A DNA stretch of 64,000 bases. Origin: a virus. Its lineage: Duplodnaviria; Caudoviricetes. A program made the position numbers and the translations under genes. The stretch spans positions 1-64,000 of IMG/VR virus record IMGVR_UViG_3300021431_000093. The stretch is one strand, 5' to 3'. The notes beneath the pieces are model-generated. The model had not been told where the DNA came from and did no database searches. It saw only the letters and a list, made by a program, of their open reading frames with translations. Positions 1 through 64,000 of this stretch are shown here, one piece after another (position 1 is the stretch's first letter; the number at the start of each line of letters is the position of its first letter).

Positions 1-107
1 GTAGACTCCAAATATTTAATCAGGTCTTCAATTCCTTCCCGTTTAGTTGACCTAAGTAAATTATAAAATTGTACTGTATTAGAATCACGTTCTTTCTGAT
101 TTAACAT
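1..107 (-). CDS. 5' part of a probable HD-domain phosphohydrolase (runs off the window)
   Basis: ATG at 105-107 overlaps the upstream TAA. MLNQKERDSNTVQFYNLLRSTKREGIEDLIKYLEST resembles the N-terminus of phage HD-family proteins, but the HD motif is outside the window. Confidence 0.5.
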   Translation of the reverse strand, partial: MLNQKERDSNTVQFYNLLRSTKREGIEDLIKYLES

Positions 108-295
108 TAGTAATATACCTCACATGTGTAGGATGGTGAATATTCTTCCTTTAATCCGTCAATTACATTATGAATATTATCTACGTCATATACTTCAATA
201 TCTTTAACATATTCGTATGTCTTTGTATTTTGTACCTTAACTCTATAACATCTCGATAATGGTAATTTGTAGAAAGTGATTGAATATTTGTCCAT
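107..295 (-). CDS. small early hypothetical protein
   Basis: 62-aa ORF with GAGG SD, downstream of the promoter at 326-357. Confidence 0.7.
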   Translation of the reverse strand: MDKYSITFYKLPLSRCYRVKVQNTKTYEYVKDIEVYDVDNIHNVIDGLKEEYSPSYTCEVYY

Positions 296-325
296 TTTAA
301 TCTATTTACCTCTTTTCTAAAATAT

Positions 326-357
326 ATAATAACATAATATTTAATTGATGTAAACTA
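326..357 (-). promoter_or_regulatory. early sigma70-type promoter
   Basis: TAG-TTTACA-N17-TATTAT with extended -10 TG; member of an 11-copy family. Confidence 0.75.
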
Positions 358-786
358 TTTCACCATAGCATAGTAATTATGCTGTCCCCTCTTTTCACCT
401 GGTTCCCAATAAACTTTTATTTTCTTATATGATTCAATAAGTGGTATTAAATCTTCAGGAGTTTTAATATTAACTATCTCCTTAAATTTATATTTATTAA
501 AATATTCTGATTTAGCCTTGTCTGATCTTCTACTAGCTTTCTTAAACAACTCATTAGCTTTATCAGACTTTTTCTTATCAGAATCTGATACCTGAATAAT
601 ATTTGACTTTACTAACTTATATTTCCAATCATCTGTTTCTTCATATTCTTCAAGAATAGTTACATTGTCTTTAGTAATGCCATATGTATTAAGTATCCTT
701 TTATAAAGTTGATTATGATTATCAGCTGTCATATAGAATTGTTTGGTTGTTCTTTCATCTGTGATAACACTAAAAGAATAAATCAT
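355..786 (-). CDS. early hypothetical protein
   Basis: 143-aa ORF, GGAGG SD; its TAG stop is part of the downstream promoter motif. Confidence 0.75.
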   Translation of the reverse strand: MIYSFSVITDERTTKQFYMTADNHNQLYKRILNTYGITKDNVTILEEYEETDDWKYKLVKSNIIQVSDSDKKKSDKANELFKKASRRSDKAKSEYFNKYKFKEIVNIKTPEDLIPLIESYKKIKVYWEPGEKRGQHNYYAMVK

Positions 787-789
787 AAA

Positions 790-1041
790 TTAACCTCCAA
801 ATGAAAAATCTGGTTCACCATCCGGTTCAAGAATTTTCTTCCATCTAGCAAACTTCTTACTCTTATTATCTATATTTGAATTTTCATAACCTCTAGCATA
901 ATTCATCATCTTAATACAATATTCATTATAGAAATTTTCCATTGGTTCAATTTCTTCGAAATAGTACTCTCTATAATTACTTGAACCATAACTAACTACA
1001 AGAAGATATTTAAACTTATTTGGAACTTTACTCTTTTTCAT
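790..1041 (-). CDS. early hypothetical protein
   Basis: 83-aa ORF, GAGGT SD, own promoter. Confidence 0.7.
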   Translation of the reverse strand: MKKSKVPNKFKYLLVVSYGSSNYREYYFEEIEPMENFYNEYCIKMMNYARGYENSNIDNKSKKFARWKKILEPDGEPDFSFGG

Positions 1042-1061
1042 TATTTCTTACCTCTATTTTT

Positions 1062-1093
1062 AGTATAACAAATTAAAAAGTGGAAGTAAACTA
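1062..1093 (-). promoter_or_regulatory. early promoter
   Basis: TAG-TTTACT-N17-TATACT. Confidence 0.75.
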
Positions 1094-1420
1094 CTTCCAC
1101 TTAACACATTTTCTCCAATACTTCAACCAAGATTCAAGAGTAGGATACCTGTCAGTAAACCATTGTAATCCCGTCCTCTTCTCATCATCCAATCTCATGT
1201 AATAATCTTTTATAGCCATATCTTCTGACCAATACCACCGATAATCACAAATATTGTAACTACAACAATGCTTCTTATAATCGGAACCTTGAATTAACTC
1301 ATCGCTGTTTCTAAACTTATTTCTTATCGAATGATTATAATACTTCTTAAAATAACGTCTCCTTAAATTCTTACCATGACTATCTGTTACATATGTATTA
1401 TATTTATACGATCTACTCAT
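1091..1420 (-). CDS. basic conserved phage protein of the MSRSY type
   Basis: MSRSYK...RRRYFKKYYNHSIR...YKK...YNICDY pattern; start could also be 1426. Confidence 0.7.
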   Translation of the reverse strand: MSRSYKYNTYVTDSHGKNLRRRYFKKYYNHSIRNKFRNSDELIQGSDYKKHCCSYNICDYRWYWSEDMAIKDYYMRLDDEKRTGLQWFTDRYPTLESWLKYWRKCVKWK

Positions 1421-1616
1421 AATCATAATCCTCCATCAGCATTTGATTAAATCTCCTGTAATTCTTATAGTAATTATAATAATCTAATTCATTATAATAA
1501 TCATTAAGGTTACCTAAATCTTCATTGGTTATTTCACCTTTACTTAAAATTAACCTTACATTATTATTAATTCTATAAATTTCCCTATTACAAACGCTTT
1601 GGTAATTATTAATCAT
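1413..1616 (-). CDS. early hypothetical protein
   Basis: 67-aa ORF, GAGGT SD, promoter at 1644-1675. Confidence 0.65.
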   Translation of the reverse strand: MINNYQSVCNREIYRINNNVRLILSKGEITNEDLGNLNDYYNELDYYNYYKNYRRFNQMLMEDYDYE

Positions 1617-1643
1617 GAATACACTACCTCACTTTCTGATTAT

Positions 1644-1675
1644 ATTTTACTAAATAAGTGATAAAATGTAAACTA
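1644..1675 (-). promoter_or_regulatory. early promoter
   Basis: TAG-TTTACA-N17-TAAAAT. Confidence 0.7.
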
Positions 1676-1701
1676 AAAGAGGATCATATGATCCTCTTCT
1701 T
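1675..1701 (-). terminator. rho-independent terminator ending the lysis operon
   Basis: AAGAGGATC-atat-GATCCTCTT hairpin followed by TTTT on the minus strand. Confidence 0.75.
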
Positions 1702-1702
1702 A

Positions 1703-1918
1703 TTATCCTTTAGCTTGTCCGTTTGTAAAAGATTTTGTAATATTTTCCATTTCAGCACAAGGTTCAGTGTAGAAGTCTTCAAGTTCAACAAACTTCATAC
1801 CTCTCTCTGCACCTAACCTTTGAGCTTCTTTTTCAGCACATTTTTTACAAAGTGGTGAAACAAATCTTTTTGAAATATATCTAGCAGGCTTACCACAAAG
1901 TACGCATTTTTCTTCCAT
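1703..1918 (-). CDS. small Zn-binding protein (CxxC...CxxC)
   Basis: AGGAG SD before ATG 1918; CVLC and CKKC motifs. Confidence 0.65.
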   Translation of the reverse strand: MEEKCVLCGKPARYISKRFVSPLCKKCAEKEAQRLGAERGMKFVELEDFYTEPCAEMENITKSFTNGQAKG

Positions 1919-1928
1919 ATCTATCTCC

Positions 1929-4900
1929 TTAAATAACATTTAAGTCTGAACGTTCATCTAATAAATAAGATGAAATCCTAGAACCTTTAAGTTGTAATCT
2001 ACCAAAACTATTCATATTTGCACCAGCCTCATGAGCTAATAATACAGACTTACCACCTTTATCACTAATAGATTCAGCATTAGTAGCATAATTATAGTGA
2101 CCTTGTAATACAGCAGTTAATCCTTTTGTATTTTCAATTAATGAGTCTGTTCTTGCTTTATACCTACTATCAGATTCATATGTAGATTTACACATATGAG
2201 TAATAACTACTATATAATCAAAGTTTGCATCTTTTAATTCATCAATATATTTCTGAACTTGCTTGAATAACTTATCTCCATCATAGAATACAAAATCACC
2301 ATAAGTCCATTCACCATCTGAATATGAACCTTGTCCATTAGGAGATGGATAACCTATACCAATTACGCCAATCCTCTTTGAACCAATCTTTGCGGTTCTG
2401 TAAGGTTTATAAACTAACTTACCATTACGGAACATATTACAAGCTGTCATACTCTTATCTTGATTTAAGATATTGATTGTCTCGTTAGGATCTCCCCATT
2501 TCCACTCATGATTTCCATAAGTTGAAGCGAAGTAATCTTTATTATTCATCTGTGTAGCTGATACCATTTCACCTGTATTTACATAATCAGTGTAAACTCT
2601 ACAAGGTCTAGACCAGTCACCACAGTCAACTAATAAGGCTTTAATATTGTTCTTTTTAAGTTTTGTTCTGTAACTATTTAAATCATCATAGTTAAATACT
2701 GGACTCAAATAGTTTCCATCTTCATCATATCCGACCCATGCTCCATGAACATCAGCTGTATATAATAAGTCAATCTCATCATACTCATTAGGATCAACTA
2801 TATCATAGTCAAATGGATCAAAGTTATTATCAATAAATGACCTTAACTCAGTGACTTTTGTATATAACTCGTCATATAAATCCATCTGTTCATTTCTATT
2901 GACACATGTAAGTGCTATATCTAATGAACTCTTTAAAGCAGGAATTTCCTTCTTTAACTCTGGTCCTCTTCTTGAACTACCAGCAGGATAATATACAACT
3001 TCTTCAATACCTGCTACCCAAGCATTATCACCTAATTTATATCAAGTATAATCTGATTTAACTTCAGATGCAAGTACATTATAATTTGAATTTTCTTCAC
3101 AATAACCGATTCGTTTACTTGAAGTTGTACTATCAGTTCTAATACTTAATAATACATCAGGAACATATAATTGATCTCTATTAATATCTTCAGGAACAGG
3201 AGATGGTAATTCAGATGCTACTAAATAATTAATACCGTTAACGTCAGCAACAAATGCTTCATCACCAATCTTATACCACGTATAACCACTTCCCTCATCT
3301 TCAGATAAAACATTGTAATAAACATTGTTCTTACAAGTTCCCATTATTTCATCATTAGTTGAAGGTCCTTTTCTGATATTGATTTCTGATCTAGTTACTT
3401 GAATCTGATTTACTTTTGTATTCCTATCTACAGGTGTTGGTTCTACCCAAACTGGAGTAGGCTCTTCAGCAGGATAATACTCTACTTCAGGAATTCCTGC
3501 TATATATGAATCAGGTCCTAAATGATACCATTTATAACCACCTGAGGTTGTTACATCTAATATATTGTAATAAACAAGATTTTCAACATAACCCATAACA
3601 GCACCACTCATTGATGGTTCTTTTCTGATTCTTACAACACCTTGCTTATTATTAATGTAAACTTGATTCTTTAAAGTATCCTTTTCAACAGGAACCGGTT
3701 CAACCCATACTTTAGCCTGTTTAAATTCTACTTCATCAACTCCAGCAACTCAAGAATTTTCACCGATATTGTACCAAGTGAAATCACTCTGTACTGACTT
3801 ATCTATTACATTATAGTACACATGATTTACACATGCTCCCATTATCTCATCTTTTGTTGATGGACCTTTTCTAATTCTTACAACTCCACGGTCATTATTA
3901 ATGAATATCTGATCTACCTGATCATTTTGTTTTACTACTTCAGGTTGTACTCAATCACTCATAATTTCTTCCGCCTCTTTAAATTCAACTTCTTTAACAC
4001 CAGCAACCCATGATCTGTAACCAATATTGTATCATGTATAATCATCTTCCTTTTCAATCTTATCTACATTGTAATAAGATAAATTTTTACATGCTCCCAT
4101 GATTTCAGATTTTGTTGATGCTGATTCTCTAATCCTAACAACTCCAGATTTATTGTTAACATAAATCTGACTTCTACTTCTATCTTCAGGTACTGTTTCA
4201 GGTTCAACTCAAACTTCTGGTTCAGGTTTAGGATAAAATTTTATTTCATCTACTCCTGCTACCCAATACTGATTTTCAAGTTTATACCAAGTATATCCAT
4301 CTGCTTCTTTAATATCAAGTACATCATAAATGCCTTGAGGACAATAAGTACCTGTATATTTTGAAGCTGATAATGATGGATTTGTTCTTACATTAATATA
4401 TTGACCTAAAACTTCAATCTGATCTTTATTCGCATCACGATCAACTATTTTACTGTTTACAGGTAAATATATAAAACCAATTAATCTACCAACACCATCA
4501 AGAGTAATCTTTCCTGGAATTAATTCAACTACACGTGATCTTCAATATTTTCAATCTCGTCTTGATTTATTAGCATCATAGTTTGATTCAGAAATTATAG
4601 CATGCGTAGCATCCAAACGTTTTTCTACAAATGCTACATGACCATAATTACCGTCAAATACAGCAACTGAACCAGTAAGAAGCTCTTGACCTTTAGCAAA
4701 TATAGTTGTCTTATATCAATCTTTAGCATTACCAAATCCACCACCGGCTCTTACCCATGGAAATCTTTCAGTTGCTTCCATAGCTTCATAGCCTCTACAG
4801 AAACAATATGTTGTACAATTTGGTAAATTAATATCAGCATACTGTTGAGCAGTATTGAATTGTCCTCCTGGTTTAAAGTATTTGTTAGGATTATTATTTG

Positions 4901-4937
4901 CGTCCACTCCTTGGACAGATAATCTCTCTAAATACAT
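1929..4937 (-). CDS. endolysin: CHAP + six SH3b-like repeats + C-terminal metallophosphoesterase domain (1002 aa, TGA=Trp)
   Basis: One frame with 8 TGA and no TAA/TAG. CHAP motifs NCTTY, GNAKDW and GHVAFVE; six Q-x-x-[VI]...[IV]R...YTWY-type repeats; phosphoesterase motifs DVH, GD, GNHE, TH and GH. Directly follows the holin. Confidence 0.85.
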
Positions 4938-4939
4938 TT

Positions 4940-5371
4940 TTATCCTTTCTCTACAATATCACTGTCAACATTATAATCAACTGTACTAGTACTTAATTCA
5001 GAATTATAAGTTGCTTCTTTTGCTTCTTTACGTAATCCAAAGAATTCAACAGCATTCCCATACAGTTTAACACCATATACACCAATTGCAAGAATAATAA
5101 GAGCATTTAACATTGCTTGAATTGTATATGTTGCTTCACCAATCTGTATAACTGCTAAATCACCTCCGAAGAAAGCGCCAACAAAATATACAAACGATAA
5201 GAGTAAAAGAACACCAAGATTAGCAGCAAGGCCTAAAATTAATCTTTTTCAATCAAAATCTTCGCCTTTATCATTGAAAGGTTTACAAGAAAATACTTTA
5301 AATCCTGTAAGTGCAACAATGATTGCTAATAAAATTATGGAGTTAGCAAAGAAAGATAATTCAATTTTCAT
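4940..5371 (-). CDS. holin (143 aa, TGA=Trp)
   Basis: GAAAGGAG SD; three hydrophobic segments once the TGA at 5249 is read as W (FDWKRL); immediately upstream of the lysin. Confidence 0.8.
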
Positions 5372-5531
5372 GACTATATCTCCTTTCAGATAATATACCA
5401 TACAATATTTATTAATTAATATACAATAGGTTTTGGAGGAAAACAGACGTAAGAAGTGCTTCAACTGGTACAGGAACATATAATATAACAATTAATAAAT
5501 TTATAGTGCTTGAAGCTGATTTATCATAATT

Positions 5532-5559
5532 AAAAAAGAGGATTCAATCCTCTTTTTTT
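5532..5559. terminator. bidirectional rho-independent terminator
   Basis: AAAAAAGAGGATT-c-AATCCTCTTTTTT. Confidence 0.8.
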
Positions 5560-6130
5560 ACATTATAGAACATTGTCCAGCTGTTTTTGTTTTAGCCACT
5601 ATAGTTGTATTTTCAGTTACAGTTAATGTATATGGATTATTGCTTGATAATAGTGATCCATTTTTATATCATCCATCAATTGTATATCCCCTTATAGGAT
5701 ACATCATAATATCAGTATCTCCTCCTGCATATCCATTACCAACTATAGTTGCTGTATTTTCAGGGTTAGATACTATAGTTAATAAATAACCACCGGATGC
5801 TGTTATGTCATATATTTTTGATGTTTCATTATCAGTTGAAGAGTATCCTACTCTTAACTGAGTTGCATATATATCTACATCAAGATTTATTGTAAATGTA
5901 GTACTTGATCTAGCTGATCGAGTTTGAGATACTTGATAAATATTTACTCATTGATTATTTACATATGCGTCTATTATACAATATATAGTAGCTGAATATT
6001 TTGCTCCTGAATTTCCCACTGTATATGTTCCACTTATATTAAGTAATTTACCACTAGATAATTCTACTATTTTGTTTCCTGTTTTAGATGAAGTTGTATC
6101 AGTAGTTTTAATTTGTCCGAGTATTTTCAT
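5558..6130 (-). CDS. beta-rich virion-type protein with an InlB B-repeat-like C-terminal domain (TGA=Trp)
   Basis: 190 aa after read-through; PIRGYTIDG[TGA]YKNG...YTLTVTENTTIVAK matches the GYTFxGW repeat pattern. Confidence 0.7.
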
Positions 6131-6199
6131 AATTATTTAATAAATATACTAATAGTGTTTTTTTTTTAATTCTCATTGATTTATGACTAAGTCATGTAA

Positions 6200-6293
6200 T
6201 ATTTTAATTTTATTATAAAAAGTACATTTGTTTTATATATTAAGTTTCACTTGATTGTATATATTTTAATCTTGTATAATCAGTTATGGTCAT
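6200..6293 (-). pseudogene. decayed tail-fibre-domain gene fragment
   Basis: MTITDYTRLKYIQSSET*YIK resembles the YTxLEYIESTGTQYI fibre motif but is broken by TAA; the 3' boundary is approximate. Confidence 0.45.
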
Positions 6294-6295
6294 AA

Positions 6296-6880
6296 TTAAT
6301 AAACTCCATATATCCTATAAGGAGTTACATTATTATGCGAAGATGCATCTCATCTAATTGTGCCATCTGAATCAAAATAATATCATCTTCTTCCATATCA
6401 GCCTCCGTTACACGTACCACCCATCTCACTACCACCTTTTGGAATAAATACAGTGGTAGCTGGTTTATCAACAGCTGTACAACTTGATACAATAATAAAT
6501 TTAAATCTACTAAAGTCACCATCAAGTGTAGTTGCTCCAACATTTACAGCTGTAAGGTTTTCATATAAAACTTGTACACTAAAACTATTACTTCACTTTA
6601 ATCCATATACTTTAATTGGATTTACATTATTATGCGAAGATGCATCTCATCTAATTGTTCCATCTGAATCATAATAATATGTACGTCTACCATAATATGT
6701 TCCTCATGTAGGACCTCCATTTGCTTGAGTACCTTTAATAAGTACAACAGTCGATGCAGGAGTATCAGCTGCTACACGATTAGTTATTACTATCATATCA
6801 TATTGTGGAAAAGTACCTAAATTCATTTCTCCAACAGCTTCTACCGATGGATTTGTATATAAAGTATCCATTGTTATCAT
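6296..6880 (-). CDS. two-repeat fibre-tip-like protein (194 aa, TGA=Trp)
   Basis: Two tandem ~97-aa domains, each ending YY[YF]DSDGTIRWDASSHNNVxPxx[VI]YG; paralogous to 6895-7209. Confidence 0.75.
6325..6680. repeat. 59-bp direct repeat, 57/59 identical (6325-6383 and 6622-6680)
   Basis: direct alignment at offset 297. Confidence 0.9.
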
Positions 6881-6894
6881 AAATTTAAATCCTC

Positions 6895-7209
6895 TTACTT
6901 AAATCCCATTATAAGTCAAGGAGTAACATTTGAGCCAGCATCAAATGAAAATGTACCATTGGATGCATATGTATAAGTTCTATATCCAGAATTTGTACCT
7001 CAAGCACAACCTCCTAGATCAGATCCTCCTTTAGCTAAAACAACACAATTTCCTGGTGTACCGGTTTCAGAACCTACTATGTTTAATACAACTATAAATT
7101 TATAATCATATACTCCAAGTGTTGTTGCACCAGGAACTGTTCCTGAATATGTATATAAAATATCCATTTTTGCAGGTACTGTATGTTTTCTAATTAAACA
7201 GTTACCCAT
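6895..7209 (-). CDS. single-domain fibre-tip-like protein (104 aa, TGA=Trp)
   Basis: Read-through gives GGCAWGTNSGYRTYTYASNGTFSFDAGSNVTPWLIMGFK*, the same domain as in 6296-6880. Confidence 0.75.
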
Positions 7210-7385
7210 AATCTATTCACATTATATATTTAATGTTAACACCCTCTTAAAATAACTCCATGAGTCCTAGGACAATTAAATATTTTCCTCCTTTTCTTAT
7301 AATTATAGAGTACCCATCTACGAACTTCCCTAGGTTTAAGTGTAAAAGTCTCCGGTATACTTTTTGCATTTAAGATAATATACAA

Positions 7386-7396
7386 TAAATTTAGCA
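7386..7396 (-). promoter_or_regulatory. putative late promoter TGCTAAATTTA
   Basis: same 11-mer found upstream of head and tail genes. Confidence 0.6.
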
Positions 7397-7419
7397 GTCA
7401 TTTATACATTATTATATAG

Positions 7420-8208
7420 TTAAAATAAAGCTACCTCTTCTATTATTGGCTCTACTACTTCATCAATTAATTCTGATCTATCTTTTCCATTTGTACTACA
7501 ATACTTTTGATATTCACACCATCTACAAGATAAGCTATATCTTTTTTCATAAGATGTAGCTTTTTTCATTAGGTTCATTCTTGCAAAGAACCAACTTACT
7601 TGTTGAGGATCATAATCAACTTTTACAAATTGTACATCATGCTTAATAATCCATTTATTGAACTTTGTTTTTAAATCTTCTTCAGATAAATCTTCATTAA
7701 GTTTCTCTGAAAATTTAGGAATCATTACGTAATACATATCTCTGATTTTATTACCTGTTAATCTTTCATAAAAATTCTTATAGACATGTATTTGTCCTGA
7801 TTTCATATATTTAGATGGACTTGCTGAAGTAAATTTAAAATCATAAAGATCATAAACTCCTTCATCTACTTTAACCAGTCCGTCAATATAACCAACAAAA
7901 TTATCAGTTAATAATTTATGCTCATACTCTGCACATTCAGGTATCTGCTCAATTGCTTTCTTCATTAACTGTTCCATCTTGAATATCTCAATATCATGAT
8001 CAGTTCCTAAAGATGGAAAATTTGACTTATAACTATTTATACCTTCCTCTATTGACCTCTTCTCAATCGCTTCATGTACAGCTGTGCCTTCAAATAAAGG
8101 ATTATCAGGTCTTAAGTCTGGTTTTGTTTGTAATTTATCTAAATACTTTAATTTATATTTAAAAGGACACTCCCACCATGTAGAAGTTGACGAAAAACTA
8201 TATCTCAT
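7420..8208 (-). CDS. PD-(D/E)XK Cas4/RecB-like exonuclease
   Basis: CP...GTAVH...GYIDGL...DFK...CRWCEYQKYC (Fe-S cysteines). Confidence 0.85.
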   Translation of the reverse strand: MRYSFSSTSTWWECPFKYKLKYLDKLQTKPDLRPDNPLFEGTAVHEAIEKRSIEEGINSYKSNFPSLGTDHDIEIFKMEQLMKKAIEQIPECAEYEHKLLTDNFVGYIDGLVKVDEGVYDLYDFKFTSASPSKYMKSGQIHVYKNFYERLTGNKIRDMYYVMIPKFSEKLNEDLSEEDLKTKFNKWIIKHDVQFVKVDYDPQQVSWFFARMNLMKKATSYEKRYSLSCRWCEYQKYCSTNGKDRSELIDEVVEPIIEEVALF

Positions 8209-8228
8209 AACAATATACCTCTTATTAT

Positions 8229-8260
8229 ATTATAATAAAAAGGTTAGTTTTTGTAAACTA
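8229..8260 (-). promoter_or_regulatory. early promoter
   Basis: TAG-TTTACA-N17-TATAAT. Confidence 0.8.
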
Positions 8261-8262
8261 AC

Positions 8263-8817
8263 CTACATGTGTTTTTGAGAATAGTTAAATGTTTGCATTT
8301 CTTGAATTTTTGAAGAAAGTATCTTCGATAGGGCTTTAGAAACATCGTTTGCTTGATCAACTTTATCTTTTAGGATTTTACTACACCTTGAATAAATAAA
8401 ATTAAGAACATTATCTGATAATGCTGTTTGATCTGCATGAGCCCTTAATTGCTGAACAGTGTATTTTTCTCCAGCAGCATAATTACCTTGCTTTTCAAGA
8501 TATGCATTATTGTATGTAGTCTGATACTGCAATTTACTTACATCTTCCAATCAACCAATTTTCTCAAGTTTTTCTGTTGTAAAAAATATTGTTGTTGTTA
8601 AATCCAATAATGCCTTCTGAATAGATAAAATATCAAAATCTAAATCATACTGTCTACACTGATCAAGATAAGCTTTAACTGCTCCTACCTTTTCATCTAA
8701 ATCTTTTGAATATTCCTCTAATAAAGGTCTACCAATTGATTCAAAATATTCCATATTAGAATTTAATTCTTGAGCATGTTGTAATAAATCTTCCTGGTTA
8801 ATCTGTACTTTTGCCAT
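8263..8817 (-). CDS. helical protein, possibly a UvsY-like recombination mediator (TGA=Trp)
   Basis: ORFs 8551-8817 and 8263-8550 abut in frame across one TGA; the function is a guess from context and helical pattern. Confidence 0.55.
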
Positions 8818-9274
8818 AATTAATTAACTCCGAATAATTACTTTTCATAAATGTTCTTAATTTATAGGATGGAATCTCCAGGATAGGATAATCATCATTA
8901 TCAAACATTTTTCTGATATTATAAGATTTTAATCCTTCTTTTTGAATCTTTTCCATTGTTTGAACTGGTATCCATAATACTTTATCATAATCAATAAATC
9001 ATACGACAAATCCTACACGAACACCTTTTATATTTTTATATTCCAACATCTGATCATATTGTCTTAAATCAGAAAATGGAAGTGTATTACCTTGAATTGA
9101 CTTACAATCAATTATAAACATTAAAGGATATTTATAACAAATAAAGTCACCAACATTTCTCTGTCCCATATACCCTGACATTGTATCATAGAGTCTATAG
9201 CAAACAGAATCAGGGACCGATTCTACTCAGTCTGATTTAAATCGGTCCTCAAATTTCTTCCCGCGAGATGCCAT
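8798..9274 (-). CDS. recU: RecU-like Holliday junction resolvase (TGA=Trp)
   Basis: MASRGKKFED...VGDF...IDCKS...LRQYDQM; 158 aa with two TGA. Confidence 0.75.
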
Positions 9275-10386
9275 TACTGTGACACCTTAAGTTCTGGAAT
9301 AATATCAGTTACAGTTGGTTGTACACAACAAAATGCTTTACCATCACCGAAACACAATGTAACATAATCCTCTTCACATCCATTAATAATTAATGACAAG
9401 TTATCAGTATTTAATAATGCTGTGTAAGTTTCTTCAAGAGTCGGTACTTCATTTGAATATGTAACTACTTCCTTATTATCGGATGACCAGTCACTAATTG
9501 TAACACTGTCCTTTGTAAATTCAAATTTACCATAATTCTTTGTACCATCATTGAATAACATTAATCTTCCAAGAGCCTGTAATAATGCTGTCTTATTAAT
9601 TACAGCTGAATGAACATAATCTTTTGTTGCCATTCCTCTAATTGCAGTTACTGGTACACTTGATACTAAACTTGAATCCGATAATTTTGCTGTTAATACA
9701 ACTTTATCAGTACTGAATCTTACCTTCGTCTGAATTAAATCTTCAGTAACAGGATCTTGTCCAATTTCAAATTTAACTGAATCATCATCCTTAAATAATT
9801 TAAGAAGTTTAACTACCTTATCACTTAATAAGATTTTAACAGGTTTTTCAAGTGTAAAACTATTAACACATGCTCCAGATGTAAATGTAATTGCTCCATT
9901 CTCATCAATATAATAATACTTCTGAACAGGTTTAGCTGCAATACCCCTTAATAATTCTTTTGAATTATATGTGAGAATTGACTGTAAGATTGAACTTGCA
10001 ATTGACATATCATTTGTTACATTATTAATATCAATTGTAGGTAATGACATTAATTCACCATTGTTATAAATCATTGGTAACTTATAATCGCCATTACCTT
10101 TAATCTTAATAAAATTCTGTTCAGCTGTAATTTCAATTGTTTCAGATGTAATCTTACTGATCAGTGACAAGAATAATTTTGCATCAACTGCAGCTTTTAA
10201 ATTTACTTCTTCATCTAAATTAAATTTCACTGTAACATAATACTCTTTATTTGTTACATTAAGATTTAACACTGTACCATTAGCTGATAATTCCAATGTC
10301 TCTGTAAGTAATGAAGCATTTTTATTATCAATTGCTGCAAGAATATAACTACAAGAATCAATAAATTCCTTAGAGTGTAAAATCAA
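9274..10386 (-). CDS. dnaN: DNA polymerase sliding clamp (beta-subunit-like)
   Basis: 370 aa; size and alternating alpha/beta pattern fit the beta clamp; TTG start with GGAGG SD; located in the replication module. Confidence 0.75.
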   Translation of the reverse strand: MILHSKEFIDSCSYILAAIDNKNASLLTETLELSANGTVLNLNVTNKEYYVTVKFNLDEEVNLKAAVDAKLFLSLISKITSETIEITAEQNFIKIKGNGDYKLPMIYNNGELMSLPTIDINNVTNDMSIASSILQSILTYNSKELLRGIAAKPVQKYYYIDENGAITFTSGACVNSFTLEKPVKILLSDKVVKLLKLFKDDDSVKFEIGQDPVTEDLIQTKVRFSTDKVVLTAKLSDSSLVSSVPVTAIRGMATKDYVHSAVINKTALLQALGRLMLFNDGTKNYGKFEFTKDSVTISDWSSDNKEVVTYSNEVPTLEETYTALLNTDNLSLIINGCEEDYVTLCFGDGKAFCCVQPTVTDIIPELKVSQ

Positions 10387-10400
10387 TTTCTAACTACCTC

Positions 10401-11255
10401 CTAACTCCATAAATCTGTCTCAGCTATACCTATCGTTTCTATCTGTCTATATTTTTCATCAATTATTTTAGGTGTGAAATTCTTATATGGTATATGAGTA
10501 TCTTTAACACTCTTACCAATATCTATACCACCACTCATAATTGATTTTTGTTGAATATATTCACTAAGTGACATACCTTTATAACTATCACCTGTTACTG
10601 CTGGTTCCCTACAATTAACCTGTAATCCAAATGGACAAATACTTAATTTACCTCTCATATTATTATTTAAGATAATTGTCATATCTTCCATCATAGATGC
10701 TTTATAAGGTTCCATTTTCTTATCAATATCGTACACTATCATATTACCAAATCTTTGAGAATAATTAAGTGTTGACTCTTCATTAACTCCAATATAATAT
10801 GCTGAATTTGGTGGACCAGTTAAGTATATATCATTACTTGAATTAAGTAAACTAATATACATATCCATCATATCATCTATATTGAATTTTTTAATAGCTG
10901 ATATTTTATGTTCTTTATTTAAATATCTTAAACTGAATGACATAATATCATCAAATAAATATCCTATGTACTTTACTCCTAATTGTCTAGCAAAATCTTC
11001 AACTGCCAATCTTGAATACGTACATATTTTATGTGTCTTATTATAAACACCTATTGCATCTACTTGATCATAATAATCACTTCTTTCAAATGTTAAAAGA
11101 TTTTCATATTGTTTATACTCTTCAAACTTTGGATCATCTGTACTTACAACAATATAAATTGGATATTTTGCATTACACTTTTCCAATGATTTTAGTGTTG
11201 GTATAAATTCTGGTTTACCATAACTTGCTATAAAATAAGCGAAATTATTTTTCAT
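10401..11255 (-). CDS. GT-A fold glycosyltransferase, GREB1/TAGT-like, copy 2
   Basis: FIASYGK...IYIVV...DD...YLFDDI...MEDM; paralog of 11619-12470. Confidence 0.7.
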   Translation of the reverse strand: MKNNFAYFIASYGKPEFIPTLKSLEKCNAKYPIYIVVSTDDPKFEEYKQYENLLTFERSDYYDQVDAIGVYNKTHKICTYSRLAVEDFARQLGVKYIGYLFDDIMSFSLRYLNKEHKISAIKKFNIDDMMDMYISLLNSSNDIYLTGPPNSAYYIGVNEESTLNYSQRFGNMIVYDIDKKMEPYKASMMEDMTIILNNNMRGKLSICPFGLQVNCREPAVTGDSYKGMSLSEYIQQKSIMSGGIDIGKSVKDTHIPYKNFTPKIIDEKYRQIETIGIAETDLWS

Positions 11256-11583
11256 TTACTAAACCTTCAATCAACTTTTGATAATCTTCAAAATATTTAA
11301 AATAACCCTTTTCAATTGCTCTATCAGTATCAACAATTACAAGTTTTAAATCTTCTAAATAATTTTTGATATTCCTAGGAGCATCTGAATAATAATCAGC
11401 TATTTTATTAAAATTAAATTCAATTTGCCTTGTCGCTAATAACTTTAACAATTGTTTCTGTCTTGAATTAAGTGAAGTATCACAGTCAATTTTTTCTTCC
11501 CATTTAGTATACTCACTTAAATCCATAGTGTCTTCAATTGTTGCAGATGACTCATTTGGAGTATAATATACATTATTTTCCAT
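11245..11583 (-). CDS. small glycosyltransferase-associated protein, copy 2
   Basis: LKLLATRQIEFNFNKIADYY...LVIVDTDRAIEKGY; paralog of 12460-12885. Confidence 0.8.
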   Translation of the reverse strand: MENNVYYTPNESSATIEDTMDLSEYTKWEEKIDCDTSLNSRQKQLLKLLATRQIEFNFNKIADYYSDAPRNIKNYLEDLKLVIVDTDRAIEKGYFKYFEDYQKLIEGLVNEK

Positions 11584-11589
11584 AATTAA

Positions 11590-11621
11590 ATTATATCAAA
11601 TTAAAAGTAATTAGTAAACTA
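11590..11621 (-). promoter_or_regulatory. early promoter, probably giving a leaderless transcript
   Basis: TAG-TTTACT-N17-TATAAT-N6-ATG with no SD. Confidence 0.7.
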
Positions 11622-12470
11622 CTTTTTAAACCTATCACTAATTATTTTAGGACAACAGTATTCCCATTGAATCATATGATGTATTCTTGTATTGGAAGTT
11701 ACCATTGCCATAATCTTTGAACAGTTTGGATTAGTTATAACAGTGTAGAATGATTTAACATAAGTACCTAATTCAAGATATACATCTGTTAATCCACTTG
11801 CATTTGCCTGTGTTGTAACCTGATTCAATACGACGTCTGATGTAGTAAGAATTAAATAACCTCTTTGTCCATATGTACAATACATATTAACGTCTTCATT
11901 AATTCTTCCCATAAAATAGAATGGCCTATCTGTTCTACAAAAGAATGCATTCATTGCCTTTCTTTTATATTTATGTCTCCAAATATAAGCTCCAATTCCG
12001 CCTATAAAATCTCCACCTTGAGCCCATGCAATTGTAAGTGCTCCTGAAGTATCAAGGAAATCAAGATATGCTTCAATTACATCATCAATGTGTTTAATCT
12101 TATGAGCTCTTAATTTATCTCCATCCTCATATCTTGTTCTAAACTCTACATAGTCATCATCAAGTTCCAAGAAATGTGTTAAACCTAATTCAGATGCAAT
12201 CCTAAAACACTCATTTCTCGCATGTAATACTATCTGTTTACTTTTAACAATATCACATGTATCATTCTTTTTTGCTGCTTCAGCTTTATCAAAAATAATA
12301 ATGTGATCCTCACCAAACTTCTCAATGTAATGAGGTACTGTTGGATCTTCATTATCTACTACAATATACCAATCACCTGTATAACCACACTCATGTAATG
12401 TATCAAGTGTGTACATATGATCAGCTCTACCATGTGATAATATTAATACAGCAAACTTCCTATTCTCCAT
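11619..12470 (-). CDS. GT-A fold glycosyltransferase, GREB1/TAGT-like, copy 1
   Basis: ILSHGRA...YIVVDNED...ARN...ELDDDY...GRINEDVN...YVKSFY...RIHH; likely start is ATG 12470. Confidence 0.8.
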   Translation of the reverse strand: MENRKFAVLILSHGRADHMYTLDTLHECGYTGDWYIVVDNEDPTVPHYIEKFGEDHIIIFDKAEAAKKNDTCDIVKSKQIVLHARNECFRIASELGLTHFLELDDDYVEFRTRYEDGDKLRAHKIKHIDDVIEAYLDFLDTSGALTIAWAQGGDFIGGIGAYIWRHKYKRKAMNAFFCRTDRPFYFMGRINEDVNMYCTYGQRGYLILTTSDVVLNQVTTQANASGLTDVYLELGTYVKSFYTVITNPNCSKIMAMVTSNTRIHHMIQWEYCCPKIISDRFKK

Positions 12471-12885
12471 CACTATCTCCATCTGAATCCCATGACATAA
12501 TATTATTAATCTTTTCACTCATCTGAACATATCCATTTGCAATTGCATCATTAAAATCAATAATAACAAGTGCAGAACGTTCCATTAATTTCTGTAATTC
12601 CTTATTACCATGAGCATAATAATCTGCAATCTTTGAATATGTAAATTTAATATGTCTTGTAGCTGCTAACTTAAGGAAATATTTTTCTTCAGGAGATACA
12701 TTTGATTTATTAATCTCTTCAACTAATTCATCATATTTAGTTGTATCTACACATTCAGTAAGTGAAGGACATACCTCACTAGGAATATACTGAGGAATTT
12801 GAAGTTTCGTAGTATAGATCGTTTTCCTTAATTGTTCTTCTTCTTTTGTTTCTTCTTCTGTACCAAATAAATTTACTTCCTGCAT
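12460..12885 (-). CDS. small glycosyltransferase-associated protein, copy 1
   Basis: FLKLAATRHIKFTYSKIADYYAH...LMERSALVIIDFNDAIANGY. Confidence 0.8.
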   Translation of the reverse strand: MQEVNLFGTEEETKEEEQLRKTIYTTKLQIPQYIPSEVCPSLTECVDTTKYDELVEEINKSNVSPEEKYFLKLAATRHIKFTYSKIADYYAHGNKELQKLMERSALVIIDFNDAIANGYVQMSEKINNIMSWDSDGDSDGE

Positions 12886-12894
12886 ACCTGTCTC

Positions 12895-15381
12895 CTAAAT
12901 ATCTTCATGCGTATTTATTTCAAAAGTTCCATTGCACATCTGTTCAATATACTTCTCTTTAATCATTGGGAACTTCTTTTTTATTATATCAATATTCCCT
13001 GATTTTGTAAACTCTTTCTTGACTTCAGCTGAACTTTCATCAAGATACCATCTTTTAACATTATAACCATCACATTTCCATGGTACAGCTGAACACTTTG
13101 TTCTTGCTGCTTCTACCATTACTTCTGATAATCTCTTTGCTGCTCTTTCAGAATTTTCAGTGGGAGCCTCACCAAACATTTCATCATGCACCGTCGCGAG
13201 TAAATGGAACCCTAACTTATTTAATTCAGGATCATTATCTACCATAATCATTGCTAACTTTGTCATTGATGCTGCTGTACCTTGAATCCTTGCATTTAAA
13301 CATTGTCTTAATGACCTTGTAATAAATCCCTTATTATTTTTTACATTAAATCCTTCTTTAAATGCTTGCTGTGTTATATTATCTACTTCCTTTTTCCACT
13401 TTGCTTTTGACAACTTATCTTGATATTGTTTAATCTTCATTTGAGTTGCCTTATCCTCATGTGGAAGTGCACCTAATAATGGATTAAATTCATAATTATT
13501 CTTATACTTTTCATTAGGTTTTACTTCATACTCTGGAAGTTGTGCATCTGGAATATGTCTTCTTCTTCCCCACATATCAGTTACATAACCTTTTTCTCTT
13601 AACATCTTTTGAGAATCTTTTGTTAATTGATCAACTCCTTTAAATCCTTTATAAAAGTTATCAATAATTTCTTGAGCTTCTTCCAAAGACATTTCAAGTT
13701 TTTCTGCTAATGACTGTGCTCCCATTCCATATGTAATACCTAAAAGAATAACTTTTGCTTTACTTCTTCTTACTTTACCTTCAGGTTGTAATACATGTGT
13801 TACTGGATTAAATTCCAAATTATCTTCATAATTATTTTTAAAACATATACTACCAATTCGAGCATATAAATCTTCACCTCTTTCATATGCTCCAATCATA
13901 TCCTTATCATTACCTAATGCTGCTGTACTTCTCGGTTCCTGTGCTGAATAGTCACATCCAACTATTGAATATCCATCTCTCGCTTTAAATATCATTCTAA
14001 TGAACTTGTCATGAGATGGAATCTGCTGTAAATTTGGATCAGTACTACTAAATCTACCAGTTACTGTTCCGCATGGATTAAATCTTGCATGTAATGAATT
14101 ATCACTTTTTGCAAATGTTGGAATCTTATCAATAAATGAATTAATCAGAATATCTACTTCTCGCTTTTCTAACAATAATTCACAGATTTTAACATGCTTT
14201 TCATTTGCTAATATCTCTAATGCAGCTGCATCAGTTGTTCTTGGTTTTTTCTTATCTACTACAGGAACTTGTAATATATCATACAGGAGAATTGCCATCT
14301 GTGTTGGACTACCTAATTCAATAGGATCAGATAATTGTTCAACTTTAGATTTACCATAGCCATCACCTTTTTTATTAGGTTGTTTCATATTTGCATCTGG
14401 ACTTAATTTCCATTCATCTATATATGGTTGTAATCTATCAAGCTCTTCATTAATTCTACCTTGAATCTCATCCGCCTTCTTATGATATTCAATTGACATT
14501 TTTTGAGCATAATCTTTATCTATTTCAATACCTCTCAACTCCATCTTAACTACAACTGGAATAATTGGTATTTCAATATCCATTAATAACTTATAAATTT
14601 CCTCATTTTCAGGTTTCTCAAATTCTTTTAACTGATATTCATATAATTTATAAGTTTTATATGGATCAAGTGCTGCATAATATGCAAATAATTCAGGTTT
14701 AAAAATACCGTAAGGTAATCCTTTAAATAAATGTTCAATATCATATTTTTCTTCTTCTGGATCAATATGTAATTTATACTGTGCTTTTAAACCTGCTTGT
14801 TCATTTTCATCTAATAACTTTGAACCAGGAATTGTATCCCAATAAACTGGTAACATAACTTTACAAGTTGAATATAATACTTCAATATCGAATGATGCAT
14901 TTGTATATACAATCTTAATATTATTATCAACCAACCTCTGTAATTGCTCACCAATTTCCATTTCATTCAATTGATTTGATAATAATTGTTCTGTATCTTT
15001 ATTAATATGATTTACTGGAATATATGCATACTTTTCACCTGGAGTATATAAACATAATCCCATTAATTTACAATCAATCGTATCTAATGTATTATTTGTT
15101 TCTGTATCTATTGCAATAATTCCATTTTCAATTGCCTTATTAATATAATCAATAAAAGTTACACTATCTCTAATTGTAACAATATCGTCTTTATATTTAC
15201 CTAAAATTCTATAAACATCCTGCTCAATAAGTTCCATTTTTTCTTCAATTGAAACACTCTTTGATTTCAATTTCTTTTCCAATGAAACTTCTTTGACTAC
15301 TTTTTTATTTTTTGTCTTATTTAAAATCTTTTGGAGGTCTTCTTCTTTTACATTGAATTCCTCTCCCCAAAGTGAATCCAT
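12895..15381 (-). CDS. polA: family A DNA polymerase with 3'-5' exonuclease
   Basis: IAIDTET exonuclease motif; TGRFSS.DPNLQQIP; DYSAQEPR (motif A); R..AK...LG..YG (motif B); VHDE (motif C). Confidence 0.95.
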   Translation of the reverse strand: MDSLWGEEFNVKEEDLQKILNKTKNKKVVKEVSLEKKLKSKSVSIEEKMELIEQDVYRILGKYKDDIVTIRDSVTFIDYINKAIENGIIAIDTETNNTLDTIDCKLMGLCLYTPGEKYAYIPVNHINKDTEQLLSNQLNEMEIGEQLQRLVDNNIKIVYTNASFDIEVLYSTCKVMLPVYWDTIPGSKLLDENEQAGLKAQYKLHIDPEEEKYDIEHLFKGLPYGIFKPELFAYYAALDPYKTYKLYEYQLKEFEKPENEEIYKLLMDIEIPIIPVVVKMELRGIEIDKDYAQKMSIEYHKKADEIQGRINEELDRLQPYIDEWKLSPDANMKQPNKKGDGYGKSKVEQLSDPIELGSPTQMAILLYDILQVPVVDKKKPRTTDAAALEILANEKHVKICELLLEKREVDILINSFIDKIPTFAKSDNSLHARFNPCGTVTGRFSSTDPNLQQIPSHDKFIRMIFKARDGYSIVGCDYSAQEPRSTAALGNDKDMIGAYERGEDLYARIGSICFKNNYEDNLEFNPVTHVLQPEGKVRRSKAKVILLGITYGMGAQSLAEKLEMSLEEAQEIIDNFYKGFKGVDQLTKDSQKMLREKGYVTDMWGRRRHIPDAQLPEYEVKPNEKYKNNYEFNPLLGALPHEDKATQMKIKQYQDKLSKAKWKKEVDNITQQAFKEGFNVKNNKGFITRSLRQCLNARIQGTAASMTKLAMIMVDNDPELNKLGFHLLATVHDEMFGEAPTENSERAAKRLSEVMVEAARTKCSAVPWKCDGYNVKRWYLDESSAEVKKEFTKSGNIDIIKKKFPMIKEKYIEQMCNGTFEINTHEDI

Positions 15382-15405
15382 ACAATAATCTCCTTATACA
15401 AATAC

Positions 15406-15437
15406 ATTATAACATACTGAAAATATATTGTAAACTA
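15406..15437 (-). promoter_or_regulatory. early promoter for the polymerase operon
   Basis: TAG-TTTACA-N17-TATAAT. Confidence 0.8.
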
Positions 15438-15462
15438 AAAAGGGATATTTCTATCCCTTTTT
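15437..15462 (-). terminator. terminator after the SSB gene
   Basis: AAAAAGGGATA-tttc-TATCCCTTTTT. Confidence 0.75.
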
Positions 15463-16246
15463 AATATTTAACAGGAGTTCTTGTTGCTCCACTTTGAGCT
15501 GTATATGTTGGTCTATCTACTCCCATTTTTGGAGGTGTATACTCTGTCTGAGGTGTAAATGTTGATCTTGTATTAGGTGCAGCTGCTGCAGTTTCACTTA
15601 CTCCTGAAGTTGGAGGTACTTCAAGTCCCATTTCAACTGCCATCGCATGCAATTCTAACTCATTCCTGTCAATAATTGCTGTACCTAACGGTGAATAATT
15701 TTCAAATGCTGAAAAATCTTTTGGATACAACTGTTCATTATAAATTGAAGGATTACCAAACATAATTGAATATGTTGTCTGCATATCTCCTCTTGCTCCA
15801 GACCTCTTTACCTTAAATACATTATCACATAACGGACCATATTCCGTAAATAAGTTTGTAAGAATCTGCATGTAACTTGTCGGTCTTTCCCAAATTCTTG
15901 CTTGAGGTACAATATTTCCGTTCTCATCTCTAGTATATTCAATTAATCTAATATAAAACCTTTGCTGTAACTGAACACCTGCTGCACATAATGGACAAGA
16001 ATGAACACCTAAACGTAAATCATTAATACAATTTACTTTCCTAAACTTACCATCAATTGTTACAGGATGTACAGTATATACTTCAAATTCTGAAGGATCT
16101 GAATAACAAAATCTAACTATAGCTTCATCACCATCATCTCTCAAACTGAAATAACCGACCCTAGGACCTTGAGATTGTCTTGCTTCCTGTCTCTGTTCTT
16201 TTTCAGCCTGCATCTTTAAAAATTCATCTCTACTGATAAATCCCAT
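15461..16246 (-). CDS. single-stranded DNA-binding protein (gp32-like)
   Basis: YFSLRDDGDEAIVRF...H...VNC...CPLC...KVKRSG...TTY. Confidence 0.8.
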   Translation of the reverse strand: MGFISRDEFLKMQAEKEQRQEARQSQGPRVGYFSLRDDGDEAIVRFCYSDPSEFEVYTVHPVTIDGKFRKVNCINDLRLGVHSCPLCAAGVQLQQRFYIRLIEYTRDENGNIVPQARIWERPTSYMQILTNLFTEYGPLCDNVFKVKRSGARGDMQTTYSIMFGNPSIYNEQLYPKDFSAFENYSPLGTAIIDRNELELHAMAVEMGLEVPPTSGVSETAAAAPNTRSTFTPQTEYTPPKMGVDRPTYTAQSGATRTPVKY

Positions 16247-16276
16247 TTAAATAACATCTCCTTTACTATGTAATTA

Positions 16277-17230
16277 TTATATAATTCTTTCTCTATTTTG
16301 TAAACTAATTTCGAATTGTTCTCTTGATAAATCATTTAAATCTTTACCTTCAGGAAAATTAATCTTATCAATATATACACCTTTTCTTACTAAATTTAAG
16401 AACCTTTCAGTTCCTTTTCTTCCTGCATCATCAGGATCATACGCTAATATCCAATTTATCACTGATGTATTATTTAATTCATTCATCTGCTCTTTTGTTG
16501 TACCTGCTCCTAAAAGTGCTATTGCAGGATAACCATATGACCAAGCTGTAAGACAATTAATCTGACTTTCACATACAATAACTGATTTACAATTTCTCTT
16601 TAATACTTCACTTAATCCAAATATATCACCTTTACTTGCTAAACTATCAATGATGAATCTTTTACCTACAATACTCCTCCTAGTGAGATATTTTAATCTA
16701 CCATATCTGTCACGCACTGGGAATACTATACATTGTGTATCTGGATCATACTTTATTTTAAACATCTTTATAACTTCATCAGTTAATTTTCTTTGAGTCA
16801 TATATGGATGATATGATTCAAATTTATCTAAAACTGACTCATCTAAAAATGTTTCTTCCTTTTTCTTCTCTATTTTAGGTAATATTAAATCTCGTTTAAT
16901 GTAATCACTTGCATAATTTGATAATAACCAATTTTCGCCATACTCTTCATTTTTATTAAAACATTCACCTACAAATCTACTAAATGGTCCTTTTGATCCA
17001 CAAGTGAAACAATGATAAAATCCATATGGAATATCTTCATTTTGCAGATTAATATAACAAGATGGATGTTTTTCTTGTCCACCATTATGAACTGGACAAG
17101 TTACTGCTATACCAGAGCCACTAATTTTAAATTGAGATAATTTTCCATTATTACAAACACTTTTTATATCATAAAGTATATCAATAATGTCCTTACTAAT
17201 TACTCTATCTTTAATTATTAATTGTTCCAT
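16277..17230 (-). CDS. dnaG: DNA primase
   Basis: CPVH...CFTC Zn finger; TOPRIM CES and YDPDDAG; GKDLND. Confidence 0.9.
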   Translation of the reverse strand: MEQLIIKDRVISKDIIDILYDIKSVCNNGKLSQFKISGSGIAVTCPVHNGGQEKHPSCYINLQNEDIPYGFYHCFTCGSKGPFSRFVGECFNKNEEYGENWLLSNYASDYIKRDLILPKIEKKKEETFLDESVLDKFESYHPYMTQRKLTDEVIKMFKIKYDPDTQCIVFPVRDRYGRLKYLTRRSIVGKRFIIDSLASKGDIFGLSEVLKRNCKSVIVCESQINCLTAWSYGYPAIALLGAGTTKEQMNELNNTSVINWILAYDPDDAGRKGTERFLNLVRKGVYIDKINFPEGKDLNDLSREQFEISLQNRERII

Positions 17231-18525
17231 TAGAATGGTAATTCATCTCCTGCTATTTCATAATTAAAATTCATAGGTGACCTCGACTGTTCAGTTTCAG
17301 TTGTAGGAATTTCCTCAAGTTCACCATCCTCTTGAATATATTCAAATTTTCCTGTATCCAAATCTATTGAATAATTTAACGTTTTACCTGTACCACCATC
17401 TCTTGCTTTAACTATATGTAATGTCATAATTCCATCTTTTTGTGATACACCAATAATTGTTGTACTATCTTGACCAATTCTATCTGATTGACCAATATGT
17501 TCAGTTCCTGCAAATCCATTATCTTCAACTGATGTTCTATTCTGCTGTGTTACTGTAATAATTGGAATATGTTTTCTTACTTGTAACATTTTAATATCTT
17601 TTGAAATATTTGCTGCTTTTTCAAAAGATGTTCTAGCCCTATTTCTATCAGTTAATAATGTCTGCTGATCAACATATAAAATATCCAAATTATACTTCTC
17701 AACAAAACTTGTTAATGTATCAACTGTAGGATCCTCATTAATCATATCTGGTGTCAATACATAAATTTTACCTTTATGATTATTTTTTAAATTATCTAAA
17801 TAATTTTTATACTGAACACCTACATCAACATTACCCCTAATAATCTTTGTATTTGAGATATGTGACATTAATGTATCCATTCTAAAACTAACTTTATTTA
17901 ACTCAATTTCACCTGAATATAATCCTACTGTCAATCCTCTACTTGCTGCAGCTACAATTGATTTTAATAAACACCATGATTTACCTTGACCACTTCTTGC
18001 AATAATTGTTGCATATTCATTCTTTCTATCCCAACCACCAAGAATCTGATCCAACTCTTTAAATCCTGTTGTAACATAATAATTTGTTAAATTTGAACAT
18101 TTATCCAAATATTCATCATATCTCGATGTATCACTTAAAATATCTACTGCATTTAAATGTTTACTTTCCTGTGCCTGATCAGCTGATCTTGATAATAAAT
18201 CCATCGCTTTATCAGTATCACCCTTTAATAACAAATCTCTAATTTTATTGAATGTACTTGCTAAAAAGTTTTCATTCTTCTCTCTATACAATTCATCCAA
18301 TAAATAATCTATTGACTCATTAACTTGTAATACTTCAAAATCAGGAAATGATTTTAAGAATGTTGCTAAATCTGGTACTTGATTATAATTTTTGTAATGT
18401 AAATAAATGAAATTAAATTCATTTCTAAAATTAGGAAAATAATCAGCTGTTAATCCATTATCAAGTATAATACTTAAATTTCCAGTTGATAAAATAATAT
18501 TTAATACTTGCAATTGTGTTAACAT
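17230..18525 (-). CDS. dnaB: DnaB-like replicative helicase
   Basis: TGFKELD; ARSGQGKS Walker A; QQNR; KARDG. Confidence 0.9.
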   Translation of the reverse strand: MLTQLQVLNIILSTGNLSIILDNGLTADYFPNFRNEFNFIYLHYKNYNQVPDLATFLKSFPDFEVLQVNESIDYLLDELYREKNENFLASTFNKIRDLLLKGDTDKAMDLLSRSADQAQESKHLNAVDILSDTSRYDEYLDKCSNLTNYYVTTGFKELDQILGGWDRKNEYATIIARSGQGKSWCLLKSIVAAASRGLTVGLYSGEIELNKVSFRMDTLMSHISNTKIIRGNVDVGVQYKNYLDNLKNNHKGKIYVLTPDMINEDPTVDTLTSFVEKYNLDILYVDQQTLLTDRNRARTSFEKAANISKDIKMLQVRKHIPIITVTQQNRTSVEDNGFAGTEHIGQSDRIGQDSTTIIGVSQKDGIMTLHIVKARDGGTGKTLNYSIDLDTGKFEYIQEDGELEEIPTTETEQSRSPMNFNYEIAGDELPF

Positions 18526-19136
18526 CTATATTCACCTACGTTTCTATTATCTCCATCTTTAATCTCCTTGATGGTTGAATACTTTACAATACGACTATAT
18601 AATCTTTCATCTAAAATATTTCTTAACTGTTTTGGTAATAAATTTGATGTAAAAATACAACTTTTCATATTGTTTGTTCTTTCATCAATCCAATAATATA
18701 AATTACCCATATCAAATTGACTGATATCCTTAACACCTAAATCATCAAATACTACCAACTTCGATGATAAAATCTTTCTTTCCGTATCAATAACCTTACT
18801 ATGTAATTCAAGATCACTTATTGATAATTTCTTCTCATTTAAAAAGTTTGTTACATTAATAAATAATGCTGGACAATTATTTTTAAACTTGATGTTTTGA
18901 ACTTCATCAATATATTCCTTTAAAAATTTAATACTTCATGTCGTCTTCCCATTACCAACATTATTTGAACAAATTAAAAGATTCTCACCTTTATCAACAA
19001 ATTCCCTAATATTTAACTTAATATTATTTAATTCCTTAAATACTTGTTCATCTACTTTTGCAGGTATCAATGAAATCTCATTTAAATACCTCTTTGGTAT
19101 AAGCGAATTATTCAAATAAACTTCTTTTAATGACAT
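18519..19136 (-). CDS. dnaC: DnaC/IstB-like helicase loader (TGA=Trp)
   Basis: Walker A GNGKTT, then one TGA, then in-frame Walker B VVFDDLG, FTSN and RLYSR. Confidence 0.85.
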
Positions 19137-19154
19137 AATTCTCCTTTCATTCTA

Positions 19155-19186
19155 AATATAATCTATTTAAAATGATTTGTAAACTA
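19155..19186 (-). promoter_or_regulatory. early promoter
   Basis: TAG-TTTACA-N17-TATATT. Confidence 0.7.
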
Positions 19187-19930
19187 AAAAGATAAATCTG
19201 ACCTTTCCTTTAATTTATCTACAGATTTTACTTCAGGTACATATCCTTCAGAACTTTGAACTAACCAAGCCTGCTGTAAATACTCTTCCATTTTAGGTCC
19301 AAATAAAGTTGATGGTCTTAAATAGATATTACTTAATTGTCCTGTTGAAAATCTTGTAGGATGTTCTCCCCACTCTTTCCATTTAAAATCAATTACATCA
19401 TAAAAGTCCTGAAGTTTTGCTCCTTCATTAAGTCTTGATTTAATAATTCTTTTTGTACCATTCGATGATGATCTAAATTTAGTGTCACATCTTTCATTAA
19501 AATACTTAATAATTAAATCAACTTTTTCCTGTAACTCTTTTTCTTTAGTATATTTATTATCTATTTTATTACTAATATTATTATCTATATTATTATGTGA
19601 ACTTTGTTTACATTCATTATCATTTTCATGTAAACTTTGTTCACTATTGAAGTTAATTTTGTTTACATTAATATAATATGCATTGTTAGGTTTACCTTCA
19701 ATTTTAATTATTAACCCATCTTCCTGCAATTGTTTTAATGCTTTAATTACTCCTTGTCTTGTACTATTTGTCCAATGTTCAAAATAACTTAAACTACCGT
19801 GAAATGTACTTTCTCCATCCTGACAAAATCCATAAATAATCGCATAAATTAATAATTGATTACCTTTTAATCCTAATTTACTTAACATCCATCCTTGAAT
19901 ATTAATATAATTTTCATTTTTAATCACCAA
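19184..19930 (-). CDS. replication initiator (N-terminal HTH, conserved phage C-terminal domain)
   Basis: NYINIQGWM...LLIYAIIYGF HTH region; YLRPSTLFG C-terminal motif; upstream of the loader gene. Confidence 0.85.
   Translation of the reverse strand: MVIKNENYINIQGWMLSKLGLKGNQLLIYAIIYGFCQDGESTFHGSLSYFEHWTNSTRQGVIKALKQLQEDGLIIKIEGKPNNAYYINVNKINFNSEQSLHENDNECKQSSHNNIDNNISNKIDNKYTKEKELQEKVDLIIKYFNERCDTKFRSSSNGTKRIIKSRLNEGAKLQDFYDVIDFKWKEWGEHPTRFSTGQLSNIYLRPSTLFGPKMEEYLQQAWLVQSSEGYVPEVKSVDKLKERSDLSF
19550..19668. repeat. iterons plus AT-rich repeats, putative replication origin
   Basis: Three 13-mers AACTTTGTTTACA, AACTTTGTTCACT and AATTTTGTTTACA (19600, 19633, 19655) beside 12-bp-period TTATTATCTAT-like repeats, inside the initiator gene. 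Confidence 0.65.
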
Positions 19931-20687
19931 ATAAACCCTCCTTTTTCAGTTTAAATAATAGTGATTTTAATTTCATCTTAATTGACCTAGTTGATAATTT
20001 TTGAATTGTTCTTACAGTCTTCTTGAAAATATTTTCATCTAAATTGTAATATTCATGATAATATTCAAAATAATTATCATCTAAATCCCTTAATGATTTT
20101 ATAACTTTCTTTTCATCATATCCTGAATAATTATTATAACAAATAACATCTAAAAGTAAACCAGATAATGTTTCACCTTTTTCAAAATATTCTGAAATAA
20201 AAATACGAATATTATCTATTTCACTTGATTCCATATCAAATAATAAACCATCAGTAGCATCATTAAATTCTTCATGTACACCATCAAGACTGAGAACATT
20301 AAAATTTGAACGTCTCCTATATGCATTGAGTCTTGATAGCATTATACCTCTTTGACGCTTAAGTACTATATGAAATGCTTTATCGGGTGCAGCTGGATCA
20401 CCATACAAAGAGCTTTCAGGATTTTCCCAAACCCTTTTATTCAAAACATATCTTAATGTATCTATTAAACAATCATAACACTCTTCAAATGTAACGTGCC
20501 TATTACATTGAACATATACTCTTCCTGCATAGCCCCATGTTCTACATACTATACCAGCAAAAAAGTTTTCTGAAATAGGTTCATTTTCATTCTTAATATA
20601 TTCAAAGAAAAGTTCATTAATGTTATAATCTTTTCAATTAATTACTTCTGCTTTTTTACGATACTCATTATAAATCTGTTCTAACAT
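19920..20687 (-). CDS. putative phage sigma-factor-like protein (255 aa, TGA=Trp)
   Basis: Start 20687 with TGA at codon 18; ECYDCLIDTL...AFHIVLKRQR...RRRSNFNVLSLD resembles sigma70 region 2. Confidence 0.5.
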
Positions 20688-21245
20688 TTAAAATACCAAT
20701 ATGCTCTTTCTATTAAACTGTGTAACAGGATCTTCACCTACATAATACTTAAGTACATGTTCTTTCATCTCTTCAGGTGACTTTTCAATGCACTCACCTA
20801 CAACTTTACCAAATAATTCCATATTTTTAAGTTGCTCTTCATAATTAAGATACACCCTACCGAGTACCATTAACTGTTCAAGAACTTCACTTATAATCAT
20901 ACCTGTATGGAATTGATTATTAAAGATATTATTTCCTTTAAAGAACATATCACTATAACACCAGATTGATACAACTTCCTTTTCCTTAAGAATATCAGCA
21001 AATGAATCATCTACTATATATCCACCAACTCTAGGATTAAGAAGACCTCCAGGAGTGCCATGTCCAAGAAGGATGATTTTATTATGTTTTTTAATCATTT
21101 CCATAGCATAATCTTTACACCAATAAGGATGAGATTTTAATTCTTCTATAGTAAAATTGACTACATCATATCCTTTCCCATCATAAATAAGTTTAAGGAA
21201 ATCTGTACTTCTATCATTAGGGTGAATAACTAATACATTTGACAT
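20688..21245 (-). CDS. conserved phage protein with a possible clan CD (caspase/CHAT-like) His-Cys dyad
   Basis: ILLGHG and VSIWCYS motifs. Confidence 0.55.
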   Translation of the reverse strand: MSNVLVIHPNDRSTDFLKLIYDGKGYDVVNFTIEELKSHPYWCKDYAMEMIKKHNKIILLGHGTPGGLLNPRVGGYIVDDSFADILKEKEVVSIWCYSDMFFKGNNIFNNQFHTGMIISEVLEQLMVLGRVYLNYEEQLKNMELFGKVVGECIEKSPEEMKEHVLKYYVGEDPVTQFNRKSILVF

Positions 21246-21478
21246 TAGCAAAAATCCTCCTCGAATTTATCTTCAAGATACTGTTGAAGTTGTTCTTCTT
21301 CATTTTTCTCAATATAATAATCAATAAACTGCTGTTCAAATTGATGCTGTAAATCTACGGGCGTTTCAGAATCAGGATATATCCAATAATTATTATTACG
21401 ATATTCATACATTTCTACATAATTACCATCGCTTTCGATTTCCTTACTCACAAATCTTGCATTATTTCTATATGGCAT
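21245..21478 (-). CDS. small early protein, paralog of 21536-21787
   Basis: YEYRNNNY...LQHQFEQQFID; GGAGG SD. Confidence 0.7.
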   Translation of the reverse strand: MPYRNNARFVSKEIESDGNYVEMYEYRNNNYWIYPDSETPVDLQHQFEQQFIDYYIEKNEEEQLQQYLEDKFEEDFC

Positions 21479-21500
21479 ATCTTTACCTCCTTGTGATACT

Positions 21501-21532
21501 ATTATAATAAAAATAAAATTGGGTGTAAACTA
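21501..21532 (-). promoter_or_regulatory. early promoter
   Basis: TAG-TTTACA-N17-TATAAT. Confidence 0.8.
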
Positions 21533-21535
21533 ATT

Positions 21536-21787
21536 TTACAACCCAATTGATTTAAAAAATGTATCTAATCCAACTTCTGCTGATTCTTTTTCAGATTTAT
21601 TTTCATTAGCAATTAATCTATCTATTGCTCTTTGAGCATCTTCATGCTGAACTTTTGGTGAACTTACTGAATAAGAATTGTCATTTGGATATTCAACTTC
21701 GTATTTATGACCTTTATAAGAGTATTCTACGAAATTTGAATACTTATTATAAAATTTATTTCCTGTAGGTACTGCACTATTCTTCAC
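21536..21787 (-). CDS. small early protein
   Basis: GTG start with GAGGA SD; YSYKGHKY...VQHEDAQRAID. Confidence 0.65.
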   Translation of the reverse strand: MKNSAVPTGNKFYNKYSNFVEYSYKGHKYEVEYPNDNSYSVSSPKVQHEDAQRAIDRLIANENKSEKESAEVGLDTFFKSIGL

Positions 21788-21974
21788 AGCTGTAGTCCTC
21801 GTATCTGATTTCTGCAATCATTGTGATTGTGCATGGTTCTACATTTTTGTAGTAATCGTCTGAGTAAGCAGCCATGATTTCTTTCTTTGCTTCTCTGTAG
21901 TTCTTGGCATTCCAGTATTCAGTTGCATGATACATACCGTTTTTGTAATAAATTTCGTAGATAAACCTCTTCAT
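21777..21974 (-). CDS. small early protein
   Basis: 65-aa ORF, GAGGT SD, own promoter. Confidence 0.7.
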   Translation of the reverse strand: MKRFIYEIYYKNGMYHATEYWNAKNYREAKKEIMAAYSDDYYKNVEPCTITMIAEIRYEDYSCEE

Positions 21975-21998
21975 ATTTCTTACCTCTTTTCTGACTTT

Positions 21999-22030
21999 AT
22001 TATACTAAAATATAGTGTCTATGTAAACTA
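21999..22030 (-). promoter_or_regulatory. early promoter
   Basis: TAG-TTTACA-N17-TATAAT. Confidence 0.8.
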
Positions 22031-22033
22031 AAT

Positions 22034-22723
22034 TTACCAAATACGATCTGTACGATATTCGTACACTTTATCAAGAGTCCATTTATAATTAGGATAATCT
22101 TTATTTACTCTTCTTTCAGCATTATCTACTGATATAGCTCTATAAGTAGCATGCTGACCGATTTCATTAACGAATCTATAACCACTATAGTGTTCACCTC
22201 TGACACCTGAATTCTTTAATCTACCTTCACGGATAATGACGGAGATAGTTGAATTACCATACTTGCTGTCACTTCTTGTGAAAGAACCTTTAACTGTTTC
22301 ACAGTCAGAGTAGTGCATTTTATACTGTTTATAAGGCATTTCCCAAATGAAATCTCCATCCTTAAGAGAAGCGATCTGATCTTTAGCAATCTCTTCCTGC
22401 TTTTCTTCCCAAGTAGGTTCCCTATGAACAATTTCCTGAAGTTTAACTCTTGTGAGAAGAATCTGATGCTCACCTTTATAGTCATTTTCACCCTTAATGG
22501 ATGCTGTAATCTTGAGTGTAGAACCCTTTGTAGGATACACTGGTTTAAGTGATCCATCTTCCTGCTCTACATCAATGAAAAGAAGATTTGTAGTCTTCCA
22601 TACATATACCTTACTTGACTTATCAAGGAACTTATAGATATAAACAGTATTTCCGTAATATCCATAGTTTGAATAGAAACTATACTCGTTAATGAATTTT
22701 ACTTCTCCAGTGAACTTTTCCAT
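22034..22723 (-). CDS. early protein with a probable N-terminal OB fold
   Basis: YKFLD...VYVWKT...LKITASIK...YKGEHQILLTRVK. Confidence 0.65.
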   Translation of the reverse strand: MEKFTGEVKFINEYSFYSNYGYYGNTVYIYKFLDKSSKVYVWKTTNLLFIDVEQEDGSLKPVYPTKGSTLKITASIKGENDYKGEHQILLTRVKLQEIVHREPTWEEKQEEIAKDQIASLKDGDFIWEMPYKQYKMHYSDCETVKGSFTRSDSKYGNSTISVIIREGRLKNSGVRGEHYSGYRFVNEIGQHATYRAISVDNAERRVNKDYPNYKWTLDKVYEYRTDRIW

Positions 22724-22748
22724 CTTACTTACCTCTATTTACATTATC

Positions 22749-22780
22749 ATTATATCAAATAATGTATTGTATGTAAACTA
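22749..22780 (-). promoter_or_regulatory. early promoter
   Basis: TAG-TTTACA-N17-TATAAT. Confidence 0.8.
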
Positions 22781-22790
22781 AATTTACATC

Positions 22791-22816
22791 AAAAAAGACT
22801 TCATTTCTGAAGTCTT
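22791..22816 (-). terminator. terminator after the SNF2 helicase gene
   Basis: AAGACTTCA-tttc-TGAAGTCTT hairpin with T-run on the minus strand. Confidence 0.75.
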
Positions 22817-22895
22817 CCTGTTCATTCTGATATAGATTTTATTTTGATTAATAAATACTTTACATATCAATTAATTTATTGCCTGATTAATCCTG

Positions 22896-24560
22896 TTAGA
22901 TTCCAAGTAATTCCTTAAGTTCATCTAGGTCATTTACTTTACCATCTATCATATAATCTGATACGTTTTTCTTCTTATTTAATAGGTTCCACACTCTTTC
23001 ATCTATTGTACCGGTACATATTAGGTCATAGATTATTACAGGTTTTGGAGTACCTACTCTTCAACACCTATCGCATGTCTGTTCAAATTCAGCATAAGTC
23101 CATGCTGTATCAATATGTATCTCATAACTTGCAGCTGTAAGAGTTACACCTGTACCCATTTTTTGAACGGTACCTAAAAATACTTTATATTCAGGATCAG
23201 ATTGGAACTTATCTATATTATCTGATACTTCCTTATCTTCTAAATCTCCTGTACCTAATAAAGGTTTATATTGCTTTAATCTTTCTTGAAGTATGTATAA
23301 AGGTTCCTTAAAATATGAGAATATAACTACCTTTTCACCATTACTTATGATCTCTTCAACTAAATCAATAGCTCTTTCCAACTTTGTTGGTACAATATTT
23401 GATGTACTTAATACTGAAGGAGATGAAGTAGCTTGTCTTAATCTAGTTATAAGTCCTAAAAGATTTGTAGCATTTATCTTGACTTTATCTACTTCATCAA
23501 GGATACCGTTCATTATATTCTCATAGAATTTTTGTTGAGTAGTATCCATATCAATATATTCAGGTATAATAGTTTTTGGAGGTAGATTTAAAATAGATTT
23601 ATCCCTACGCAATGAGCAAGATTCTATTTCATCCTTAAGAATATTAATATTTTTATATCCGACTATTTGATTGTGACCAAACTTCTGTTCAAATACACAA
23701 TAATAATTCTTAAAGTTTGTTCAAGTTGAATTTTCTTTACCTATAAATTTCAATGGTACAAAAGCATCCAAAGGTGAATTCATAAGTAAAGTACCAGTCA
23801 TACCAACATGACGTTTACCAACTTGAGTCAATTTTAAAAGATTTTTACCTTGTTGTGATGATGGTGTCTTACTCTTATGTACTTCATCAAATAATATCAG
23901 ATCGAAATTATTTTTACTGTTCCTTATTGCATCAACTATTAAATTATCCCTTAGTGATTCTATATTTAATATTACAAAGTATTCATCTATTTTATTGTAT
24001 AATTGCTCTGCTCTATCTTTTATTGATGTATAAGATACTTTACCTTTTGAGTTAATCTTTTCACCTACAATAATACATTGTTCAGATGAGTGTCTTTGTA
24101 TTTCTTTCTTTCAGTTGTTTTTTAATGAATTAATACCACAGATAATTAAACAATGTTCATAATTTTCCTGTGATTTTAATTCTTCAGCTAGATATATTGT
24201 TTCAAGCGTTTTGCCTAATCCAGGAGGATTTAATAAAAGACAATTTGGATTATTTAATAATCATTTTATATCTTCATACTGATAATCAAATGGAGTTGTT
24301 TTATATTTGAGCGTAAGTTCATAACTTTGTTCTTGACTATCTTCCATAAATCCTAGTCTCATATTGTCAATATAAGTAAGATTATCAATCAAAAAAGCCA
24401 GCTGATTAGCTGGTACTTCCCAAAATTTTTGGGTTTTATGTCAGATAGCTCCATCTGATTGTTTTAATACATTTATAATATCCTGATTATATTCAAAATT
24501 TATTCTTAAAGATGTTTCACCTGGACATTTAAATGATTTTATTTCAGTTATATAAATCAC
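22896..24560 (-). CDS. SNF2/Rad54-family helicase (554 aa, TGA=Trp)
   Basis: GTG start; PPGLGKT, FDEVHK, MTGT, LRQ, MGTGVTL and QTCDRC[W]RVG; five in-frame TGA. Confidence 0.9.
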
Positions 24561-24889
24561 TAGAATAACTCTGTTTCATCAAGTTTTATTTTCTTAGGTT
24601 TATTTATTGGTGTACTATAATCTTCATCAAAATTTTCACCATTATCAACTTCTACATTAAATGTAAGATTAGCACGAATCTTTAATTTTGATAAACATGA
24701 TTCACAAATAAATTCTTCTTCATAATTAGGATCATCTCCTAAATAAAATTCAATTTCACCTGAAGCATTTCTTGTAATATCACGCTGTTTGCCAAAGAAA
24801 CTATCAGGCATAAATATCTCTGATGGTAAATAATTTTGTCCGCATACAGGACAACGTACCACTGTTAAATCTTTCATAATAAAAACCAC
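24560..24889 (-). CDS. Zn-ribbon protein
   Basis: CPVC...CESC; C-terminus DETELF. Confidence 0.7.
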   Translation of the reverse strand: MVFIMKDLTVVRCPVCGQNYLPSEIFMPDSFFGKQRDITRNASGEIEFYLGDDPNYEEEFICESCLSKLKIRANLTFNVEVDNGENFDEDYSTPINKPKKIKLDETELF

Positions 24890-24907
24890 TCCTATCTATC
24901 TGAATAT

Positions 24908-24939
24908 ATTATACTATATGTATTATTAAAATTAAACTA
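24908..24939 (-). promoter_or_regulatory. early promoter (variant -35)
   Basis: TAG-TTTAAT-N17-TATAAT. Confidence 0.65.
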
Positions 24940-24943
24940 AAAT

Positions 24944-24968
24944 AAAAAAAAAGAGGATTGCTCCTCTT
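24944..24968 (-). terminator. terminator at the end of the tail operon
   Basis: AAGAGGA-ttgc-TCCTCTT hairpin with long T-run on the minus strand. Confidence 0.75.
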
Positions 24969-26769
24969 AAATTTCGTGGTGTCAAGGTCAGTACTCATTT
25001 GTATTGACATCTTTTGTAACTGTATCATCTTTTGTTCAAATATCAATAACTGTTTTTCACAATCCATCGATTTTAACAAAACATTTATTTACTTTCTTTC
25101 AGCTATTACCAATTCTGATATATTTACCTGTTTTTGCTCATATACCATAATATCTTTCAGTAATACCTCAATCACTTAATGTCTTATAATTTTTAATTTT
25201 AATATCGATAGGTAATTCTATCTTTATTTCATGACCTTGTGAATCGACAATCCTCTCAGGTGGTACAGTATATGTTCCATGATATCCTTTATTAACCATA
25301 CTTGAATTATCTCAACCATCTGGCATTGTATCTAACCATCCTAGGAATACATAATCTCCACTTCTTAATTTTGATGGAGCATATTTAAGGAATGCTTTAT
25401 CACCTTGTGAATCTAATGTAGATGTATCAATATTATATGTATGAGTATCTGTTTGAATTGTACCATCATCAGTTAAATAGTATTTACATTCAACTGTATT
25501 TACATTATAATCTCATTGAGCATATAGTGTAACATTATTATTAGTATATTCAGTATTAATAGCATCATAGAAATTGTCTCCTATAATAGTATTATTCATT
25601 ATAGGCGTAATTGCTCTACTTTGATCTGATCATCCTACAAATTTATACCCTAATCTAGTTGGTATTCATAATGGAGTTTTTTGTGTATTTATCTCATATG
25701 TTTTATCTATTGTATAATCAGTTACTTTACCTAATTCAGGATCTAATTGACCGCCATTAAGATTAAATCTTATTTGATAATTTTGTTTTTCAGATACTGG
25801 GTGTATAGTTAGGTCAGACGAAACTATTGTTTGAGCATCTACAACAGAATTATTTTGATCATATCATGTATTTGTTTTAACATAACCTTTTTTATATACT
25901 GTTGGTAATGAATCTACTGTTTTATATACAATGTCACCATAATCTATGCGATATTGCTCCGTTAATGAAGTATTAGAATTTATTGTAAAAGTATCATTTG
26001 GTTGTTTACCACTTCAAGATAAAAATATATACTTTCTTGTTTGACTTGTAGATTTATCGCGTTTATCTTGAGATGGTTTTCATCCTTGCATATCAAAATA
26101 TATATACCTTGGTATATCAGTTGATGATAATGATCTATTATATGCACTTCGAACTTCTACTGATGATCCTTGTGTATATGTAGATGAAGATATTAAATCT
26201 CCACCAAAATCATCATTTTGATAATAAGAAAGCGTGTAAGAGTACTTTTTTGTACCCTTCACGCTTATACTTATAGTTATAGGCGTTAAATTAAGTGAAA
26301 ATGTTTCAGGTGTAATTGGAACTTTATATGTACCTGTTATACTTGCATATAATGAAGCTTCAAATGTTTTTGTACTTTGAGTATATGTATCTGCTACAGA
26401 TCCTGTACTTGAAGATCATGTTATTACATTTGTATAGTTTTGTAATGGTGGGTTAAAACTACTGGTTGATGATGTAAATCTAAATTGTGATCAGTTTTTT
26501 GATGAATCAGTACCTCCAGCAGTATTGACTTTATATGACATATCTGATGATGTAGTTAAAGGTGCAGTTTGGTACAAATATAATCTAGCAGGTCCAATTG
26601 TAACATTTCCAGCTGCTGTTGCAATAGCAGTAACTTCAATATATGATTTAATACTTACAGTCGTTCCAGATTTTAACGTAGTTGATAATGTTATAGTACT
26701 TGATTTAAATGTTGAACTGCTCCCATTAGGACTTATTGAACCAGAAATATTATAAGATGATGTTGGCAT
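24967..26769 (-). CDS. tail fibre / receptor-binding protein with InlB B-like repeats (600 aa, TGA=Trp)
   Basis: Read-through joins 26491-26769 and 26080-26262; PTRLGYKFVG[W], VTLYAQ[W]; C-terminal IGNS[W]KKV...KIDGL[W]K motif. Confidence 0.75.
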
Positions 26770-26779
26770 ACTTTACTCC

Positions 26780-27658
26780 TTAATTAGTATACTTGAATCA
26801 AAAATCACCATTCTTACCTACATTAGATTGAGGATCACCTTCACTAGCATAAAAAGCAACACCACCATTTGTATCACCACTCATTAAATTACCATCAGTA
26901 ATTAATGCAGCTTGCGTATATTTATAAGAAACATTATTAGATGATCCACTTGTTTGTGCTAAACCAGATGATGACGTTAATCCAACTATTTCACCTTGTT
27001 GATTTACATAAACAGGTTTTATTGCACTACCTTTACCACCAGTAAAACTTACCAATGTTTTATTAAATTCATCAGTAAGAGCTATTTTATTATTTGCTAA
27101 TTCATCACTATCGATACCTTGTCCAGCAGTTAAATCATCCTGTTTACCATCTAATAAACTTGATAAATTTTTAGTTGGATCACCTTTAAAGTAAATTGAA
27201 TTACTTGATAATCTAACCTGATTAACTAATGAACCGCCTTGAGATACCTGTAAAGTGTAATATTTATAATCCTCAGTATCAGTTACAGTAAATGGTGAAG
27301 TACTTTGTGCTAAACCTGTAAAATCATTATTAACATCAATCTGTGTATCAGTTGTTGATGTAGTATCGAAATTTACAATAGCATTAGCACCTTGTTCAAC
27401 TTTAATCGCTACATATAATGTAGGGAAATTTGATAAACTAAAACCTTTAATTTCAAAATAATATCCATGAAGAACAATTTGTAATGGTTTATTATTTTCT
27501 AAATTACTTAATGTAGATAATACATAACAATCTTTATCAACAACTGAATTAATAATATTTACAAAATTTTCTTCACTTGTATATTTACCTTTTGTTGCTT
27601 GTGCTCTGTATGCTGAAGGAAACATTTCAACATCAGATGTTTTGAAAAAATTACTCAT
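26780..27658 (-). CDS. tail fibre / baseplate-associated protein (TGA=Trp)
   Basis: KQDDLTAGQGI, GSAIKPVYV and C-terminal GKNGDF[W]FKY motifs. Confidence 0.75.
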
Positions 27659-27670
27659 TTATATATCTCC

Positions 27671-28228
27671 CTACAAAGAACGATCAATCTCTCATTTGTA
27701 ACTTACGTACAATGTTCATTCAATCTTAATATTAGTATCACCTTGAGGTGTTAAACCTTCACCAGGTAATTCAACTGTAGCATAAACTTTTCTTGAATTA
27801 TCTTTACTTAATAATTGGAAACCATTTATAGTTGAACCTGATACTATAGCGCTTGGAATAAGGAAGGTGATTTCAGCAGTACAGAAACCACCATCATTTC
27901 CATCAGCATCTTTATGTGATTCTGAATCTCAATATGATGCAGATGCTCCAAGTTTTGAACTAACATAAGGTGAACCATTACCAATAGGAATAGGTTTACC
28001 ATCAGTACCCTTTGTAAATGGAACAACTATACCAGGTCTTCTAGCAATTACATAATCACCAGTTAATGCTTGAGCAATATATTCACATAAATCAATAGTA
28101 CCTGTATTATGAGTAACAATTTGTCCGGCTTTTTTACCACCTTTAATCAATGTAATTTTTACATTACCTTGAGTAACAGTATTATTTTTTATTTCTGTTT
28201 TTACTTCTCTTTCTTTTTTCTTACCCAT
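27671..28228 (-). CDS. baseplate/tail protein (TGA=Trp)
   Basis: 185 aa after read-through; HNTGT N-terminal and IKIE[W]TL C-terminal pattern. Confidence 0.7.
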
Positions 28229-28231
28229 AAA

Positions 28232-28942
28232 TTAATCCTCCGGAATATCTGGTTCACTATTATAGATATAAGTTTCGATAAACTGATTAGGAACTATATT
28301 ACCTTGTTCATCATTACCAGTGATACTTATCTTTTGAGATGTTGCCTTATTTGTACCTACAAACATTCTATCATTATTTGGATAATCTTCATATGCAATT
28401 ACAACATCTCCACCCTCATTAACCTTACCTTCATTATAGTAAATATCTGTATATACAATATCACGTAAATTGTATGATTTGTATTTAATAATGTTATAAG
28501 TAAGACCTGAAGGTAATAAATATTTTACCAAATCTTCAATAATACCTAATGTAAATAAATCTTCAGGAACTCTTATTGTTACATTATAGTTTGACATTGT
28601 AACAACTTCATCCAATGATTCACCTACAATATTTTCAATTCTCATTAAAATATCTACACAATATTCAAGTGCCTTAACAGTACCCTTATTTCTCATTAAA
28701 TATTTAAAACAAGTTGTTACTGCTTCCAGATCATCCAAGTCTCATGAATGATCTGGTTCAAAATTTAATGTTTTAGCACGTAACATTGTCAATCTGTTAT
28801 CTATATTAGTATCCCAAATTGACATATTATCTATGTAAGTTTTTACATAGTTGAATAATGCTGTATAAAGTCTAGCAATTACTTGATAATCTCTTGACTG
28901 TGAACTATACTCTCATGGAGTTTGTTTTACTATATCAATCAT
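28232..28942 (-). CDS. baseplate protein, P2 gpI-like (TGA=Trp)
   Basis: Start 28942 overlaps the upstream TAA; RNKGTVKALE and YLLPSG motifs. Confidence 0.7.
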
Positions 28943-31900
28943 TAGTAACTCCCATTCCTCATATCCTTAACAATTTCCATAACAGAATTTTGTAAATCTA
29001 TTTGAGCAATAGTCATCTTATTTGCTATATTATTCTTATCCCACATTGAATAAGCATTTTTGAAATCAACTGTATCCATAGCAATTGAATTATCTAATGT
29101 GTATGGATAATAAGGTTTGATAGATGGTTGATCAGAACCTTTAATGATAGCAGATATTCTTGCATTTAATTTATCTAATGAAGTATCATCTCCATCAGCA
29201 AAAATATCTATATCAGGATTAACTCCATCTATAACAACTAAATCATCAATATACAACGTTTCATTTTCTGATGTAGCTTTACCGACCCATTGAATACATA
29301 AATATAATTCAACAGTCGATGGAATACCTGAAACATATTTATTTGATGGAGCAATATAGTAAGAATTATTACCACTTAATTCCATTTCAGTAACAGCAAC
29401 AGTTGCACCACCTACTACAGTATAAGGAAGAGTGGTATTATAATCATATATACCTGGACTATTATAATCACTTGTACCAGAAGTTGATTTTGCTTCAAAT
29501 TTAACTTTAACTGGTATTTCAGATCCAGTTATATGAATAGGTATTAAATACTGTTTATTGTTTATATCTTCACAATAAAAAGGATATTTAATCCATGCTT
29601 CACTAGTATATGAGCTCATATCATTCGTAATCTTAAGTCCTCTTGAATATGAATTCTCAGCTTTTGTATATACAAAGAAATTAGTTAATTGAGATAAATT
29701 TGCAATATTACCTATTTTAACACAGTTAGATGAAGCCTGAATATAACAATTAGTCCTATTTTCAGCACTTATAGGAATATCAACGCCATTAATATTGAAT
29801 ATAACTCTTTGAGCACTTATTAAATTATCACCATTATCTTTTGTTATAACCAGCTGCTGTTCAATATCAGGACCAACATTTAAATCTAACCTTGATTTAA
29901 TCTCATAAAAGTTAGTTAAAGGAGGTAATGTAGTTGATGTACCATTAACTGTATAAATAATTGATCCATCACACATTGAGAATCCATCATCAATTAATTC
30001 TTGTGTATCTGAATCATATCCATATCTATTAAAAGCAAATTCTTTAATAGTTTGACCTTCCATTATTCTTGGCATGTATTGAGATGACCAACCTATAATT
30101 TTAATACTATCAGTTTCACCTAAAGTAATTATATTCATCTCAGTGATATAGAATGGAGTTGCAGCAAAATTAATATTCTTTTGCCAAGGTATTGCTGTTG
30201 AAACACCTGTATTAGATATTGATTCAATTGTTAATGTATTAGCAGGAATTGTTCATTGTGAACTATCTTCATCAGTTCTTTCCAATTTTGTACCTGCTCC
30301 AAGAATTATCATTTCATTTAATAATGAATTAGTATAAATAAAATATTCATTACTTCTTAAAATTCTTGTTTTTGTATTACCGTTAAATAATACATTATTA
30401 CCTTCAGCATCACTGTTAACTATTCAATAACACCAAATACCTGTACTATTTAATTTGGTAGTCATTAATTTACGTTTAGATATAGTTTGATTTGTACCTA
30501 AAGTCTTAAATGCCTCTCCAACATGTGATTCACCACTTATCTTATCAGTTCAATCCTTCTTTGTACCAACTGTTGCTGATAAATCAGTAGGAATTAAATC
30601 AAATGAACAGAATACTACATCACCAGGATAAAGTATTTCAGTACTTTGTACACCCTCCTGTGAATAAATTAAAATAATCTTTTCACTTGCCTTTAAAGTA
30701 TGATCAGTATTCGCTTTTATTGAATCAGTTTCTGAACCAACATATCTGTAATTTACGTATGTGGCATAAGTTGTATCTGAATAGTAATTAGGATAAATAA
30801 TTTGAATAGCTTCATTTTTATTTAAAGTATAATCAATATTGATTACACCTGACTCTATTGATTTAACATTTATATCTTTAGTTACAATGATATCACCAGC
30901 ATCCAAAAGAGTTTTACTTGTTGTAGTTGATAATGTAGCATCATCAAGTTTATTTGTTATAGTTACATTAGTATCAATACCACTAGTAAATGTAGTTGTT
31001 TTAATAATCTTATTAGTATTATTACCATCTAATTCATAAATAATAAATGAATCAGTCTTACCAGCTCTTAAGGTGTAACTTGCATCAGTTGTTAATGCAT
31101 ATGCTTTTGTACCTGACTCACTATCATCAGGTTGAATTATAAATGAATATTTATAATTATTACCATTTGATTTAAATCTGGTAGCTGACCTCTGTACTTC
31201 AGAAGTTTGTTCATGAGTAGCATCTTCATCTTCACTTGTAGTTAAAGGGATATATAATTCTGTTTTAATTGTTTCTTGATTCTTATATGTTGAACCTTCA
31301 AGTTGACCATAGTCATAATCAAATTCTTCATTAAAATCAAATAAACAAATTCTACCAGCAAGGATATTTTTAGTAACTAAATCTAAAAGTAAATCACCTG
31401 TTACGTCTGATTCAACTCCATTTGAATTCATTGCTTTTGTGTGATATTCAATAGGTAAAATATCAACTCTACGAATTCTTGAATCAGAAGCTATAATTAC
31501 ATCTTCAAGGTCTTCTACATCAAGTTTAACTCCAAACTCTAAATGTCTAGGATTAAATTTATCAGATAATTCTTTACGAATATTATCTAATATTTCATCC
31601 TTTTCTACTTCACTTACTTTATTGTAAGGAGTGATTAATATATTTAATGGAGCATAATTCTTAAAGCAATAAACATCAGTACTTGAAGGATCATTTCATG
31701 TATGAGAAATACACTTTACCTCTTCAATATCTGATTTAATTTCATCCCTTATAGCTTCTGAAATAGGAGTAAATGAATTATTATATGCAATCCAATAATA
31801 ATTAGAATTATAATCACTCATTGCAAATACTTTAAATCCATATAAAACTAAATCATATGGAGTCATTGCTTGAGTTAATATGGAGAAGTCATTTAAATTA

Positions 31901-33231
31901 ACATATTCCTGGCGTACATAATTGGCAATACCAGGAATAGTTGACATATTTACATATAATCCATTATCATCTGTTGTACAATAGTACATATCACCTGGAT
32001 TACCAGTACCATCTTCACTCATCTGTGTAATTTCAGCAAGAGTTGCTCCACCCAAGAAGTGTAAAGCACATTTTTGTGTACTTATTGTTTTAAATCTCTT
32101 GAAGTTATTTTCTATATCCCAAGATATTACTTGAGCTGCCTTGTTATAATCTGTACGTCTATCAGTTACATATACATTTGATACGAGAGGATTATCATTA
32201 TTATCAGTTAATGTATAAATTTTATTTTCATAATCTTTACATGTAACTAATGTATCAAATGTACCAACTACTCTCCTGAATGATTGATACATTTCATTAA
32301 TTGTCTCAGGATCTTTACCATTAACAATTGACCCAGCATTATATACTGTAAAATTCTCGGATGATCTCTCTACTCCATCACCTATATCAGTAAATGTTGA
32401 AGGGCTTAATATTTTAGTTAATGCGTTTGCACTTACATTACCTTGAATACCAGATGTTGCAATATACTGAATCTGTAAACCATCTCCAATTAAATTTGCA
32501 ATATCAGTAGGAAATTCAATATAAGGTAATAATCTAGTTGAATCATAATCAATCTTATAAACTCTTGATCCTAAAGGTTGAGTTAATAAATAATTATTAC
32601 GACTTCAGAAGCCTTCATAATCGTCAGTATTTATATTTCTAATATAAATACCATTCTGTGCAACCATTGTTTCAGGTAAATAAAGCCTGTTATTGTCATC
32701 TAAATTTTCAAGTGAAATTGTAGATGTATCATTAATAGATAATGTTTGTAAAGTACCTTCAATAAATCTACAAGATGAAGGAATACCTGAACCAGAAATT
32801 GCTAAATCTTCAATTTGTGTATATGATACAGTTTCATCTGCATCTGAAATAACAAAAGTGAAGGCAGGTATTGAGAATAAATCGTCATTCTCATCTCCTT
32901 CAGGTTTATTATAAACAAATGTTACTTCTCCATTCGCTGAAATATAGTATTGAGGAGTATATCCATTCATCTCAGTAATATTTCTTACTGATCTGTCTTG
33001 AGTAGCCGATGGTAAGAAGTTTTCAAGAACATTCTTATCAATATTATAATTATTATGATCAGCTACGAATGCTCCTTCCTTGATAAGGACTACACCTGGA
33101 TCAGATTCATTTGATTGTGAAGGATCCCATTTATTTGTAAGTTCTTTAGCAAGGTCAAGCATTTCAGGATATATTGATCCAAAATCCTTACTTGTATAAC
33201 TTAACGAGCTTATCTCTTTATTAACACTCAT
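28942..33231 (-). CDS. large baseplate wedge protein, T4 gp6/P2 gpJ-like (1429 aa, TGA=Trp)
   Basis: Four track ORFs lie in one frame separated only by TGA; YTSKDF...SDPGVVL...FLPSATQ...GY.P, GKDPET and LVTCKDY motifs. Confidence 0.85.
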
Positions 33232-33258
33232 AAAATTTTACCTCTTATATATATTATA

Positions 33259-33630
33259 CTACGCTTCAGCTTCCAACAAAACAATGTTATACATATCAGT
33301 ACTGAAATCAGCTTTATTCAATGCTTTAATTTTAGCAGTAACCTGTCCTTTATTACTCCTAAATAACTGAATATCTTTTCTATCAACTCTTATTTGTGGC
33401 ATAAATAATGTAATAGCTGTATAAATATCATCAATTAAAATATCTATTAAAACGACATCATTCTGATCATATAAATATTTTTTAATACCCGTACCAAAAT
33501 AAGGATCACCAAATAATTCACCTTTTTCTGATCATAGTAACATTTTTAAATTTTGTAATGTTGCATCGTAATCACTAACAGTATTAGTTACTGTACGAGT
33601 AAACATCTCTGGAAATTTAATACTTTTCAT
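33259..33630 (-). CDS. baseplate wedge protein, T4 gp25-like (TGA=Trp)
   Basis: QNLKMLL[W]SEKGELFGDPYFGTGI...FMPQI. Confidence 0.85.
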
Positions 33631-33633
33631 ATA

Positions 33634-34587
33634 TTACTCTCAATTCATAACTCAACCTTCATTTTTTTGACCAGCTCAAGGAGCTACAGCTCCATCCTGC
33701 TCACCATAACTACGAGTATATGATTTTGTTTCAACTCAATCACTTCACCTTCCTGAGCCGTCAGGATTAAATAAATATATTCGTTCATATGTCCTTGTAA
33801 TCAAAGGTAATCATCACCCATCTTCTTTTTTATCAGCGCCATTTGTATATACTGAAGGTAATATAGGATTATCTTGAGATCCTGTATTATATACATCTCC
33901 TGCTCCTTCAGGTTGTCTTCCGCATTCAGTTTCAGGTATCGTTCCAGCCTCAGGATACCATCCTGAAGGTGTACCACCATCCTCTTGACCACTATCATCT
34001 CCTCCACCACCACCGGAATCAGGTCCCGAATCACCTCCACCTCCTCCTGAAGGGCTTCCATTCATATATCTTAATACATACACAGTTCCACTACCACCTC
34101 ATTCATATGATAATGAATTTCTATGATAAAAATAATAACTTGTTGATCTATATGAACCACTTGATCCTGGTCTATATGTTGGTCTAGTTAAATTTCAACC
34201 ATTTCATTGTCAATCATTATTACGTACATTACTTCAAAATGATTGATCGCCGCGATATGTCATACCAGGAGATGGTACTTCACAATCTTCATCTAAATAT
34301 AATCTACTCATATATCCACTTCCGGATACTGTACCATCATTATTAACAAAACAAACGTGGTGTTGAGCTTTACTTACAACTACATCTCCATATTTAATAG
34401 GAGCACTTCCACCAGACCCTGTATATACAACTTGTCATCCTCTATTTAATCTATCAGGTCAATCTTCAGCATTACCATTTGCAGGAGACGGTAAGCCTTC
34501 CTCCTCACATCTTACTCATACATATGTAGTACAATTAGGTAATCCACCAGCAACACTATAATATCTACTATTGTTTCAAATACCCAT
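33634..34587 (-). CDS. virion-associated CHAP peptidoglycan hydrolase (317 aa, TGA=Trp)
   Basis: LPNCTTYV[W]VRC...GNAED[W]...GDVVV...HHVCFV; Gly-rich linker; about 15 TGA. Confidence 0.8.
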
Positions 34588-34590
34588 AAA

Positions 34591-35100
34591 CTAATCCTCT
34601 CATTGAGTGTATGAATAACTTCCTTCTCATGTATATTTTTTCTGTCTTCATCCTACAAAAAATTCTAAATCTTTTTTAAAATCAAAATCTATTGCTGGTA
34701 TATAACTAAATATGCCTTCATCATCATACTTTATATATTCATGGGGAAGTTCTTCATCTTCATTATCAATTAATCATCAATATTCTTTATCATTAATTTT
34801 ATGTCCACAATGTGATTTATATGCCGCATTTGATCCAAATATAGTTGCAGCTTGAGTTGCTGTATAATCATTTGAGACGGTTGGTTTTAATAATGTATAT
34901 ACTTTATCAGCATCTAATGGATTAGGAGTACCTCATACATATTGAGTTATATTATTTCCCGTATCAGAACTGCTTACTGGATTATGATAAGTTATTTCAT
35001 ATAACCCTCAAGATAACTCATTAGCTTTCCTAACTTGTTTTATATCTATATTTTTAAATTTAATTCTTAAAACCGGTTTAATAGATGTTTTAATAGGCAT
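34591..35100 (-). CDS. hypothetical tail/baseplate protein (169 aa, TGA=Trp)
   Basis: AAGGAG SD; frame is open only under code 4; fills the gap between neighbours exactly. Confidence 0.7.
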
Positions 35101-35122
35101 AAATCTCCTTAAACTACTTAAA

Positions 35123-35770
35123 TTAATTATTAGAATCTAATTCACCTGATTTTGTATTTGGTACTGATGTTAAGAAAAATAATGTATTAATAAAATCTTC
35201 TTTACTCATTTCATATTTATTTTCATCATTAAATACGCCATCGGTAAAAAATGCATCATACTCATCTCCAGTCATTATTTGAATATGATCAGCATAGACC
35301 TCCGTAACTTCCTGAGTAGATTCATCTTTACGCTCTGTAGGATATCATTGTACATACTGCTTTAAATCTTCAGGGTTTATTGATCCATTACCACCGCCCT
35401 CTTTCATATCAACACCTTGATAAAGGTTAAAAATATCTTGGGTAGTATAATTTCCTATTTTTGTATCTTGAGGAAGTATAACATTACCGGTAACCTCAAG
35501 TTGATCAAATTTACCAAATACGTTTTCAGATTCAGGTATTTCTGTAAATAATTTACCTAAGATGATAGCTGTATCATATTTATCATCTTCATATGTTACT
35601 ATAACACAATCACCTACATTAATACCTTTATAAATGCCTGGAGAATGAGAAAGAATTGCTTCAAATTCTGCCTCTGTCTCGGTATTATCTTCCATTAATG
35701 GTACACGTACTCGATATATATTTGAATCTTCGCTAGGAATTTCAGTTATATATGCTTTAGTAGTAATCAT
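35123..35770 (-). CDS. baseplate central spike, gp5/gpV-like (TGA=Trp)
   Basis: YRVRVP...VGDCVIVTYED...IILGKL OB-fold motif. Confidence 0.75.
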
Positions 35771-37059
35771 TAAATTATTTCCTCCGCTCCAGCAACTCTT
35801 AATAATTTTAATGTAGTCTTATATCCATCACCAACACTAATGTTATCTTCCTGTGATGTTATAAGATAATAACCTGATGATATATGTAATTTACCAAAAT
35901 ATCATATATTAATCTTAACATACTGCATAAGTATGGCAGGTTTTAATAAACCTCTTAATGTTATACTTGCTTCAATAGGATATTCAGTTACTTTTGTTCA
36001 CCAGGTTGAATCAGCTTGAGTCATTTCATAATGACCATTTGATAACTGAGGTGAATACACTTTTTCTATTTTACCTTCAGTATCAATTCTTGTTAAATAA
36101 TCACTGTTTCCTAAATCTCTATTATATTTATAAAATAAAGATCAGTTCTGATTGTTTGCTATTGAAAAATCAGTTACAACATTTGCTGATGGATAACCTA
36201 TATCTATATTGTATGTACATAATTGATTCAATGAACTTGATGCTCTTTGAACTTTTTGAACTTTAAAATAAGGTCCTCCATATTGATTTTGTACATCTTC
36301 ATATGTCATTAAAGAATATACATTCTGTTTAATTGCTGAACTATTAGTACTTCCTGTAGGATTCATATATGAAACAAGGAAAGCAATATATTCAAGTACT
36401 GACATATTAGTACAAGTTGGAATCTTAACTATTTTATCATCACTTGCTATAAAGTTACTCATTTCAATCAGTGATCTATCTCTCATTCCTTTGAATACAT
36501 CAGTAAGATGATATTTTGAATTCCAAAGTACTTGTTTTATCTTATCACTTGGTTTAGCAGTTACTGATGGAAATGTATAAGTTCCACTTAATGACAAGGA
36601 TGAAGTAGATACAGCTTCAATAGTATATGTAATTGATGAACCTGTTATATCAAAACTATTTGATATTTTTGTTATAATTGCCTCTTCATCCCTATATACA
36701 TAATTAGGTAACATTGCATCACCATAAGTGAATGTAATTCTAAAAGTATCAGATACTGAACTGAAAATTTTCTCAAAGAAATTTGGATCATTATCCTCGT
36801 TTATTTGATATTTAATAGTTAATCAATATTGATTAACTGTACCATTTATCTTTTTTACTTTTAAACTTTGAACGTAATTAGGATACTTCGCTGCCAATTC
36901 AGTTACAACACCATTTCTTTGATCAGCTTTAATTCCTTTACGCTCAAATACACCAAAAGAATAGTTCCCTATTTGTACACGAACAAAAGGAGCTTCTACC
37001 CTATTAGTTGAAGCCAATAATGATCCTACTCTATTTGATTCTCGTGTAATTTCTGCCAT
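35770..37059 (-). CDS. baseplate hub protein, gp27/gpD-like (TGA=Trp)
   Basis: Joined ORFs; C-terminal ASITLRG...SSGYYLITSQEDNI...YKTTLKLLR. Confidence 0.75.
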
Positions 37060-37060
37060 A

Positions 37061-37378
37061 TTATAAATACCTTATTCCTGATAATGATGGAATATTTAAA
37101 AAATTATAATTTTCATATAAATTAATATATGGATCTTGAATTCTATTAAAATCTGCTATGACTCAAAATAAATCTGGTCTACCATAATACTTTAATGCTA
37201 AAGAATCCAATGTATCTGTATCTTTAATCATATGTATAACATACTCTGTATTTGTATTTAAATTACCTGTTATACCATAAATATACTTTTTATCAACGGT
37301 GTGATAATAAAAAGGAAACGTAGCATAACGTGATGTATAATCATAAAATTTCTTTGATTTATTTACAAGTACGTCCAT
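37061..37378 (-). CDS. LysM / gp53-like baseplate protein (TGA=Trp)
   Basis: DTLDSLALKYYGRPDLF[W]VIADFNRIQDP. Confidence 0.85.
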
Positions 37379-38127
37379 TACTCAACTCCTGTGTGAGGTG
37401 GTACTCACTTCTTGGTGGTTGTAGATGTTCTAGCATTCTTCTTAGGACCAAATGATACAGTCTTCTTAACAGTTTCAGTCTTACTTGTTCCAGCAGTAGA
37501 TTTTGTATCCTTAACAATACTTACTGTTGGTGAATTATCAGTATCTTTATAAATACCATTTTTAAATGTTCTTGTTAATCCTCTAAATGATCCTGCCTCT
37601 ACAACATAATCAGCATCATAAGGTTCAACTTCAGATACATTAAATGTAACATCTATTACAGCATATTTACCACCAACTAATATTGGCTTCTTATATGTTA
37701 CAACAACAGCTGAATTTACAACACCTTTAATAAATATATCATTTTCAAATCTTATTGCAATCATAGGAGGTATTACAGTTTTTGCTCCAGATGAATATTC
37801 ATTATATTTAGGTAATGCCATTGCTTGTAAGTACTTAATTAAAGTATCAATGTAATCATCACCTGTAAAATCCACTACGTTATCTTTAAGGTTACTTACG
37901 TTCCTGTTTATATCATTTAATAAATCTCTATGAAATTCAAAATTTACAGAAACTTGTCTTGGTCCTGAATTTTGATATGAAAATACAGGAGCAGTTCTTG
38001 CTAAAGCATTAGTTGATGAGAAATTAGCTGCCATTGAATCAGATATAGATTCAGGACAATCAGGTAAAACACAGAATTTCTGCAAATGATAAAAGTAAAT
38101 ATAATTATTTATTTGATTTCAAATCAT
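37378..38127 (-). CDS. tail tube initiator-like baseplate protein (TGA=Trp)
   Basis: PESISDS...RTAPVFSYQNSGPRQVSVNF...PPMIAIRF. Confidence 0.7.
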
Positions 38128-39320
38128 TATAATAACCTCATCAATGTTTCAACATCCCTATCAACATAATCAAGTACATCTTGATATATATCAATAAATC
38201 TTTTAACAGGTTTATCTTCTTCAACAGTTGACTCAGATAAATCAGTTTTTATAATAGTGTTACCATATTTTAAATTATTACCTTTTGTGATATCAGGTAT
38301 TAATAATAAACTATGAATTTTATTCTGTAATTGATTATCTCAAATACCATAGTAACCTTTTATATCACCACCATAAACTGCATCTTGGATTCTTCCTACA
38401 TTCTTCTGGAATTTATCCATAGGTGTAATAGCATTTTCAAGTAAATATTCTACCAGCCTATCAGCAAAAGGATAACTATTTTCAAGATTAGCATTTAATA
38501 ATGAACATTTACTGTCATATATAACTAAATCATTTTTAGCAGAATCATCATATATGAAGTTACTTATTTGAGTGCCATCTATAACATTTGTTCAAGATGT
38601 ATAATTACCTTCAAGAATAACTATTGAAGATTTAACTTCTGAAGGAATTTTCAATAACATTACAAGATTCTTTTCTTTTTGCCAGCAATCTTTAGCACAA
38701 CTAAAATTGGTTGAATATAAGAATGGTTTACTGAATTTAGAACCACTAATAACTCTATATGATTCTTTAACTAAACTTGAAGGAATTCCTTCAACAAATA
38801 TATTACTATATAATAATGTAACTAATTCTCATTTGATATCTGAATCAATTGCGATAGTATAATTTTGATTAAATCTAATTGGTACTACATAATAATTAAA
38901 GTTAGTATTGTCAGTATCAATTTCAAATGTAAAACTATCACTTAACTTTTGAGTATAATAAATTCTTGATGGTCTTTTCTTACCAAAGCAATTATACATA
39001 CTCATTAAATCAACATGATGATAATCTCTTATAAACCTAAGGTAATCACCTAAATATTCATGAGTGTAGTTATCATAAATAGCTGAATTCATATTTAATC
39101 TTTTTGTTACATTTACTAATTGAGTATTATAAATATAATCAGCAAGAAATTTAAACTCAGATCCTGTTCATTTAACTATCTCATTGTCTTTTATATAAGC
39201 TCTATTTTCATATAGTACTGTATTATCAGTATATACAGGAATCATTGGTAAATTAAAACTATGTAATAATTCCTTTATATGACCAATTACAATATTATTA
39301 TCTTCAAAATTATATTTCAT
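38127..39320 (-). CDS. hypothetical tail/baseplate protein (397 aa, TGA=Trp)
   Basis: open under code 4; start/stop coupled with both neighbours. Confidence 0.7.
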
Positions 39321-41164
39321 TAGAATGATGCTCCTCTAATTACTCCTGATCAACTTGATGAAGTTGAATTTCCTGATAAATTGCTTACAGAAGTGTCTAT
39401 CGATTCAAGTCTTTCAGTCAATAAATCTAAAATGGCAACAACAGTATCAGTAATTGTAACAACATTTTCCTCTAGTGTAGGACCTTCATCAGCTTCAATT
39501 GTAGTTACACTGCTTGTTAATTCATTTAATGAACTTTGTGAACCTGAAAGGATATCCTTTAAACCGCCAGTTGATATGTACATACTACCAGACACACCAG
39601 CATCAGAAATTCTAATATCTCCACCCCTCATTGATCCTGAACTTAAAGCATTAAACATTGCTTCAGCACCTGACACCTTTGATGAATTTATTATATCACT
39701 TATAGTTCCACCTTCACCAAATAAACTAGTTATAATAGGTATTAATGAAGCATTTGTTGCAGCTATACCAAGTAATTGCATTGCAGTTCCAGCAGCTTTA
39801 CCTAATAAACCACCGTTTGATAGTGTATCACCAATATCATGTAATATATTACCTATGCCAGACTTTGAAATTAAATTAGTTATTTCATAAGTCATTAATT
39901 GAGTTTGATTATTTGCTATATTTGTACCAAATGATCACATTAAATTAGCCATACGATTCTGTAATCCTGTACCGAATGACATAAATCCATCGTAATCTCT
40001 TAATAAAGTACCTATATCAGATGAAACACCACCTTGAGTTGATCTCATATTATTTGCAGCAATTATATCAGTAATATTTACTCCAAATAAATTACCTAAC
40101 TGGGACCTTACAACATTACTTTGATTAGCACCCATTTCTTGCATATAGGATGTAATACTTGCTAATAATTTATCAGTTGTATTTGCATCAAGACCATTAT
40201 TTAATAACGCTCCATAATCTAATCCTGCTCTTGCAGCTCCCATAAGAACCAAGTTAGATATTCCACTTCCTAAATTTGAAATATCTCCTGACCCTAAAGC
40301 ATTTAATGCAGATGCTAAACTATTAACTGTACTAGCATTCATACCTGCACTATACATAGAACCTAATCATGTTTGTACAGTACCTTCAAAATCAACTGCT
40401 TGTCTAGCATTCATTGTTGATTGAGCTGTAAGTAAAGAATCAGATACAGAATCAAATGCTGCCTTAATATATTCAGATGTTTGATAGTTTTGATTTAAAA
40501 ATCTCTGTAAACTATATTCTATCGCCATTCTATTTGACGATAAATCTCTATTTTGTAACCTAATTAATTGTGTTAATGATCCATCTTGAGCATTAAACAC
40601 CATATCAATATCTTGTGCTAATGTTTGTAAAAATGCTCTTTGTTCAACATTATAAGTAATACCTGATTTTACTAAATTACCTAAATTATCAAATACACGT
40701 TCTTGTCTTACAATATTACTTGTACTTAATGTATTTTGGAATCTATCTAAAACAGAAGTCAAAGATGTTTGTGAACCTGATAAATGAGCATTAAGTGAAG
40801 TTTGAGCTTCAAGATATTTATTAAGTGATTTATCTATCTCAGCTGTTAATCCACCAGTAATATTTCCTAATGTTTTTGTAGTTTTGTCAAGTGTACCAAA
40901 TGCATCTTCATAGGCAGCCTTAACTACTTTACCTTCATTTTTATAATCTTCTACACGCTTCTTATGAGCATCTTCTTCAAGCTCTTTCATGAGCTGATAT
41001 TTAGATTTAACAGACTCACGATCTAGTTCACGTGTATATTCATTTATTTTTTGAATCTCTTTTTTAGTAAGGTCTGTTTTTGTATGCAACTCTTGAATAG
41101 TTTCACGTGCAGCTGCGTTCCTATTACTTTGAGCATCTAAACTTGAACTTCTATTTTCAGCCAT
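39320..41164 (-). CDS. tape measure protein (614 aa, TGA=Trp)
   Basis: Three in-frame track ORFs joined by TGA; helical, Ala/Gly/Ser-rich; follows the tube and chaperone genes. Confidence 0.75.
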
Positions 41165-41382
41165 TAGCTTATCCTCTTCTTATTCTCTTCCAATAATTCC
41201 TTGGCACGATTAGCATCATCAACAATAAATTCTATTAGATAATCCCTTTCCCTAGGAGTTATCTTCAGTATATCAGTATAAGGTGTATTACAATTTTTAG
41301 ATATTGAATAACATTCCCTTACAATTTCTTTGAATCTATGTGGACCATATGGTTCACCATCATCATTAAATTGTGGGTCCAA
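41164..41382 (-). CDS. tail assembly chaperone, gp51-like
   Basis: YTDILKITPRERDYLIEFI; located between the gp26-like gene and the tape measure. Confidence 0.65.
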   Translation of the reverse strand: MDPQFNDDGEPYGPHRFKEIVRECYSISKNCNTPYTDILKITPRERDYLIEFIVDDANRAKELLEENKKRIS

Positions 41383-42109
41383 AAAATTCGCTAGTGTAAC
41401 GAAAGGGAGTATCTACTTCACCTCCACACTTAGTGCATTTTAAATGTAAATTAGTATCAATTCCAATTGAAGAATTTAATTTAGTAGCAACCTGTGAAAT
41501 AATATTTGTATCTTTCATAGGTAATTTTTTAAGTGTTTCTTTAATCATAATAGGATCAATAGGTTCACCATCAACTGAATCAATTAAAGATTGTAATGTA
41601 AGTAAAATTGTAGGATCACCAGTCATATCAGGAAAATCCTCTCTCATTTTTTTAGCTTCTCTATTTATCCTGTCTAAATCTCTAGTAGTTTGAAATCTTA
41701 ACTTTACTTCATTACCTGTAACAGGTAATTTAACTGTCATTAATTCCTTAATACTGTCATCATATTTATTTATTTTCATATCATCAAGATCAACAGTTAT
41801 AATTTCAGAGTTACCACAATAAGGACATGTAAATCTTAAATTATAATCTGCGCCATATGTTACAACTCTTAATTTATGAAGTAAATAAGTATAATCACCT
41901 AAACATAAATCATATACAGGAATAGGAAATTTTTCATCTAAACATGATTCAATAATTTCTGACATTGCCTTGTAAGGATTATTTGAAGGTGCCAATCTTT
42001 TCATTTCATCTTCAACAGTCATTGACCTTAAAGTAAATGATGGATCAAATTTCTTTCCGTAAATTCTACCTTTGCTAGGTAATTCAAAATCCTCTTTAAT
42101 TGCTACCAT
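41366..42109 (-). CDS. baseplate hub assembly protein, T4 gp26-like
   Basis: LPSKGRIY...RSMTVEDE...DYTYLLHKLRVVTYG...CPYC...CTKC. Confidence 0.8.
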   Translation of the reverse strand: MVAIKEDFELPSKGRIYGKKFDPSFTLRSMTVEDEMKRLAPSNNPYKAMSEIIESCLDEKFPIPVYDLCLGDYTYLLHKLRVVTYGADYNLRFTCPYCGNSEIITVDLDDMKINKYDDSIKELMTVKLPVTGNEVKLRFQTTRDLDRINREAKKMREDFPDMTGDPTILLTLQSLIDSVDGEPIDPIMIKETLKKLPMKDTNIISQVATKLNSSIGIDTNLHLKCTKCGGEVDTPFRYTSEFFGPTI

Positions 42110-42110
42110 A

Positions 42111-42344
42111 TTATCTTCCTCTCTGTCTTAATGCACGTAAAGTTTTACCTTCATCGTTTAAAATATAAATATTGATACCATTAGCCTCTATGGTTTCAAA
42201 ATCATCTTCTTTCTTACGATTTTTACGGTAAATATTACAAAAGCTGATACCATTATCATAAACACCTGTATCGACTTTATCAATTCCATCAATATAGGTT
42301 GTTTTAATAATATTATCAGCTAAAAAATCTTTCTGTATTATCAT
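42111..42344 (-). CDS. small hypothetical protein within the tail operon
   Basis: likely ATG 42344 after GAAAGGA; ends YILNDEGKTLR. Confidence 0.6.
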   Translation of the reverse strand: MIIQKDFLADNIIKTTYIDGIDKVDTGVYDNGISFCNIYRKNRKKEDDFETIEANGINIYILNDEGKTLRALRQRGR

Positions 42345-42365
42345 ATCTTTGTCTTCCTTTCTGTC

Positions 42366-42431
42366 TATTTCTATATTATAACAACACAAAGTTATTATAA
42401 TATAGAAATAATCAACCGAAGTTGATTATTG
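42366..42431 (-). terminator. cUUCGg hairpin after the tube gene, overlapped by a 20-bp hairpin
   Basis: AATAATCAAC-TTCG-GTTGATTATT (42407-42430) plus inverted repeat 42366-42385 / 42391-42410. Confidence 0.7.
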
Positions 42432-42438
42432 TCTTTCT

Positions 42439-43017
42439 TTAAAGTTGATCTGGTTTATGTGGAATGGCGCGATCGAACACAATTGTTCCGGTAAGTGTTT
42501 TCTTATCAGCATTGTTGTTATCCCATCCAGATTCCTGAATTTGACTTACCCAACAACCTTTAAGTTCCCAATAATTAACTAAAGTATTATCAGGTAAATA
42601 TTCAAGTACAACTGCATCTTTCTTATAAACATCAGATGATGGAATAGTATCATCAACAACATTGTAAGATAATGCTTGTCAAGCTCTTAATACTGATTTA
42701 CCATCAGCACCTGCAAAGTCATTAATAACTAATGAACCAGTGCCAAAACTTGCCTTACCAGCAAAATGAACTGTACTATTACCACGGTTAACATCTATAA
42801 CATTCTGTTGGAAATCTGGTACTGAGAAACTTACAACGGAGAAATCAATTACTTCCTGACCATTTGTAATATAGTCATCTCTATCATTTGCATCACCAGC
42901 AACTCTTAATAAACTATCCAAGCCTGAAACCAAGAACCTAAAGTTATTTGTTCTTATTGGTTGATAAGACTTAGGATTATCTGCAAGGTGGTATGTTCCA
43001 AAATTTGTAGTAGCCAT
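42439..43017 (-). CDS. tail tube protein, T4 gp19-like (TGA=Trp)
   Basis: PIRTNNFRF...FAGK...LRA[W]Q...YKKDA...WELKGCWV. Confidence 0.9.
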
Positions 43018-43033
43018 CTATATCATTCCTCCA

Positions 43034-44350
43034 TTAAACTGTAACATCTTTAATCGTTACTTCTTCATCAGTCAATATAATATTAATATCGAATGATTCA
43101 ACTGCTTCGATTGGTTGAATTGTTAAGGTAGCCTTGATAGTTGCTTTTTTATCAGCTACTTCTTTTGTCCATTTATACCAAGAGATACCTCTACCACTCT
43201 TCATTCTATCTAATAAAGAGTTTGCTAAAGTCTTGAAATTAATCCAGACTATATCATCATTAGGTTCAAATGTACATCTCATTGCTGTATGATAAATCTG
43301 TTTCTTAATATCACAAAGTAACATTCTGACATTTAAGAAATTCATATATCTATCAGCTAAAACTGAATTTGTCTTATTAACAACTCTATTACCCCAAATT
43401 CTATAACCGTATGTACCAGCATTATAAATTGGGTTAATCATGATATTTAATTGCTGACCTGCTTCTTCATCACCTTGTAAAGTATGCATTAATGCTTCAC
43501 CAACATCAAATGAAGGTTTAACTAAACCAGGGATATAACCTCTAACTGTACCAGCTGCAGCAAACCAGTTTGCATTACTCTTAACACTTTCTGCATATGC
43601 CATTAAGTAACCAAAACTTGCAGGCATTAATACTGTACTTTGAGTATTATTAGCAGTTGTTGTAAAGTTGAACCATGGGAAGAAAGCTGCTGAGTATAAA
43701 TCTCCTGCTCCATCAGGTGTGTATTGTTCCTGAATCATATCAAATAATTCAGTCTCATTTTCAACAAAATCTTTAAATTCAATTAAAGCAATTGCATCAC
43801 CTCTAGCTTCAGCTAACTCTCTGATTGCAGTGTAGGATGTTGTTGTTTTTGATATAACTTCATCATCTACAGTAACTTCATAAGTCTTACCGCAGTTAGC
43901 ATATCCACCAGTTGTGATAAATTTAATATTAAATAAGTTCCTATTTTTGAACTCGTCTAAATCTCCATTATTAATGCATCCTTCAACCAAATTATATGCT
44001 TCATCTTCAGATAAGTCATTACCTACTGTAGCATTTTCATATAATAAAGGTTTGACGACCACATTTAATCCTTGTAATAAGAGTTCATACGCCATAATGT
44101 ACGATTTATCTAAACCACTATCAACCGTGACTGTATGTCCGGATGCTCAACCCCTAAAGGCATTTGCACTGGTGAATAATCTCGAGACGGCTTCAGTATC
44201 AGTATAGATAACTTCCGTAGCATTGGTATTCTCATCAGTACTGGTTTCATAACTTCTAGCGTACAACATAGGGACTAGGACTGTATTTTCTGTAATATCA
44301 AATGCGGCTAATGAAACAGCTTCCTGTTCGCGAATTTTAATATTAGGCAT
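43034..44350 (-). CDS. tail sheath protein (438 aa, TGA=Trp)
   Basis: RGDAIAL, FFPW, WFAAAG..RG, INPI, IWGNR, LNVR and FEPND motifs; N-terminal exon-like ORF joined through one TGA. Confidence 0.92.
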
Positions 44351-44368
44351 GTTTATCCATTCTCTCCT

Positions 44369-44965
44369 TTAATCTTGTACTTTTATATCCCCACTATATT
44401 CAATATTCCAGTTATCCATAAATGGAACACTAAATAAGTAAGCATCATCTATTGTCAATCTAATTGACATTCTTGTAAATTGTCCACTAATTAATCTCTC
44501 AGGAATATCTGAATTATCAGACACTGTACTTTCAATCATTAAAGTAGAATCATGGACAATATTCGCATTGTTATAAGGTATTTCAATATGTAAATTAGGA
44601 TAATTTATAATATTGAAAATAAAATTTCTTACATATTCATCTGCTTCAGCAAAATATTTACAATATATATCCAACTGATATGATAACCTAATAGGTATAC
44701 CATTCAACAATTCTGATTTTTCACAATTAGCAGCTATATGACCACCATCATATGATAGAGGTTTTTTAGTTGTACTTATTATTTCAAAATCATTATCTCT
44801 TGAAATAGCAATAAGTGGTAATGTTAAAGGTTCATCATTTGATTGATCAGCTCTTAATTGAAATAACCTTGTTGATTCAGATGGCTTTAATATTTTCATA
44901 TTAGGATCCTTAACTCATTTTTTAATTTTATCAGTTAAGGCATCATCATAAAATCTAATAGCCAA
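44369..44965 (-). CDS. tail terminator / neck protein, gp15-like (TGA=Trp)
   Basis: TTG start with AAGGAG SD; LPLIAISR...PIRLSYQLDIY. Confidence 0.7.
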
Positions 44966-45323
44966 TTAATCACTCCTTATATAATATATCTATATTATTA
45001 TGGACCAAATTAAATATCTTTTCAATTAAAGGATAACCTTTACAAGTTCTATTACCATAGGTTATCATATTTACTAATGAATTTAAATTGTTACCTTTAT
45101 ATCTTATATTTTTATTTATTGTGATTGTATAATTTGTAGATGATTCTTTTATAATCAAATTCCTAACAGCTAATTTAAATACTTGATATGTATTCACATT
45201 AAATTCTTTATCTATTTTTTGTACTTCAATGTAATTAAACGTATCAGTAACTTTTTTACCAATATAGTCAACTATATAATCTATAAAATCTTTACTATAA
45301 ACTTTGTCTATTGTTAATTTCAT
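44955..45323 (-). CDS. hypothetical neck/tail protein
   Basis: ITYGNRTCKGYP motif; TGA near the end, TAG at 44955. Confidence 0.65.
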
Positions 45324-46009
45324 TAGATAAGATTATTCTGCTTAATGTAGTCAACTATACCTTGTCGCTGTAATAAACTATCAATCATTTCTCTAGCTTG
45401 CTGATCATTAAGATTTTGAGCTTGTGATCTATTATTTCTTGTAGAAACACCACTATTCTTTAATGCTTGTTCTATACCAGCAATTGATTTTAATGATTTA
45501 CCATCACCTTCATAGAATATACTTGTTAATTTAGATTCATCAAAACCTTTTTCTATACAATCATTTAATAATCTTAAGACATCCCTAAATTCATCATCAC
45601 TTCTAGTGTAAAGGTTTAATCTAGGATTATTCTTAATAACGATATTTTTTCAAAAGTTATTTTTTAAATCATCATTACTTATACTTCCATCAGAATAAGC
45701 ATTATATACTTTTGTAAATGAATCAACTGATTGAAGTGGAGCATCATGATCATTTATCATTCTTAATAAATTCATGAACTCATTATTTACACGACCAAGT
45801 TCCACTCACTTCATAGCATTAACTCATCTATTTACATAATCAATACCATAATTTAAAATTATTTTTATTGTTTCCCTTGGAATACGAGCACTATCTTCAA
45901 GAAATTCAGCAAGAACCATTAATCTATCATTTCCATAAGCAGCATTGTAAGCTTCTTCAGCCATTTGTACAGTATTATACTTGGCCTCATTTAATCTTCT
46001 TACTTTCAT
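45323..46009 (-). CDS. hypothetical virion protein (228 aa, TGA=Trp)
   Basis: open under code 4; N-terminus MKVRRLNE. Confidence 0.7.
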
Positions 46010-46512
46010 TTAAAATGCTCCTCATCTTCTTGATTTAATAAATTAAAATCACTATCGACAAATAATTCTGTATCAGCTCTTTCAACATTTGTTTCGTATT
46101 CTTGAACAAGTCTACAAGTAATACTTGCTGGATAAATTGCTATAGCTGACATTTCAACTACTCTGAATTTTCTACCTTGAGTATTATCAAATGCTGATGG
46201 TATTTTAAATAAACAACCAACTTGTAAATTTTCTAAATCATATGGTACACTAATAAGTGATGCTTGATCTTGTAATTCAGAATTTCAACCTAATTTTTTT
46301 GCTGTTTTCTGATCAATATTTTCATTAAATATACAACCAACTCGAAGGGGTTCACTATATGAAGTATCTAGTTCCCCTTGAGTAGTGTACTGTTTATTCT
46401 GGAGTGGATATTGGTATTCACAAAATACACCCCTTAATGTTACCATTTCATTGAAGTATCTTCTTTGAAGTTGAACATTAGGTTGTACTAATCTTCCGTA
46501 GTCCTTCTCCAT
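46000..46512 (-). CDS. head closure / neck protein, gp14-like (TGA=Trp)
   Basis: KKLG[W]NSE...LQVGCLF...FRVVE; position among neck genes. Confidence 0.65.
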
Positions 46513-46520
46513 AATAACTC

Positions 46521-48320
46521 CTATTTTCTTACGGCTCTTCCGTAAACTCTAGTTGCTTCAGACTCATTAGATTCATTAATTGTCTTTGCTGTATAGTTAT
46601 AAATTAAACTTTCAGAAATGAACTTTTTATCAGATAAAGTACCTTTTAATACGAATGCTTTATTTGATTTTGAGAATGTTTCATTCTTTCCTTCAGTTAC
46701 AACTTTACCTCTCTTCGTATTCTTAAAACCTTCAAATACGAATGAGGTCTTCTTTTCTTTACCAGAATTGAATTTAATTAATCCTTCAACAACTAACTGA
46801 CCTTTATTTAAAGTTACACCTGTTGTCTTAAAAGAATTTACATTTTCATAAACTCTATGAAGATATGATTCACCGATTTCATCAAATGATTCTTCATCGA
46901 ATTCATCAATGTCTAACTCATCTTCAGCTGGTTCTTCTTCAGCAGCTACTTCTTCAGCTGATTGTTCTTCATTATTTTCAATGTCTGTAATTTCTTCAGC
47001 ATCCAATGGAGCAATCATTTCATCTTCAGATGCAGCTTCTGGTTCTTCAGGATTACCAACTTCAACAACTACTTTACCATCTTCAGTTTTAACTTCAATA
47101 TCCTGTTCATCTGTATGAACTTCAACTTCGTTGAGGTCTTCTTTCAAGTCTTTAACTGGTTCTTCCTTAGGATCAATTAATTTTTCAGCATCTTCAGATT
47201 GAACTTCTTTCAAATCTTCACCTAAAGATTCTTGAGTAGGAGCATTAGCAAATAATAAATTTAATAATGCTTCAGTATATTCATCCTGTGCTAAATCAGC
47301 AGCATCAGCTAAATCACCAAATCCTTCTTCATTACACCACTCTGGATCATAATCAGGAATATCTTTAGCGATAGTAAATGCTAAATTATCATTTAAATCG
47401 ACTAACTTATCATTTAAATATTCACTGACTAATTCTCTTACAGCCTGTGCATCTTCAGTAAGTTTAGATTCATTAACAACTAACTTATCAGGAATTTCAG
47501 TTGTAGGATTCTCCATTGGAGTTTCTAAATCATGATCATCTTCAACTGCTCTGTCAGGATCAACTCCAACTTTATCTGGATCTTCAAACTCCTCATGAAG
47601 TTCATCATCAGCATCAACATTAATAGCTACATCATCACTATCTTCAGGTTGATCAACATGAACATCAATGTCTTCATCAAAATCTCTATCATCTAAACTA
47701 AAGAATTTATCATTGAAATTCTTTTCAGCTTTTTCAAATCCAGCCTTAGTGTTTGTACCACCGTTGACTTCATTCTCATAAGCAACATCTGATAAAGCAT
47801 TATAAACATCACCGTTTAACATTTCCTGATCAACAGATCCATCTTCGAACCTATCTTCATTTAATGCTTCTTTAAGTGCTTCACCAATCTCTTCATCGGA
47901 AATATCTGGTTCTTCTTCTACTTCAACTTCCTCTTCATCTTTTGGTTCTTCTTTAAAAGCATCAGCATCAAACTTTTCAATCCTACCGATAACATTCCAT
48001 CCAAAAGCATTACTACATACTGGACATTCTTCCTCGACATTTGCGAGACCCGAATCCTCATCAATAATTACATCTGCGATGTCCTTGTAAATTCTTGTAT
48101 GACAGCTGTCACATTCAAGAATAACTTTACCAATATAATTATCTTGGAGGTCTTCAACTTCGTCAGCCTCAACATCAATAATTTCTTCTTCAGCAGGCGC
48201 TTCGATGTCATCAGCTACAAAGCTCTGTAATTCATCTATAACACCCTGATCAGCAGTCAAGTTAAAATCGTCTTCGAGTAATTTTAAACTTTGGAAAGCT
48301 TCTTTAAGGTAAAATTCCAT
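46521..48320 (-). CDS. large acidic head-associated protein with a Zn ribbon
   Basis: 599 aa, very D/E-rich; CDSC...CPVC; many LxE motifs. Confidence 0.75.
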   Translation of the reverse strand: MEFYLKEAFQSLKLLEDDFNLTADQGVIDELQSFVADDIEAPAEEEIIDVEADEVEDLQDNYIGKVILECDSCHTRIYKDIADVIIDEDSGLANVEEECPVCSNAFGWNVIGRIEKFDADAFKEEPKDEEEVEVEEEPDISDEEIGEALKEALNEDRFEDGSVDQEMLNGDVYNALSDVAYENEVNGGTNTKAGFEKAEKNFNDKFFSLDDRDFDEDIDVHVDQPEDSDDVAINVDADDELHEEFEDPDKVGVDPDRAVEDDHDLETPMENPTTEIPDKLVVNESKLTEDAQAVRELVSEYLNDKLVDLNDNLAFTIAKDIPDYDPEWCNEEGFGDLADAADLAQDEYTEALLNLLFANAPTQESLGEDLKEVQSEDAEKLIDPKEEPVKDLKEDLNEVEVHTDEQDIEVKTEDGKVVVEVGNPEEPEAASEDEMIAPLDAEEITDIENNEEQSAEEVAAEEEPAEDELDIDEFDEESFDEIGESYLHRVYENVNSFKTTGVTLNKGQLVVEGLIKFNSGKEKKTSFVFEGFKNTKRGKVVTEGKNETFSKSNKAFVLKGTLSDKKFISESLIYNYTAKTINESNESEATRVYGRAVRK

Positions 48321-48357
48321 TACTTTTATTCCTCCGTAAAAATTATTTTATTTATAA

Positions 48358-48368
48358 TAAATTTAGCA
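48358..48368 (-). promoter_or_regulatory. putative late promoter TGCTAAATTTA
   Basis: conserved 11-mer; forms an inverted repeat with 48378-48386. Confidence 0.6.
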
Positions 48369-48406
48369 ACTTCTAAATGCTAAATTATGAAACATTTTTC
48401 AGAAAA

Positions 48407-49105
48407 CTAATCAAGAGGTAAAACTAAATCAGTTGCAACTCTTAACTGTTCCCTTAATGTAGTTAATTCACTATTACCCTCTTCAAGTAGTGTTGCTCCA
48501 TCATCTGACCATAACGCATTTGATTGAGTATACCTTGTTCTAATTCTTCCTAAAATTATTTTAGCATAAGCAATAGATAATTTTAATAAAATATCTTGTC
48601 AGTAATTTGTAACTACTTCAGATGCATCATGTAATTTAGGTACAAACTCTATAACTACTTCAGATGGTTGACCATTGGTGTAATTAACATACAACTTTTT
48701 ATTTATTTCATCATATCTAAAATCCATATCAGTTGATGCTGTATTGGATATTTGTTGAGCAGTGGCATAATTTAAATATCTATATACTCAATCAGTTGTA
48801 TAATAATTAGATGATATATTATACATCTGTAATTGAGAAACATATGCAGGGTCTGATGTAACATTTCCTGTCCCTAATCCTGATATTCTATGCACAGCAA
48901 TAACTGATTCTATTTGTGGATATTCTACTATATCAATACAACTGGATGCTGGTACCTGAATAATGTTGGTAACATTATAATACCTATTCATTTCTTCCAT
49001 TGCCATATTAATGACTTTTTCTATACCTTTATCATCCAATTCACAATCTATAATTCCACCAGTTAATTGGAATTTAATCTTATCTATATAATCCTTAACT
49101 TCCAT
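48407..49105 (-). CDS. neck protein, T4 gp13-like (TGA=Trp)
   Basis: YIDKIKFQLTGG...Y[W]QDILLKLSIAYAKIILGRIRTRY...DGATLLEEG. Confidence 0.8.
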
Positions 49106-49863
49106 TATTCAATTTCCTCCTCAGGTTCTTCCTCAGGTATCTCTTCAATTTCCTCTTCCTCTTCAGGTTCTTCAAGAGGTACTTCATCCACATCAACAAG
49201 CTCATCTTCAGGTGGTTCAATTATACCTTGATCAAGTGCTCTTTGATATGATACTCCGTAAATAGCAGGAAATATAACGTTAAAATATTTATCTGGATAA
49301 TGCTCTTCCATATATGTAACATAATTAGTAATACAAGATGCCAATTTCAATGCTCAATCAAGATCAGCTAATACTTTCATTACATGTTTACAACCAGCAC
49401 CTTTAGAATCATTAGGATTTGTAATTCTAGCAGGAACTATTTGAGGTTGCCCTGAATTATATCTACCTTTACTTGCTCAATATGACATCCTATAAGTAAA
49501 ATCAGGACAATTACAACTTACATAAATATCTTGTTTATTAATTGCATCAATTATTGCCCTATAAACTACTTTATATTCAAATGATCATGAATTATTTTGA
49601 AGTTCTCTATTTATAGCATCCAATATACCATCAAAAAGAACCTCTACTTCATAATTTCCGTGTTCACCTTGAATAGGAATTATAAAGGAGAGTAAATTTG
49701 CCTTATATAGGGCATTCATATCAATTTTATTAAAAGCACTTACAGAATTATAAACATGTTGCAAATCTTTACGTTCATATCTTGTAGTTCCGTAAGACTT
49801 TGTAATATCTGCACTTCTACTTTTTGATAGTAATTGTGATCTTGTTTTCTCTTCTAACTTCAT
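49105..49863 (-). CDS. SWIM zinc-finger protein (252 aa, TGA=Trp)
   Basis: VSCNCPDF...GCKH appears only after read-through; acidic C-terminal tail. Confidence 0.8.
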
Positions 49864-49867
49864 ATAT

Positions 49868-49878
49868 TAAATTTAGCA
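49868..49878 (-). promoter_or_regulatory. putative late promoter, directly before the ATG
   Basis: TGCTAAATTTAATAT-ATG. Confidence 0.6.
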
Positions 49879-49907
49879 GTTCCTTCTAAAAGATTATACA
49901 ATTAAAA

Positions 49908-49933
49908 GGACAGGGAACTATATCTCCCTGTCC
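49908..49933 (-). terminator. rho-independent terminator
   Basis: GGACAGGGA...TCCCTGTCC stem followed by TTTT. Confidence 0.7.
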
Positions 49934-50082
49934 ATGTGTAACTTAATATACTCTTGATCCTTTGGATTATCAGTGACTTCTAATAATCTCTTAAGTTGTC
50001 CCCTAAAGAATCTCTCACTTATTAATCCAGCATTCAACCTTGACTCTAAATCTTGAACAGATTTAATAATTGCTTTATTCAT
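49918..50082 (-). CDS. 54-aa protein below the ORF track cutoff
   Basis: late motif and GGAGG SD upstream, own terminator; MNKAIIKSVQDLESRLNAG... Confidence 0.6.
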   Translation of the reverse strand: MNKAIIKSVQDLESRLNAGLISERFFRGQLKRLLEVTDNPKDQEYIKLHMDREI

Positions 50083-50101
50083 TATTGAAACCCTCCAATA
50101 T

Positions 50102-50112
50102 TAAATTTAGCA
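50102..50112 (-). promoter_or_regulatory. putative late promoter
   Basis: TGCTAAATTTAATA. Confidence 0.6.
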
Positions 50113-50114
50113 GA

Positions 50115-50507
50115 CTATGACATCATAGATTTGTCTACAGAATCATCTTCCTTTAATACTGTACCTACGTGAAATACGTACTCTTCAGGACAATCAATAC
50201 AATTAAAATTTTCATCCAATATAATTAATTCCTGAAATATATCTATCTCAATAATATCATTTATTTTCTTAATATCATCATACTCCAATTTGATTGGTGA
50301 ATTTTCATTATAGAATTTGATACAATTGTTAGGATCTTTAACAATTAACATTGCCATTGTTGCAGCTTCTTCATATGTTTCAAATGATCTGTTAAATAAT
50401 CCTTTAAGGTTAAAATCAAATTCATTTTCTCCTTCATATAAAGGATATAAATAATAACTAACCATCATAGGACAGATTTGACTTTCATCTACTCTTACAT
50501 ATCTCAT
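50115..50507 (-). CDS. hypothetical protein
   Basis: 130-aa ORF downstream of the capsid terminator. Confidence 0.6.
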   Translation of the reverse strand: MRYVRVDESQICPMMVSYYLYPLYEGENEFDFNLKGLFNRSFETYEEAATMAMLIVKDPNNCIKFYNENSPIKLEYDDIKKINDIIEIDIFQELIILDENFNCIDCPEEYVFHVGTVLKEDDSVDKSMMS

Positions 50508-50522
50508 ATAATAGAATACAAT

Positions 50523-50551
50523 AAAAAAGAGGATCTTTCGATCCTCTTTTT
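50523..50551 (-). terminator. terminator after the major capsid gene
   Basis: AAAAAAGAGGATC-tttc-GATCCTCTTTTT. Confidence 0.85.
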
Positions 50552-50573
50552 ATAGTTAATTTAAATGCTTAAA

Positions 50574-51968
50574 TTACTCAGCGTGAACAATTAATGCACC
50601 ACCATCACCAGTTGTGATAGAAATCTTACTGAGTAATAATGGGTTGATAATCTTCATATCGTAGAGAGTAGAGAAGCCCTGGCTCATTCTACCATCAGCG
50701 AAACCAAGTAACTGAGTAGGAACAATTGGCATATAAGGAGCATAGATACCAACAGCAGTCTTACCATCAGCACCTAAAACACCAAGGTAGCAAACCTTTT
50801 CACCAATAGCAGGTGAAACGATTACCTTCATACCAGCGACTGTACCAGCAACATATGGACCATTAGCAACAGTGTTATTAGAAGCATTGAAGCCCTTAAC
50901 GAATGTTAAGATTGGCATAACATCTGGAGAAACTAACATCCAGTTAGGCATAAATCTACCGGTTCTCTTATAAACACGAGCCTTAGCTTCTTCTAACTTA
51001 CGAGCAAAGCCTTCAGCCTTCATGGAATAAGAAATAGTATCAAGTTCTTCATCGACCCAAGTAATTCTATCAGCTGCAGGAAGTTCAGCATCTTTAGCAT
51101 CAGCAGCAGCCTTAACTAAAAGAACAGCTTCACTATCAACTTCATACTCTAATTCAGCTTGAGCCTGCTGAGCAATAGTGGATTCGAAATCCATACCATA
51201 GTCTTGTTTAGCCTGGAAAGCAGCAAACTGAGAATATTCAACAGCTAATCTACGAGCTTTTGCAGTTAAAGCAATACCATTCATTCTAGCAACAACGGAT
51301 GGTAATTTGTCCTGAGGAATATACTGATTATCATAGATATATCTAACTTTATCACCAGCCTGAGCACCAGTAACAGTACCATCAGCAGCAACAGTTAATT
51401 TAGTATCACCTTCAGAACCTTCACCAATTAAATAAGCTTCAACAACAGGAGTCCAAGAAAGTTTAAGATTAGTACCTAATGTTTCAACAACAGCCTGTCC
51501 AGAGTAACGGACTCTGTTTTCAGTCATAGGACCAAAACCTTCAAATGGGCTATTGATCTTGTTATTAACATTCCAAGCAGTCTGATTATACTTGCTCATT
51601 GCAGAAGTGAATGGATCTTCTTCTAATTCACCACCAGCACCACCTTTAGGCTCACCAAGAGCATATTCCATATAAGTAACATAGCCAGAGAAACTTGCCA
51701 TTGGAGCAACCATGAAAATTTCATTGACGATGAAATTAGGAACAGCTAAAGCAGTAATATCCAAGCAGAATTGCTTGTAAGTACCAAGGTCAGCTCTCTG
51801 AGTACCAGCAGCAACCTTAAATGCTTCATTTAAATAAGTAGCAGTATTGTGTAAGCACTGAGCAGTTAACATCTTCTTGCTGTTGCTCATCTTCTCACCA
51901 GAGTTCTTCTGAGCGTAGTACTTTTCACTAATAGCAAGTCTACCCTTATAAGATTCTAATAAATTCAT
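50574..51968 (-). CDS. major capsid protein, T4 gp23-like
   Basis: VAPM...G.V, TAKARRL, ELEYEVDSE, NWMLVSP and IYAPYMP motifs; likely start MNLLES after GAAAGGA; codon bias typical of high expression. Confidence 0.92.
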   Translation of the reverse strand: MNLLESYKGRLAISEKYYAQKNSGEKMSNSKKMLTAQCLHNTATYLNEAFKVAAGTQRADLGTYKQFCLDITALAVPNFIVNEIFMVAPMASFSGYVTYMEYALGEPKGGAGGELEEDPFTSAMSKYNQTAWNVNNKINSPFEGFGPMTENRVRYSGQAVVETLGTNLKLSWTPVVEAYLIGEGSEGDTKLTVAADGTVTGAQAGDKVRYIYDNQYIPQDKLPSVVARMNGIALTAKARRLAVEYSQFAAFQAKQDYGMDFESTIAQQAQAELEYEVDSEAVLLVKAAADAKDAELPAADRITWVDEELDTISYSMKAEGFARKLEEAKARVYKRTGRFMPNWMLVSPDVMPILTFVKGFNASNNTVANGPYVAGTVAGMKVIVSPAIGEKVCYLGVLGADGKTAVGIYAPYMPIVPTQLLGFADGRMSQGFSTLYDMKIINPLLLSKISITTGDGGALIVHAE

Positions 51969-51984
51969 TCTATTTCCTTTCAAA

Positions 51985-54129
51985 TTATTTAATCATCTGT
52001 AATAAGTAATCGGACACTTCATCATCAGCTAATCTATTACCTTTGATATATTCATTCTGAGATGATTTAACATTAAACTGAACATTTTCATTTAATCTAA
52101 ATGGAAGTTTGCTCATATTTAATTTTTGTTCAACTAATTCATTGCAGATCGAATCAATATCCTTATAAGAATATGATTCATTTAATTGAGCCTTGATATT
52201 ATCTACTGAAAGACCACAAGCATCTGCCTTAACAGCGATGTATCTTTCTTTTGATTCTTTCAACGCTCTTTGGTACTTCTTCGTTAATGTAGTCATATCT
52301 GATAATTTCTTATTAGATTTTTCTACACTTTCCTTCAATACCTTGATTTGATTCTCTAAATCAGAAATTTTATTATCTGATTCAGTAAGTTTTGAAATGT
52401 TTTCTTTCTTGAATGTGATTAAACTATTTAATCTTTCATTCTTTGATTCGATTAATCTGTCCTTGTAATCAAGATCACTATTAAGTTTTTCTACACTTTC
52501 TTCAAGTGATTTAACCTTTTTAGCTGTATCGCTTAAATTAGCAGATACTTTCTTGTACTTTGTTAATTCTTCATTCAATTTTGTTTCTTTTGCACTGCAA
52601 ACTGATAATTTTTCCTGAAGTGACAAATTATCCTTTTCTAATTCACCATTTTTCAATAGTGCTTCTTGAAGTTCTTTCATCAAATCTTCCCTGGTATTAC
52701 CAGCATCTTCTTCAACTACTTGATCTTCTTTATCTGAACAGCCATCTTCGCTGACTGATTCTTTATTAAATTTAGCAAGAGATTGACAAGCTTTTTGAAT
52801 TTGATTTAAATCATTATTTAAGAAAGCCTTAGTAATCTTATCTTTTTCTGAATTATAATCATATTGTTTATCATATTCCAAGATACGACCGGTCATAGCA
52901 TTAATTCTGGATAAGATTCCCATTAATTCTCTTTGTTTATCTGGATCAGTAGGAATATCTTCATTAAGGCTATCCTGCTCAAACTCTAAATCATCAGCAT
53001 TCATTGATAATTGATCTGCCAAATCTCTTAATTCACCTACTAAATCTTGAACTGTATCTCCATTAACTGCGTAAGAACCTCTTACTGCATTTCTGACTTC
53101 ATACATTAAATCTTCAAGATTTCCAAATGTTTGCTCTAATTGACCTTGAATATGATCTCCCCAACCATCTTCATGTTCAAGTTCTTCATTTACTTGTTTT
53201 TCTAAAACATCTAATGAAGCAGAGATAATATTATCACCATCTCTATGAATACCTACATTACAAACAGTTGGTAAATTAGGAGTATCTAAATCACATAATT
53301 CATCAAAAATAGTACCTAAATCATCTTTTGTAACGTTATGATCAAGTTCCTTTCTTAACTGATAATGAACGTTACCAAATAACGTCTTACCTTTTCTTTC
53401 AACTTCTAAACCTAATTCAGCAAATTTATCTTCAATAGGTTTTAAATCTTCTTCTGTAGGTTCAACTAATTTTTCATCCAACTTAATATCTAAATTATCA
53501 AGTGTTTCTTTCATTATCTTTTTATCTTCCTCTGATGCTTTATCAAGTTCTTCAGTTAATCTTTGTTTTAAAGTCTTACCATACTTTTTATTTGCATCTA
53601 AAGACTCAACGAATGATAATCTTGCACTTTCTACTGCAGGAATTTCTACAAGGTCAAATGCATTTAATTGGTATGTATCTGGATCAACTTCTTCATTACC
53701 ATTGTAATCTTCTATAATATCTCCAGTACCTCTACTTGAAATACCAAATTTGTAACCATACTTTGCTAATTGATATGCAATTCTTCCGCAAGGTGTATCT
53801 ACTATATCAACATAAGCAATTAAATCACCCTTATTATCTTTCACAGGAGGTTCTGGCATAACAATTGCAATTTTCTCCATGTTGACATCTTCATAATCAG
53901 GGTGGCATAATTCACCAAATATTCCACCATTTTGGAAACGCTCTTTAATTAAATCTGAATTAAATAATTTTTCCCATAAATCCTGACTGTAATGACGTCC
54001 ATTTCTTGTTGGAGCTGCAAAACTGGCAACTGGTCCATAGAGTCTACCTAAAATTCCTTTTTTAGATTTTTCTTCAGGTGATATATTTTTAAATTTCAAT
54101 GAAGTATCTTCATTTAATTTTTTAATCAT
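51985..54129 (-). CDS. prohead protease fused to a scaffold-like coiled coil
   Basis: TRNGRHY, GELCHP, TPCGRI, GISSRGTG and FDLV.IPA (T4 gp21-like); C-terminal coiled coil. Confidence 0.9.
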   Translation of the reverse strand: MIKKLNEDTSLKFKNISPEEKSKKGILGRLYGPVASFAAPTRNGRHYSQDLWEKLFNSDLIKERFQNGGIFGELCHPDYEDVNMEKIAIVMPEPPVKDNKGDLIAYVDIVDTPCGRIAYQLAKYGYKFGISSRGTGDIIEDYNGNEEVDPDTYQLNAFDLVEIPAVESARLSFVESLDANKKYGKTLKQRLTEELDKASEEDKKIMKETLDNLDIKLDEKLVEPTEEDLKPIEDKFAELGLEVERKGKTLFGNVHYQLRKELDHNVTKDDLGTIFDELCDLDTPNLPTVCNVGIHRDGDNIISASLDVLEKQVNEELEHEDGWGDHIQGQLEQTFGNLEDLMYEVRNAVRGSYAVNGDTVQDLVGELRDLADQLSMNADDLEFEQDSLNEDIPTDPDKQRELMGILSRINAMTGRILEYDKQYDYNSEKDKITKAFLNNDLNQIQKACQSLAKFNKESVSEDGCSDKEDQVVEEDAGNTREDLMKELQEALLKNGELEKDNLSLQEKLSVCSAKETKLNEELTKYKKVSANLSDTAKKVKSLEESVEKLNSDLDYKDRLIESKNERLNSLITFKKENISKLTESDNKISDLENQIKVLKESVEKSNKKLSDMTTLTKKYQRALKESKERYIAVKADACGLSVDNIKAQLNESYSYKDIDSICNELVEQKLNMSKLPFRLNENVQFNVKSSQNEYIKGNRLADDEVSDYLLQMIK
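52767..52777 (-). promoter_or_regulatory. late-type motif inside the protease gene
   Basis: TGCTAAATTTAATA about 90 bp upstream of in-frame TTG-ATG (52683/52680). Confidence 0.45.
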
Positions 54130-54153
54130 TTATAACAACCTCCCGGCATATAT

Positions 54154-54164
54154 TAAATTTAGCA
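54154..54164 (-). promoter_or_regulatory. putative late promoter for protease and capsid genes
   Basis: TGCTAAATTTAATA followed by GGGAGG SD. Confidence 0.65.
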
Positions 54165-54185
54165 CTTTACCTTGAAACTTTTTCA

Positions 54186-54641
54186 TTACTTAATCATTTG
54201 CAGACATTTAACATCTGCCTTTGTTATCTCAAGTAATTTTCTACATGGTTCTAAATTATATGTACTAAAATATATACCTAAACACTTTACAATTTCATCA
54301 GCTCTTGCATGCTTATAAAACAATGCTTTATCTTCTGGTTTATATTGTAATATTTGATTTAATAAAGCAGATAAGGTTGTAACTATCGTTTTAGGATCAG
54401 TTAATGTATTCTCATCCGACTTCATTATATTAATGTATAATTTACTCTTTTTATTATTATATGATACTCTTAATTTCTCATAGAATTTTAAAATATCTAA
54501 TGAACGGTTATCATTAATTTTCTTAAGTGCTTCAAGAGGTATTGTTGATGATCTTAAAACTAAATTTAATTCATTATTAACATCAATACCTTTATTTTGT
54601 AATTCTGTTAAGAGTAATATTATATCACTTCTTGCTATCAT
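54186..54641 (-). CDS. hypothetical protein between portal and protease
   Basis: 151-aa ORF, GAAAGGA SD. Confidence 0.75.
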   Translation of the reverse strand: MIARSDIILLLTELQNKGIDVNNELNLVLRSSTIPLEALKKINDNRSLDILKFYEKLRVSYNNKKSKLYINIMKSDENTLTDPKTIVTTLSALLNQILQYKPEDKALFYKHARADEIVKCLGIYFSTYNLEPCRKLLEITKADVKCLQMIK

Positions 54642-54673
54642 GTCATTCCTTTCTTGATAAAATCAACTAAAGA

Positions 54674-56572
54674 CTATTTAACATTATTAAATGAAACTCC
54701 TAATTGATCAAAACTTGGCAAATCATTAGCTTCATTTAATAAATCTCCTGTTCCTGAATAGAAACTTTCCTCTGGAGCCTCTGGAGCTTCCATTGGTTCA
54801 GATTCAATTTCACCACCTAAATCTTCTGGCTCTGGTAAATCTAAATCACCACTACCTCCAAAGTCACCTCCAAAATCATCACCACCTAAATCAAGTTCAT
54901 CAGAACCTGTTGATTTCTCTTCCTCTTCAGTAGTACTTAACTTATCTATCTCATCTTGGATAAATCCAATTACTTCTGTATTTGTAATTGCATTGGATAA
55001 TAATGATTTGAGAATTTCAAGTTTTGTTTGTCTATCTTCAATCTCATCTAATAAACTCATAATTTCACGAATATTATTGATAGATTGTGACATATTTTCC
55101 TTACGGTCTTTTTCTTCTTGAGTTGTAGGAGACTGCATATGTAAATCAAACTTATTAATATAATCAGCTAAACCTCTGTCTAAAAGTATAAGGTTAACTG
55201 CATCAGTTATCATCTGAATATATGCATTTTGACCCCTCTTGACTCTTTTTGCATAGTTACTTGAAATTAATGATAATGAAGTACCACCATTAAAACCAGC
55301 AGCATCATCAGTATCACCAAGGTATTGTTTAGGAATACCTAATGATCCAAATAATTTATTCTTCCAATAATCAAGGTCAATTAAATCGCCTACATTAACA
55401 TCGCCACCTATTTGAGATGTCTCTACTCTTCCCTTACCTTCATGAACAGGGAAATAAAGTACATTTTCAACAGGTCCCGTATTAGTATAATCTTGCATCG
55501 ATGTTCCAAGATTATATGCTGACTTCTGTTCAACCATTGCTTTAATTCTTCTCAATAATGTTTGAACTTCAGTCTTACCCATATCACCTACTTCAACATT
55601 GATAGTTCTTATAATAGATGATTTTGTAAGTCTATTTAATAATACTGAATTTTCAAGGAGTGATAATTCTCTCCACACTTTAAAAGAATTATAAAGAATT
55701 GACTGACCTCTCTTAACATTGAATGTGAGTAAATCTGAACTAAGGTCTGATTTATTTTCAATATCTGTAGATAAAGTTACTTCCTCTGTAGTTCTATCTG
55801 AATTATCTTCCAAAGAAGCGTGAACGAATTCAGTAGCACCATAAATATCAATATCATTATTATTAAATCTATATAAATATTGATTATTAATTACTGGTGT
55901 TTTCTGATCCTTCATATAATTCTGGAGTACACCAACATGCGTTCTAATATATGCACATGTCTTACCAAACTTAACTAAATCAAATACATCAGCAGGATTT
56001 TTGACTATTTCAGCATATTCTGCATATCTGTCATTCTTTGAATAAATCTTTAAAATTAAATCTTCATTCATCTCTGTTGACTCATTTAATTTAGATTTAT
56101 CATTCTTTTCTTTTAACTTGTCAAAATCAAATTCAGATTTTCTATATAACTTTAAATAAATATCTCCATATTTATATAATGCATACATATGACCATAAGC
56201 ATTTTTATCTATGTTCATAGCATCCAAAATCTGATTAACAGCATTAGTTATCTTTTCATTATTAGATGTACACCACATAACTTTACCTTGTTCATTAGGT
56301 TCTGTTGAATCTGATGTATAAATTTCCAATGCAGTAGAGATGATTGGGTCTTCTGCCATAAGGTCTAATAAAGCATAAACTTCATCTCTTGACCTTGATA
56401 TACTAGTAAAAGAATTAATAGCTGATATATCTATCGTACCATTTTCCTGTGAATCAATGATATTATCGTAAATATGATTATTTGTATCAATATCATTAAT
56501 CTTATCAGGAAGTGGTATGGATACTGTCTTATTTACATAATCAATATTTTTAAATACTTCTTGATCAGCCAT
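54674..56572 (-). CDS. portal protein, T4 gp20-like
   Basis: DPIISTALEIY, KYGD, LLENSVLLNR...VEVGDM, DLDYWKNKLFGSLGIPKQYL. Confidence 0.9.
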   Translation of the reverse strand: MADQEVFKNIDYVNKTVSIPLPDKINDIDTNNHIYDNIIDSQENGTIDISAINSFTSISRSRDEVYALLDLMAEDPIISTALEIYTSDSTEPNEQGKVMWCTSNNEKITNAVNQILDAMNIDKNAYGHMYALYKYGDIYLKLYRKSEFDFDKLKEKNDKSKLNESTEMNEDLILKIYSKNDRYAEYAEIVKNPADVFDLVKFGKTCAYIRTHVGVLQNYMKDQKTPVINNQYLYRFNNNDIDIYGATEFVHASLEDNSDRTTEEVTLSTDIENKSDLSSDLLTFNVKRGQSILYNSFKVWRELSLLENSVLLNRLTKSSIIRTINVEVGDMGKTEVQTLLRRIKAMVEQKSAYNLGTSMQDYTNTGPVENVLYFPVHEGKGRVETSQIGGDVNVGDLIDLDYWKNKLFGSLGIPKQYLGDTDDAAGFNGGTSLSLISSNYAKRVKRGQNAYIQMITDAVNLILLDRGLADYINKFDLHMQSPTTQEEKDRKENMSQSINNIREIMSLLDEIEDRQTKLEILKSLLSNAITNTEVIGFIQDEIDKLSTTEEEEKSTGSDELDLGGDDFGGDFGGSGDLDLPEPEDLGGEIESEPMEAPEAPEESFYSGTGDLLNEANDLPSFDQLGVSFNNVK

Positions 56573-56581
56573 GTCCTCTCC

Positions 56582-58594
56582 TTATCAATTCAATATTCCA
56601 TCGTATATATCCAATGACAAATCATCTGAATTAAATGTATTGAATATATTTTGATCCTGTTTACTTATATAAGATGGTTTTTGTTTTAATGATTCTTCAA
56701 ATTGTTGTATATAACTTTGCATATCATCATTATTACTACCATTAAAATCAATCATTGCTTCAAGTGTTTCACCATAATCATATGAAAACTCTTCAGCATG
56801 AAGTGAAGCATTATACAATGCTCCACAGACTCCATCAGCAGAGTCTTTACTGTTTATACCTGAAGGATCATGGTCAACTTTACCATTGTTATTATTCCTC
56901 TTTAATCCTACAAGCTCTTCTGTTAATAGATTAATACCCTTACGAGGCAACTTTAACCTTTTCTCATATATGCAATTCTTTAAAAATGCATATGGTTCAC
57001 AGATACCATTATTAGTTCTATCTACAGATAATATACTATAATTATATCCTTTTGCTAAAAGGTCTTGTTCAACACCTGATCGTGCAAATGTATCTGATGT
57101 TATACCTTTAATTTTTAATCCTTGTTCCTTAAGTCAATAAATAAAATTCCTTGTTTTCTCAAAACTAACCTGTTGACCCCTAGGAGCTTTTATAGAAACA
57201 ACAAATCCAAGTTGAAAATACATCTCTGGTTGAACTTTTGTTTTTTCTTCACTACTTTCACTGCCGTGTAATTTCATCCCATCTATGAATATACCACCTA
57301 TACCGGTTTTATCTCCCGTTAATGACATATCTAAATGGATGAATAATGGTTTATTTTTAACTGATTCAGGTATCTTATCTATATCAAAGAAATCATATAA
57401 TTCCTCTTGATCATTAGTACCTAATTCAACTATTTCCTTAGTGAATGGATTGACAAATGATTCTGTTTTGCACTGAGTTATCTTTTCACCTGAAATATAA
57501 TTACTAGTACTTGATGTTGATATACCTGCGATGTCAGTAAGTGCAATATCTATATCATCAAGGAAATTTTCATAATATCCTATAGGTACATCAAGTAACC
57601 TAAATCCTCTTTCAATATAGTGTTGACATTCATCTTCAGTTATATCTGGAGGTAACACCTCTGAAGGCAAAAATTTATTACCAATTGCTATTTTAAATGT
57701 TCTATCAGAAGCTTTATCAGTTCTAATAATCCATTGAGGTTCATCTATAATAATTGTAGTCTTACTTTCATTCCTCTTCTTATTTTCTATCCATGTTTCC
57801 AAGAATGATTGTTCAGTTCTTTTTGATGATGCTAAAACAAGAATTGTAGGATTTGAAGTACCTCTCATAAAACGAGATTGCATACGAGCAGTAGCTGATG
57901 AAACTAATTCAGTTGCTTTCTGTTTCTGCTTTTCAACATCTTGATTAGGTATAAATGAAATTTCATCAAAGAATGCCCAGAAAAGAGCTCTACCTATAAA
58001 GTGTCTAGGTTGTGAACCACATATTAATTCTATATTGCTATCAGGATTTGGATATCATTCAGGATTATTTGATTTTGTAATAGTGCCGTGGTGCATAAAT
58101 CACTCTGATTCCTGAATCATATTCTGTAATTTACTTCATGCTACACCTTGAGCAGCATCTATAGTTATATTAATAACAGCAAATGAAATAACATCAGTCG
58201 ACATTATTCCATAATAAACTGCAGGATTTTTTAAACATAGCATTCTATATAGTTCATAAAGACCTATAATAACTGCTTCTGTAGATTTACCTATACCAAT
58301 TGCACCTGTTAGTGCTAATGTATTACACACTGCTGGTTGTAAAGGATCAGGATAAATCTTTTTAAGTAACTCTTCCCAATACGGAAATAATGTAAATTTA
58401 CCTTCAGCATTCATCAATCCACGACCTAAATAATATTGATCGTGGATAAATGTTTCTATATCTACAGGAATTTCTTTTCAGTCCTCATTTAAAATACTAT
58501 CCATTGTACTTGAAGTACCTTCACTGGACATCTCATTTAATATTTTAAGGACTGCTTCCCGTTCTTGTTGTGTTAAATTTTCTAAATTAGACAT
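56582..58594 (-). CDS. terL: terminase large subunit (670 aa, TGA=Trp)
   Basis: GAIGIGKS Walker A, FFDEI Walker B, HLDMS nuclease, DH...SKDSADG; three track ORFs share one frame. Confidence 0.9.
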
Positions 58595-58616
58595 AATCTA
58601 CTTTTAATTTTAATAT

Positions 58617-59621
58617 TTATCTTTTTTCAATAGTTAATGGTATTCTGGTAAATGAACTATATGTTGAACTTGTACTATTATTATATCCTACAATTAATAC
58701 TATATAATCAGCAATTAATGAATCAGAATCACTATTAAATTCTAAATTACTGAATGTAAATTCAAGTTTCACTTCATCATTTTCAGTAAATGATCTACTC
58801 TTACTTAAATACATATACTCACCTGTAGAATCTACTTTAATAATGACTATTTTACCATCAGTAATAGCTTTTGAAATTTCAGAGAAATCAACATCTAATA
58901 TAGGTTCTCCACCAGTAATGGTCATTGTAACCAATAATACTTCTGAAGGTAAATCAATCATCTTTCATACTTGATTTTCTACACCAAGTACTTTACCATC
59001 AAATCCTACTTCCATATCAGGTAAACTATTAACTTTAATATTAATATCCTTATTTTCAGATTGATTAGCACTAAATGTACCTATAGGTTTATCATTTTGT
59101 TTAATAGTTAATATTCCATCATTTGGAGTTGTACCATGTTTAACAGATATTATATTATCTTCAAGATTAATACCTTCACCTGCTGTAAGATTGTCTTGTT
59201 TTGAATCTAATAAACTTTCAATATCAGCTATATTAGTTTCAACTGTATCAATTCTATCATTAACTGGTACTAATGCATCACCAACTTCTGGTAATGTTAC
59301 ATAAGGAATAAATAATCCTTCACTTGAAGTATCACCATTACCATCATTAACTAATTGAGATGTATGTGTAGGACCATCTATAACTAAATCACCCTCACTA
59401 TCCTCTTCGATTGTTATATTTTTACCGGGAGTTAATTTATCCTGCTTTCTAAGGTATTTGGTACTTAATTCACTTACTGATCTTTTAATTAATCCAAATA
59501 AATTCATTAAATCAGTTTGCTTTTCAATATCACCCTTTAATTTACCTCAGAATGTTACATACTCAACTGAATCATTTTCTGTAATATTCGCTGTCAACTT
59601 CGTGTCTTTAATTTCAGTCAT
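58617..59621 (-). CDS. fibre-like virion protein (334 aa, TGA=Trp)
   Basis: F[W]GKLKGDIEKQTDL, KQDKLTPGKNITI, KQDNLTAGEGI, GKVLGV...[W]. Confidence 0.75.
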
Positions 59622-59633
59622 CTATATCTCTCC

Positions 59634-60008
59634 CTAGTCTATTATATTAAATCTTGTCTTTTGTAAAGCAGTGTCTATATGAGAAACTCCTGCTTCATCT
59701 TTATATAACACTTTAATCTGATAATAATATGTACCCGGTACTAATTCAATTGTGTCTTCAGGATTAAGAACAACCTTAAGTGTACCACCCTCTATATCAT
59801 AGTCATCATAACCTAACTCTTTTTTAAGAATTGCCTTTTCAAAAGGTTGATTAGGTTCCATTAAACCAAAAAATACAATATCTCCCTTTTGAATTTCATA
59901 ATAAGTTTCATTTGGAAATTTTCCAGATTTTAACTCTATCTTTAAACTGAGGTAATCACCTCTGTTCATTGTTATGACTTTATCTTTTCTAATTAAATAC
60001 AAACTCAT
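59634..60008 (-). CDS. BppU-like virion protein
   Basis: ITMNRGD...LNPEDT...PGTYYYQIK. Confidence 0.7.
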   Translation of the reverse strand: MSLYLIRKDKVITMNRGDYLSLKIELKSGKFPNETYYEIQKGDIVFFGLMEPNQPFEKAILKKELGYDDYDIEGGTLKVVLNPEDTIELVPGTYYYQIKVLYKDEAGVSHIDTALQKTRFNIID

Positions 60009-60024
60009 ATATTTACCTCATATA

Positions 60025-60035
60025 TAAATTTAGCA
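60025..60035 (-). promoter_or_regulatory. putative late promoter
   Basis: TGCTAAATTTA followed by GAGGT SD. Confidence 0.6.
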
Positions 60036-60038
60036 GTT

Positions 60039-60719
60039 TTAAAAAAATCTACTGTCAGTTGGATCAAACTTATCACCACCACCTCTTATTCTTCTTATTA
60101 TACTGATAGATGATATTTCATTTGATTTTGTTAAACTACTATTACCTTTATTTCATGTTGAATACTGATCATCCAAGAAGTGAGATCGATCATATGCAGG
60201 TAAATTTGTTTTCATATCCATACTGTCAAGTAATTTCTTACATTTTTCATTGAATACTCAATCTTCATATCCAGTACCTTGCTCAGGATCTACTGATAAA
60301 TCATAATTAACTCTATCAAATCCCCTACGAGAAATACAACTAAAATTATTTAAATAATTTTTAACATAATAATACTCTTTTTTGGTACTTTCAATAATTG
60401 ATATATAATTATCATATTCACTTTGATCTTCTGATAATTCCATATCATCATCAAGCATTATCATATAATCATACACAGAATTTAAAAAATGTTTTCTTAA
60501 AATTATTCTTGCTCCTGTTATTCCTAATTTATTATAATTAAATACAGCAATATTACCTTGTTCAACTTTAAATTCTTTTCAATTTTGAGCTACCATGATT
60601 ATTGGTAATTTGAAATGATTATTTAGTTGTCTTAATAATTTTTTTAATCTATCTATTCTTACTGACCTGCTACTAGAATCATCAGGTAAATAACTTACTA
60701 TTCCTATACATATTTTCAT
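60039..60719 (-). CDS. GT-A glycosyltransferase (TGA=Trp), paralog of 62020-62655
   Basis: MKICIGIVSY...AQN[W]...LGITGAR..LR..FLNS.YDYMIMLDDD...GYED[W]. Confidence 0.8.
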
Positions 60720-60721
60720 AA

Positions 60722-61354
60722 TTATACCTTTTTAAGATGTTCTCAATTTCAAGATATACTTCCTTCACGAGGGTAATTATAATGATAAGCATGAATACAT
60801 AATCTTGTAAATTTAGGTTTTAATTTCTCTACATCCCTCATCATAAATCAATCTTCAGCCCGCCTATATGTTGGATTAATCTCTATATTATTATTTCTTA
60901 AATACTTTAATTGTATAAAATATCTTCAGGTAGCATTACATGACATTGACATACATATAGAACCTGAATTATCATCATGATCAAGTATGAGTATCTCGTC
61001 ATCGTCATGTCTTTCATACAACTTATCTATAATAATAGAATAATTATCAGTATATACATAATCATCACTATCTATTGTTGAAATATATTTACCTGATGCT
61101 TTTTTATACATTAAATTTTTAGTATATCCAACTCCCATGTTAGACTCATTTCTCATCAGTATAAAATTTCCAAATTTATTAGCATTAATATGATATCATT
61201 TATTTAAAATAATCCAACTATTATCATTACTAAAATCATCACAGCATATAAGTTCAATATCACTTCTTTTAGGTATAGAATCCAAACACCTTACGAGTGT
61301 ATCTTGTACATTATATACAGGAACTACTATAGTTAAAATTATTACGTTTTCCAT
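60722..61354 (-). CDS. family 2 glycosyltransferase (TGA=Trp)
   Basis: TIVVPVYN...CLDS...DDFSNDNS...GKYISTIDSDD...AED[W]. Confidence 0.9.
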
Positions 61355-61356
61355 AC

Positions 61357-62019
61357 CTATGAAATCACTCCTCTCCTATTCACATCAATATGAATTCCTT
61401 CAGATTCAAAAAACTCAATTGCTTCTTTTGTTCATTTACCTCTGAATATTGCCCATATATCACCTGTATATTTATGACCTCAATCTATTATTCAGTCATT
61501 TAATGAATAATATTCATATTTTTTGCAATTATTCATTAATTCAAATGTTCATGGATCAGTAGCTACATTGATAACATCAAGTAAACTTGGTTTAAATCAA
61601 AGCTGACACATCATACTTGTTTTATATAGACCATTTACTGATCTTTTACTTAATGTATTATTTATAAATTCATCATTATGATCAAATGACTTTTCAAAAT
61701 TTACTGCTGCAATATTATCAATTGATTTCATAAACAACTCTAATTCATTAATATAATTAGAATTAACTTTTTTTCTTATAAATATATCATCGCACATAAG
61801 AAGTATATAATCATCATCAATTAATTTGACAGTGTTTCATATTCTCCTTGTTCATAAATTTAAATCTAAATTGAATTTTATTGTTCTATAATAAGGATTA
61901 GATAATGTCTCTGTTGAATAAATTATTTCAGGATGATCTGGTCAGTACTTCTCAATACAATGATAAAATAACTCTCATAAATCATTATTCTTGTCACAAC
62001 TACATACAAGTATTTTCAT
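61357..62019 (-). CDS. putative glycosyltransferase (TGA=Trp)
   Basis: ILVCSCD...L[W]...KY[W]PD...YILLMCDDIF...DP[W]TFE...IFRGK[W]. Confidence 0.7.
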
Positions 62020-62655
62020 TTATAACTCCTTTATCATTGCTCTTGTTCTGTCACCTATATCATGTTTATTAAATTGTTTATGATATCATGTTGAATTAGG
62101 ATCATTAGCTGAATCAGATACATCATTTAATGTATTTCTTATAAATAAAAATTTATTTTCAGGATACAGTTTATTCAATAACATTATTAAATACATGTCT
62201 TCAAAGAAATCACCATTTTCTGCTTCACCTTCAGGATAATCAACTTCTCTAAACATATCCTTTGATATAGCAAATAATTTCAATAATTGTGATTTATAAA
62301 TTCCATATCATTTACCAGGATGATTTTCTATTTGATCAAGGTACAAAGAAGCATCTGAACGAATTCCAACAAGTTTAGCATCATCATCTAACATAATAAT
62401 GTAATCAAAATCTGAATTAAGAAATTTATTCCTTAATTCTTTTCTAGCACCTGTTATACCTAATTTATCATAATAAAATGGAATTACATTATCATAATTT
62501 ACAGTAAAATCATTTCAATTCTGAGCAATTATCAGTATTGGTAAATTAAATAACCTATTACAATCAAGTATAGTTTTATTTAATCTATCAATTCTAATAT
62601 TTCTTAATTCTTTATCATCAGGAAAATAACTAATGATACCTATACATATCTTCAT
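62020..62655 (-). CDS. GT-A glycosyltransferase (TGA=Trp), paralog of 60039-60719
   Basis: MKICIGIISY...AQN[W]...LGITGARKELRNKFLNSDFDYIIMLDDD...FFED. Confidence 0.8.
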
Positions 62656-62667
62656 ATAATAATATAT

Positions 62668-62696
62668 AAAAAAAAAGGATTAATTAATAATCCTTT
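62668..62696 (-). terminator. terminator after the fibre gene
   Basis: AAAGGATT...AATCCTTT stem with T-run on the minus strand. Confidence 0.6.
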
Positions 62697-63637
62697 ACCA
62701 TAACTGTTAATGCTGTAGAAGTAGCAGCATCACTATAAAATGTAATAGTATTTGCTGAAGTATCAGCTCTATAGATATGCGATCATGCTTCTGTATATGT
62801 TGCCACATTTGCTGCTGTATCAATGTAAACATCTACAACAGGATTACTATTTGCTGTAACACCTGATACTGTAACAGCTTTTGATCCAGCTGCCGTAAAT
62901 ACAGGTAAAGTACATGTAGTGTATTTTGTAGCAGCTGAAGCTGTAATAGTTGTATTTGTAACTCCAGTTACATGACCTGTAGCATCTACAGTAATTTTAG
63001 GTACTGCCGTAGCACTTCCATATGTACCAGCAGTAACTCCTGAATTAGCATGTGATATTGTTCATGTACCTGAACCTGTTACAGCTGTACTACTTCCACC
63101 TGAAATTGGTGATGTTGTCTTAACTGTTATAGATGTTACTGTACCTGTATTTGATGTTTTACTATTTCAAGTGTACTTCTCACCAGTTGTTACTAATGAA
63201 ACATCTGTACCACCACTAGCTGCTGTTTTACTTGAATATGTAGTATTAGGTGGAGTCGTAAATATATAAGTTGATCCACCAGCTGTAAGTTGATATTTTG
63301 TACTTGCTGCTAATGTTATAGCATTAGTACCAGTACTTGTTGCTATTGATAATGAATGGGTATGATTACCTGCAGCTGCTGTTGATGCAGTAGTACCAAT
63401 TGCCAAATTCGACTTATTATTTCAAGTGTATTTTTCACCTGTAGTAACAAGTGATACTTCAGTACCTCCCGAAGCAGCAGTTTTAGAAGTATAAGTAGTA
63501 TCAGTAAATTTCGCATTTGCTGGAACAGCAGTTAAAACAGTAAGATTATTAACCTTATCTGAATTAGTAGCAGTTCCATATATTTTACCTGTAACTCGTA
63601 AATCTCCAGTTACGAGACTGTCTTTTAATTGAGCCAT
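62684..63637 (-). CDS. Thr/Ser/Ala-rich tail fibre protein (317 aa, TGA=Trp)
   Basis: Duplicated SKTAASGGTxVSLVTTGEKYT[W]N; VPANAKFTDT; SGVTAGTYG...ITVDATGHVT. Confidence 0.85.
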
Positions 63638-63654
63638 AATATATTATACACTCC

Positions 63655-64000
63655 TTACTTCTCTATAAAATTATCTGCTGAAATAAAATCTTTTCCAATT
63701 TTTGCGTTATAATATTGTGATGGCGTAATTTTAAAATTTGTTACATCAATTCTTCCAGTTCCATCAGAATAATCACATCTAAATCCAACATGTGATTTTG
63801 AATAAGTATTAAACCATGATGCTGGTATTATTGTTGTTACATCATAATGATGCGTACCTGCGGTAAGTGCTCTTGTTGCATTTATAGCAAAACTTGATTG
63901 CAATGCGCTGCATACATAATTTGTTCCAGCTCATTTTCATGTTGAATCCGTTTTATCATATTGACTTCCTTGTCATCATATTCCTTTAAATGTTCCGCCG
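63655..64000 (-). CDS. C-terminal part of a tail fibre protein (partial, TGA=Trp)
   Basis: frame open to the window edge under code 4; ends ISADNFIEK*. Confidence 0.7.

What the first reader, a model, noticed from the sequence alone, without database searches (positions are those of the whole stretch)
107..64000. TGA codons are partitioned by gene class, suggesting a translational timer for tail assembly and lysis
Seen: the small early genes, polymerase (7 Trp), primase, helicase, SSB, initiator, clamp, Cas4-like nuclease and the DNA-linked glycosyltransferases use only TGG. So do the capsid, portal and protease genes. Holin, endolysin, terminase, neck, tail, fibre and late glycosyltransferase genes contain TGA; the tail CHAP gene has about 15 TGA against 1 TGG. 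Inference: in such an AT-rich genome a code-4 host should favour TGA everywhere. Avoidance in early genes, together with two peptidoglycan hydrolases, points to a walled standard-code host in which read-through is switched on mid-infection. TGA-free capsid genes suggest that suppression is incomplete and costly for very abundant proteins. The switch itself (tRNA-Trp UCA or an RF2 antagonist) is not visible in this window.
Basis: partly seen in the sequence, partly recalled or inferred. Interest (0 to 1): 0.8.

Follow-up and report, generated by a model that had tools for sequence, protein, structure and literature searches.

The report
TGA-as-tryptophan phage with code-neutral early genes
This is a partial genome of a gut phage that writes tryptophan as the stop codon TGA in most late genes but never in its earliest genes, a published trick of gut phages; the missing switch, a TGA-reading tRNA, sits in close relatives just past the point where this contig breaks off.

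Summary
After correcting gene starts, early genes use 0 TGA in 36 Trp codons once two genes with their own late-type signals are set aside. Replication genes use 5 of 48. Capsid, protease, portal, sheath, tube and a 599-aa protein use 2 of 22. All other late genes use 139 of 175 (0.79), exactly the neutral expectation from A/G third-position bias (0.80). TGA means Trp, not Gly or Ser. The partition is conserved in relatives down to about 40-60% protein identity.

The "invisible switch" has an explanation. The record is a linear contig rated 60% complete. Its break lies where a ~90%-identical relative and a complete 151-kb relative carry a tRNA array containing a conserved tRNA-Trp(UCA).

TGA use in late genes is neutral, and it is below neutral in the lysis cassette, so an adaptive timer is not shown. 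Within the late class, TGA avoidance tracks a codon-bias signature of high expression.

This scan had already noted TGA recoding in this genome, and it had described the same odd two-armed UCA tRNA on other DNA.

The parts
107..1939 (-). Six small genes behind sigma70-type promoters (TTTACA-N17-TATAAT at about 1672, 1090 and 354). Together 0 TGA / 9 TGG. Probably the start of the early region, cut off by the contig end.
1929..4937 (-). Endolysin, 1002 aa: CHAP, SH3_3 repeats and a C-terminal metallophosphatase-like part. 8 TGA / 15 TGG.
4940..5491 (-). Holin candidate directly upstream of the endolysin, with three TM-like segments. 1 TGA / 0 TGG.
5558..7409 (-). Rest of the lysis-proximal cassette: three small non-membrane proteins with 10 TGA / 0 TGG. 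The late-type motif TGCTAAATTTATTGT lies at 7396.
7420..22723 (-). Replication module behind sigma70-type promoters: exonuclease, RuvC-like resolvase, clamp, two DNA glycosyltransferase pairs, PolA, SSB, primase, DnaB, DnaC-like loader and initiator. 5 TGA / 43 TGG in 18 genes.
22896..24889 (-). SNF2-type helicase (5 TGA / 3 TGG) and a 109-aa gene. This DNA-metabolism gene is recoded here; its C119 orthologue has 0 TGA / 4 TGG.
24967..41164 (-). Baseplate, tail-fibre and unknown late genes. TGA is at the neutral level; this block with the SNF2 unit totals 72 TGA / 18 TGG. It includes two Trp-rich genes with 16 TGA / 1 TGG each (24967-26769 and 33634-34587).
41164..44350 (-). Baseplate hub (0/0), tail tube (1 TGA / 3 TGG) and tail sheath (1/6). 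These are TGA-poor late genes with raised C-ending codon use, and a terminator follows the tube gene.
44369..49863 (-). Neck and connector genes with TGA (12 TGA / 2 TGG). Embedded among them is the TGA-free 599-aa gene 46521-48320 (0/2), which has its own late motif at 48368.
50574..56572 (-). Head core: major capsid protein 50574-51968 (0 TGA / 4 TGG, strong terminator after it), protease/scaffold 51985-54129 (0/2, late motif at 54164), a 151-aa gene, and portal 54674-56572 (0/3).
56582..58594 (-). Large terminase, 6 TGA / 4 TGG. TGA and TGG interchange freely in its orthologues.
58617..64000 (-). A 334-aa gene, four small putative glycosyltransferases (20 TGA / 2 TGG; only 60722-61354 hits a GtrB-like family), a 317-aa gene, and the start of a fibre gene that runs out of the window (63655-66063, 13/6).

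Best explanation
The window is the larger part of a 100-kb, roughly 60%-complete contig of an uncultured gut (ruminant-type) myovirus. All its genes are on one strand.

The phage infects a walled bacterium, probably a Firmicute, that reads TGA as stop. Early genes are transcribed from host-type sigma70 promoters. They must be translatable by the naive host, so they are kept free of TGA. The phage brings its own tRNA-Trp with a UCA anticodon. Once that tRNA is present, TGA is read as Trp.

In genes expressed after that point, TGG-to-TGA changes are nearly neutral, and in this AT-rich genome they have drifted to mutational equilibrium at about 80% TGA. Genes whose products are needed in very large amounts (capsid, sheath, tube, the 599-aa protein) stay on TGG, probably because decoding by the suppressor is slower or less complete than decoding of TGG. 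Portal, protease and the 72-88 kb block also stay mostly on TGG, perhaps because they are made earlier.

Any TGA-containing gene is therefore passively gated by the suppressor, but the data do not show that TGA was selected in order to delay tails or lysis.

Shown: the codon partition, that TGA means Trp, conservation of the partition, the two promoter classes, the truncated contig, and the suppressor tRNA in relatives. Inferred: the host's code, that this phage carries the same tRNA in its missing part, and the efficiency argument.
For: The partition survives the GC3 control.

TGA codons align with TGG, TGA, Tyr and Phe, and never with Ser or Gly, at independent sites in distant relatives. 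That is the same spectrum as for TGG codons.

The partition is conserved. Early genes are TGA-free in G001, G006 and C119. In C119 the capsid is 0/6, sheath 0/9, tube 0/4 and PolA 0/8. Capsid TGG stays TGG in 35 of 38 cases across 11 relatives, whereas terminase TGG becomes TGA in 10 of 40.

Sigma70-type promoters precede the early and replication units. A strand-specific late motif (9 hits against 0 on the other strand) precedes both TGA-free and TGA-rich late genes.

The contig is linear and 60% complete by CheckV. G001 (~90% nt identity) continues 12.6 kb past the point matching contig position 100,004, with 8 tRNAs including Trp(UCA). The complete, circularly closed 151-kb relative C119 has 34 kb, with 29 tRNAs of which the first is Trp(UCA), in the interval where this contig retains about 12.5 kb.

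The two UCA tRNAs share A1-U72, G5-C68, G73 and CCA, and they show compensatory changes in the acceptor and anticodon stems.

Among 42 late genes, C-ending codon preference ranks capsid, sheath, tube and the 599-aa protein highest, and it correlates negatively with the TGA fraction (rho = -0.44, p = 0.003).

The published model and its clade descriptions match.
Against: No suppressor tRNA, release factor or TrpRS is present in the 100 kb in hand, so the switch in this particular phage is inferred from relatives.

The host is not identified. The endolysin search returned only unnamed metagenomic phage proteins.

The nucleotide after in-frame TGA shows no avoidance of strong-termination contexts. 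Such avoidance might be expected if RF2 competed strongly.

Portal, protease and the 72-88 kb block are TGA-poor without the high-expression codon signature, so abundance alone does not explain all TGA-poor late genes.

The TGA fraction also correlates with general A3 bias (rho = 0.52), so part of the gene-to-gene variation is compositional.

A few replication genes carry genuine TGA codons, so the boundary is not sharp.
Confidence: 0.75

Rival explanations
1. Adaptive timer. TGA codons were positively selected in tail, fibre and lysis genes, so that these proteins cannot be finished until the suppressor has accumulated. This would set the time of assembly and lysis.
For: Every gene of the lysis cassette contains TGA, and the cassette has its own late motif. 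Borges et al. found lysis-linked families biased towards recoded codons in two other lineages. Homing endonucleases embedded in early regions are TGA-rich here and in G001, as in their Agate phages.
Against: TGA use in ordinary late genes is 0.79 against a neutral expectation of 0.80. In the lysis cassette it is lower (0.56), and in the endolysin it is 8 of 23. So nothing is enriched above drift. In the complete relative C119 the suppressor tRNA lies about 190 nt behind an early-type promoter, and in G001 it sits among genes with early-type promoters. That points to early rather than delayed synthesis.
Confidence: 0.2
2. The host itself reads TGA as Trp (code 4). The TGG-only state of early, replication and core virion genes then comes from translational selection or accuracy, not from a code switch.
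For: There is no switch gene in this contig. TGA is never used as a stop (0 of 99 genes). There is no context bias after TGA.
Against: Zero TGA in 36 early Trp codons, at an A3 share of 0.76, conserved in three relatives, is not what weak translational selection gives. Replication genes show no high-expression codon signature (mean C3 share 0.11). Relatives carry their own tRNA-Trp(UCA) beside a tRNA-Trp(CCA). From general knowledge, the well-known code-4 bacteria are wall-less, whereas this phage has a CHAP+SH3 endolysin.
Confidence: 0.07
3. Mosaic ancestry. The TGG-only modules were recently imported from standard-code phages and have not yet had time to accumulate TGA.
For: Early regions of this clade are visibly mosaic: genes sit in different places in G001 and C119, and two permease genes are 82-88% identical between genomes that are otherwise 50-60% alike. 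PolA is closest to standard-code Clostridium and Streptococcus phages.
Against: The same genes are TGA-free in relatives at 40-68% protein identity, where synonymous sites are saturated. Over the same distance, terminase and neck genes interchange TGG and TGA freely.
Confidence: 0.05

Closest known systems
Stop-codon-recoded gut phages that switch code during infection (Borges et al., bioRxiv 10.1101/2021.08.26.457843; TGA-to-Trp lineages 'Agate' and 'Jade')
   Same: TGA aligns with Trp. The replication machinery is largely in standard code while structural and lysis genes are recoded. The genome is low in GC and uses no TGA stops. Relatives carry a suppressor tRNA(UCA). A homing endonuclease in the early region is rich in TGA. 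The phage comes from an animal gut and is Firmicute-like.
   Different: GC skew never changes sign and all genes are co-oriented, unlike the bidirectional pattern reported for Agate. There is no RF1 or TrpRS module as in Jade. The lysis genes are not preferentially recoded here. Clade membership could not be tested by terminase phylogeny.
Block-wise dual coding in crAss-like phages (Yutin et al. 2021, PMC7886860; Mgcod, bioRxiv 10.1101/2022.06.29.495998)
   Same: The genome divides into blocks compatible with the standard code and blocks that need a reassigned stop (abstracts).
   Different: Those are podovirus-like phages of Bacteroidetes, mostly with TAG read as Gln. This is a myovirus with a family A polymerase and Gram-positive features.
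Two-armed UCA suppressor tRNA noted earlier in this scan (e1-5768471, e1-5686554)
   Same: The UCA tRNAs of G001 and C119 are 96-97 nt long. They carry an extra hairpin whose loop repeats U-CCA-A, the tRNA-Trp anticodon loop.
   Different: There is no sequence-level match to those earlier windows. The tRNA is not in the present contig. Charging by TrpRS through the extra arm is untested.
Phages of code-4 hosts (Mycoplasma and Spiroplasma phages; Cook et al. 2024, PMC11210395)
   Same: In-frame TGA is read as Trp.
   Different: Those phages simply share their host's code. Here TGA is excluded from early genes, and the phage has a peptidoglycan-directed endolysin.

Membership tests
TGA-to-Trp recoded phage with mid-infection code switch (Borges model) | Many genes are open only if TGA is read as sense | tested here: met
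   49 of 99 genes contain in-frame TGA, 187 codons in all.
TGA-to-Trp recoded phage with mid-infection code switch (Borges model) | TGA aligns with tryptophan in homologues | tested here: met
   Against distant relatives: TGG 26, TGA 20, Tyr 14, Phe 5, Ser 0, Gly 0. Against 11 relatives: TGA 85, TGG 34, Gly 1.
TGA-to-Trp recoded phage with mid-infection code switch (Borges model) | Early genes are readable in the standard code | tested here: met
   0 of 36 Trp codons are TGA in early genes behind sigma70-type promoters, and this is conserved in G001, G006 and C119.
TGA-to-Trp recoded phage with mid-infection code switch (Borges model) | Phage-encoded suppressor tRNA(UCA) or another code-change gene | tested here: inconclusive
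   Absent from the 100-kb contig. But the contig is 60% complete, and the tRNA is present in G001 and C119 in the segment missing here.
TGA-to-Trp recoded phage with mid-infection code switch (Borges model) | The host uses the standard code | not testable with these tools
   No host assignment was possible. Indirect signs only.
TGA-to-Trp recoded phage with mid-infection code switch (Borges model) | Lysis genes preferentially use the recoded codon | tested here: not met
   The lysis cassette is 0.56 and the endolysin 8 of 23, against a neutral expectation of 0.80. This is a single genome, so power is low.
Agate clade | GC skew indicating bidirectional replication | tested here: not met
   No sign change of skew in this contig or in the complete 151-kb relative.
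Agate clade | Placement in the Agate branch of the terminase tree | not testable with these tools
Agate clade | Genome of about 127-154 kb from animal guts, with a TGA-rich homing endonuclease in an early gene | tested here: inconclusive
   The relative C119 is 151 kb and from goat ileum. The GIY-YIG endonuclease has 5 TGA / 1 TGG. This genome's own full length is unknown.
Phage sharing a code-4 host's code | TGA is used evenly across temporal classes | tested here: not met
   Fisher p = 2e-26 between early+replication and late genes.
Code-25 phages of Absconditabacteria (TGA = Gly) | TGA aligns with glycine | tested here: not met
   Gly appears 1 time in 151 aligned cases, and 0 times at independent distant sites.

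The most novel reading that the evidence does not exclude
Within the late class, which shares one late promoter motif, TGA use may be graded by how much protein is needed. Low-copy virion and accessory genes sit at mutational equilibrium (about 80% TGA). The most abundant virion proteins stay on TGG and carry a separate codon-bias mark of high expression. That would mean the phage's suppressor only partly converts the cell, and that it sets a measurable translational price on each TGA. The suppressor is an unusual tRNA-Trp(UCA) whose extra arm copies the Trp anticodon loop. It is seen in relatives and presumably lies in the missing part of this genome. If so, recoding would act as a built-in expression-level dial as well as a gate.
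Probability: 0.4. Interest if true: 0.5.

Novelty: new member of a known kind. Interest (0 to 1): 0.3.

Why it matters
The result confirms, in an independent lineage of large Gram-positive-type myoviruses, that stop-codon recoding spares the genes a phage must express before its own tRNA is available.

It also adds two cautions for the field. First, TGA frequencies in late genes can be fully explained by drift after release from constraint, so recoding is not by itself evidence of a lysis timer. Second, a missing suppressor tRNA in a metagenomic contig may be an assembly artefact, because contigs can break at or near tRNA arrays and the tRNA has an odd shape that standard tRNA models score poorly.

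In practical terms, this genome must be annotated with table 4. Otherwise about half of its genes are truncated.

Tried and rejected
(1) Permissive tRNA hunts in the contig (ARAGORN at low thresholds, with introns, and in mitochondrial mode) gave only noise: hundreds of hits at the lowest threshold, with the UCA candidates (93595-93680 antisense, 64954-65028 in the sense strand) lying inside coding genes. Rfam at gathering thresholds found only tRNA(CAU) at 99,262-99,336.

(2) Pfam RF-1 and class-Ib synthetase searches of this contig and four relatives found nothing in the phage contigs. The single RF-1 hit is on an unrelated contig of the same contaminated bin.

(3) The nucleotide after TGA shows no bias against strong-stop contexts (p = 0.18 and 0.6).

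(4) An apparent excess of TGA in the last 10 codons (15 against 5.7 expected) looked like stop-codon relics. TGG is enriched at C-termini too (8 against 2.1 in the last 3 codons), so this is a property of Trp, not of TGA.

(5) Host assignment failed. The endolysin SH3 region finds only unnamed metagenomic phage endolysins. The 181-kb contig found that way ends right after its endolysin.

(7) Exact and degenerate pattern scans for the UCA tRNA in IMG/VR returned only G001.

(8) The tRNA-Sec reading of the relatives' UCA tRNA was rejected. RF01852 scores of 40 and 35 bits are below the 47-bit cut-off, the acceptor stem has 7 bp, the tRNA has Trp-type identity elements, and the roughly 190 TGA codons align with Trp.

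(9) G001's extra 12.6 kb was checked for translation genes. It holds nucleobase permeases, a deoxyribosyltransferase, DUF1599, an Fe-S protein and a NUMOD3 endonuclease instead.

(10) The CHAP identity of the Trp-rich tail genes could not be confirmed.

Full report
WHAT THE SEQUENCE IS. The window is bases 1-64,000 of a single 100,004-bp contig with 30% G+C. IMG/VR classes it as linear, and CheckV rates it 60% complete. All credible genes lie on the minus strand, and GC skew never changes sign.

PHROGs and Pfam give the gene content of a large myovirus. There is a sheath, tube, baseplate hub and wedges, a portal, a prohead protease, a major capsid protein and a large terminase. The replication module is built around a family A polymerase, with clamp, SSB, primase, DnaB, a DnaC-like loader, an initiator, an exonuclease and a RuvC-like resolvase. 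There is also an SNF2-type helicase, a topoisomerase IA, a UvsX-like recombinase, and a lysis cassette with a three-TM holin candidate and a CHAP+SH3_3 endolysin.

The nearest cultured relatives are phages of Firmicutes. For PolA these are Clostridium phiCTP1 and Streptococcus Dp-1. For the portal they are 124-222-kb myoviruses of Streptococcus, Listeria and Bacillus.

CHECK OF THE OBSERVATION. I called genes with TGA as sense and tabulated in-frame TGA and TGG. Several stray TGAs sat in the first codons of longest-ORF calls. Inspection of start codons and SD sites showed them to be outside the real genes. The capsid starts at ATG 51968, so the TGA at 51995 is upstream of it. The TGA at 92326 lies in a promoter. 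The TGAs at 12521, 12907 and 12922 belong to mis-called ORFs.

With corrected models the classes are as follows.
- Early genes: 8 TGA / 44 TGG. All eight are in the GIY-YIG homing endonuclease and the 836-aa gene that has its own late-type motif. The remaining 22 early genes have 0 TGA in 36 Trp codons.
- Replication genes: 5 / 43.
- The 72.5-88 kb block of large proteins: 14 / 45.
- Capsid, protease, portal, sheath, tube and the 599-aa protein: 2 / 20.
- All other late genes: 139 / 36.
- Lysis cassette: 19 / 15.

Fisher's test gives 2e-26 for early plus replication against late, and 1e-10 for core virion against other late genes. The A-ending share of Lys, Glu, Gln and Leu (TTR) codons is 0.73-0.80 in every class. 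The ordinary late genes sit at that value (0.79 against 0.80). The other classes lie far below it, with binomial p from 1e-10 to 1e-20.

So the partition is real. The details needing correction are listed under the observation check: a second helicase and a few replication genes do carry TGA, the sheath and tube are TGA-poor, and the 'tail CHAP' is not confirmed.

MEANING OF TGA. In eleven related IMG/VR contigs found through the portal, this genome's TGA codons align with TGA 85 times, TGG 34, Tyr 12 and Gly once. At independent sites in the two more distant relatives the spectrum is TGG 26, TGA 20, Tyr 14, Phe 5, Ser 0 and Gly 0. That is the same as the spectrum for this genome's TGG codons. 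TGA is therefore Trp (code 4), not Gly (code 25) or Ser. No gene ends in TGA: the stops are 73 TAA and 26 TAG.

IS THE PARTITION MAINTAINED BY SELECTION? Three relatives were compared gene by gene: G001 (70 kb, ~90% nucleotide identity), G006 (57 kb) and C119 (151 kb, 40-68% protein identity). Early genes are TGA-free in all three. In C119 the capsid is 0/6, the sheath 0/9, the tube 0/4 and PolA 0/8. Across eleven relatives, capsid TGG stays TGG in 35 of 38 cases, whereas terminase TGG is replaced by TGA in 10 of 40. At these distances synonymous sites are saturated, so retention of TGG means purifying selection against TGA, not recent import.

TRANSCRIPTION SIGNALS. Intergenic regions show two motif classes. 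A sigma70-type TTTACA-N17-TATAAT precedes the units at 88-100 kb, 7.4-22.8 kb and 0.1-1.9 kb. A different motif, TGCTAAATTTAATAT, has 9 hits on the gene strand and none on the other. It precedes the protease/capsid pair (54164), the neck genes (50112, 49878), the 599-aa gene (48368), the 815-aa gene (80396) and the lysis cassette (7396). Variants precede the 1566-aa and 836-aa genes. TGA-free and TGA-rich late genes therefore share one late signal, so promoter class alone does not explain why the head and sheath genes avoid TGA.

WHY ABUNDANT VIRION GENES AVOID TGA. As an expression proxy I used the C-ending share of two-fold pyrimidine-ending codons. Among 42 late genes the four highest values belong to the capsid (0.35), sheath (0.24), tube (0.22) and the 599-aa protein (0.19). 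The correlation with the TGA fraction is rho = -0.44, p = 0.003. The capsid and tube genes are also followed by strong terminators.

It does not cover everything. Portal, protease and the 72-88 kb block are TGA-poor without that signature, so earlier expression or some other constraint must act there. The TGA fraction also follows general A3 bias (rho = 0.52).

WHERE THE SWITCH IS. The contig has one tRNA, with anticodon CAU. It has no release factor and no TrpRS gene. But the contig is incomplete.

G001 aligns with this contig from 46.4 kb up to 99,931. It then continues for 12.6 kb that have no counterpart anywhere in this contig, even at the protein level. That segment carries seven of G001's eight tRNAs, among them tRNA-Trp(UCA) at 4611-4706; the eighth, tRNA-Met(CAU), lies in the aligned part and matches this contig's lone tRNA. 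G006 likewise has more than 22 kb of unmatched upstream DNA.

A 151-kb contig filed in a goat-gut 'Methanobrevibacter' bin encodes a capsid 66% identical to this one. It is surely a mis-binned phage. It is syntenic with this genome and closes on itself within the glycosyltransferase cluster. Between the exonuclease and the early region it has 34 kb, where this contig retains about 12.5 kb split over its two ends. That stretch holds 29 tRNAs, of which the first is tRNA-Trp(UCA) and a later one is tRNA-Trp(CCA).

The two UCA tRNAs are homologous, 96-97 nt long, with an anticodon loop CU-UCA-AA, A1-U72, G5-C68, G73 and an encoded CCA. From my own knowledge, these are Trp identity elements in bacteria. 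The two genes differ by compensatory changes in the acceptor and anticodon stems.

Rfam's general tRNA model scores G001's copy below threshold (22.7 bits) and does not report C119's copy; the tRNA-Sec model scores them 40 and 35 bits, also below its cut-off. The reason is an extra hairpin. Its loop reads UU-CCA-AC in G001 and keeps U-CCA-A in C119, which makes it a copy of the tRNA-Trp anticodon loop. Earlier follow-ups in this scan described the same architecture in other TGA-recoded cattle-gut phages. I confirmed the architecture here but not its proposed role in charging.

In C119 an early-type promoter lies about 190 nt upstream of this tRNA. In G001 the tRNA sits among genes with early-type promoters. 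The other genes in G001's extra segment are for nucleotide metabolism, not translation.

I conclude that the suppressor most probably lies in the missing part of this genome, right next to the contig break. This is an inference. Read-level confirmation was not possible.

TIMER OR PASSIVE GATE? Any TGA-containing gene cannot be completed before the suppressor acts, so a gate exists by construction. An adaptive timer would predict enrichment of TGA above neutrality in the genes to be delayed. Here ordinary late genes are exactly neutral, and the lysis cassette is below neutral. The suppressor appears to be an early transcript. In-frame TGAs show no sequence-context adaptation. The most economical reading is constraint in early and high-output genes, with drift elsewhere. 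The TGA-rich homing endonucleases in early regions fit the suggestion by Borges et al. that such selfish genes are held back until late.

COMPARISON WITH WHAT IS KNOWN. Borges et al. (bioRxiv 10.1101/2021.08.26.457843) describe TGA-to-Trp phages of animal guts predicted to infect standard-code Firmicutes. [quoted passage not shown] TGA stops have been lost. Suppressor tRNAs were detected in only 35% of code-4 genomes. An intron endonuclease in an early gene is among the most TGA-biased families. Block-wise dual coding is also established for crAss-like phages.

This phage is therefore a new member of a known kind. I do not file it under 'Agate', because the bidirectional GC-skew feature is not met and the terminase phylogeny could not be run. 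It lacks the RF1/TrpRS module of 'Jade'. Their text does not mention capsid genes at all (0 occurrences). So the abundance-graded avoidance seen here is a modest addition rather than a rediscovery.

VERDICT. The 'missing switch' is explained by an incomplete contig together with relatives that carry a conserved tRNA-Trp(UCA). The residual novelty is the graded avoidance of TGA in high-output late genes and the neutral level elsewhere.

Noticed in passing
contig ends: window position 1, and L002:18004 (= genome 100,004): The record is linear and 60% complete by CheckV. The break falls where relatives carry a tRNA array, so tRNA arrays may be a common point of assembly failure, and that would hide suppressor tRNAs from surveys.
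   Followed up: partly
L024:4611-4706 (G001) and L036:5403-5499 (C119): A 96-97-nt tRNA-Trp(UCA) carries an extra hairpin whose loop copies the Trp anticodon loop (U-CCA-A). It scores below cut-off on both the tRNA and tRNA-Sec Rfam models, and it shows compensatory changes between the two genomes.
   Followed up: partly
L024:4420-4610 and L036:5210-5402: A G+C-rich leader of about 190 nt precedes the UCA tRNA in both relatives. The two leaders share short blocks (TTGGTAC, TCGGGCAT, and ACATA just before the tRNA) and have no Rfam match. It could be a processing or regulatory RNA.
   Followed up: no
window 54164, 50112, 49878, 48368, 7396; also genome 80396: A strictly strand-specific late-type motif, TGCTAAATTTAATAT (9 hits against 0), is presumably the phage's late promoter. 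The factor that reads it is unknown.
   Followed up: partly
L002:12959-13849 (genome 94,959-95,849): A GIY-YIG homing endonuclease with 5 TGA / 1 TGG lies inside the otherwise TGA-free early region, preceded by a structured 173-nt gap. G001 has a NUMOD3 endonuclease with 3 TGA right after its UCA tRNA.
   Followed up: partly
L032-L040 (G007:C119, JAFRFD010000012.1): A complete 151-kb bacterial-type phage genome is filed in a Methanobrevibacter MAG from goat ileum. The 3.1-Mb bin has 90 tRNA hits and a bacterial RF-1 gene on another tRNA-rich contig (C133), so it is heavily contaminated with phage or bacterial contigs.
   Followed up: partly
L024:6950-9600 and C119 104.7-108 kb: Two xanthine/uracil-type permease genes are 82-88% identical between G001 and C119, genomes that are otherwise 50-60% alike, and they sit at different places. 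This looks like a recently exchanged nucleobase-uptake module, accompanied by a nucleoside deoxyribosyltransferase and DUF1599.
   Followed up: no
whole contig: Trp is enriched at protein C-termini for both codons (last 3 codons: TGG 8 against 2.1 expected, TGA 4 against 1.7). The terminase ends in TGA-TAA, and gene 46000-46512 overlaps the next start in an ATGA.
   Followed up: partly
window 1929-4937: The endolysin combines CHAP, SH3_3 repeats and a metallophosphatase-like C-terminal domain. The SH3+metallophosphatase combination recurs in many metagenomic contigs, including a TGA-recoded 181-kb contig (L042).
   Followed up: partly
window 24967-26769 and 33634-34587: Two late proteins are unusually rich in Trp (17 Trp codons each; 2.8% and 5.4% of residues). 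Almost all of these codons are TGA, and neither protein matches a known family except for one Listeria-Bacteroides repeat.
   Followed up: partly

Follow-up and report, generated by a model that had tools for sequence, protein, structure and literature searches.

The catalogues of endolysin catalytic domains consist of glycosidases, amidases and peptidases. Endolysins stay in the cytoplasm until lysis; among virion-associated hydrolases, long lysins with several domains are frequent. Many endolysins of Gram-positive phages, for example those of the staphylococcal LysK type, combine a CHAP domain with SH3b repeats. The lysin described here shares with them an N-terminal CHAP Cys-His pair, SH3b repeats, the absence of a signal peptide and a holin-like neighbouring gene. 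It differs in having six SH3b repeats, a third, C-terminal enzymatic module, eight TGA read-throughs and a dedicated small partner gene. The third module is a metallophosphoesterase domain (MPE); no description of this fold in endolysins was found in the literature.

The MPE belongs with the 5'-nucleotidase/UshA/CpdB/YfkN/NadN/SoxB family, with which it shares the fold, motifs I-IV and the metal ligands. Its closest characterised relatives hydrolyse nucleotides, NDP-sugars or protein-bound thiosulfonate, not polymers. SoxB-SoxYZ is a thiosulfohydrolase with its carrier protein, and the substrate of SoxB is not a nucleotide; like the MPE with its predicted partner and its proposed envelope substrate, it pairs a 5'-nucleotidase-family enzyme with a small protein and a non-nucleotide substrate. 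SoxYZ is unrelated in sequence to the zinc-ribbon protein found here, and its biology differs.

A functional analogue of the MPE is known from phage baseplates, which carry GDPD-fold teichoic-acid phosphodiesterases (PMC10194240, PMC13433997). The enzymes of Lactobacillus phage Ld17, Staphylococcus phage 812 and enterococcal phages resemble the MPE in setting a phosphodiesterase beside peptidases in envelope-attacking phage proteins (PMC10194240, PMC13433997). The comparison is functional only, as the GDPD fold is a TIM-barrel and the MPE a calcineurin-like sandwich, and these folds are unrelated. In contrast to the MPE, the known GDPD enzymes are tail-associated rather than endolysin domains and have no reported partner protein. 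Pfam finds no GDPD domain (PF03009) in the lysin.

The window, the 64,000-nucleotide stretch analysed here, comprises the initial 64 kb of a 100-kb fragment from an AT-rich, T4-like phage of bovine rumen or gut; the record covers about 60% of the genome. It resembles the TGA-recoded gut phages of Borges et al. ('Agate'-type; bioRxiv 10.1101/2021.08.26.457843), at least as the accessible part of that paper presents them: they come from cattle gut, have genomes of roughly at least 150 kb and carry TGA in lysis and structural genes, recoded lysis genes being one of their described traits. Further shared traits are the lack of TGA in several large genes and a suppressor tRNA that can escape detection. 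The likeness is one of traits, and the same part of the paper does not describe the lysin architecture found in the window.

Reading frame and genetic code of the lysin gene

The lysin gene lies on the minus strand at 1929..4937 (1002 codons plus TAA); the plus strand of this interval is packed with stops. Standard translation (table 11) gives three listed open reading frames, 4716-4937, 3042-3611 and 1929-2885. A preliminary description of this DNA had joined these three and the gaps between them into one frame broken only by TGA, and translation of the minus strand with table 4 confirms this. The frame holds exactly eight TGA codons, at residues 74, 129, 132, 243, 302, 329, 396 and 632 (4716-4718, 4551-4553, 4542-4544, 4209-4211, 4032-4034, 3951-3953, 3750-3752 and 3042-3044). 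As also described, the linker at 2886-3041 has no stop and ATG 2885 is not preceded by a clear Shine-Dalgarno sequence; by contrast, ATG 4937 is preceded by AAAGGA.

A stop or frameshift in 2886-3041 would have broken the gene, and independent contigs uphold the frame across this region. A 92-kb contig from another bovine-gut study covers 1700-5500 with 80 substitutions and no gaps, and DNA from a second run bridges 2776-3293, also with no gaps. Relative to one homologous locus (L013), substitutions at codon positions 1, 2 and 3 number 14, 11 and 100; the third-position bias extends across all 1002 codons, the junction included. The gene had been called hidden, a label that does not hold, as full-length homologues of 925-1002 aa are already present in public code-4 protein sets. 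Neither the gene nor the protein has a blastn or tblastn match in the GenBank phage collection. Two scans of species-representative bacterial genomes, one with the clade alignment (A4) and one with a temperate-phage homologue (P0019), found no prophage copy. Metatranscriptome contigs (X16 and X15) match parts of the gene, with 2843-2969 uncovered in X16; these contigs permit no conclusion on expression or a transcript boundary because DNA carry-over is possible.

Several patterns indicate that TGA is read as Trp in the lysin gene and in the record. In a self-alignment of the six internal repeats, TGA and TGG share the YTWY and WVAG columns. Orthologues carry TGG at the TGA sites, among them L003, whose phage uses the standard code. 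Read-through of TGA is likewise needed in dozens of further genes of the record, and in-frame TGA at conserved Trp positions is found in many genes.

It is very improbable that TGA is a stop here, leaving separate small genes or a decayed gene from which only a 318-aa phosphoesterase is made, starting at ATG 2885. Such a frame does exist under table 11, and a TGA suppressor tRNA was not found: the 64-kb window has no tRNA or Rfam family, and the 100-kb fragment, from a record about 60% complete, has tRNA-Met only. However, suppressor tRNAs are detectable in only 35% of TGA-recoded phages, according to the accessible part of the same study (bioRxiv 10.1101/2021.08.26.457843). The alignment of TGA with TGG in paralogues and orthologues, the codon bias across the junction and the other read-through genes all argue against this reading. 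In addition, ATG 2885 has no Shine-Dalgarno sequence, and a start there would remove the first helix of a conserved hairpin. Since eight TGA codons must be read through, the lysin can be made only once TGA is decoded as Trp.

Domain architecture and the metallophosphoesterase

The preliminary description read the protein as CHAP, six SH3b-like repeats and a 5'-nucleotidase/CpdB-like metallophosphoesterase, a domain order that Pfam, self-alignment and an AF2 model bear out. The CHAP peptidoglycan hydrolase domain (4443..4937, minus strand; residues 1-165) matches PF05257 with 32.1 bits against a cut-off of 26. Its catalytic residues are Cys41, His100, Glu117 and Asn119; Cys41 and His100 are kept in 11 homologues. 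The CHAP domain is followed by six SH3b (SH3_3) repeats, each about 80 aa long (2973..4442, minus strand; residues 166-655). PF08239 scores 82 bits, with four stretches recognised by Pfam and six repeats by self-alignment; repeats 2 and 3 are recent duplicates. The lysin has two elements of a canonical holin-dependent endolysin, a CHAP hydrolase with intact residues and a wall-binding domain made up of the six SH3b repeats. Its N-terminus is not hydrophobic and has no signal peptide, and Pfam finds no structural or tail domain there.

A two-helix hairpin (2793..2972, minus strand; residues 656-715), which contains the internal ATG 2885, connects the SH3 repeats to the MPE. Its helices (4-26 and 31-51 in the AF2 model) have pLDDT values of 93-98, and the hairpin is conserved in all relatives.

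The MPE, of the 5'-nucleotidase/CpdB/SoxB type, occupies 1932..2792 on the minus strand (residues 716-1002). In a scan restricted to the C-terminal 355 aa, Metallophos (PF00149) scores 31.2 bits, above the gathering cut-off of 21.5; the match is not reported when the whole 1002-aa protein is scanned. A CpdB-type NCBIfam model (NF006934) matches residues 721-958 with an E-value of 2e-16, far under its full-length cut-off. The AF2 model (pLDDT 97.1) has the beta-sandwich metallophosphoesterase fold, with Z-scores of 8-27 to many family members. VIA-align superposes it on SoxB, UshA, NadN and CpdB N-domains at Z 24.0-26.7 (rmsd 2.7-3.4, 247-259 residues aligned), with SoxB as the top match at 26.7. 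Other metallophosphoesterases reach at most Z 17.6, except for a fungal 5'-nucleotidase at 20.5. Foldseek matches CD73 and UshA with E-values of about 1e-15, and BFVD contains no close viral structural relative other than a Pandoravirus 5'-nucleotidase.

The motifs DVH, GD, GNHE, H and GHYN are present as D729-x-H731, G773-D774, G808-N809-H810-E811, H914 and G946-H947. They supply the metal ligands D729, H731, D774, N809, H914 and H947 and the catalytic H810. The GHxN variant reported in place of GHxH is real and conserved: N949 replaces the last His, and the six ligands, the catalytic His and this Asn are invariant over 21 clade members. The His-Asp dyad motif GNHEFD is not present; the sequence is GNHEWKW, with Lys813 at the position of the Asp. 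Lys, Arg or Tyr occupies this position in most of the phage clade. Given the lost dyad Asp and the replaced His, the chemistry of the MPE may be altered or weak.

The domain also differs from the 5'-nucleotidase family in architecture. The C-terminal nucleotide-binding domain (PF02872) has no match in the lysin, which ends 53 residues past motif V. A helical hairpin stands in front of the MPE, a separate predicted zinc-ribbon partner accompanies it, and it is fused to lysins and baseplate proteins; the clade motifs are GNHEW[KR]W for GNHEFD and GHxN for GHxH. Fold model and motifs together identify the MPE as an apparently catalytically equipped member of the 5'-nucleotidase/CpdB/SoxB branch that has no nucleotide-binding C-domain. 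Relative to another homologous locus (L015), nonsynonymous changes number 43 in 287 codons in the MPE, 49 in 165 in CHAP and 174 in 420 in the SH3 part. Judged by these substitutions, the MPE is the most conserved module of the lysin and the one under the strongest purifying selection.

The predicted zinc-ribbon partner and the relatives of the module

Immediately downstream of the lysin gene, at 1703..1918 on the minus strand, is a gene for a 71-aa protein with a CxxC...CxxC zinc-ribbon pattern and an acidic C-terminal half. Its start is ATG 1918, which has the Shine-Dalgarno sequence AAGGAG, and not ATG 1939. The preliminary description mentioned neither this gene nor the loss of the dyad Asp. 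At 19 of 19 loci, a gene for a CxxC...Cxx[C/H] protein of 60-83 aa directly follows the MPE gene, 10-17 nt downstream. Among these loci, MPE identity ranges from 28 to 98%, and both genetic codes and every fusion type are represented. PHROGs, Pfam and PADLOC have no match to the partner beyond sub-threshold generic zinc-ribbon matches, and in the protein atlas it falls into unnamed clusters only. No description of a module of MPE and zinc-ribbon protein was found in the literature.

Structure prediction suggests that the two proteins form a complex beside the active site. Three runs, from whose alignment the code-4 L004 row was left out, gave ipSAE values of 0.90, 0.87 and 0.91; the best of three controls reached 0.01. 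Of 80 solved complexes, 58 attain this ipSAE mark, as do two of 110 mismatched pairs; these counts are only roughly valid here because our own alignments were used for the MPE-partner prediction. At least 76% of contacts are common to the runs, and partner pLDDT values are at least 85. In the prediction, the partner contacts the loops that surround the active site, on the residues right after motifs II-V; these correspond to the clade signatures GDWSRP, GNHEW[KR]W, HM[CD]K and GH[YLF]N and include N949 (model residue 295). The contacting half of the partner is acidic, with Asp48 invariant. Contacts are predicted to be tightest where a beta-strand is added to the final strand of the MPE.

The domain occurs in a range of contexts. 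An IMG/VR scan with the single C-terminal protein gave no match, and a scan with the clade alignment gave six loci. Lysin-type fusions include CHAP+GH25+SH3+MPE, CHAP+SH3+MPE, SH3+MPE and CHAP+MPE; others are Gp10_C+MPE, a baseplate form, and Flg_new_2+MPE. One relative (L004) is syntenic with window positions 27671-42109 (77-99% aa identity) and has its MPE gene in a baseplate/tail location. In another (L016), the gene follows tape-measure and distal-tail genes. In several relatives, the SH3-MPE pair adjoins nrdD/nrdG, outside any lysis or tail module.

The preliminary description took the confinement of TGA to the CHAP/SH3 part as a sign of recent fusion. The observation is correct, with all eight TGA codons upstream of the MPE and all five MPE Trp codons TGG; judged by TGA:TGG ratios, it is only weakly unusual (p about 0.02-0.05). 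The conclusion is not supported, as MPE orthologues contain TGA (two in L002, six in L004, three in L009 and one in L006). Moreover, the SH3 repeat with TGA 632, the last of the six, has its orthologues in the MPE-adjacent SH3 repeats of CHAP-less relatives, with 53-73% identity to these versus at most 41% to the other repeats of the window. The orthology of the last repeat implies that the ancient unit is SH3-hairpin-MPE and places the variable part before residue ~577.

The proposed lysis cassette and the possible role of the module

The gene upstream of the lysin (4940..5371, minus strand) encodes a 143-aa protein with about three TM helices by hydropathy. It has one in-frame TGA and the Shine-Dalgarno sequence AAAGGAG before ATG 5371; its stop and the lysin start codon are 3 nt apart. 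PHROGs, Pfam and PADLOC give no family match. In L006, L013, L015 and L017 a homologue immediately precedes the lysin, and in L009 one adjoins it. This protein is a holin candidate; its presence, kept in relatives, backs the endolysin role first proposed for the lysin.

The explanation that best fits the locus as a whole, and which we consider somewhat more likely than not, is that the three minus-strand genes 5371-4940, 4937-1929 and 1918-1703 make up a lysis cassette (holin candidate, lysin and zinc-ribbon protein), with an MPE-zinc-ribbon complex acting on an envelope phosphoester. The lysin would probably be released through the holin and dock on a Gram-positive wall via its six SH3b repeats, with CHAP cutting peptidoglycan. 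The MPE would work in complex with the co-encoded protein on the loops flanking its active site. Since the MPE and its partner are fused to lysin or to baseplate/tail-tip proteins, the substrate is most likely a phosphoester-linked component of the envelope, and this deployment favours a cell-envelope substrate. Candidates are teichoic-acid-type polymers, the linkage unit of wall polymers or a polysaccharide bearing phosphate; their cleavage could expose peptidoglycan or destroy a receptor. The wall-polymer phosphodiesterase suggested earlier is a reasonable idea that the baseplate-fused relatives strengthen. Holin function, host type, substrate and timing are what we infer from these data. 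A more specific version, somewhat less likely than not, is that SH3-hairpin-MPE and the zinc-ribbon protein constitute an undescribed two-component phosphoesterase, serving as an endolysin domain from within and a baseplate enzyme from without. It would act by cleaving wall polymers with phosphodiester links or by destroying the receptor, and the zinc-ribbon protein would stand in, in trans, for the missing cap domain of 5'-nucleotidases and so redefine substrate specificity.

The partner could instead be a cytoplasmic, immunity-like inhibitor that masks a harmful phosphoesterase (acting, for example, on nucleotides, NDP-sugars or lipid-linked precursors) until lysin exit or virion assembly. 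An interface around the active-site loops that includes N949, the acidic contacting half with its invariant Asp48, the inseparability of the pair whatever the fusion and the wait of endolysins in the cytoplasm all fit such a role. We nevertheless regard it as unlikely, as beta-strand addition is typical of stable subunits and the partner is also present alongside baseplate-fused forms, for which a permanent inhibitor would be counter-productive. The MPE could also keep the small-molecule chemistry of 5'-nucleotidase/UshA (nucleotides, NDP-sugars, undecaprenyl-pyrophosphate-linked precursors) near the wall and cut no polymer. In sequence and fold it comes closest to nucleotidases, UDP-sugar hydrolase, NAD nucleotidase and CpdB, and some relatives adjoin nrdD/nrdG; however, it lacks PF02872, is joined to wall-binding SH3b repeats and to baseplate proteins, and has an active-site clade signature unlike that of canonical enzymes. 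We consider small-molecule chemistry rather improbable.

Action of the lysin at entry, as a virion-associated enzyme, with another enzyme achieving lysis from within, has a low probability. MPE homologues do occur in baseplate/tail modules of other phages, the length and multi-domain build of the lysin are frequent among virion-associated hydrolases, and another lysin may exist because the record is only about 60% of the genome. Against this, the gene is remote from the tail module, directly after the 3-TM protein and among non-structural genes; the holin-lysin order is retained in five relatives; and the N-terminus has no structural or tail domain. Slightly less probable again is a non-catalytic MPE that binds a phosphate-rich wall polymer. 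The lost dyad Asp and the Asn in place of the last His would suit such a module, whereas the invariance of the six ligands and the catalytic His over 21 members, and the strongest purifying selection in the lysin, would not. All 21 members have Asn at the seventh position, where E. coli UshA has Gln. An anti-defence role as a cyclic-nucleotide phosphodiesterase was set aside as less likely in view of the baseplate fusions, the SH3b targeting and the lack of PADLOC matches.

The module of MPE and partner is found in lysins and on baseplates, in standard-code and TGA-recoded rumen phages. A conserved MPE with its own partner would add a new class of envelope-attacking activity, and an example of a nucleotidase fold re-purposed via a trans-acting subunit. 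The module is also a concrete, clonable candidate for stripping teichoic-acid-like polymers, with a use in engineered lysins against Gram-positive bacteria. Finally, the lysis cassette is untranslatable unless TGA is read as Trp, which bears on the proposal that recoding times lysis.

Reading frame and genetic code of the lysin gene

The lysin gene lies on the minus strand at 1929-4937; the plus strand of the same stretch is crowded with stops. As the preliminary description held, the stretch forms one frame interrupted by TGA alone, and translation of its reverse complement with table 4 (TGA read as Trp) gives 1002 residues ending in TAA. It contains exactly eight in-frame TGA codons (residues 74, 129, 132, 243, 302, 329, 396 and 632); under table 11, the standard code, it splits into three ORFs, 4716-4937, 3042-3611 and 1929-2885. 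ATG 2885 has no Shine-Dalgarno sequence upstream, as had been noted; ATG 4937 is preceded by AAAGGA.

TGA encodes Trp in the window, since TGA and TGG are exchangeable at the YTWY and WVAG columns among the six internal repeats of the lysin and since orthologues carry TGG at window TGA sites, the converse also being seen. These orthologues include that of L003, a standard-code relative in which TGA terminates the gene. Many other long genes of the window are visible only with TGA read through. The window (G+C ~29%, nearly all genes on the minus strand) comes from an IMG/VR virus record of 100,004 bp, of which it is the initial 64 kb; CheckV puts completeness of the record at ~60%, and no suppressor tRNA is found in the 100,004 bp. 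TGA usage varies along the record: large genes such as 12895-15393, 46521-48347, 51985-54129, 54674-56581 and 77981-80452 are TGA-free, while 24967-26769 has 16 TGA in 600 aa and 33634-34587 has 16 in 317 aa. This split is not purely one of replication versus structure, as an SNF2-type helicase (22896-24560) has 5-7 TGA.

The lysin stretch is found in bovine-gut metagenomes of ten studies, with no indels reported in any match. A 92-kb contig from a separate study covers 1700-5500 with 80 substitutions and 0 gaps, and a second run crosses 2776-3293 gap-free; a stop or frameshift in 2886-3041 is absent. Across the full 1002 codons, differences from L013, a relative of 98% identity, number 14, 11 and 100 at the first, second and third codon positions. 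In comparisons with more distant relatives, the third-position excess spans the junction too.

Lysin domains and the metallophosphoesterase clade

Pfam places CHAP at residues 40-119 (32.1 bits), with Cys41 and His100 kept in eleven homologues, and detects SH3_3 at 82 bits. Self-alignment recovers the six SH3b-like repeats first described, each of ~80 aa. Repeats 2 and 3 (window 3951-4442; residues 246-412) share 58% identity and both map to one repeat of the 925-942-aa relatives; the presence of six repeats rather than five is explained by a recent internal duplication. The proposed C-terminal metallophosphoesterase (MPE) is also present: scanned alone, the last 355 aa match Metallophos at 31.2 bits (gathering score 21.5), and an NCBIfam match agrees with the suggested likeness to the 5'-nucleotidase/CpdB N-domain.

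The best PDB matches by sequence are nucleotidase 3ivd and YfkN. An AlphaFold model of the MPE (alignment of 69 sequences; pLDDT 97.1) resembles the N-domains of SoxB, UshA, NadN, CpdB and CD73 most closely (Z 24.0-26.7, rmsd 2.7-3.4, 247-259 residues), followed by a fungal 5'-nucleotidase (Z 20.5) and other metallophosphoesterases (Z at most 17.6). Two long helices (residues 658-705) stand in front of the core; the lysin lacks the 5'-nucleotidase C-terminal domain.

A homologue search of 1.84 billion representatives returned 942 matches. Only 17 clusters fall below 1e-30; the remaining matches are ordinary 5'-nucleotidase-family proteins at ~30% identity. All metal ligands and the catalytic His are retained throughout the close clade, which has the signature TxDxHxxW, DCGDWSRP, GNHEW[KR]W, HM[CD]K and GH[YLF]N. 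In GNHEW[KR]W the Asp of the His-Asp dyad is substituted, and in GH[YLF]N the last His is replaced by an invariant Asn. GHYN in place of GHxH, rightly read from the window, is therefore a conserved trait and not decay.

Public protein sets predicted under code 4 already include CHAP-SH3-MPE proteins of full length (925-1002 aa). The MPE, the most conserved module of the lysin, also occurs as SH3 x1-3 + MPE, CHAP + MPE, CHAP + GH25 + SH3 + MPE, Gp10_C (T4 baseplate) + MPE and Flg_new_2 + MPE. A recent fusion had been proposed because the window MPE has no TGA. The count stands (0/5 Trp codons), but it is only weakly unusual (p ~0.02-0.05, from TGA:TGG ratios), and MPE orthologues of relatives do carry TGA. 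Moreover, SH3 repeat 6, which has TGA 632, is 53-73% identical to the MPE-adjoining SH3 of CHAP-less proteins and at most 41% identical to the remaining repeats. By these alignments SH3-hairpin-MPE is the old unit, with modules exchanged upstream of it.

The predicted zinc-ribbon partner

At every locus examined (the window and 18 distinct relatives, with the duplicates L005, L007, L012 and L014 left out), a small gene, absent from the preliminary description, lies directly 3' of the MPE gene after a gap of 10-17 nt. Among these loci, MPE identity ranges from 28 to 98%, and every fusion type and both codes are represented. In the window it occupies 1703-1918 on the minus strand, with AAGGAG before its ATG at 1918. 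The family (~50 clusters; no Pfam, PHROG or PADLOC name) comprises soluble proteins of 60-83 aa that carry CxxC...CxxC/H and are acidic in their second half.

Complex prediction supports binding of the partner to the MPE: ipSAE is 0.90, 0.87 and 0.91, against 0.01 for the best control. The ipSAE mark is reached by 58/80 solved complexes and 2/110 mismatched pairs; these counts apply only approximately here, because the alignments supplied were our own. Runs share at least 76% of contacts, with partner pLDDT of at least 85. The predicted interface comprises residues just after motifs II, III, IV and V, which are clade-signature positions (including K813 and N949), and strand addition onto the last beta-strand. 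To our knowledge no solved structure shows a 5'-nucleotidase in a comparable complex, so the predictor is unlikely to have reproduced a known one. The chances are a little better than even that the partner is a subunit completing the substrate site; an inhibitor masking the enzyme in the cytoplasm would be a rather less probable role.

Genomic context and proposed function

A gene at 4940-5371 (minus strand), with a strong Shine-Dalgarno sequence, stops 3 nt short of the lysin start and encodes 143 aa with ~3 transmembrane helices. It matches no known family in Pfam, PHROGs or PADLOC; we infer a holin. Homologues occupy this position in L006, L013, L015 and L017; in L009 the homologue is a neighbour of the lysin gene. 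Since the lysin requires eight TGA read-throughs and the holin candidate one, the cassette can be expressed only where TGA is read as Trp. This fits a bias of recoding toward lysis genes, reported in a preprint (bioRxiv 10.1101/2021.08.26.457843).

Upstream of the holin candidate, three small TGA-rich genes occupy 5558-7209: 5558-6130 has a sub-threshold Flg_new_2 repeat, while 6296-6880 and 6895-7209 both contain internal repeats GG..WG.Y.GRR.YY.DSDGT and match no family. In the close relatives L006 (15888-16103) and L013 (10762-10977), the lysin cassette is followed after a few kb by a gene for a ribosomal protein S21 homologue; the equivalent region of this phage is past the contig start.

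Other relatives place the MPE elsewhere. In L004, a Flg_new_2-MPE gene lies within a baseplate module 77-99% identical to window 27671-42109; in a standard-code phage, tape-measure and distal-tail genes are followed by a Gp10_C-MPE gene; and in some relatives an SH3-MPE gene adjoins nrdD/nrdG. In L002 (4836-9716), L011 (2543-6693) and L012 (1549-5699), an SH3-MPE and zinc-ribbon pair is inserted between nrdD, for the anaerobic ribonucleotide reductase, and its activase-like gene (Fer4_12), without CHAP and with no holin nearby. Within the otherwise conserved baseplate/tail module, L004 8001-11111 (Flg_new_2-MPE, zinc-ribbon, 187-aa and CHAP genes) is swapped for window 33634-35100, which holds a 169-aa gene, with 34% identity to the 187-aa gene, and the 317-aa gene with 16 TGA, for which no family match was found. 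The swap looks like a host-range cassette exchange.

MPE use is thus observed in both lysin fusions and baseplate/tail proteins; wall-degrading domains are deployed in lysins and baseplates alike. We infer that the lysin would stay in the cytoplasm, exit via the holin and dock on a Gram-positive wall by SH3b; CHAP would then cleave peptidoglycan, and the MPE and partner a phosphoester-linked envelope component. Teichoic-acid phosphodiesterases of the GDPD fold, which sit on phage baseplates (PMC10194240, PMC13433997), are a known analogue of this proposed role. Plain nucleotidase activity is disfavoured by the loss of the nucleotide-binding domain and by the altered rim of the active site.

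Lysin homologues in public sets are unannotated, PHROGs offers only the unnamed family phrog_19584, and apart from a Pandoravirus 5'-nucleotidase no close viral structure is present in BFVD. Full-text literature searches gave no paper uniting endolysin, calcineurin-like and SH3; for endolysin with metallophosphoesterase, or with nucleotidase and CHAP, papers were listed, none of which describes such an architecture in the title or abstract opening shown. We regard the lysin as an endolysin that combines a catalytic module not described before with a partner of its own, and whose putative substrate is a phosphoester-linked envelope component.

Follow-up and report, generated by a model that had tools for sequence, protein, structure and literature searches.

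Two diverged partner-glycosyltransferase modules with clamp-binding-like terminal peptides between the DNA polymerase and sliding clamp genes of a caudoviricete phage

The window analysed here comprises 64,000 nucleotides of phage DNA (Duplodnaviria; Caudoviricetes), positions 1 to 64,000 of the IMG/VR record IMGVR_UViG_3300021431_000093, which spans 100 kb and is ~60% complete. All ORFs of the locus under study lie on the minus strand, in the order PolA, partner A, GT A, a 35-nt gap, partner B, GT B and a DnaN-like clamp. Four of these ORFs and the flanking polymerase and clamp had been placed by a preliminary description made from the sequence alone, and its positions were exact. The PolA gene (12895..15381) encodes a family A DNA polymerase with a 3'-5' exonuclease domain (Pfam DNA_pol_A, 1.2e-75; DNA_pol_A_exo1 from residue 68), preceded by a 67-aa N-terminal extension that opens with MDSLWGEEF, a clamp-binding-like motif common to partner A. 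At the other end, the DnaN-like beta sliding clamp (9274..10386, 370 aa) matched the phrog_947 processivity factor (1.5e-15), and the Pfam DNA_pol3_beta N and C domains matched it weakly, below cut-off. Between them were found partner A (12460..12885, 141 aa; phrog_620, E 8.7e-9) and GT A (11619..12470, 283 aa), a TAGT-family GT-A glycosyltransferase (Pfam TAGT 6.1e-33; phrog_842 4.7e-63), followed by partner B (11245..11583, 112 aa) and GT B (10401..11255, 284 aa), a divergent TAGT-family GT-A enzyme (Pfam TAGT 2e-9; phrog_842 1.1e-14). GT A has candidate starts at 12518, 12482 and 12470, the ATG at 12470, behind GGAG, being the most likely.

At both partner/GT junctions the genes overlap by 11 nt (ATGnnnnnTAR), and the overlapping stop and start codons of the pair were also found in the related loci L021 and L023; as far as gene layout can tell, this shows that adaptor and enzyme are translationally coupled via the overlap. 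In-frame TGA codons are absent from all four partner/GT genes, which belong to a TGA-free early class; a separate late glycosyltransferase cluster at 60039-62655 differs. The polymerase, partner, glycosyltransferase, clamp arrangement was kept in dozens of loci. A megablast search of 50,697 phage records with the locus as query gave no match, and NCBIfam held no model for any of the four partner/GT proteins. No clamp-loader match (PF13177) was detected in the 100-kb record; relatives do encode one. The double module is hosted by a gut-type phage.

A promoter-like site (11590..11618, minus strand) lies in the 35-nt gap that separates GT A from partner B. It has the form TTTACT-17-(TG)ATATAAT; read as TTTACT-17-TGATATAAT, it gives 10 of 12 matches with a TG extension. 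The -10 box ends 6 nt before the ATG of partner B and a Shine-Dalgarno sequence is absent, so that a leaderless transcript is possible. The same type of site, TTTACA-17-TATAAT, precedes the polymerase and SSB genes. A promoter had been proposed between the modules, and the site itself is present; however, promoter-like sites in the region were no more frequent than expected from shuffled sequence (47 against 51.5), so the gap promoter is plausible rather than demonstrated.

The two partners are paralogues, with 34% identity over 93 aa (E 2e-18), and this alignment contains the LATR..F..KIADYY..LVI.D..AI..GY string that had first drawn attention to their similarity. Partner A opens with a disordered N-terminus (MQEVNLFGTEEE) and an acidic linker, after which come a YTTKLQIPQYIPS motif and the helical core of residues ~31-110; partner B keeps YxP and the helical core and is without the N-terminal LF motif and the acidic linker. 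Homologues of partner A comprised 1922 near-length proteins and 244 longer ones, mostly fused to ParB_N. By tblastn, partner B matched the same ParB-like proteins as partner A (E 1e-8 to 2e-10), and both partners align to the C-terminal ~110 aa of ParB_N-containing proteins adjoining TAGT genes. Neither partner gave any Pfam hit, to the ParB/Srx NBD (PF02195) or otherwise, and ParB_N was found nowhere in the 100-kb record. At the level of sequence, these alignments show that the partners are homologues of the C-terminal half of TAGT-linked ParB-like proteins, with the ParB NBD absent. The partner called "uncharacterised" in the preliminary description is no orphan: partner A covers positions 119-215 of the 217 of phrog_620, which is the C-terminal half of TAGT-adjoining ParB-like proteins.

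The AF2 model of the partner had a core with pLDDT >90 and termini <60. A fold search with this model gave no PDB fold match (Foldseek E at least 1.5; VIA-align Z at most 4.0 against 48,161 chains), the likenesses returned by both programs being rejected as generic helical similarity. Matches of the partner profile to PDB sequences were likewise rejected, as they were confined to ParB NBD columns contributed by fused homologues, and a search of the ESM Atlas returned no usable hit. Four GT-ParB fusion proteins (P0185, P0167, P0161 and P0190) were considered as single-chain surrogates of the complex and rejected because they resemble deletion variants or chimeras from Logan assemblies, because P0185 is without the conserved GT C-terminus and because the mixed alignment was misaligned.

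Both glycosyltransferases scored above the 27.5-bit cut-off of Pfam TAGT (PF20691), GT A with 114.9 bits and GT B with 38.1, in agreement with the TAGT-like GT-A assignment made earlier, and a GT-A fold was also modelled for GT B. The pair had been described as strongly diverged, which the alignment bears out (24% identity over 204 aa, E 2e-14, with ELDDDY opposite YLFDDI). GT A has 5700 homologous clusters; the GT B clade is rare, with 3 full-length representative clusters. The DDD triad is intact in GT A and reads FDD in GT B: its first Asp, conserved in at least 90% of the family, is F/Y throughout the B clade, and the other two Asp are kept. The C-terminal third of GT B also differs, the segments RKAMNxFF and GTYxKSFY...RIHH being missing, and all strictly invariant family residues are retained. 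The AF2 model of GT B (pLDDT 87, pTM 0.86) matched GT-A enzymes in Foldseek at probability 1.0 (TM ~0.45, 8-16% identity), the nearest solved folds being the GT2-type hyaluronan synthase, TarS and TarP; no solved relative was found by sequence with the TAGT profile. With its invariant residues kept, F/Y fixed across the clade and a confident GT-A model, GT B looks active. Since its clade has both the fixed F/Y and a different C-terminal third, the two module copies have probably diverged in function.

A dedicated partner for each enzyme had been postulated, and the genetic evidence agrees. In loci L007, L008 and L010 the module order is swapped, and partner B still accompanies GT B and partner A still accompanies GT A. 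Orthologues of partner B in L007, L008, L010, L012 and L023 are always upstream of a B-type glycosyltransferase, and B-type partners and B-type glycosyltransferases each form one exclusive clade with support 1.0. At the genetic level the cognate pairing is real: the swapped-order relatives keep the pairs, and the B clades are exclusive and parallel. The GT B gene and its F/Y change were kept in orthologues of phages whose polymerases are only 35-40% identical. These phylogenies show that each adaptor has diverged together with its enzyme ever since an old duplication, which a whole phage clade has retained.

Each module carries one clamp-binding-like peptide, at the opening of partner A (MQEVNLFG) and at the tail of GT B (ETDLWS). 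In the GT B orthologue P0362 the tail reads QLSLF, an exact match to the canonical clamp-binding consensus, and other orthologue tails are DLWS, GLF or DLW; such endings were found in 0 of 194 untailed TAGTs. The canonical beta-clamp-binding motif is QL[SD]LF (Dalrymple 2001). As in the clamp ligands Pol III alpha, Pol IV, Hda and MutS, the peptides found here are short and hydrophobic, of LF type, and lie on a disordered terminus after a polar or acidic residue; they differ in that the leading Gln is mostly replaced by Glu or Asp or missing altogether and Trp can replace Phe, and in that the proteins bearing them are a DNA-modification adaptor and a glycosyltransferase. The termini of the partner and GT B models have low pLDDT in AF2, which fits flexibility.

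The N-terminal peptide is common among standalone partners, 109 of 120 having [LIM][FW] within the first 12 residues, usually as [FV][DN]LFG with an acidic run behind it. In all 22 related loci examined (22/22) the PolA has an N-terminal motif as well, co-varying with the partner N-terminus (PolA/partner pairs MPLF/MPLF, MDLF/MDLF, MALF/MALF and xLWGEEF/NLFGxEE). A DnaN-like gene lay within 10 kb of 26/41 standalone partners against 0/39 ParB-fused ones (Fisher 9e-11), a difference that partly reflects large lytic against small temperate phages, since the clamp HMM was built from the phage's own clade. Terminal motifs in the phage's own genome exceeded shuffled expectation (3 against 0.14, and 2 against 0.01). 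The motif patterns were set after data inspection, and the loci under comparison are related by descent. Across whole proteomes, C-terminal LF/LW was not significantly enriched in clamp-encoding loci (2.6% vs 1.8%, p 0.34). The terminal motif is absent from module B of L007, and the N-terminal one from the standalone partner of Vibrio phage Va1. ParB-fused homologues have FGF or WGL at the aligned internal position, so the motif is not unique to clamp-associated forms and could serve another contact. A tether on every glycosyltransferase of such cassettes was rejected because partner-less extra enzymes in related phages are without the terminal motif. For the modules themselves, the terminal peptides of both and that of PolA suggest that glycosylation could be tethered to the clamp during replication.

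The preliminary description had noted that no TET/JBP or hydroxymethylase gene was visible in the window, and with Pfam profiles this holds for the whole 100-kb record, where Tet_JBP (PF12851) and Thymidylat_synt (PF00303) gave no match at E <= 1. Neither family was detected in relatives rated 93% and 100% complete, both of which carry the double module (the latter, of 82 kb, being rated by CheckV). No methyltransferase, deaminase, 2OG oxygenase or dNMP kinase emerged from Pfam scans that covered the early genes of the phage and 44 non-structural ORFs from the complete relative. Among complete isolate phages carrying the pair, Tet_JBP was found in 0 of 4 (including c5, jlb1 and vB_EcoS-666R9), and thymidylate synthase in 1 of the 3 searched, namely the 195-kb Vibrio phage Va1, c5 and 666R9 being without it. 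The hydroxymethyl-pyrimidine acceptor suggested at the outset accordingly finds no support in these genomes, within the reach of Pfam models, which divergent enzymes could escape. Because no source of a hydroxylated base came to light, glycosylation of the DNA is a proposal rather than a demonstrated activity.

The two enzymes share with the TAGT family (PF20691), which includes T2/T6, base J and 5mYOX-pathway enzymes, the GT-A fold (modelled for GT B), conserved Asp residues (in GT B two of the three of the triad) and a PKII C-terminal motif, as well as a phage DNA-metabolism context. Tandem glycosyltransferases adding successive sugars are known in T6 and in NEB metavirome pathways (10.1101/2023.12.21.572611). 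Unlike known TAGT pathways, the present one is without a hydroxymethylase or dioxygenase even in complete relatives and has its own adaptor for each glycosyltransferase; GT B further differs from other TAGTs in its FDD for DDD, remodelled C-terminal third and clamp-motif tail. For the partners, the closest functional precedent is a ParB-like protein whose activation of a phage 5mYOX on dsDNA is specific to the cognate enzyme (PNAS 2026, PMC13229309). It is likewise a small partner encoded beside a DNA-modifying enzyme in hypermodification clusters, but its client is a dioxygenase rather than a glycosyltransferase, and the NBD, essential in ParB176 (PMC13229309), is absent from the partners here.

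A DNA glycosyltransferase linked to the replication clamp is known from T4, whose alpha-GT binds the gp45 sliding clamp (Sommer 2004; PMC13216743) in co-replicative modification; beta-GT, the second glycosyltransferase of T4, does not bind it. The T4 alpha-GT has a GT-B fold and binds directly to a gp45/PCNA-type clamp, whereas here the enzymes are GT-A, the clamp is of DnaN type, clamp binding is predicted only, and the predicted tether is the adaptor in module A and the C-terminal tail in module B. In the ParB(YnaK-like)-TAGT pair of temperate phages (lambdoid and Lactobacillus), the partner core and the glycosyltransferase family are the same as here and the genes likewise overlap, but the partner has a ParB NBD, and the pair is present in single copy directly upstream of terminase genes, with no phage clamp. 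This pair was found in 1580 of 5426 complete E. coli genomes (~29%), 889 of them at >=80% coverage.

With about even confidence, the locus is read as two cognate pairs of adaptor and enzyme, belonging to a phage system that is widespread and here docked on the phage's own clamp. The EVNLFG peptide of partner A and the ETDLWS peptide of GT B would dock the glycosyltransferases onto the DnaN-like clamp of the adjoining gene, the polymerase opening with the same kind of peptide (DSLWGEEF), and newly made duplex DNA would be glycosylated at or just behind the fork. The clamp would thereby stand in for the ParB NBD, which may serve this purpose in clamp-less small temperate phages. By analogy with the ParB activators of thymine dioxygenases, the helical core of each partner may bind its cognate glycosyltransferase and activate it on double-stranded DNA. 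GT A would add the first sugar, and GT B, whose donor-site triad and acceptor-side C-terminal third are altered, could add a different or second one; that GT A acts before GT B is pure inference. It is unlikely, in our judgement, that the pathway dispenses with a hydroxymethyl-pyrimidine precursor altogether, the clamp-riding adaptor-GT placing a sugar straight on a canonical base, or on a group that some unrecognised enzyme supplies, with the second module elaborating it afterwards.

Other explanations of the locus differ in what they take to be glycosylated and by which enzyme. Classical hypermodification of 5-hydroxymethyl-uracil or -cytosine is somewhat unlikely. The priming enzyme would then lie in the missing ~40% of the record or be too divergent for Pfam, a possibility lent weight by the incompleteness of the record and by the thousands of phage 5mYOX-like sequences that PF12851 misses (PMC13229309); the partners would simply be ParB-type activators, and the LF/LW peptides at the termini would be unrelated to the clamp. 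Although the glycosyltransferases match phrog_842 and belong to one family with the T2/T6 beta-glucosyl-HMC alpha-glucosyltransferase and the glucosyltransferase of base J (PMC13390438, PMC13216743), the Pfam searches described above argue against this scheme, in the near-complete and complete relatives and in the isolates c5, jlb1 and 666R9 as in the record itself. That no source of a hydroxylated base was found would be explained if the target were a protein, such as a replisome or host DNA-binding protein reached via the clamp, or the partner itself. The family member GREB1 O-GlcNAcylates a protein (PMC7968844), the oestrogen receptor, and partner A has Ser/Thr-rich and acidic flexible segments; but DNA is the substrate of the characterised phage and kinetoplastid TAGT members, and the pair is joined by fusion or linkage to ParB NBDs, themselves DNA clamps, and is placed in the replication or packaging modules of very different phages, so that we consider a protein target quite improbable.

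Equally improbable is that module B is decaying or non-catalytic, with GT B a regulatory or scaffolding pseudo-enzyme and module A alone modifying DNA. The loss of the first Asp of the triad to Phe, the two missing segments and the low Pfam score could be read in this way, but decay is hard to reconcile with the retention of every strictly invariant residue, the conservation of the gene and its F/Y change across distantly related phages, the complete GT-A fold of the confident model and the co-conservation of partner B. Finally, grouping with cell-surface glycosyltransferases, together with a failure to bind the partners, had been named as an outcome that would overturn the DNA-modification reading, and the nearest solved folds are indeed those of polysaccharide and teichoic-acid enzymes. 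This likeness is generic to GT-A at a TM of ~0.45 and both enzymes pass the TAGT cut-off; moreover, the position between polymerase and clamp is kept in dozens of loci, and as members of the TGA-free early class the genes stand apart from the late cluster. Cell-surface or virion enzymes located in the replication module by chance are thus extremely unlikely.

The partner and its TAGT enzyme are among the commonest unstudied phage gene pairs, with >1,900 partner clusters and 5,700 glycosyltransferase clusters, and the partner domain has neither a Pfam model nor a solved relative. The locus is a natural experiment in which two diverged cognate pairs adjoin each other, and the lack of a base-priming enzyme in complete genomes sharpens the question of what the glycosyltransferases act on; the answer could reveal a DNA modification relevant to restriction or CRISPR escape and to enzymatic DNA-labelling tools. 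A clamp tether in place of the ParB DNA clamp would explain why ParB-like proteins are found beside DNA-modifying enzymes. If the reading of clamp-borne glycosylation without a hydroxymethyl-pyrimidine precursor is true, it would mean a new DNA glycosylation chemistry and a new use of the beta clamp, as a DNA-tracking device that replaces the ParB CTPase domain.

The 64-kb window is the start of a 100,004-bp IMG/VR viral record (CheckV completeness ~60%); its G+C content is ~29% and nearly every gene lies on the minus strand. ORFs on this strand confirmed the tandem two-module order between polymerase and clamp reported in the preliminary description, and all the sequence strings cited there were found in the window proteins. 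A family A DNA polymerase (15381-12895; Pfam DNA_pol_A) is followed by partner A (12885-12460; 141 aa), GT A (12470, the most likely ATG, to 11619), a 35-nt gap, partner B (11583-11245; 112 aa), GT B (11255-10401; 284 aa) and a DnaN-like clamp (10386-9274; 370 aa), all on the minus strand. Both GTs score above the Pfam TAGT cut-off, and the clamp contains weak Pfam DNA_pol3_beta N and C domains and matches the PHROGs processivity factor (1.5e-15). Identity between the two partners is 34% across 93 aa (E 2e-18); between the two GTs it is 24% across 204 aa (E 2e-14). The GT A start is preceded by GGAG and, with translation from this ATG, an identical 11-nt overlap (ATGnnnnnTAR) is found at both partner/GT junctions.

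The partners had been regarded as uncharacterised, but they are not orphans, since they are homologous to the C-terminal half of ParB-like proteins adjoining TAGT genes. Partner A matches positions 119-215 of the 217 in phrog_620 ("ParB-like partition protein"), covering the C-terminal half only. Small temperate phages encode a 240-265-aa protein with an N-terminal ParB/Srx nucleotide-binding domain (NBD), and the partner corresponds to its C-terminal ~110 aa; the gene for this protein overlaps that of the GT and is usually found immediately upstream of the terminase genes. Near-length homologues formed 1922 clusters in a large protein database (range 77-247 aa), the best matches being 124-149 aa and without a Pfam domain; longer homologues formed 244 clusters, nearly all with PF02195, and GT A homologues formed 5700. 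In the alignment, partners open with xx[DN]LFG at the N-terminus, continue with an acidic run and the motif KYTxKvxIPQYxPS, and then have a helical core (AATRHixFxYxKIADYY...SALVIIDxxDAIxNGY). The AF2 model has pLDDT >90 in the core and <60 at the termini, and structure and profile searches yielded no convincing solved relative of the core. ParB-like proteins have been found alongside phage DNA-modifying enzymes (10.1101/2023.12.21.572611), and those partnering thymine dioxygenases are functional and cognate-specific (PMC13229309). As judged from homology, the partner is an NBD-less member of this group.

The same partner-GT pair was detected by tblastn in isolate phages, namely Lactobacillus phages c5, phiLdb and jlb1, lambdoid E. 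coli and Salmonella phages, 190-kb Vibrio phages, Nocardia phage NTR1 and haloarchaeal virus HHTV-2. The ParB-fused pair is present in Escherichia phage vB_EcoS-666R9 (L005:4560-6276) and has matches in complete E. coli genomes (1580 out of 5426, with coverage of >=80% in 889); RefSeq labels the ParB part ynaK or ParB/Srx family N-terminal domain-containing protein, and the GT hypothetical. In one lineage, represented by four proteins from Logan assemblies (P0185, P0167, P0161 and P0190), a single reading frame contains the GT followed by the ParB-like gene. Three distinct in-frame deletion variants fuse GT to ParB segments; these may reflect genuine heterogeneity or chimeric assembly.

Between polymerase and clamp, three related loci (L007, L008 and L010) have these four genes in the order pB-GT B-pA-GT A, and their polymerases are only 35-40% identical to that of the window; the near-identical relative L012 keeps the window order. 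In trees of 66 partner/GT pairs, B-type partners formed an exclusive clade (support 1.0), as did B-type GTs. On these sequence grounds the duplication of the adaptor-GT module is old and paired, and module identity and pairing are considered very probable. The GT B clade is uncommon: at 50% identity it comprises three full-length representative clusters. Throughout the clade F or Y replaces the leading Asp in the DDD triad, and the main-clade segments RKAMNxFF and GTYxKSFY...RIHH are missing. GT B retains all strictly invariant family residues, and AF2 confidently models it as a GT-A fold; this pattern fits a working enzyme with an altered donor or acceptor rather than decay.

In a sample of 41 IMG/VR loci with standalone partners, the usual cassette combines a single partner with one to three GTs, and two partners were found only in the L008/L010 phage. 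The polymerase-clamp interval is a variable modification cassette, since two closer relatives fill it differently: L021 has pol-pA-GT A-CofD-like-NTP_transf_3-327-aa GT-A-like protein-clamp, and L023 has CofD-like-NTP_transf_3-pB-GT B-clamp. The genes in the slot between GT A and the clamp (L021:10159-13633; L023:3-931) encode a 595-aa CofD-like protein of the 2-phospho-L-lactate-transferase family and an NTP_transf_3 nucleotidyltransferase, joined in L021 by the 327-aa protein, which begins MPDIISLFEIQEE. These genes could represent a branch of the same modification pathway that involves phospho-groups or unusual donors. L012 carries a 254-aa HNH-type gene (4598-5362), probably a homing-endonuclease insertion, between the polymerase, whose C-terminus is slightly longer, and a partner A 100% identical to that of the window.

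Terminal LF/LW-type motifs were found in partner A (N-terminus MQEVNLFGTEEE), the polymerase (MDSLWGEEF) and GT B (C-terminus ETDLWS), and were absent from partner B and GT A of the window. GT B orthologues end in DLWS (P0361; locus L023) or QLSLF (P0362), the latter being the beta-clamp motif QL[SD]LF. Other tailed TAGTs end in GLF or DLW, ends present in 0 of 194 untailed TAGTs. In L008/L010 it is partner B that bears the motif (MALFEV), and GT B has no tail. [LIM][FW] occurs within the first 12 residues of 109 of 120 standalone partners. In all 22 related loci whose polymerase is full-length, the polymerase N-terminus has the motif and co-varies with the partner N-terminus (MPLF/MPLF, MDLF/MDLF, MALF/MALF, xLWGEEF/NLFGxEE); the patterns were picked after inspecting the data and the compared loci are phylogenetically related. 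Of 41 standalone partners, 26 have a DnaN-like gene no more than 10 kb away, in most cases immediately behind the GT; among 39 ParB-fused partners the count is 0. T4 alpha-GT binds gp45 (PMC13216743), a precedent for a clamp-bound GT. Terminal motifs in this genome exceeded shuffled expectation; a proteome-wide C-terminal motif test was negative. The motif was also missing from partner-less extra GTs of other cassettes and from the partner of Vibrio phage Va1, and at the corresponding internal position of the alignment ParB-fused homologues carry FGF or WGL. Tethering of the modules to the clamp by these peptides is slightly favoured. The same motif type ends a Cas4-like PD-(D/E)XK nuclease (7420-8208; EEVALF) and a 109-aa Zn-ribbon protein (24560-24889; DETELF).

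A promoter-like TTTACT-17-TGATATAAT lies in the gap upstream of partner B. It is a plausible candidate promoter, since such sites in the scanned region did not exceed chance in total. Within this stretch (11583-11618) the -10 box ends 6 nt before the partner B ATG and there is no Shine-Dalgarno sequence, so partner B may be translated from a leaderless mRNA or solely by coupling to GT A. None of the four module genes contains an in-frame TGA, nor do the replication genes. Late (virion and lysis) genes require TGA as Trp, with up to 16 per gene (1929-4937, 24967-26769, 33634-34587 and many others); G003, an 82-kb relative with the same double module, follows the standard code (95.5% coding with table 11). 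Four recoded GT-like genes cluster among virion genes at 60039-62655 in the code-4 ORF list, an expression class unrelated to the replication-linked pair.

The preliminary description saw no TET/JBP or hydroxymethylase gene in the window, and the whole 100-kb record indeed had zero matches to Tet_JBP, Thymidylat_synt and ParB_N. Among its early genes, Pfam and PHROG searches identified Cas4-like nuclease, SSB, primase, DnaB, helicase loader, initiator, RecA and topoisomerase, and no nucleotide-modifying enzyme. Beyond the window lie a full-length RecA (L019:6215-7255, genome 88215-89255; E 9e-107) and a bacterial-type topoisomerase with Toprim and zinc ribbon (L019:14403-16253, genome 96403-98253; E 5e-106). 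G003 (CheckV 100% complete) also lacked Tet_JBP and Thymidylat_synt matches, and its 44 non-structural ORFs gave only clamp loader, RecA, SNF2, DnaB, primase and lysins. Tet_JBP was absent from c5, jlb1, vB_EcoS-666R9 and Va1; among c5, vB_EcoS-666R9 and Va1, thymidylate synthase was found in Va1 only. The proposed hydroxymethyl-pyrimidine acceptor is unsupported because the record and G003 gave no match to these priming-enzyme families, and the isolates none to Tet_JBP. A divergent priming enzyme may make the acceptor, a canonical base may be modified directly, or the GTs may target protein rather than DNA.

The earlier observation was thus confirmed and its interpretation only in part: dedicated partners and diverged copies agree with the intact pairing in swapped order and the parallel B clades, and the proposed acceptor lacks support. 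A clamp-docked two-module mechanism is the most likely overall, at about even confidence, and sequential action of the modules is doubtful. Terminal LF/LW peptides would dock two cognate adaptor-GT modules onto the clamp of the phage, the modules would modify nascent DNA, and module B may be specialised for a different or second sugar.
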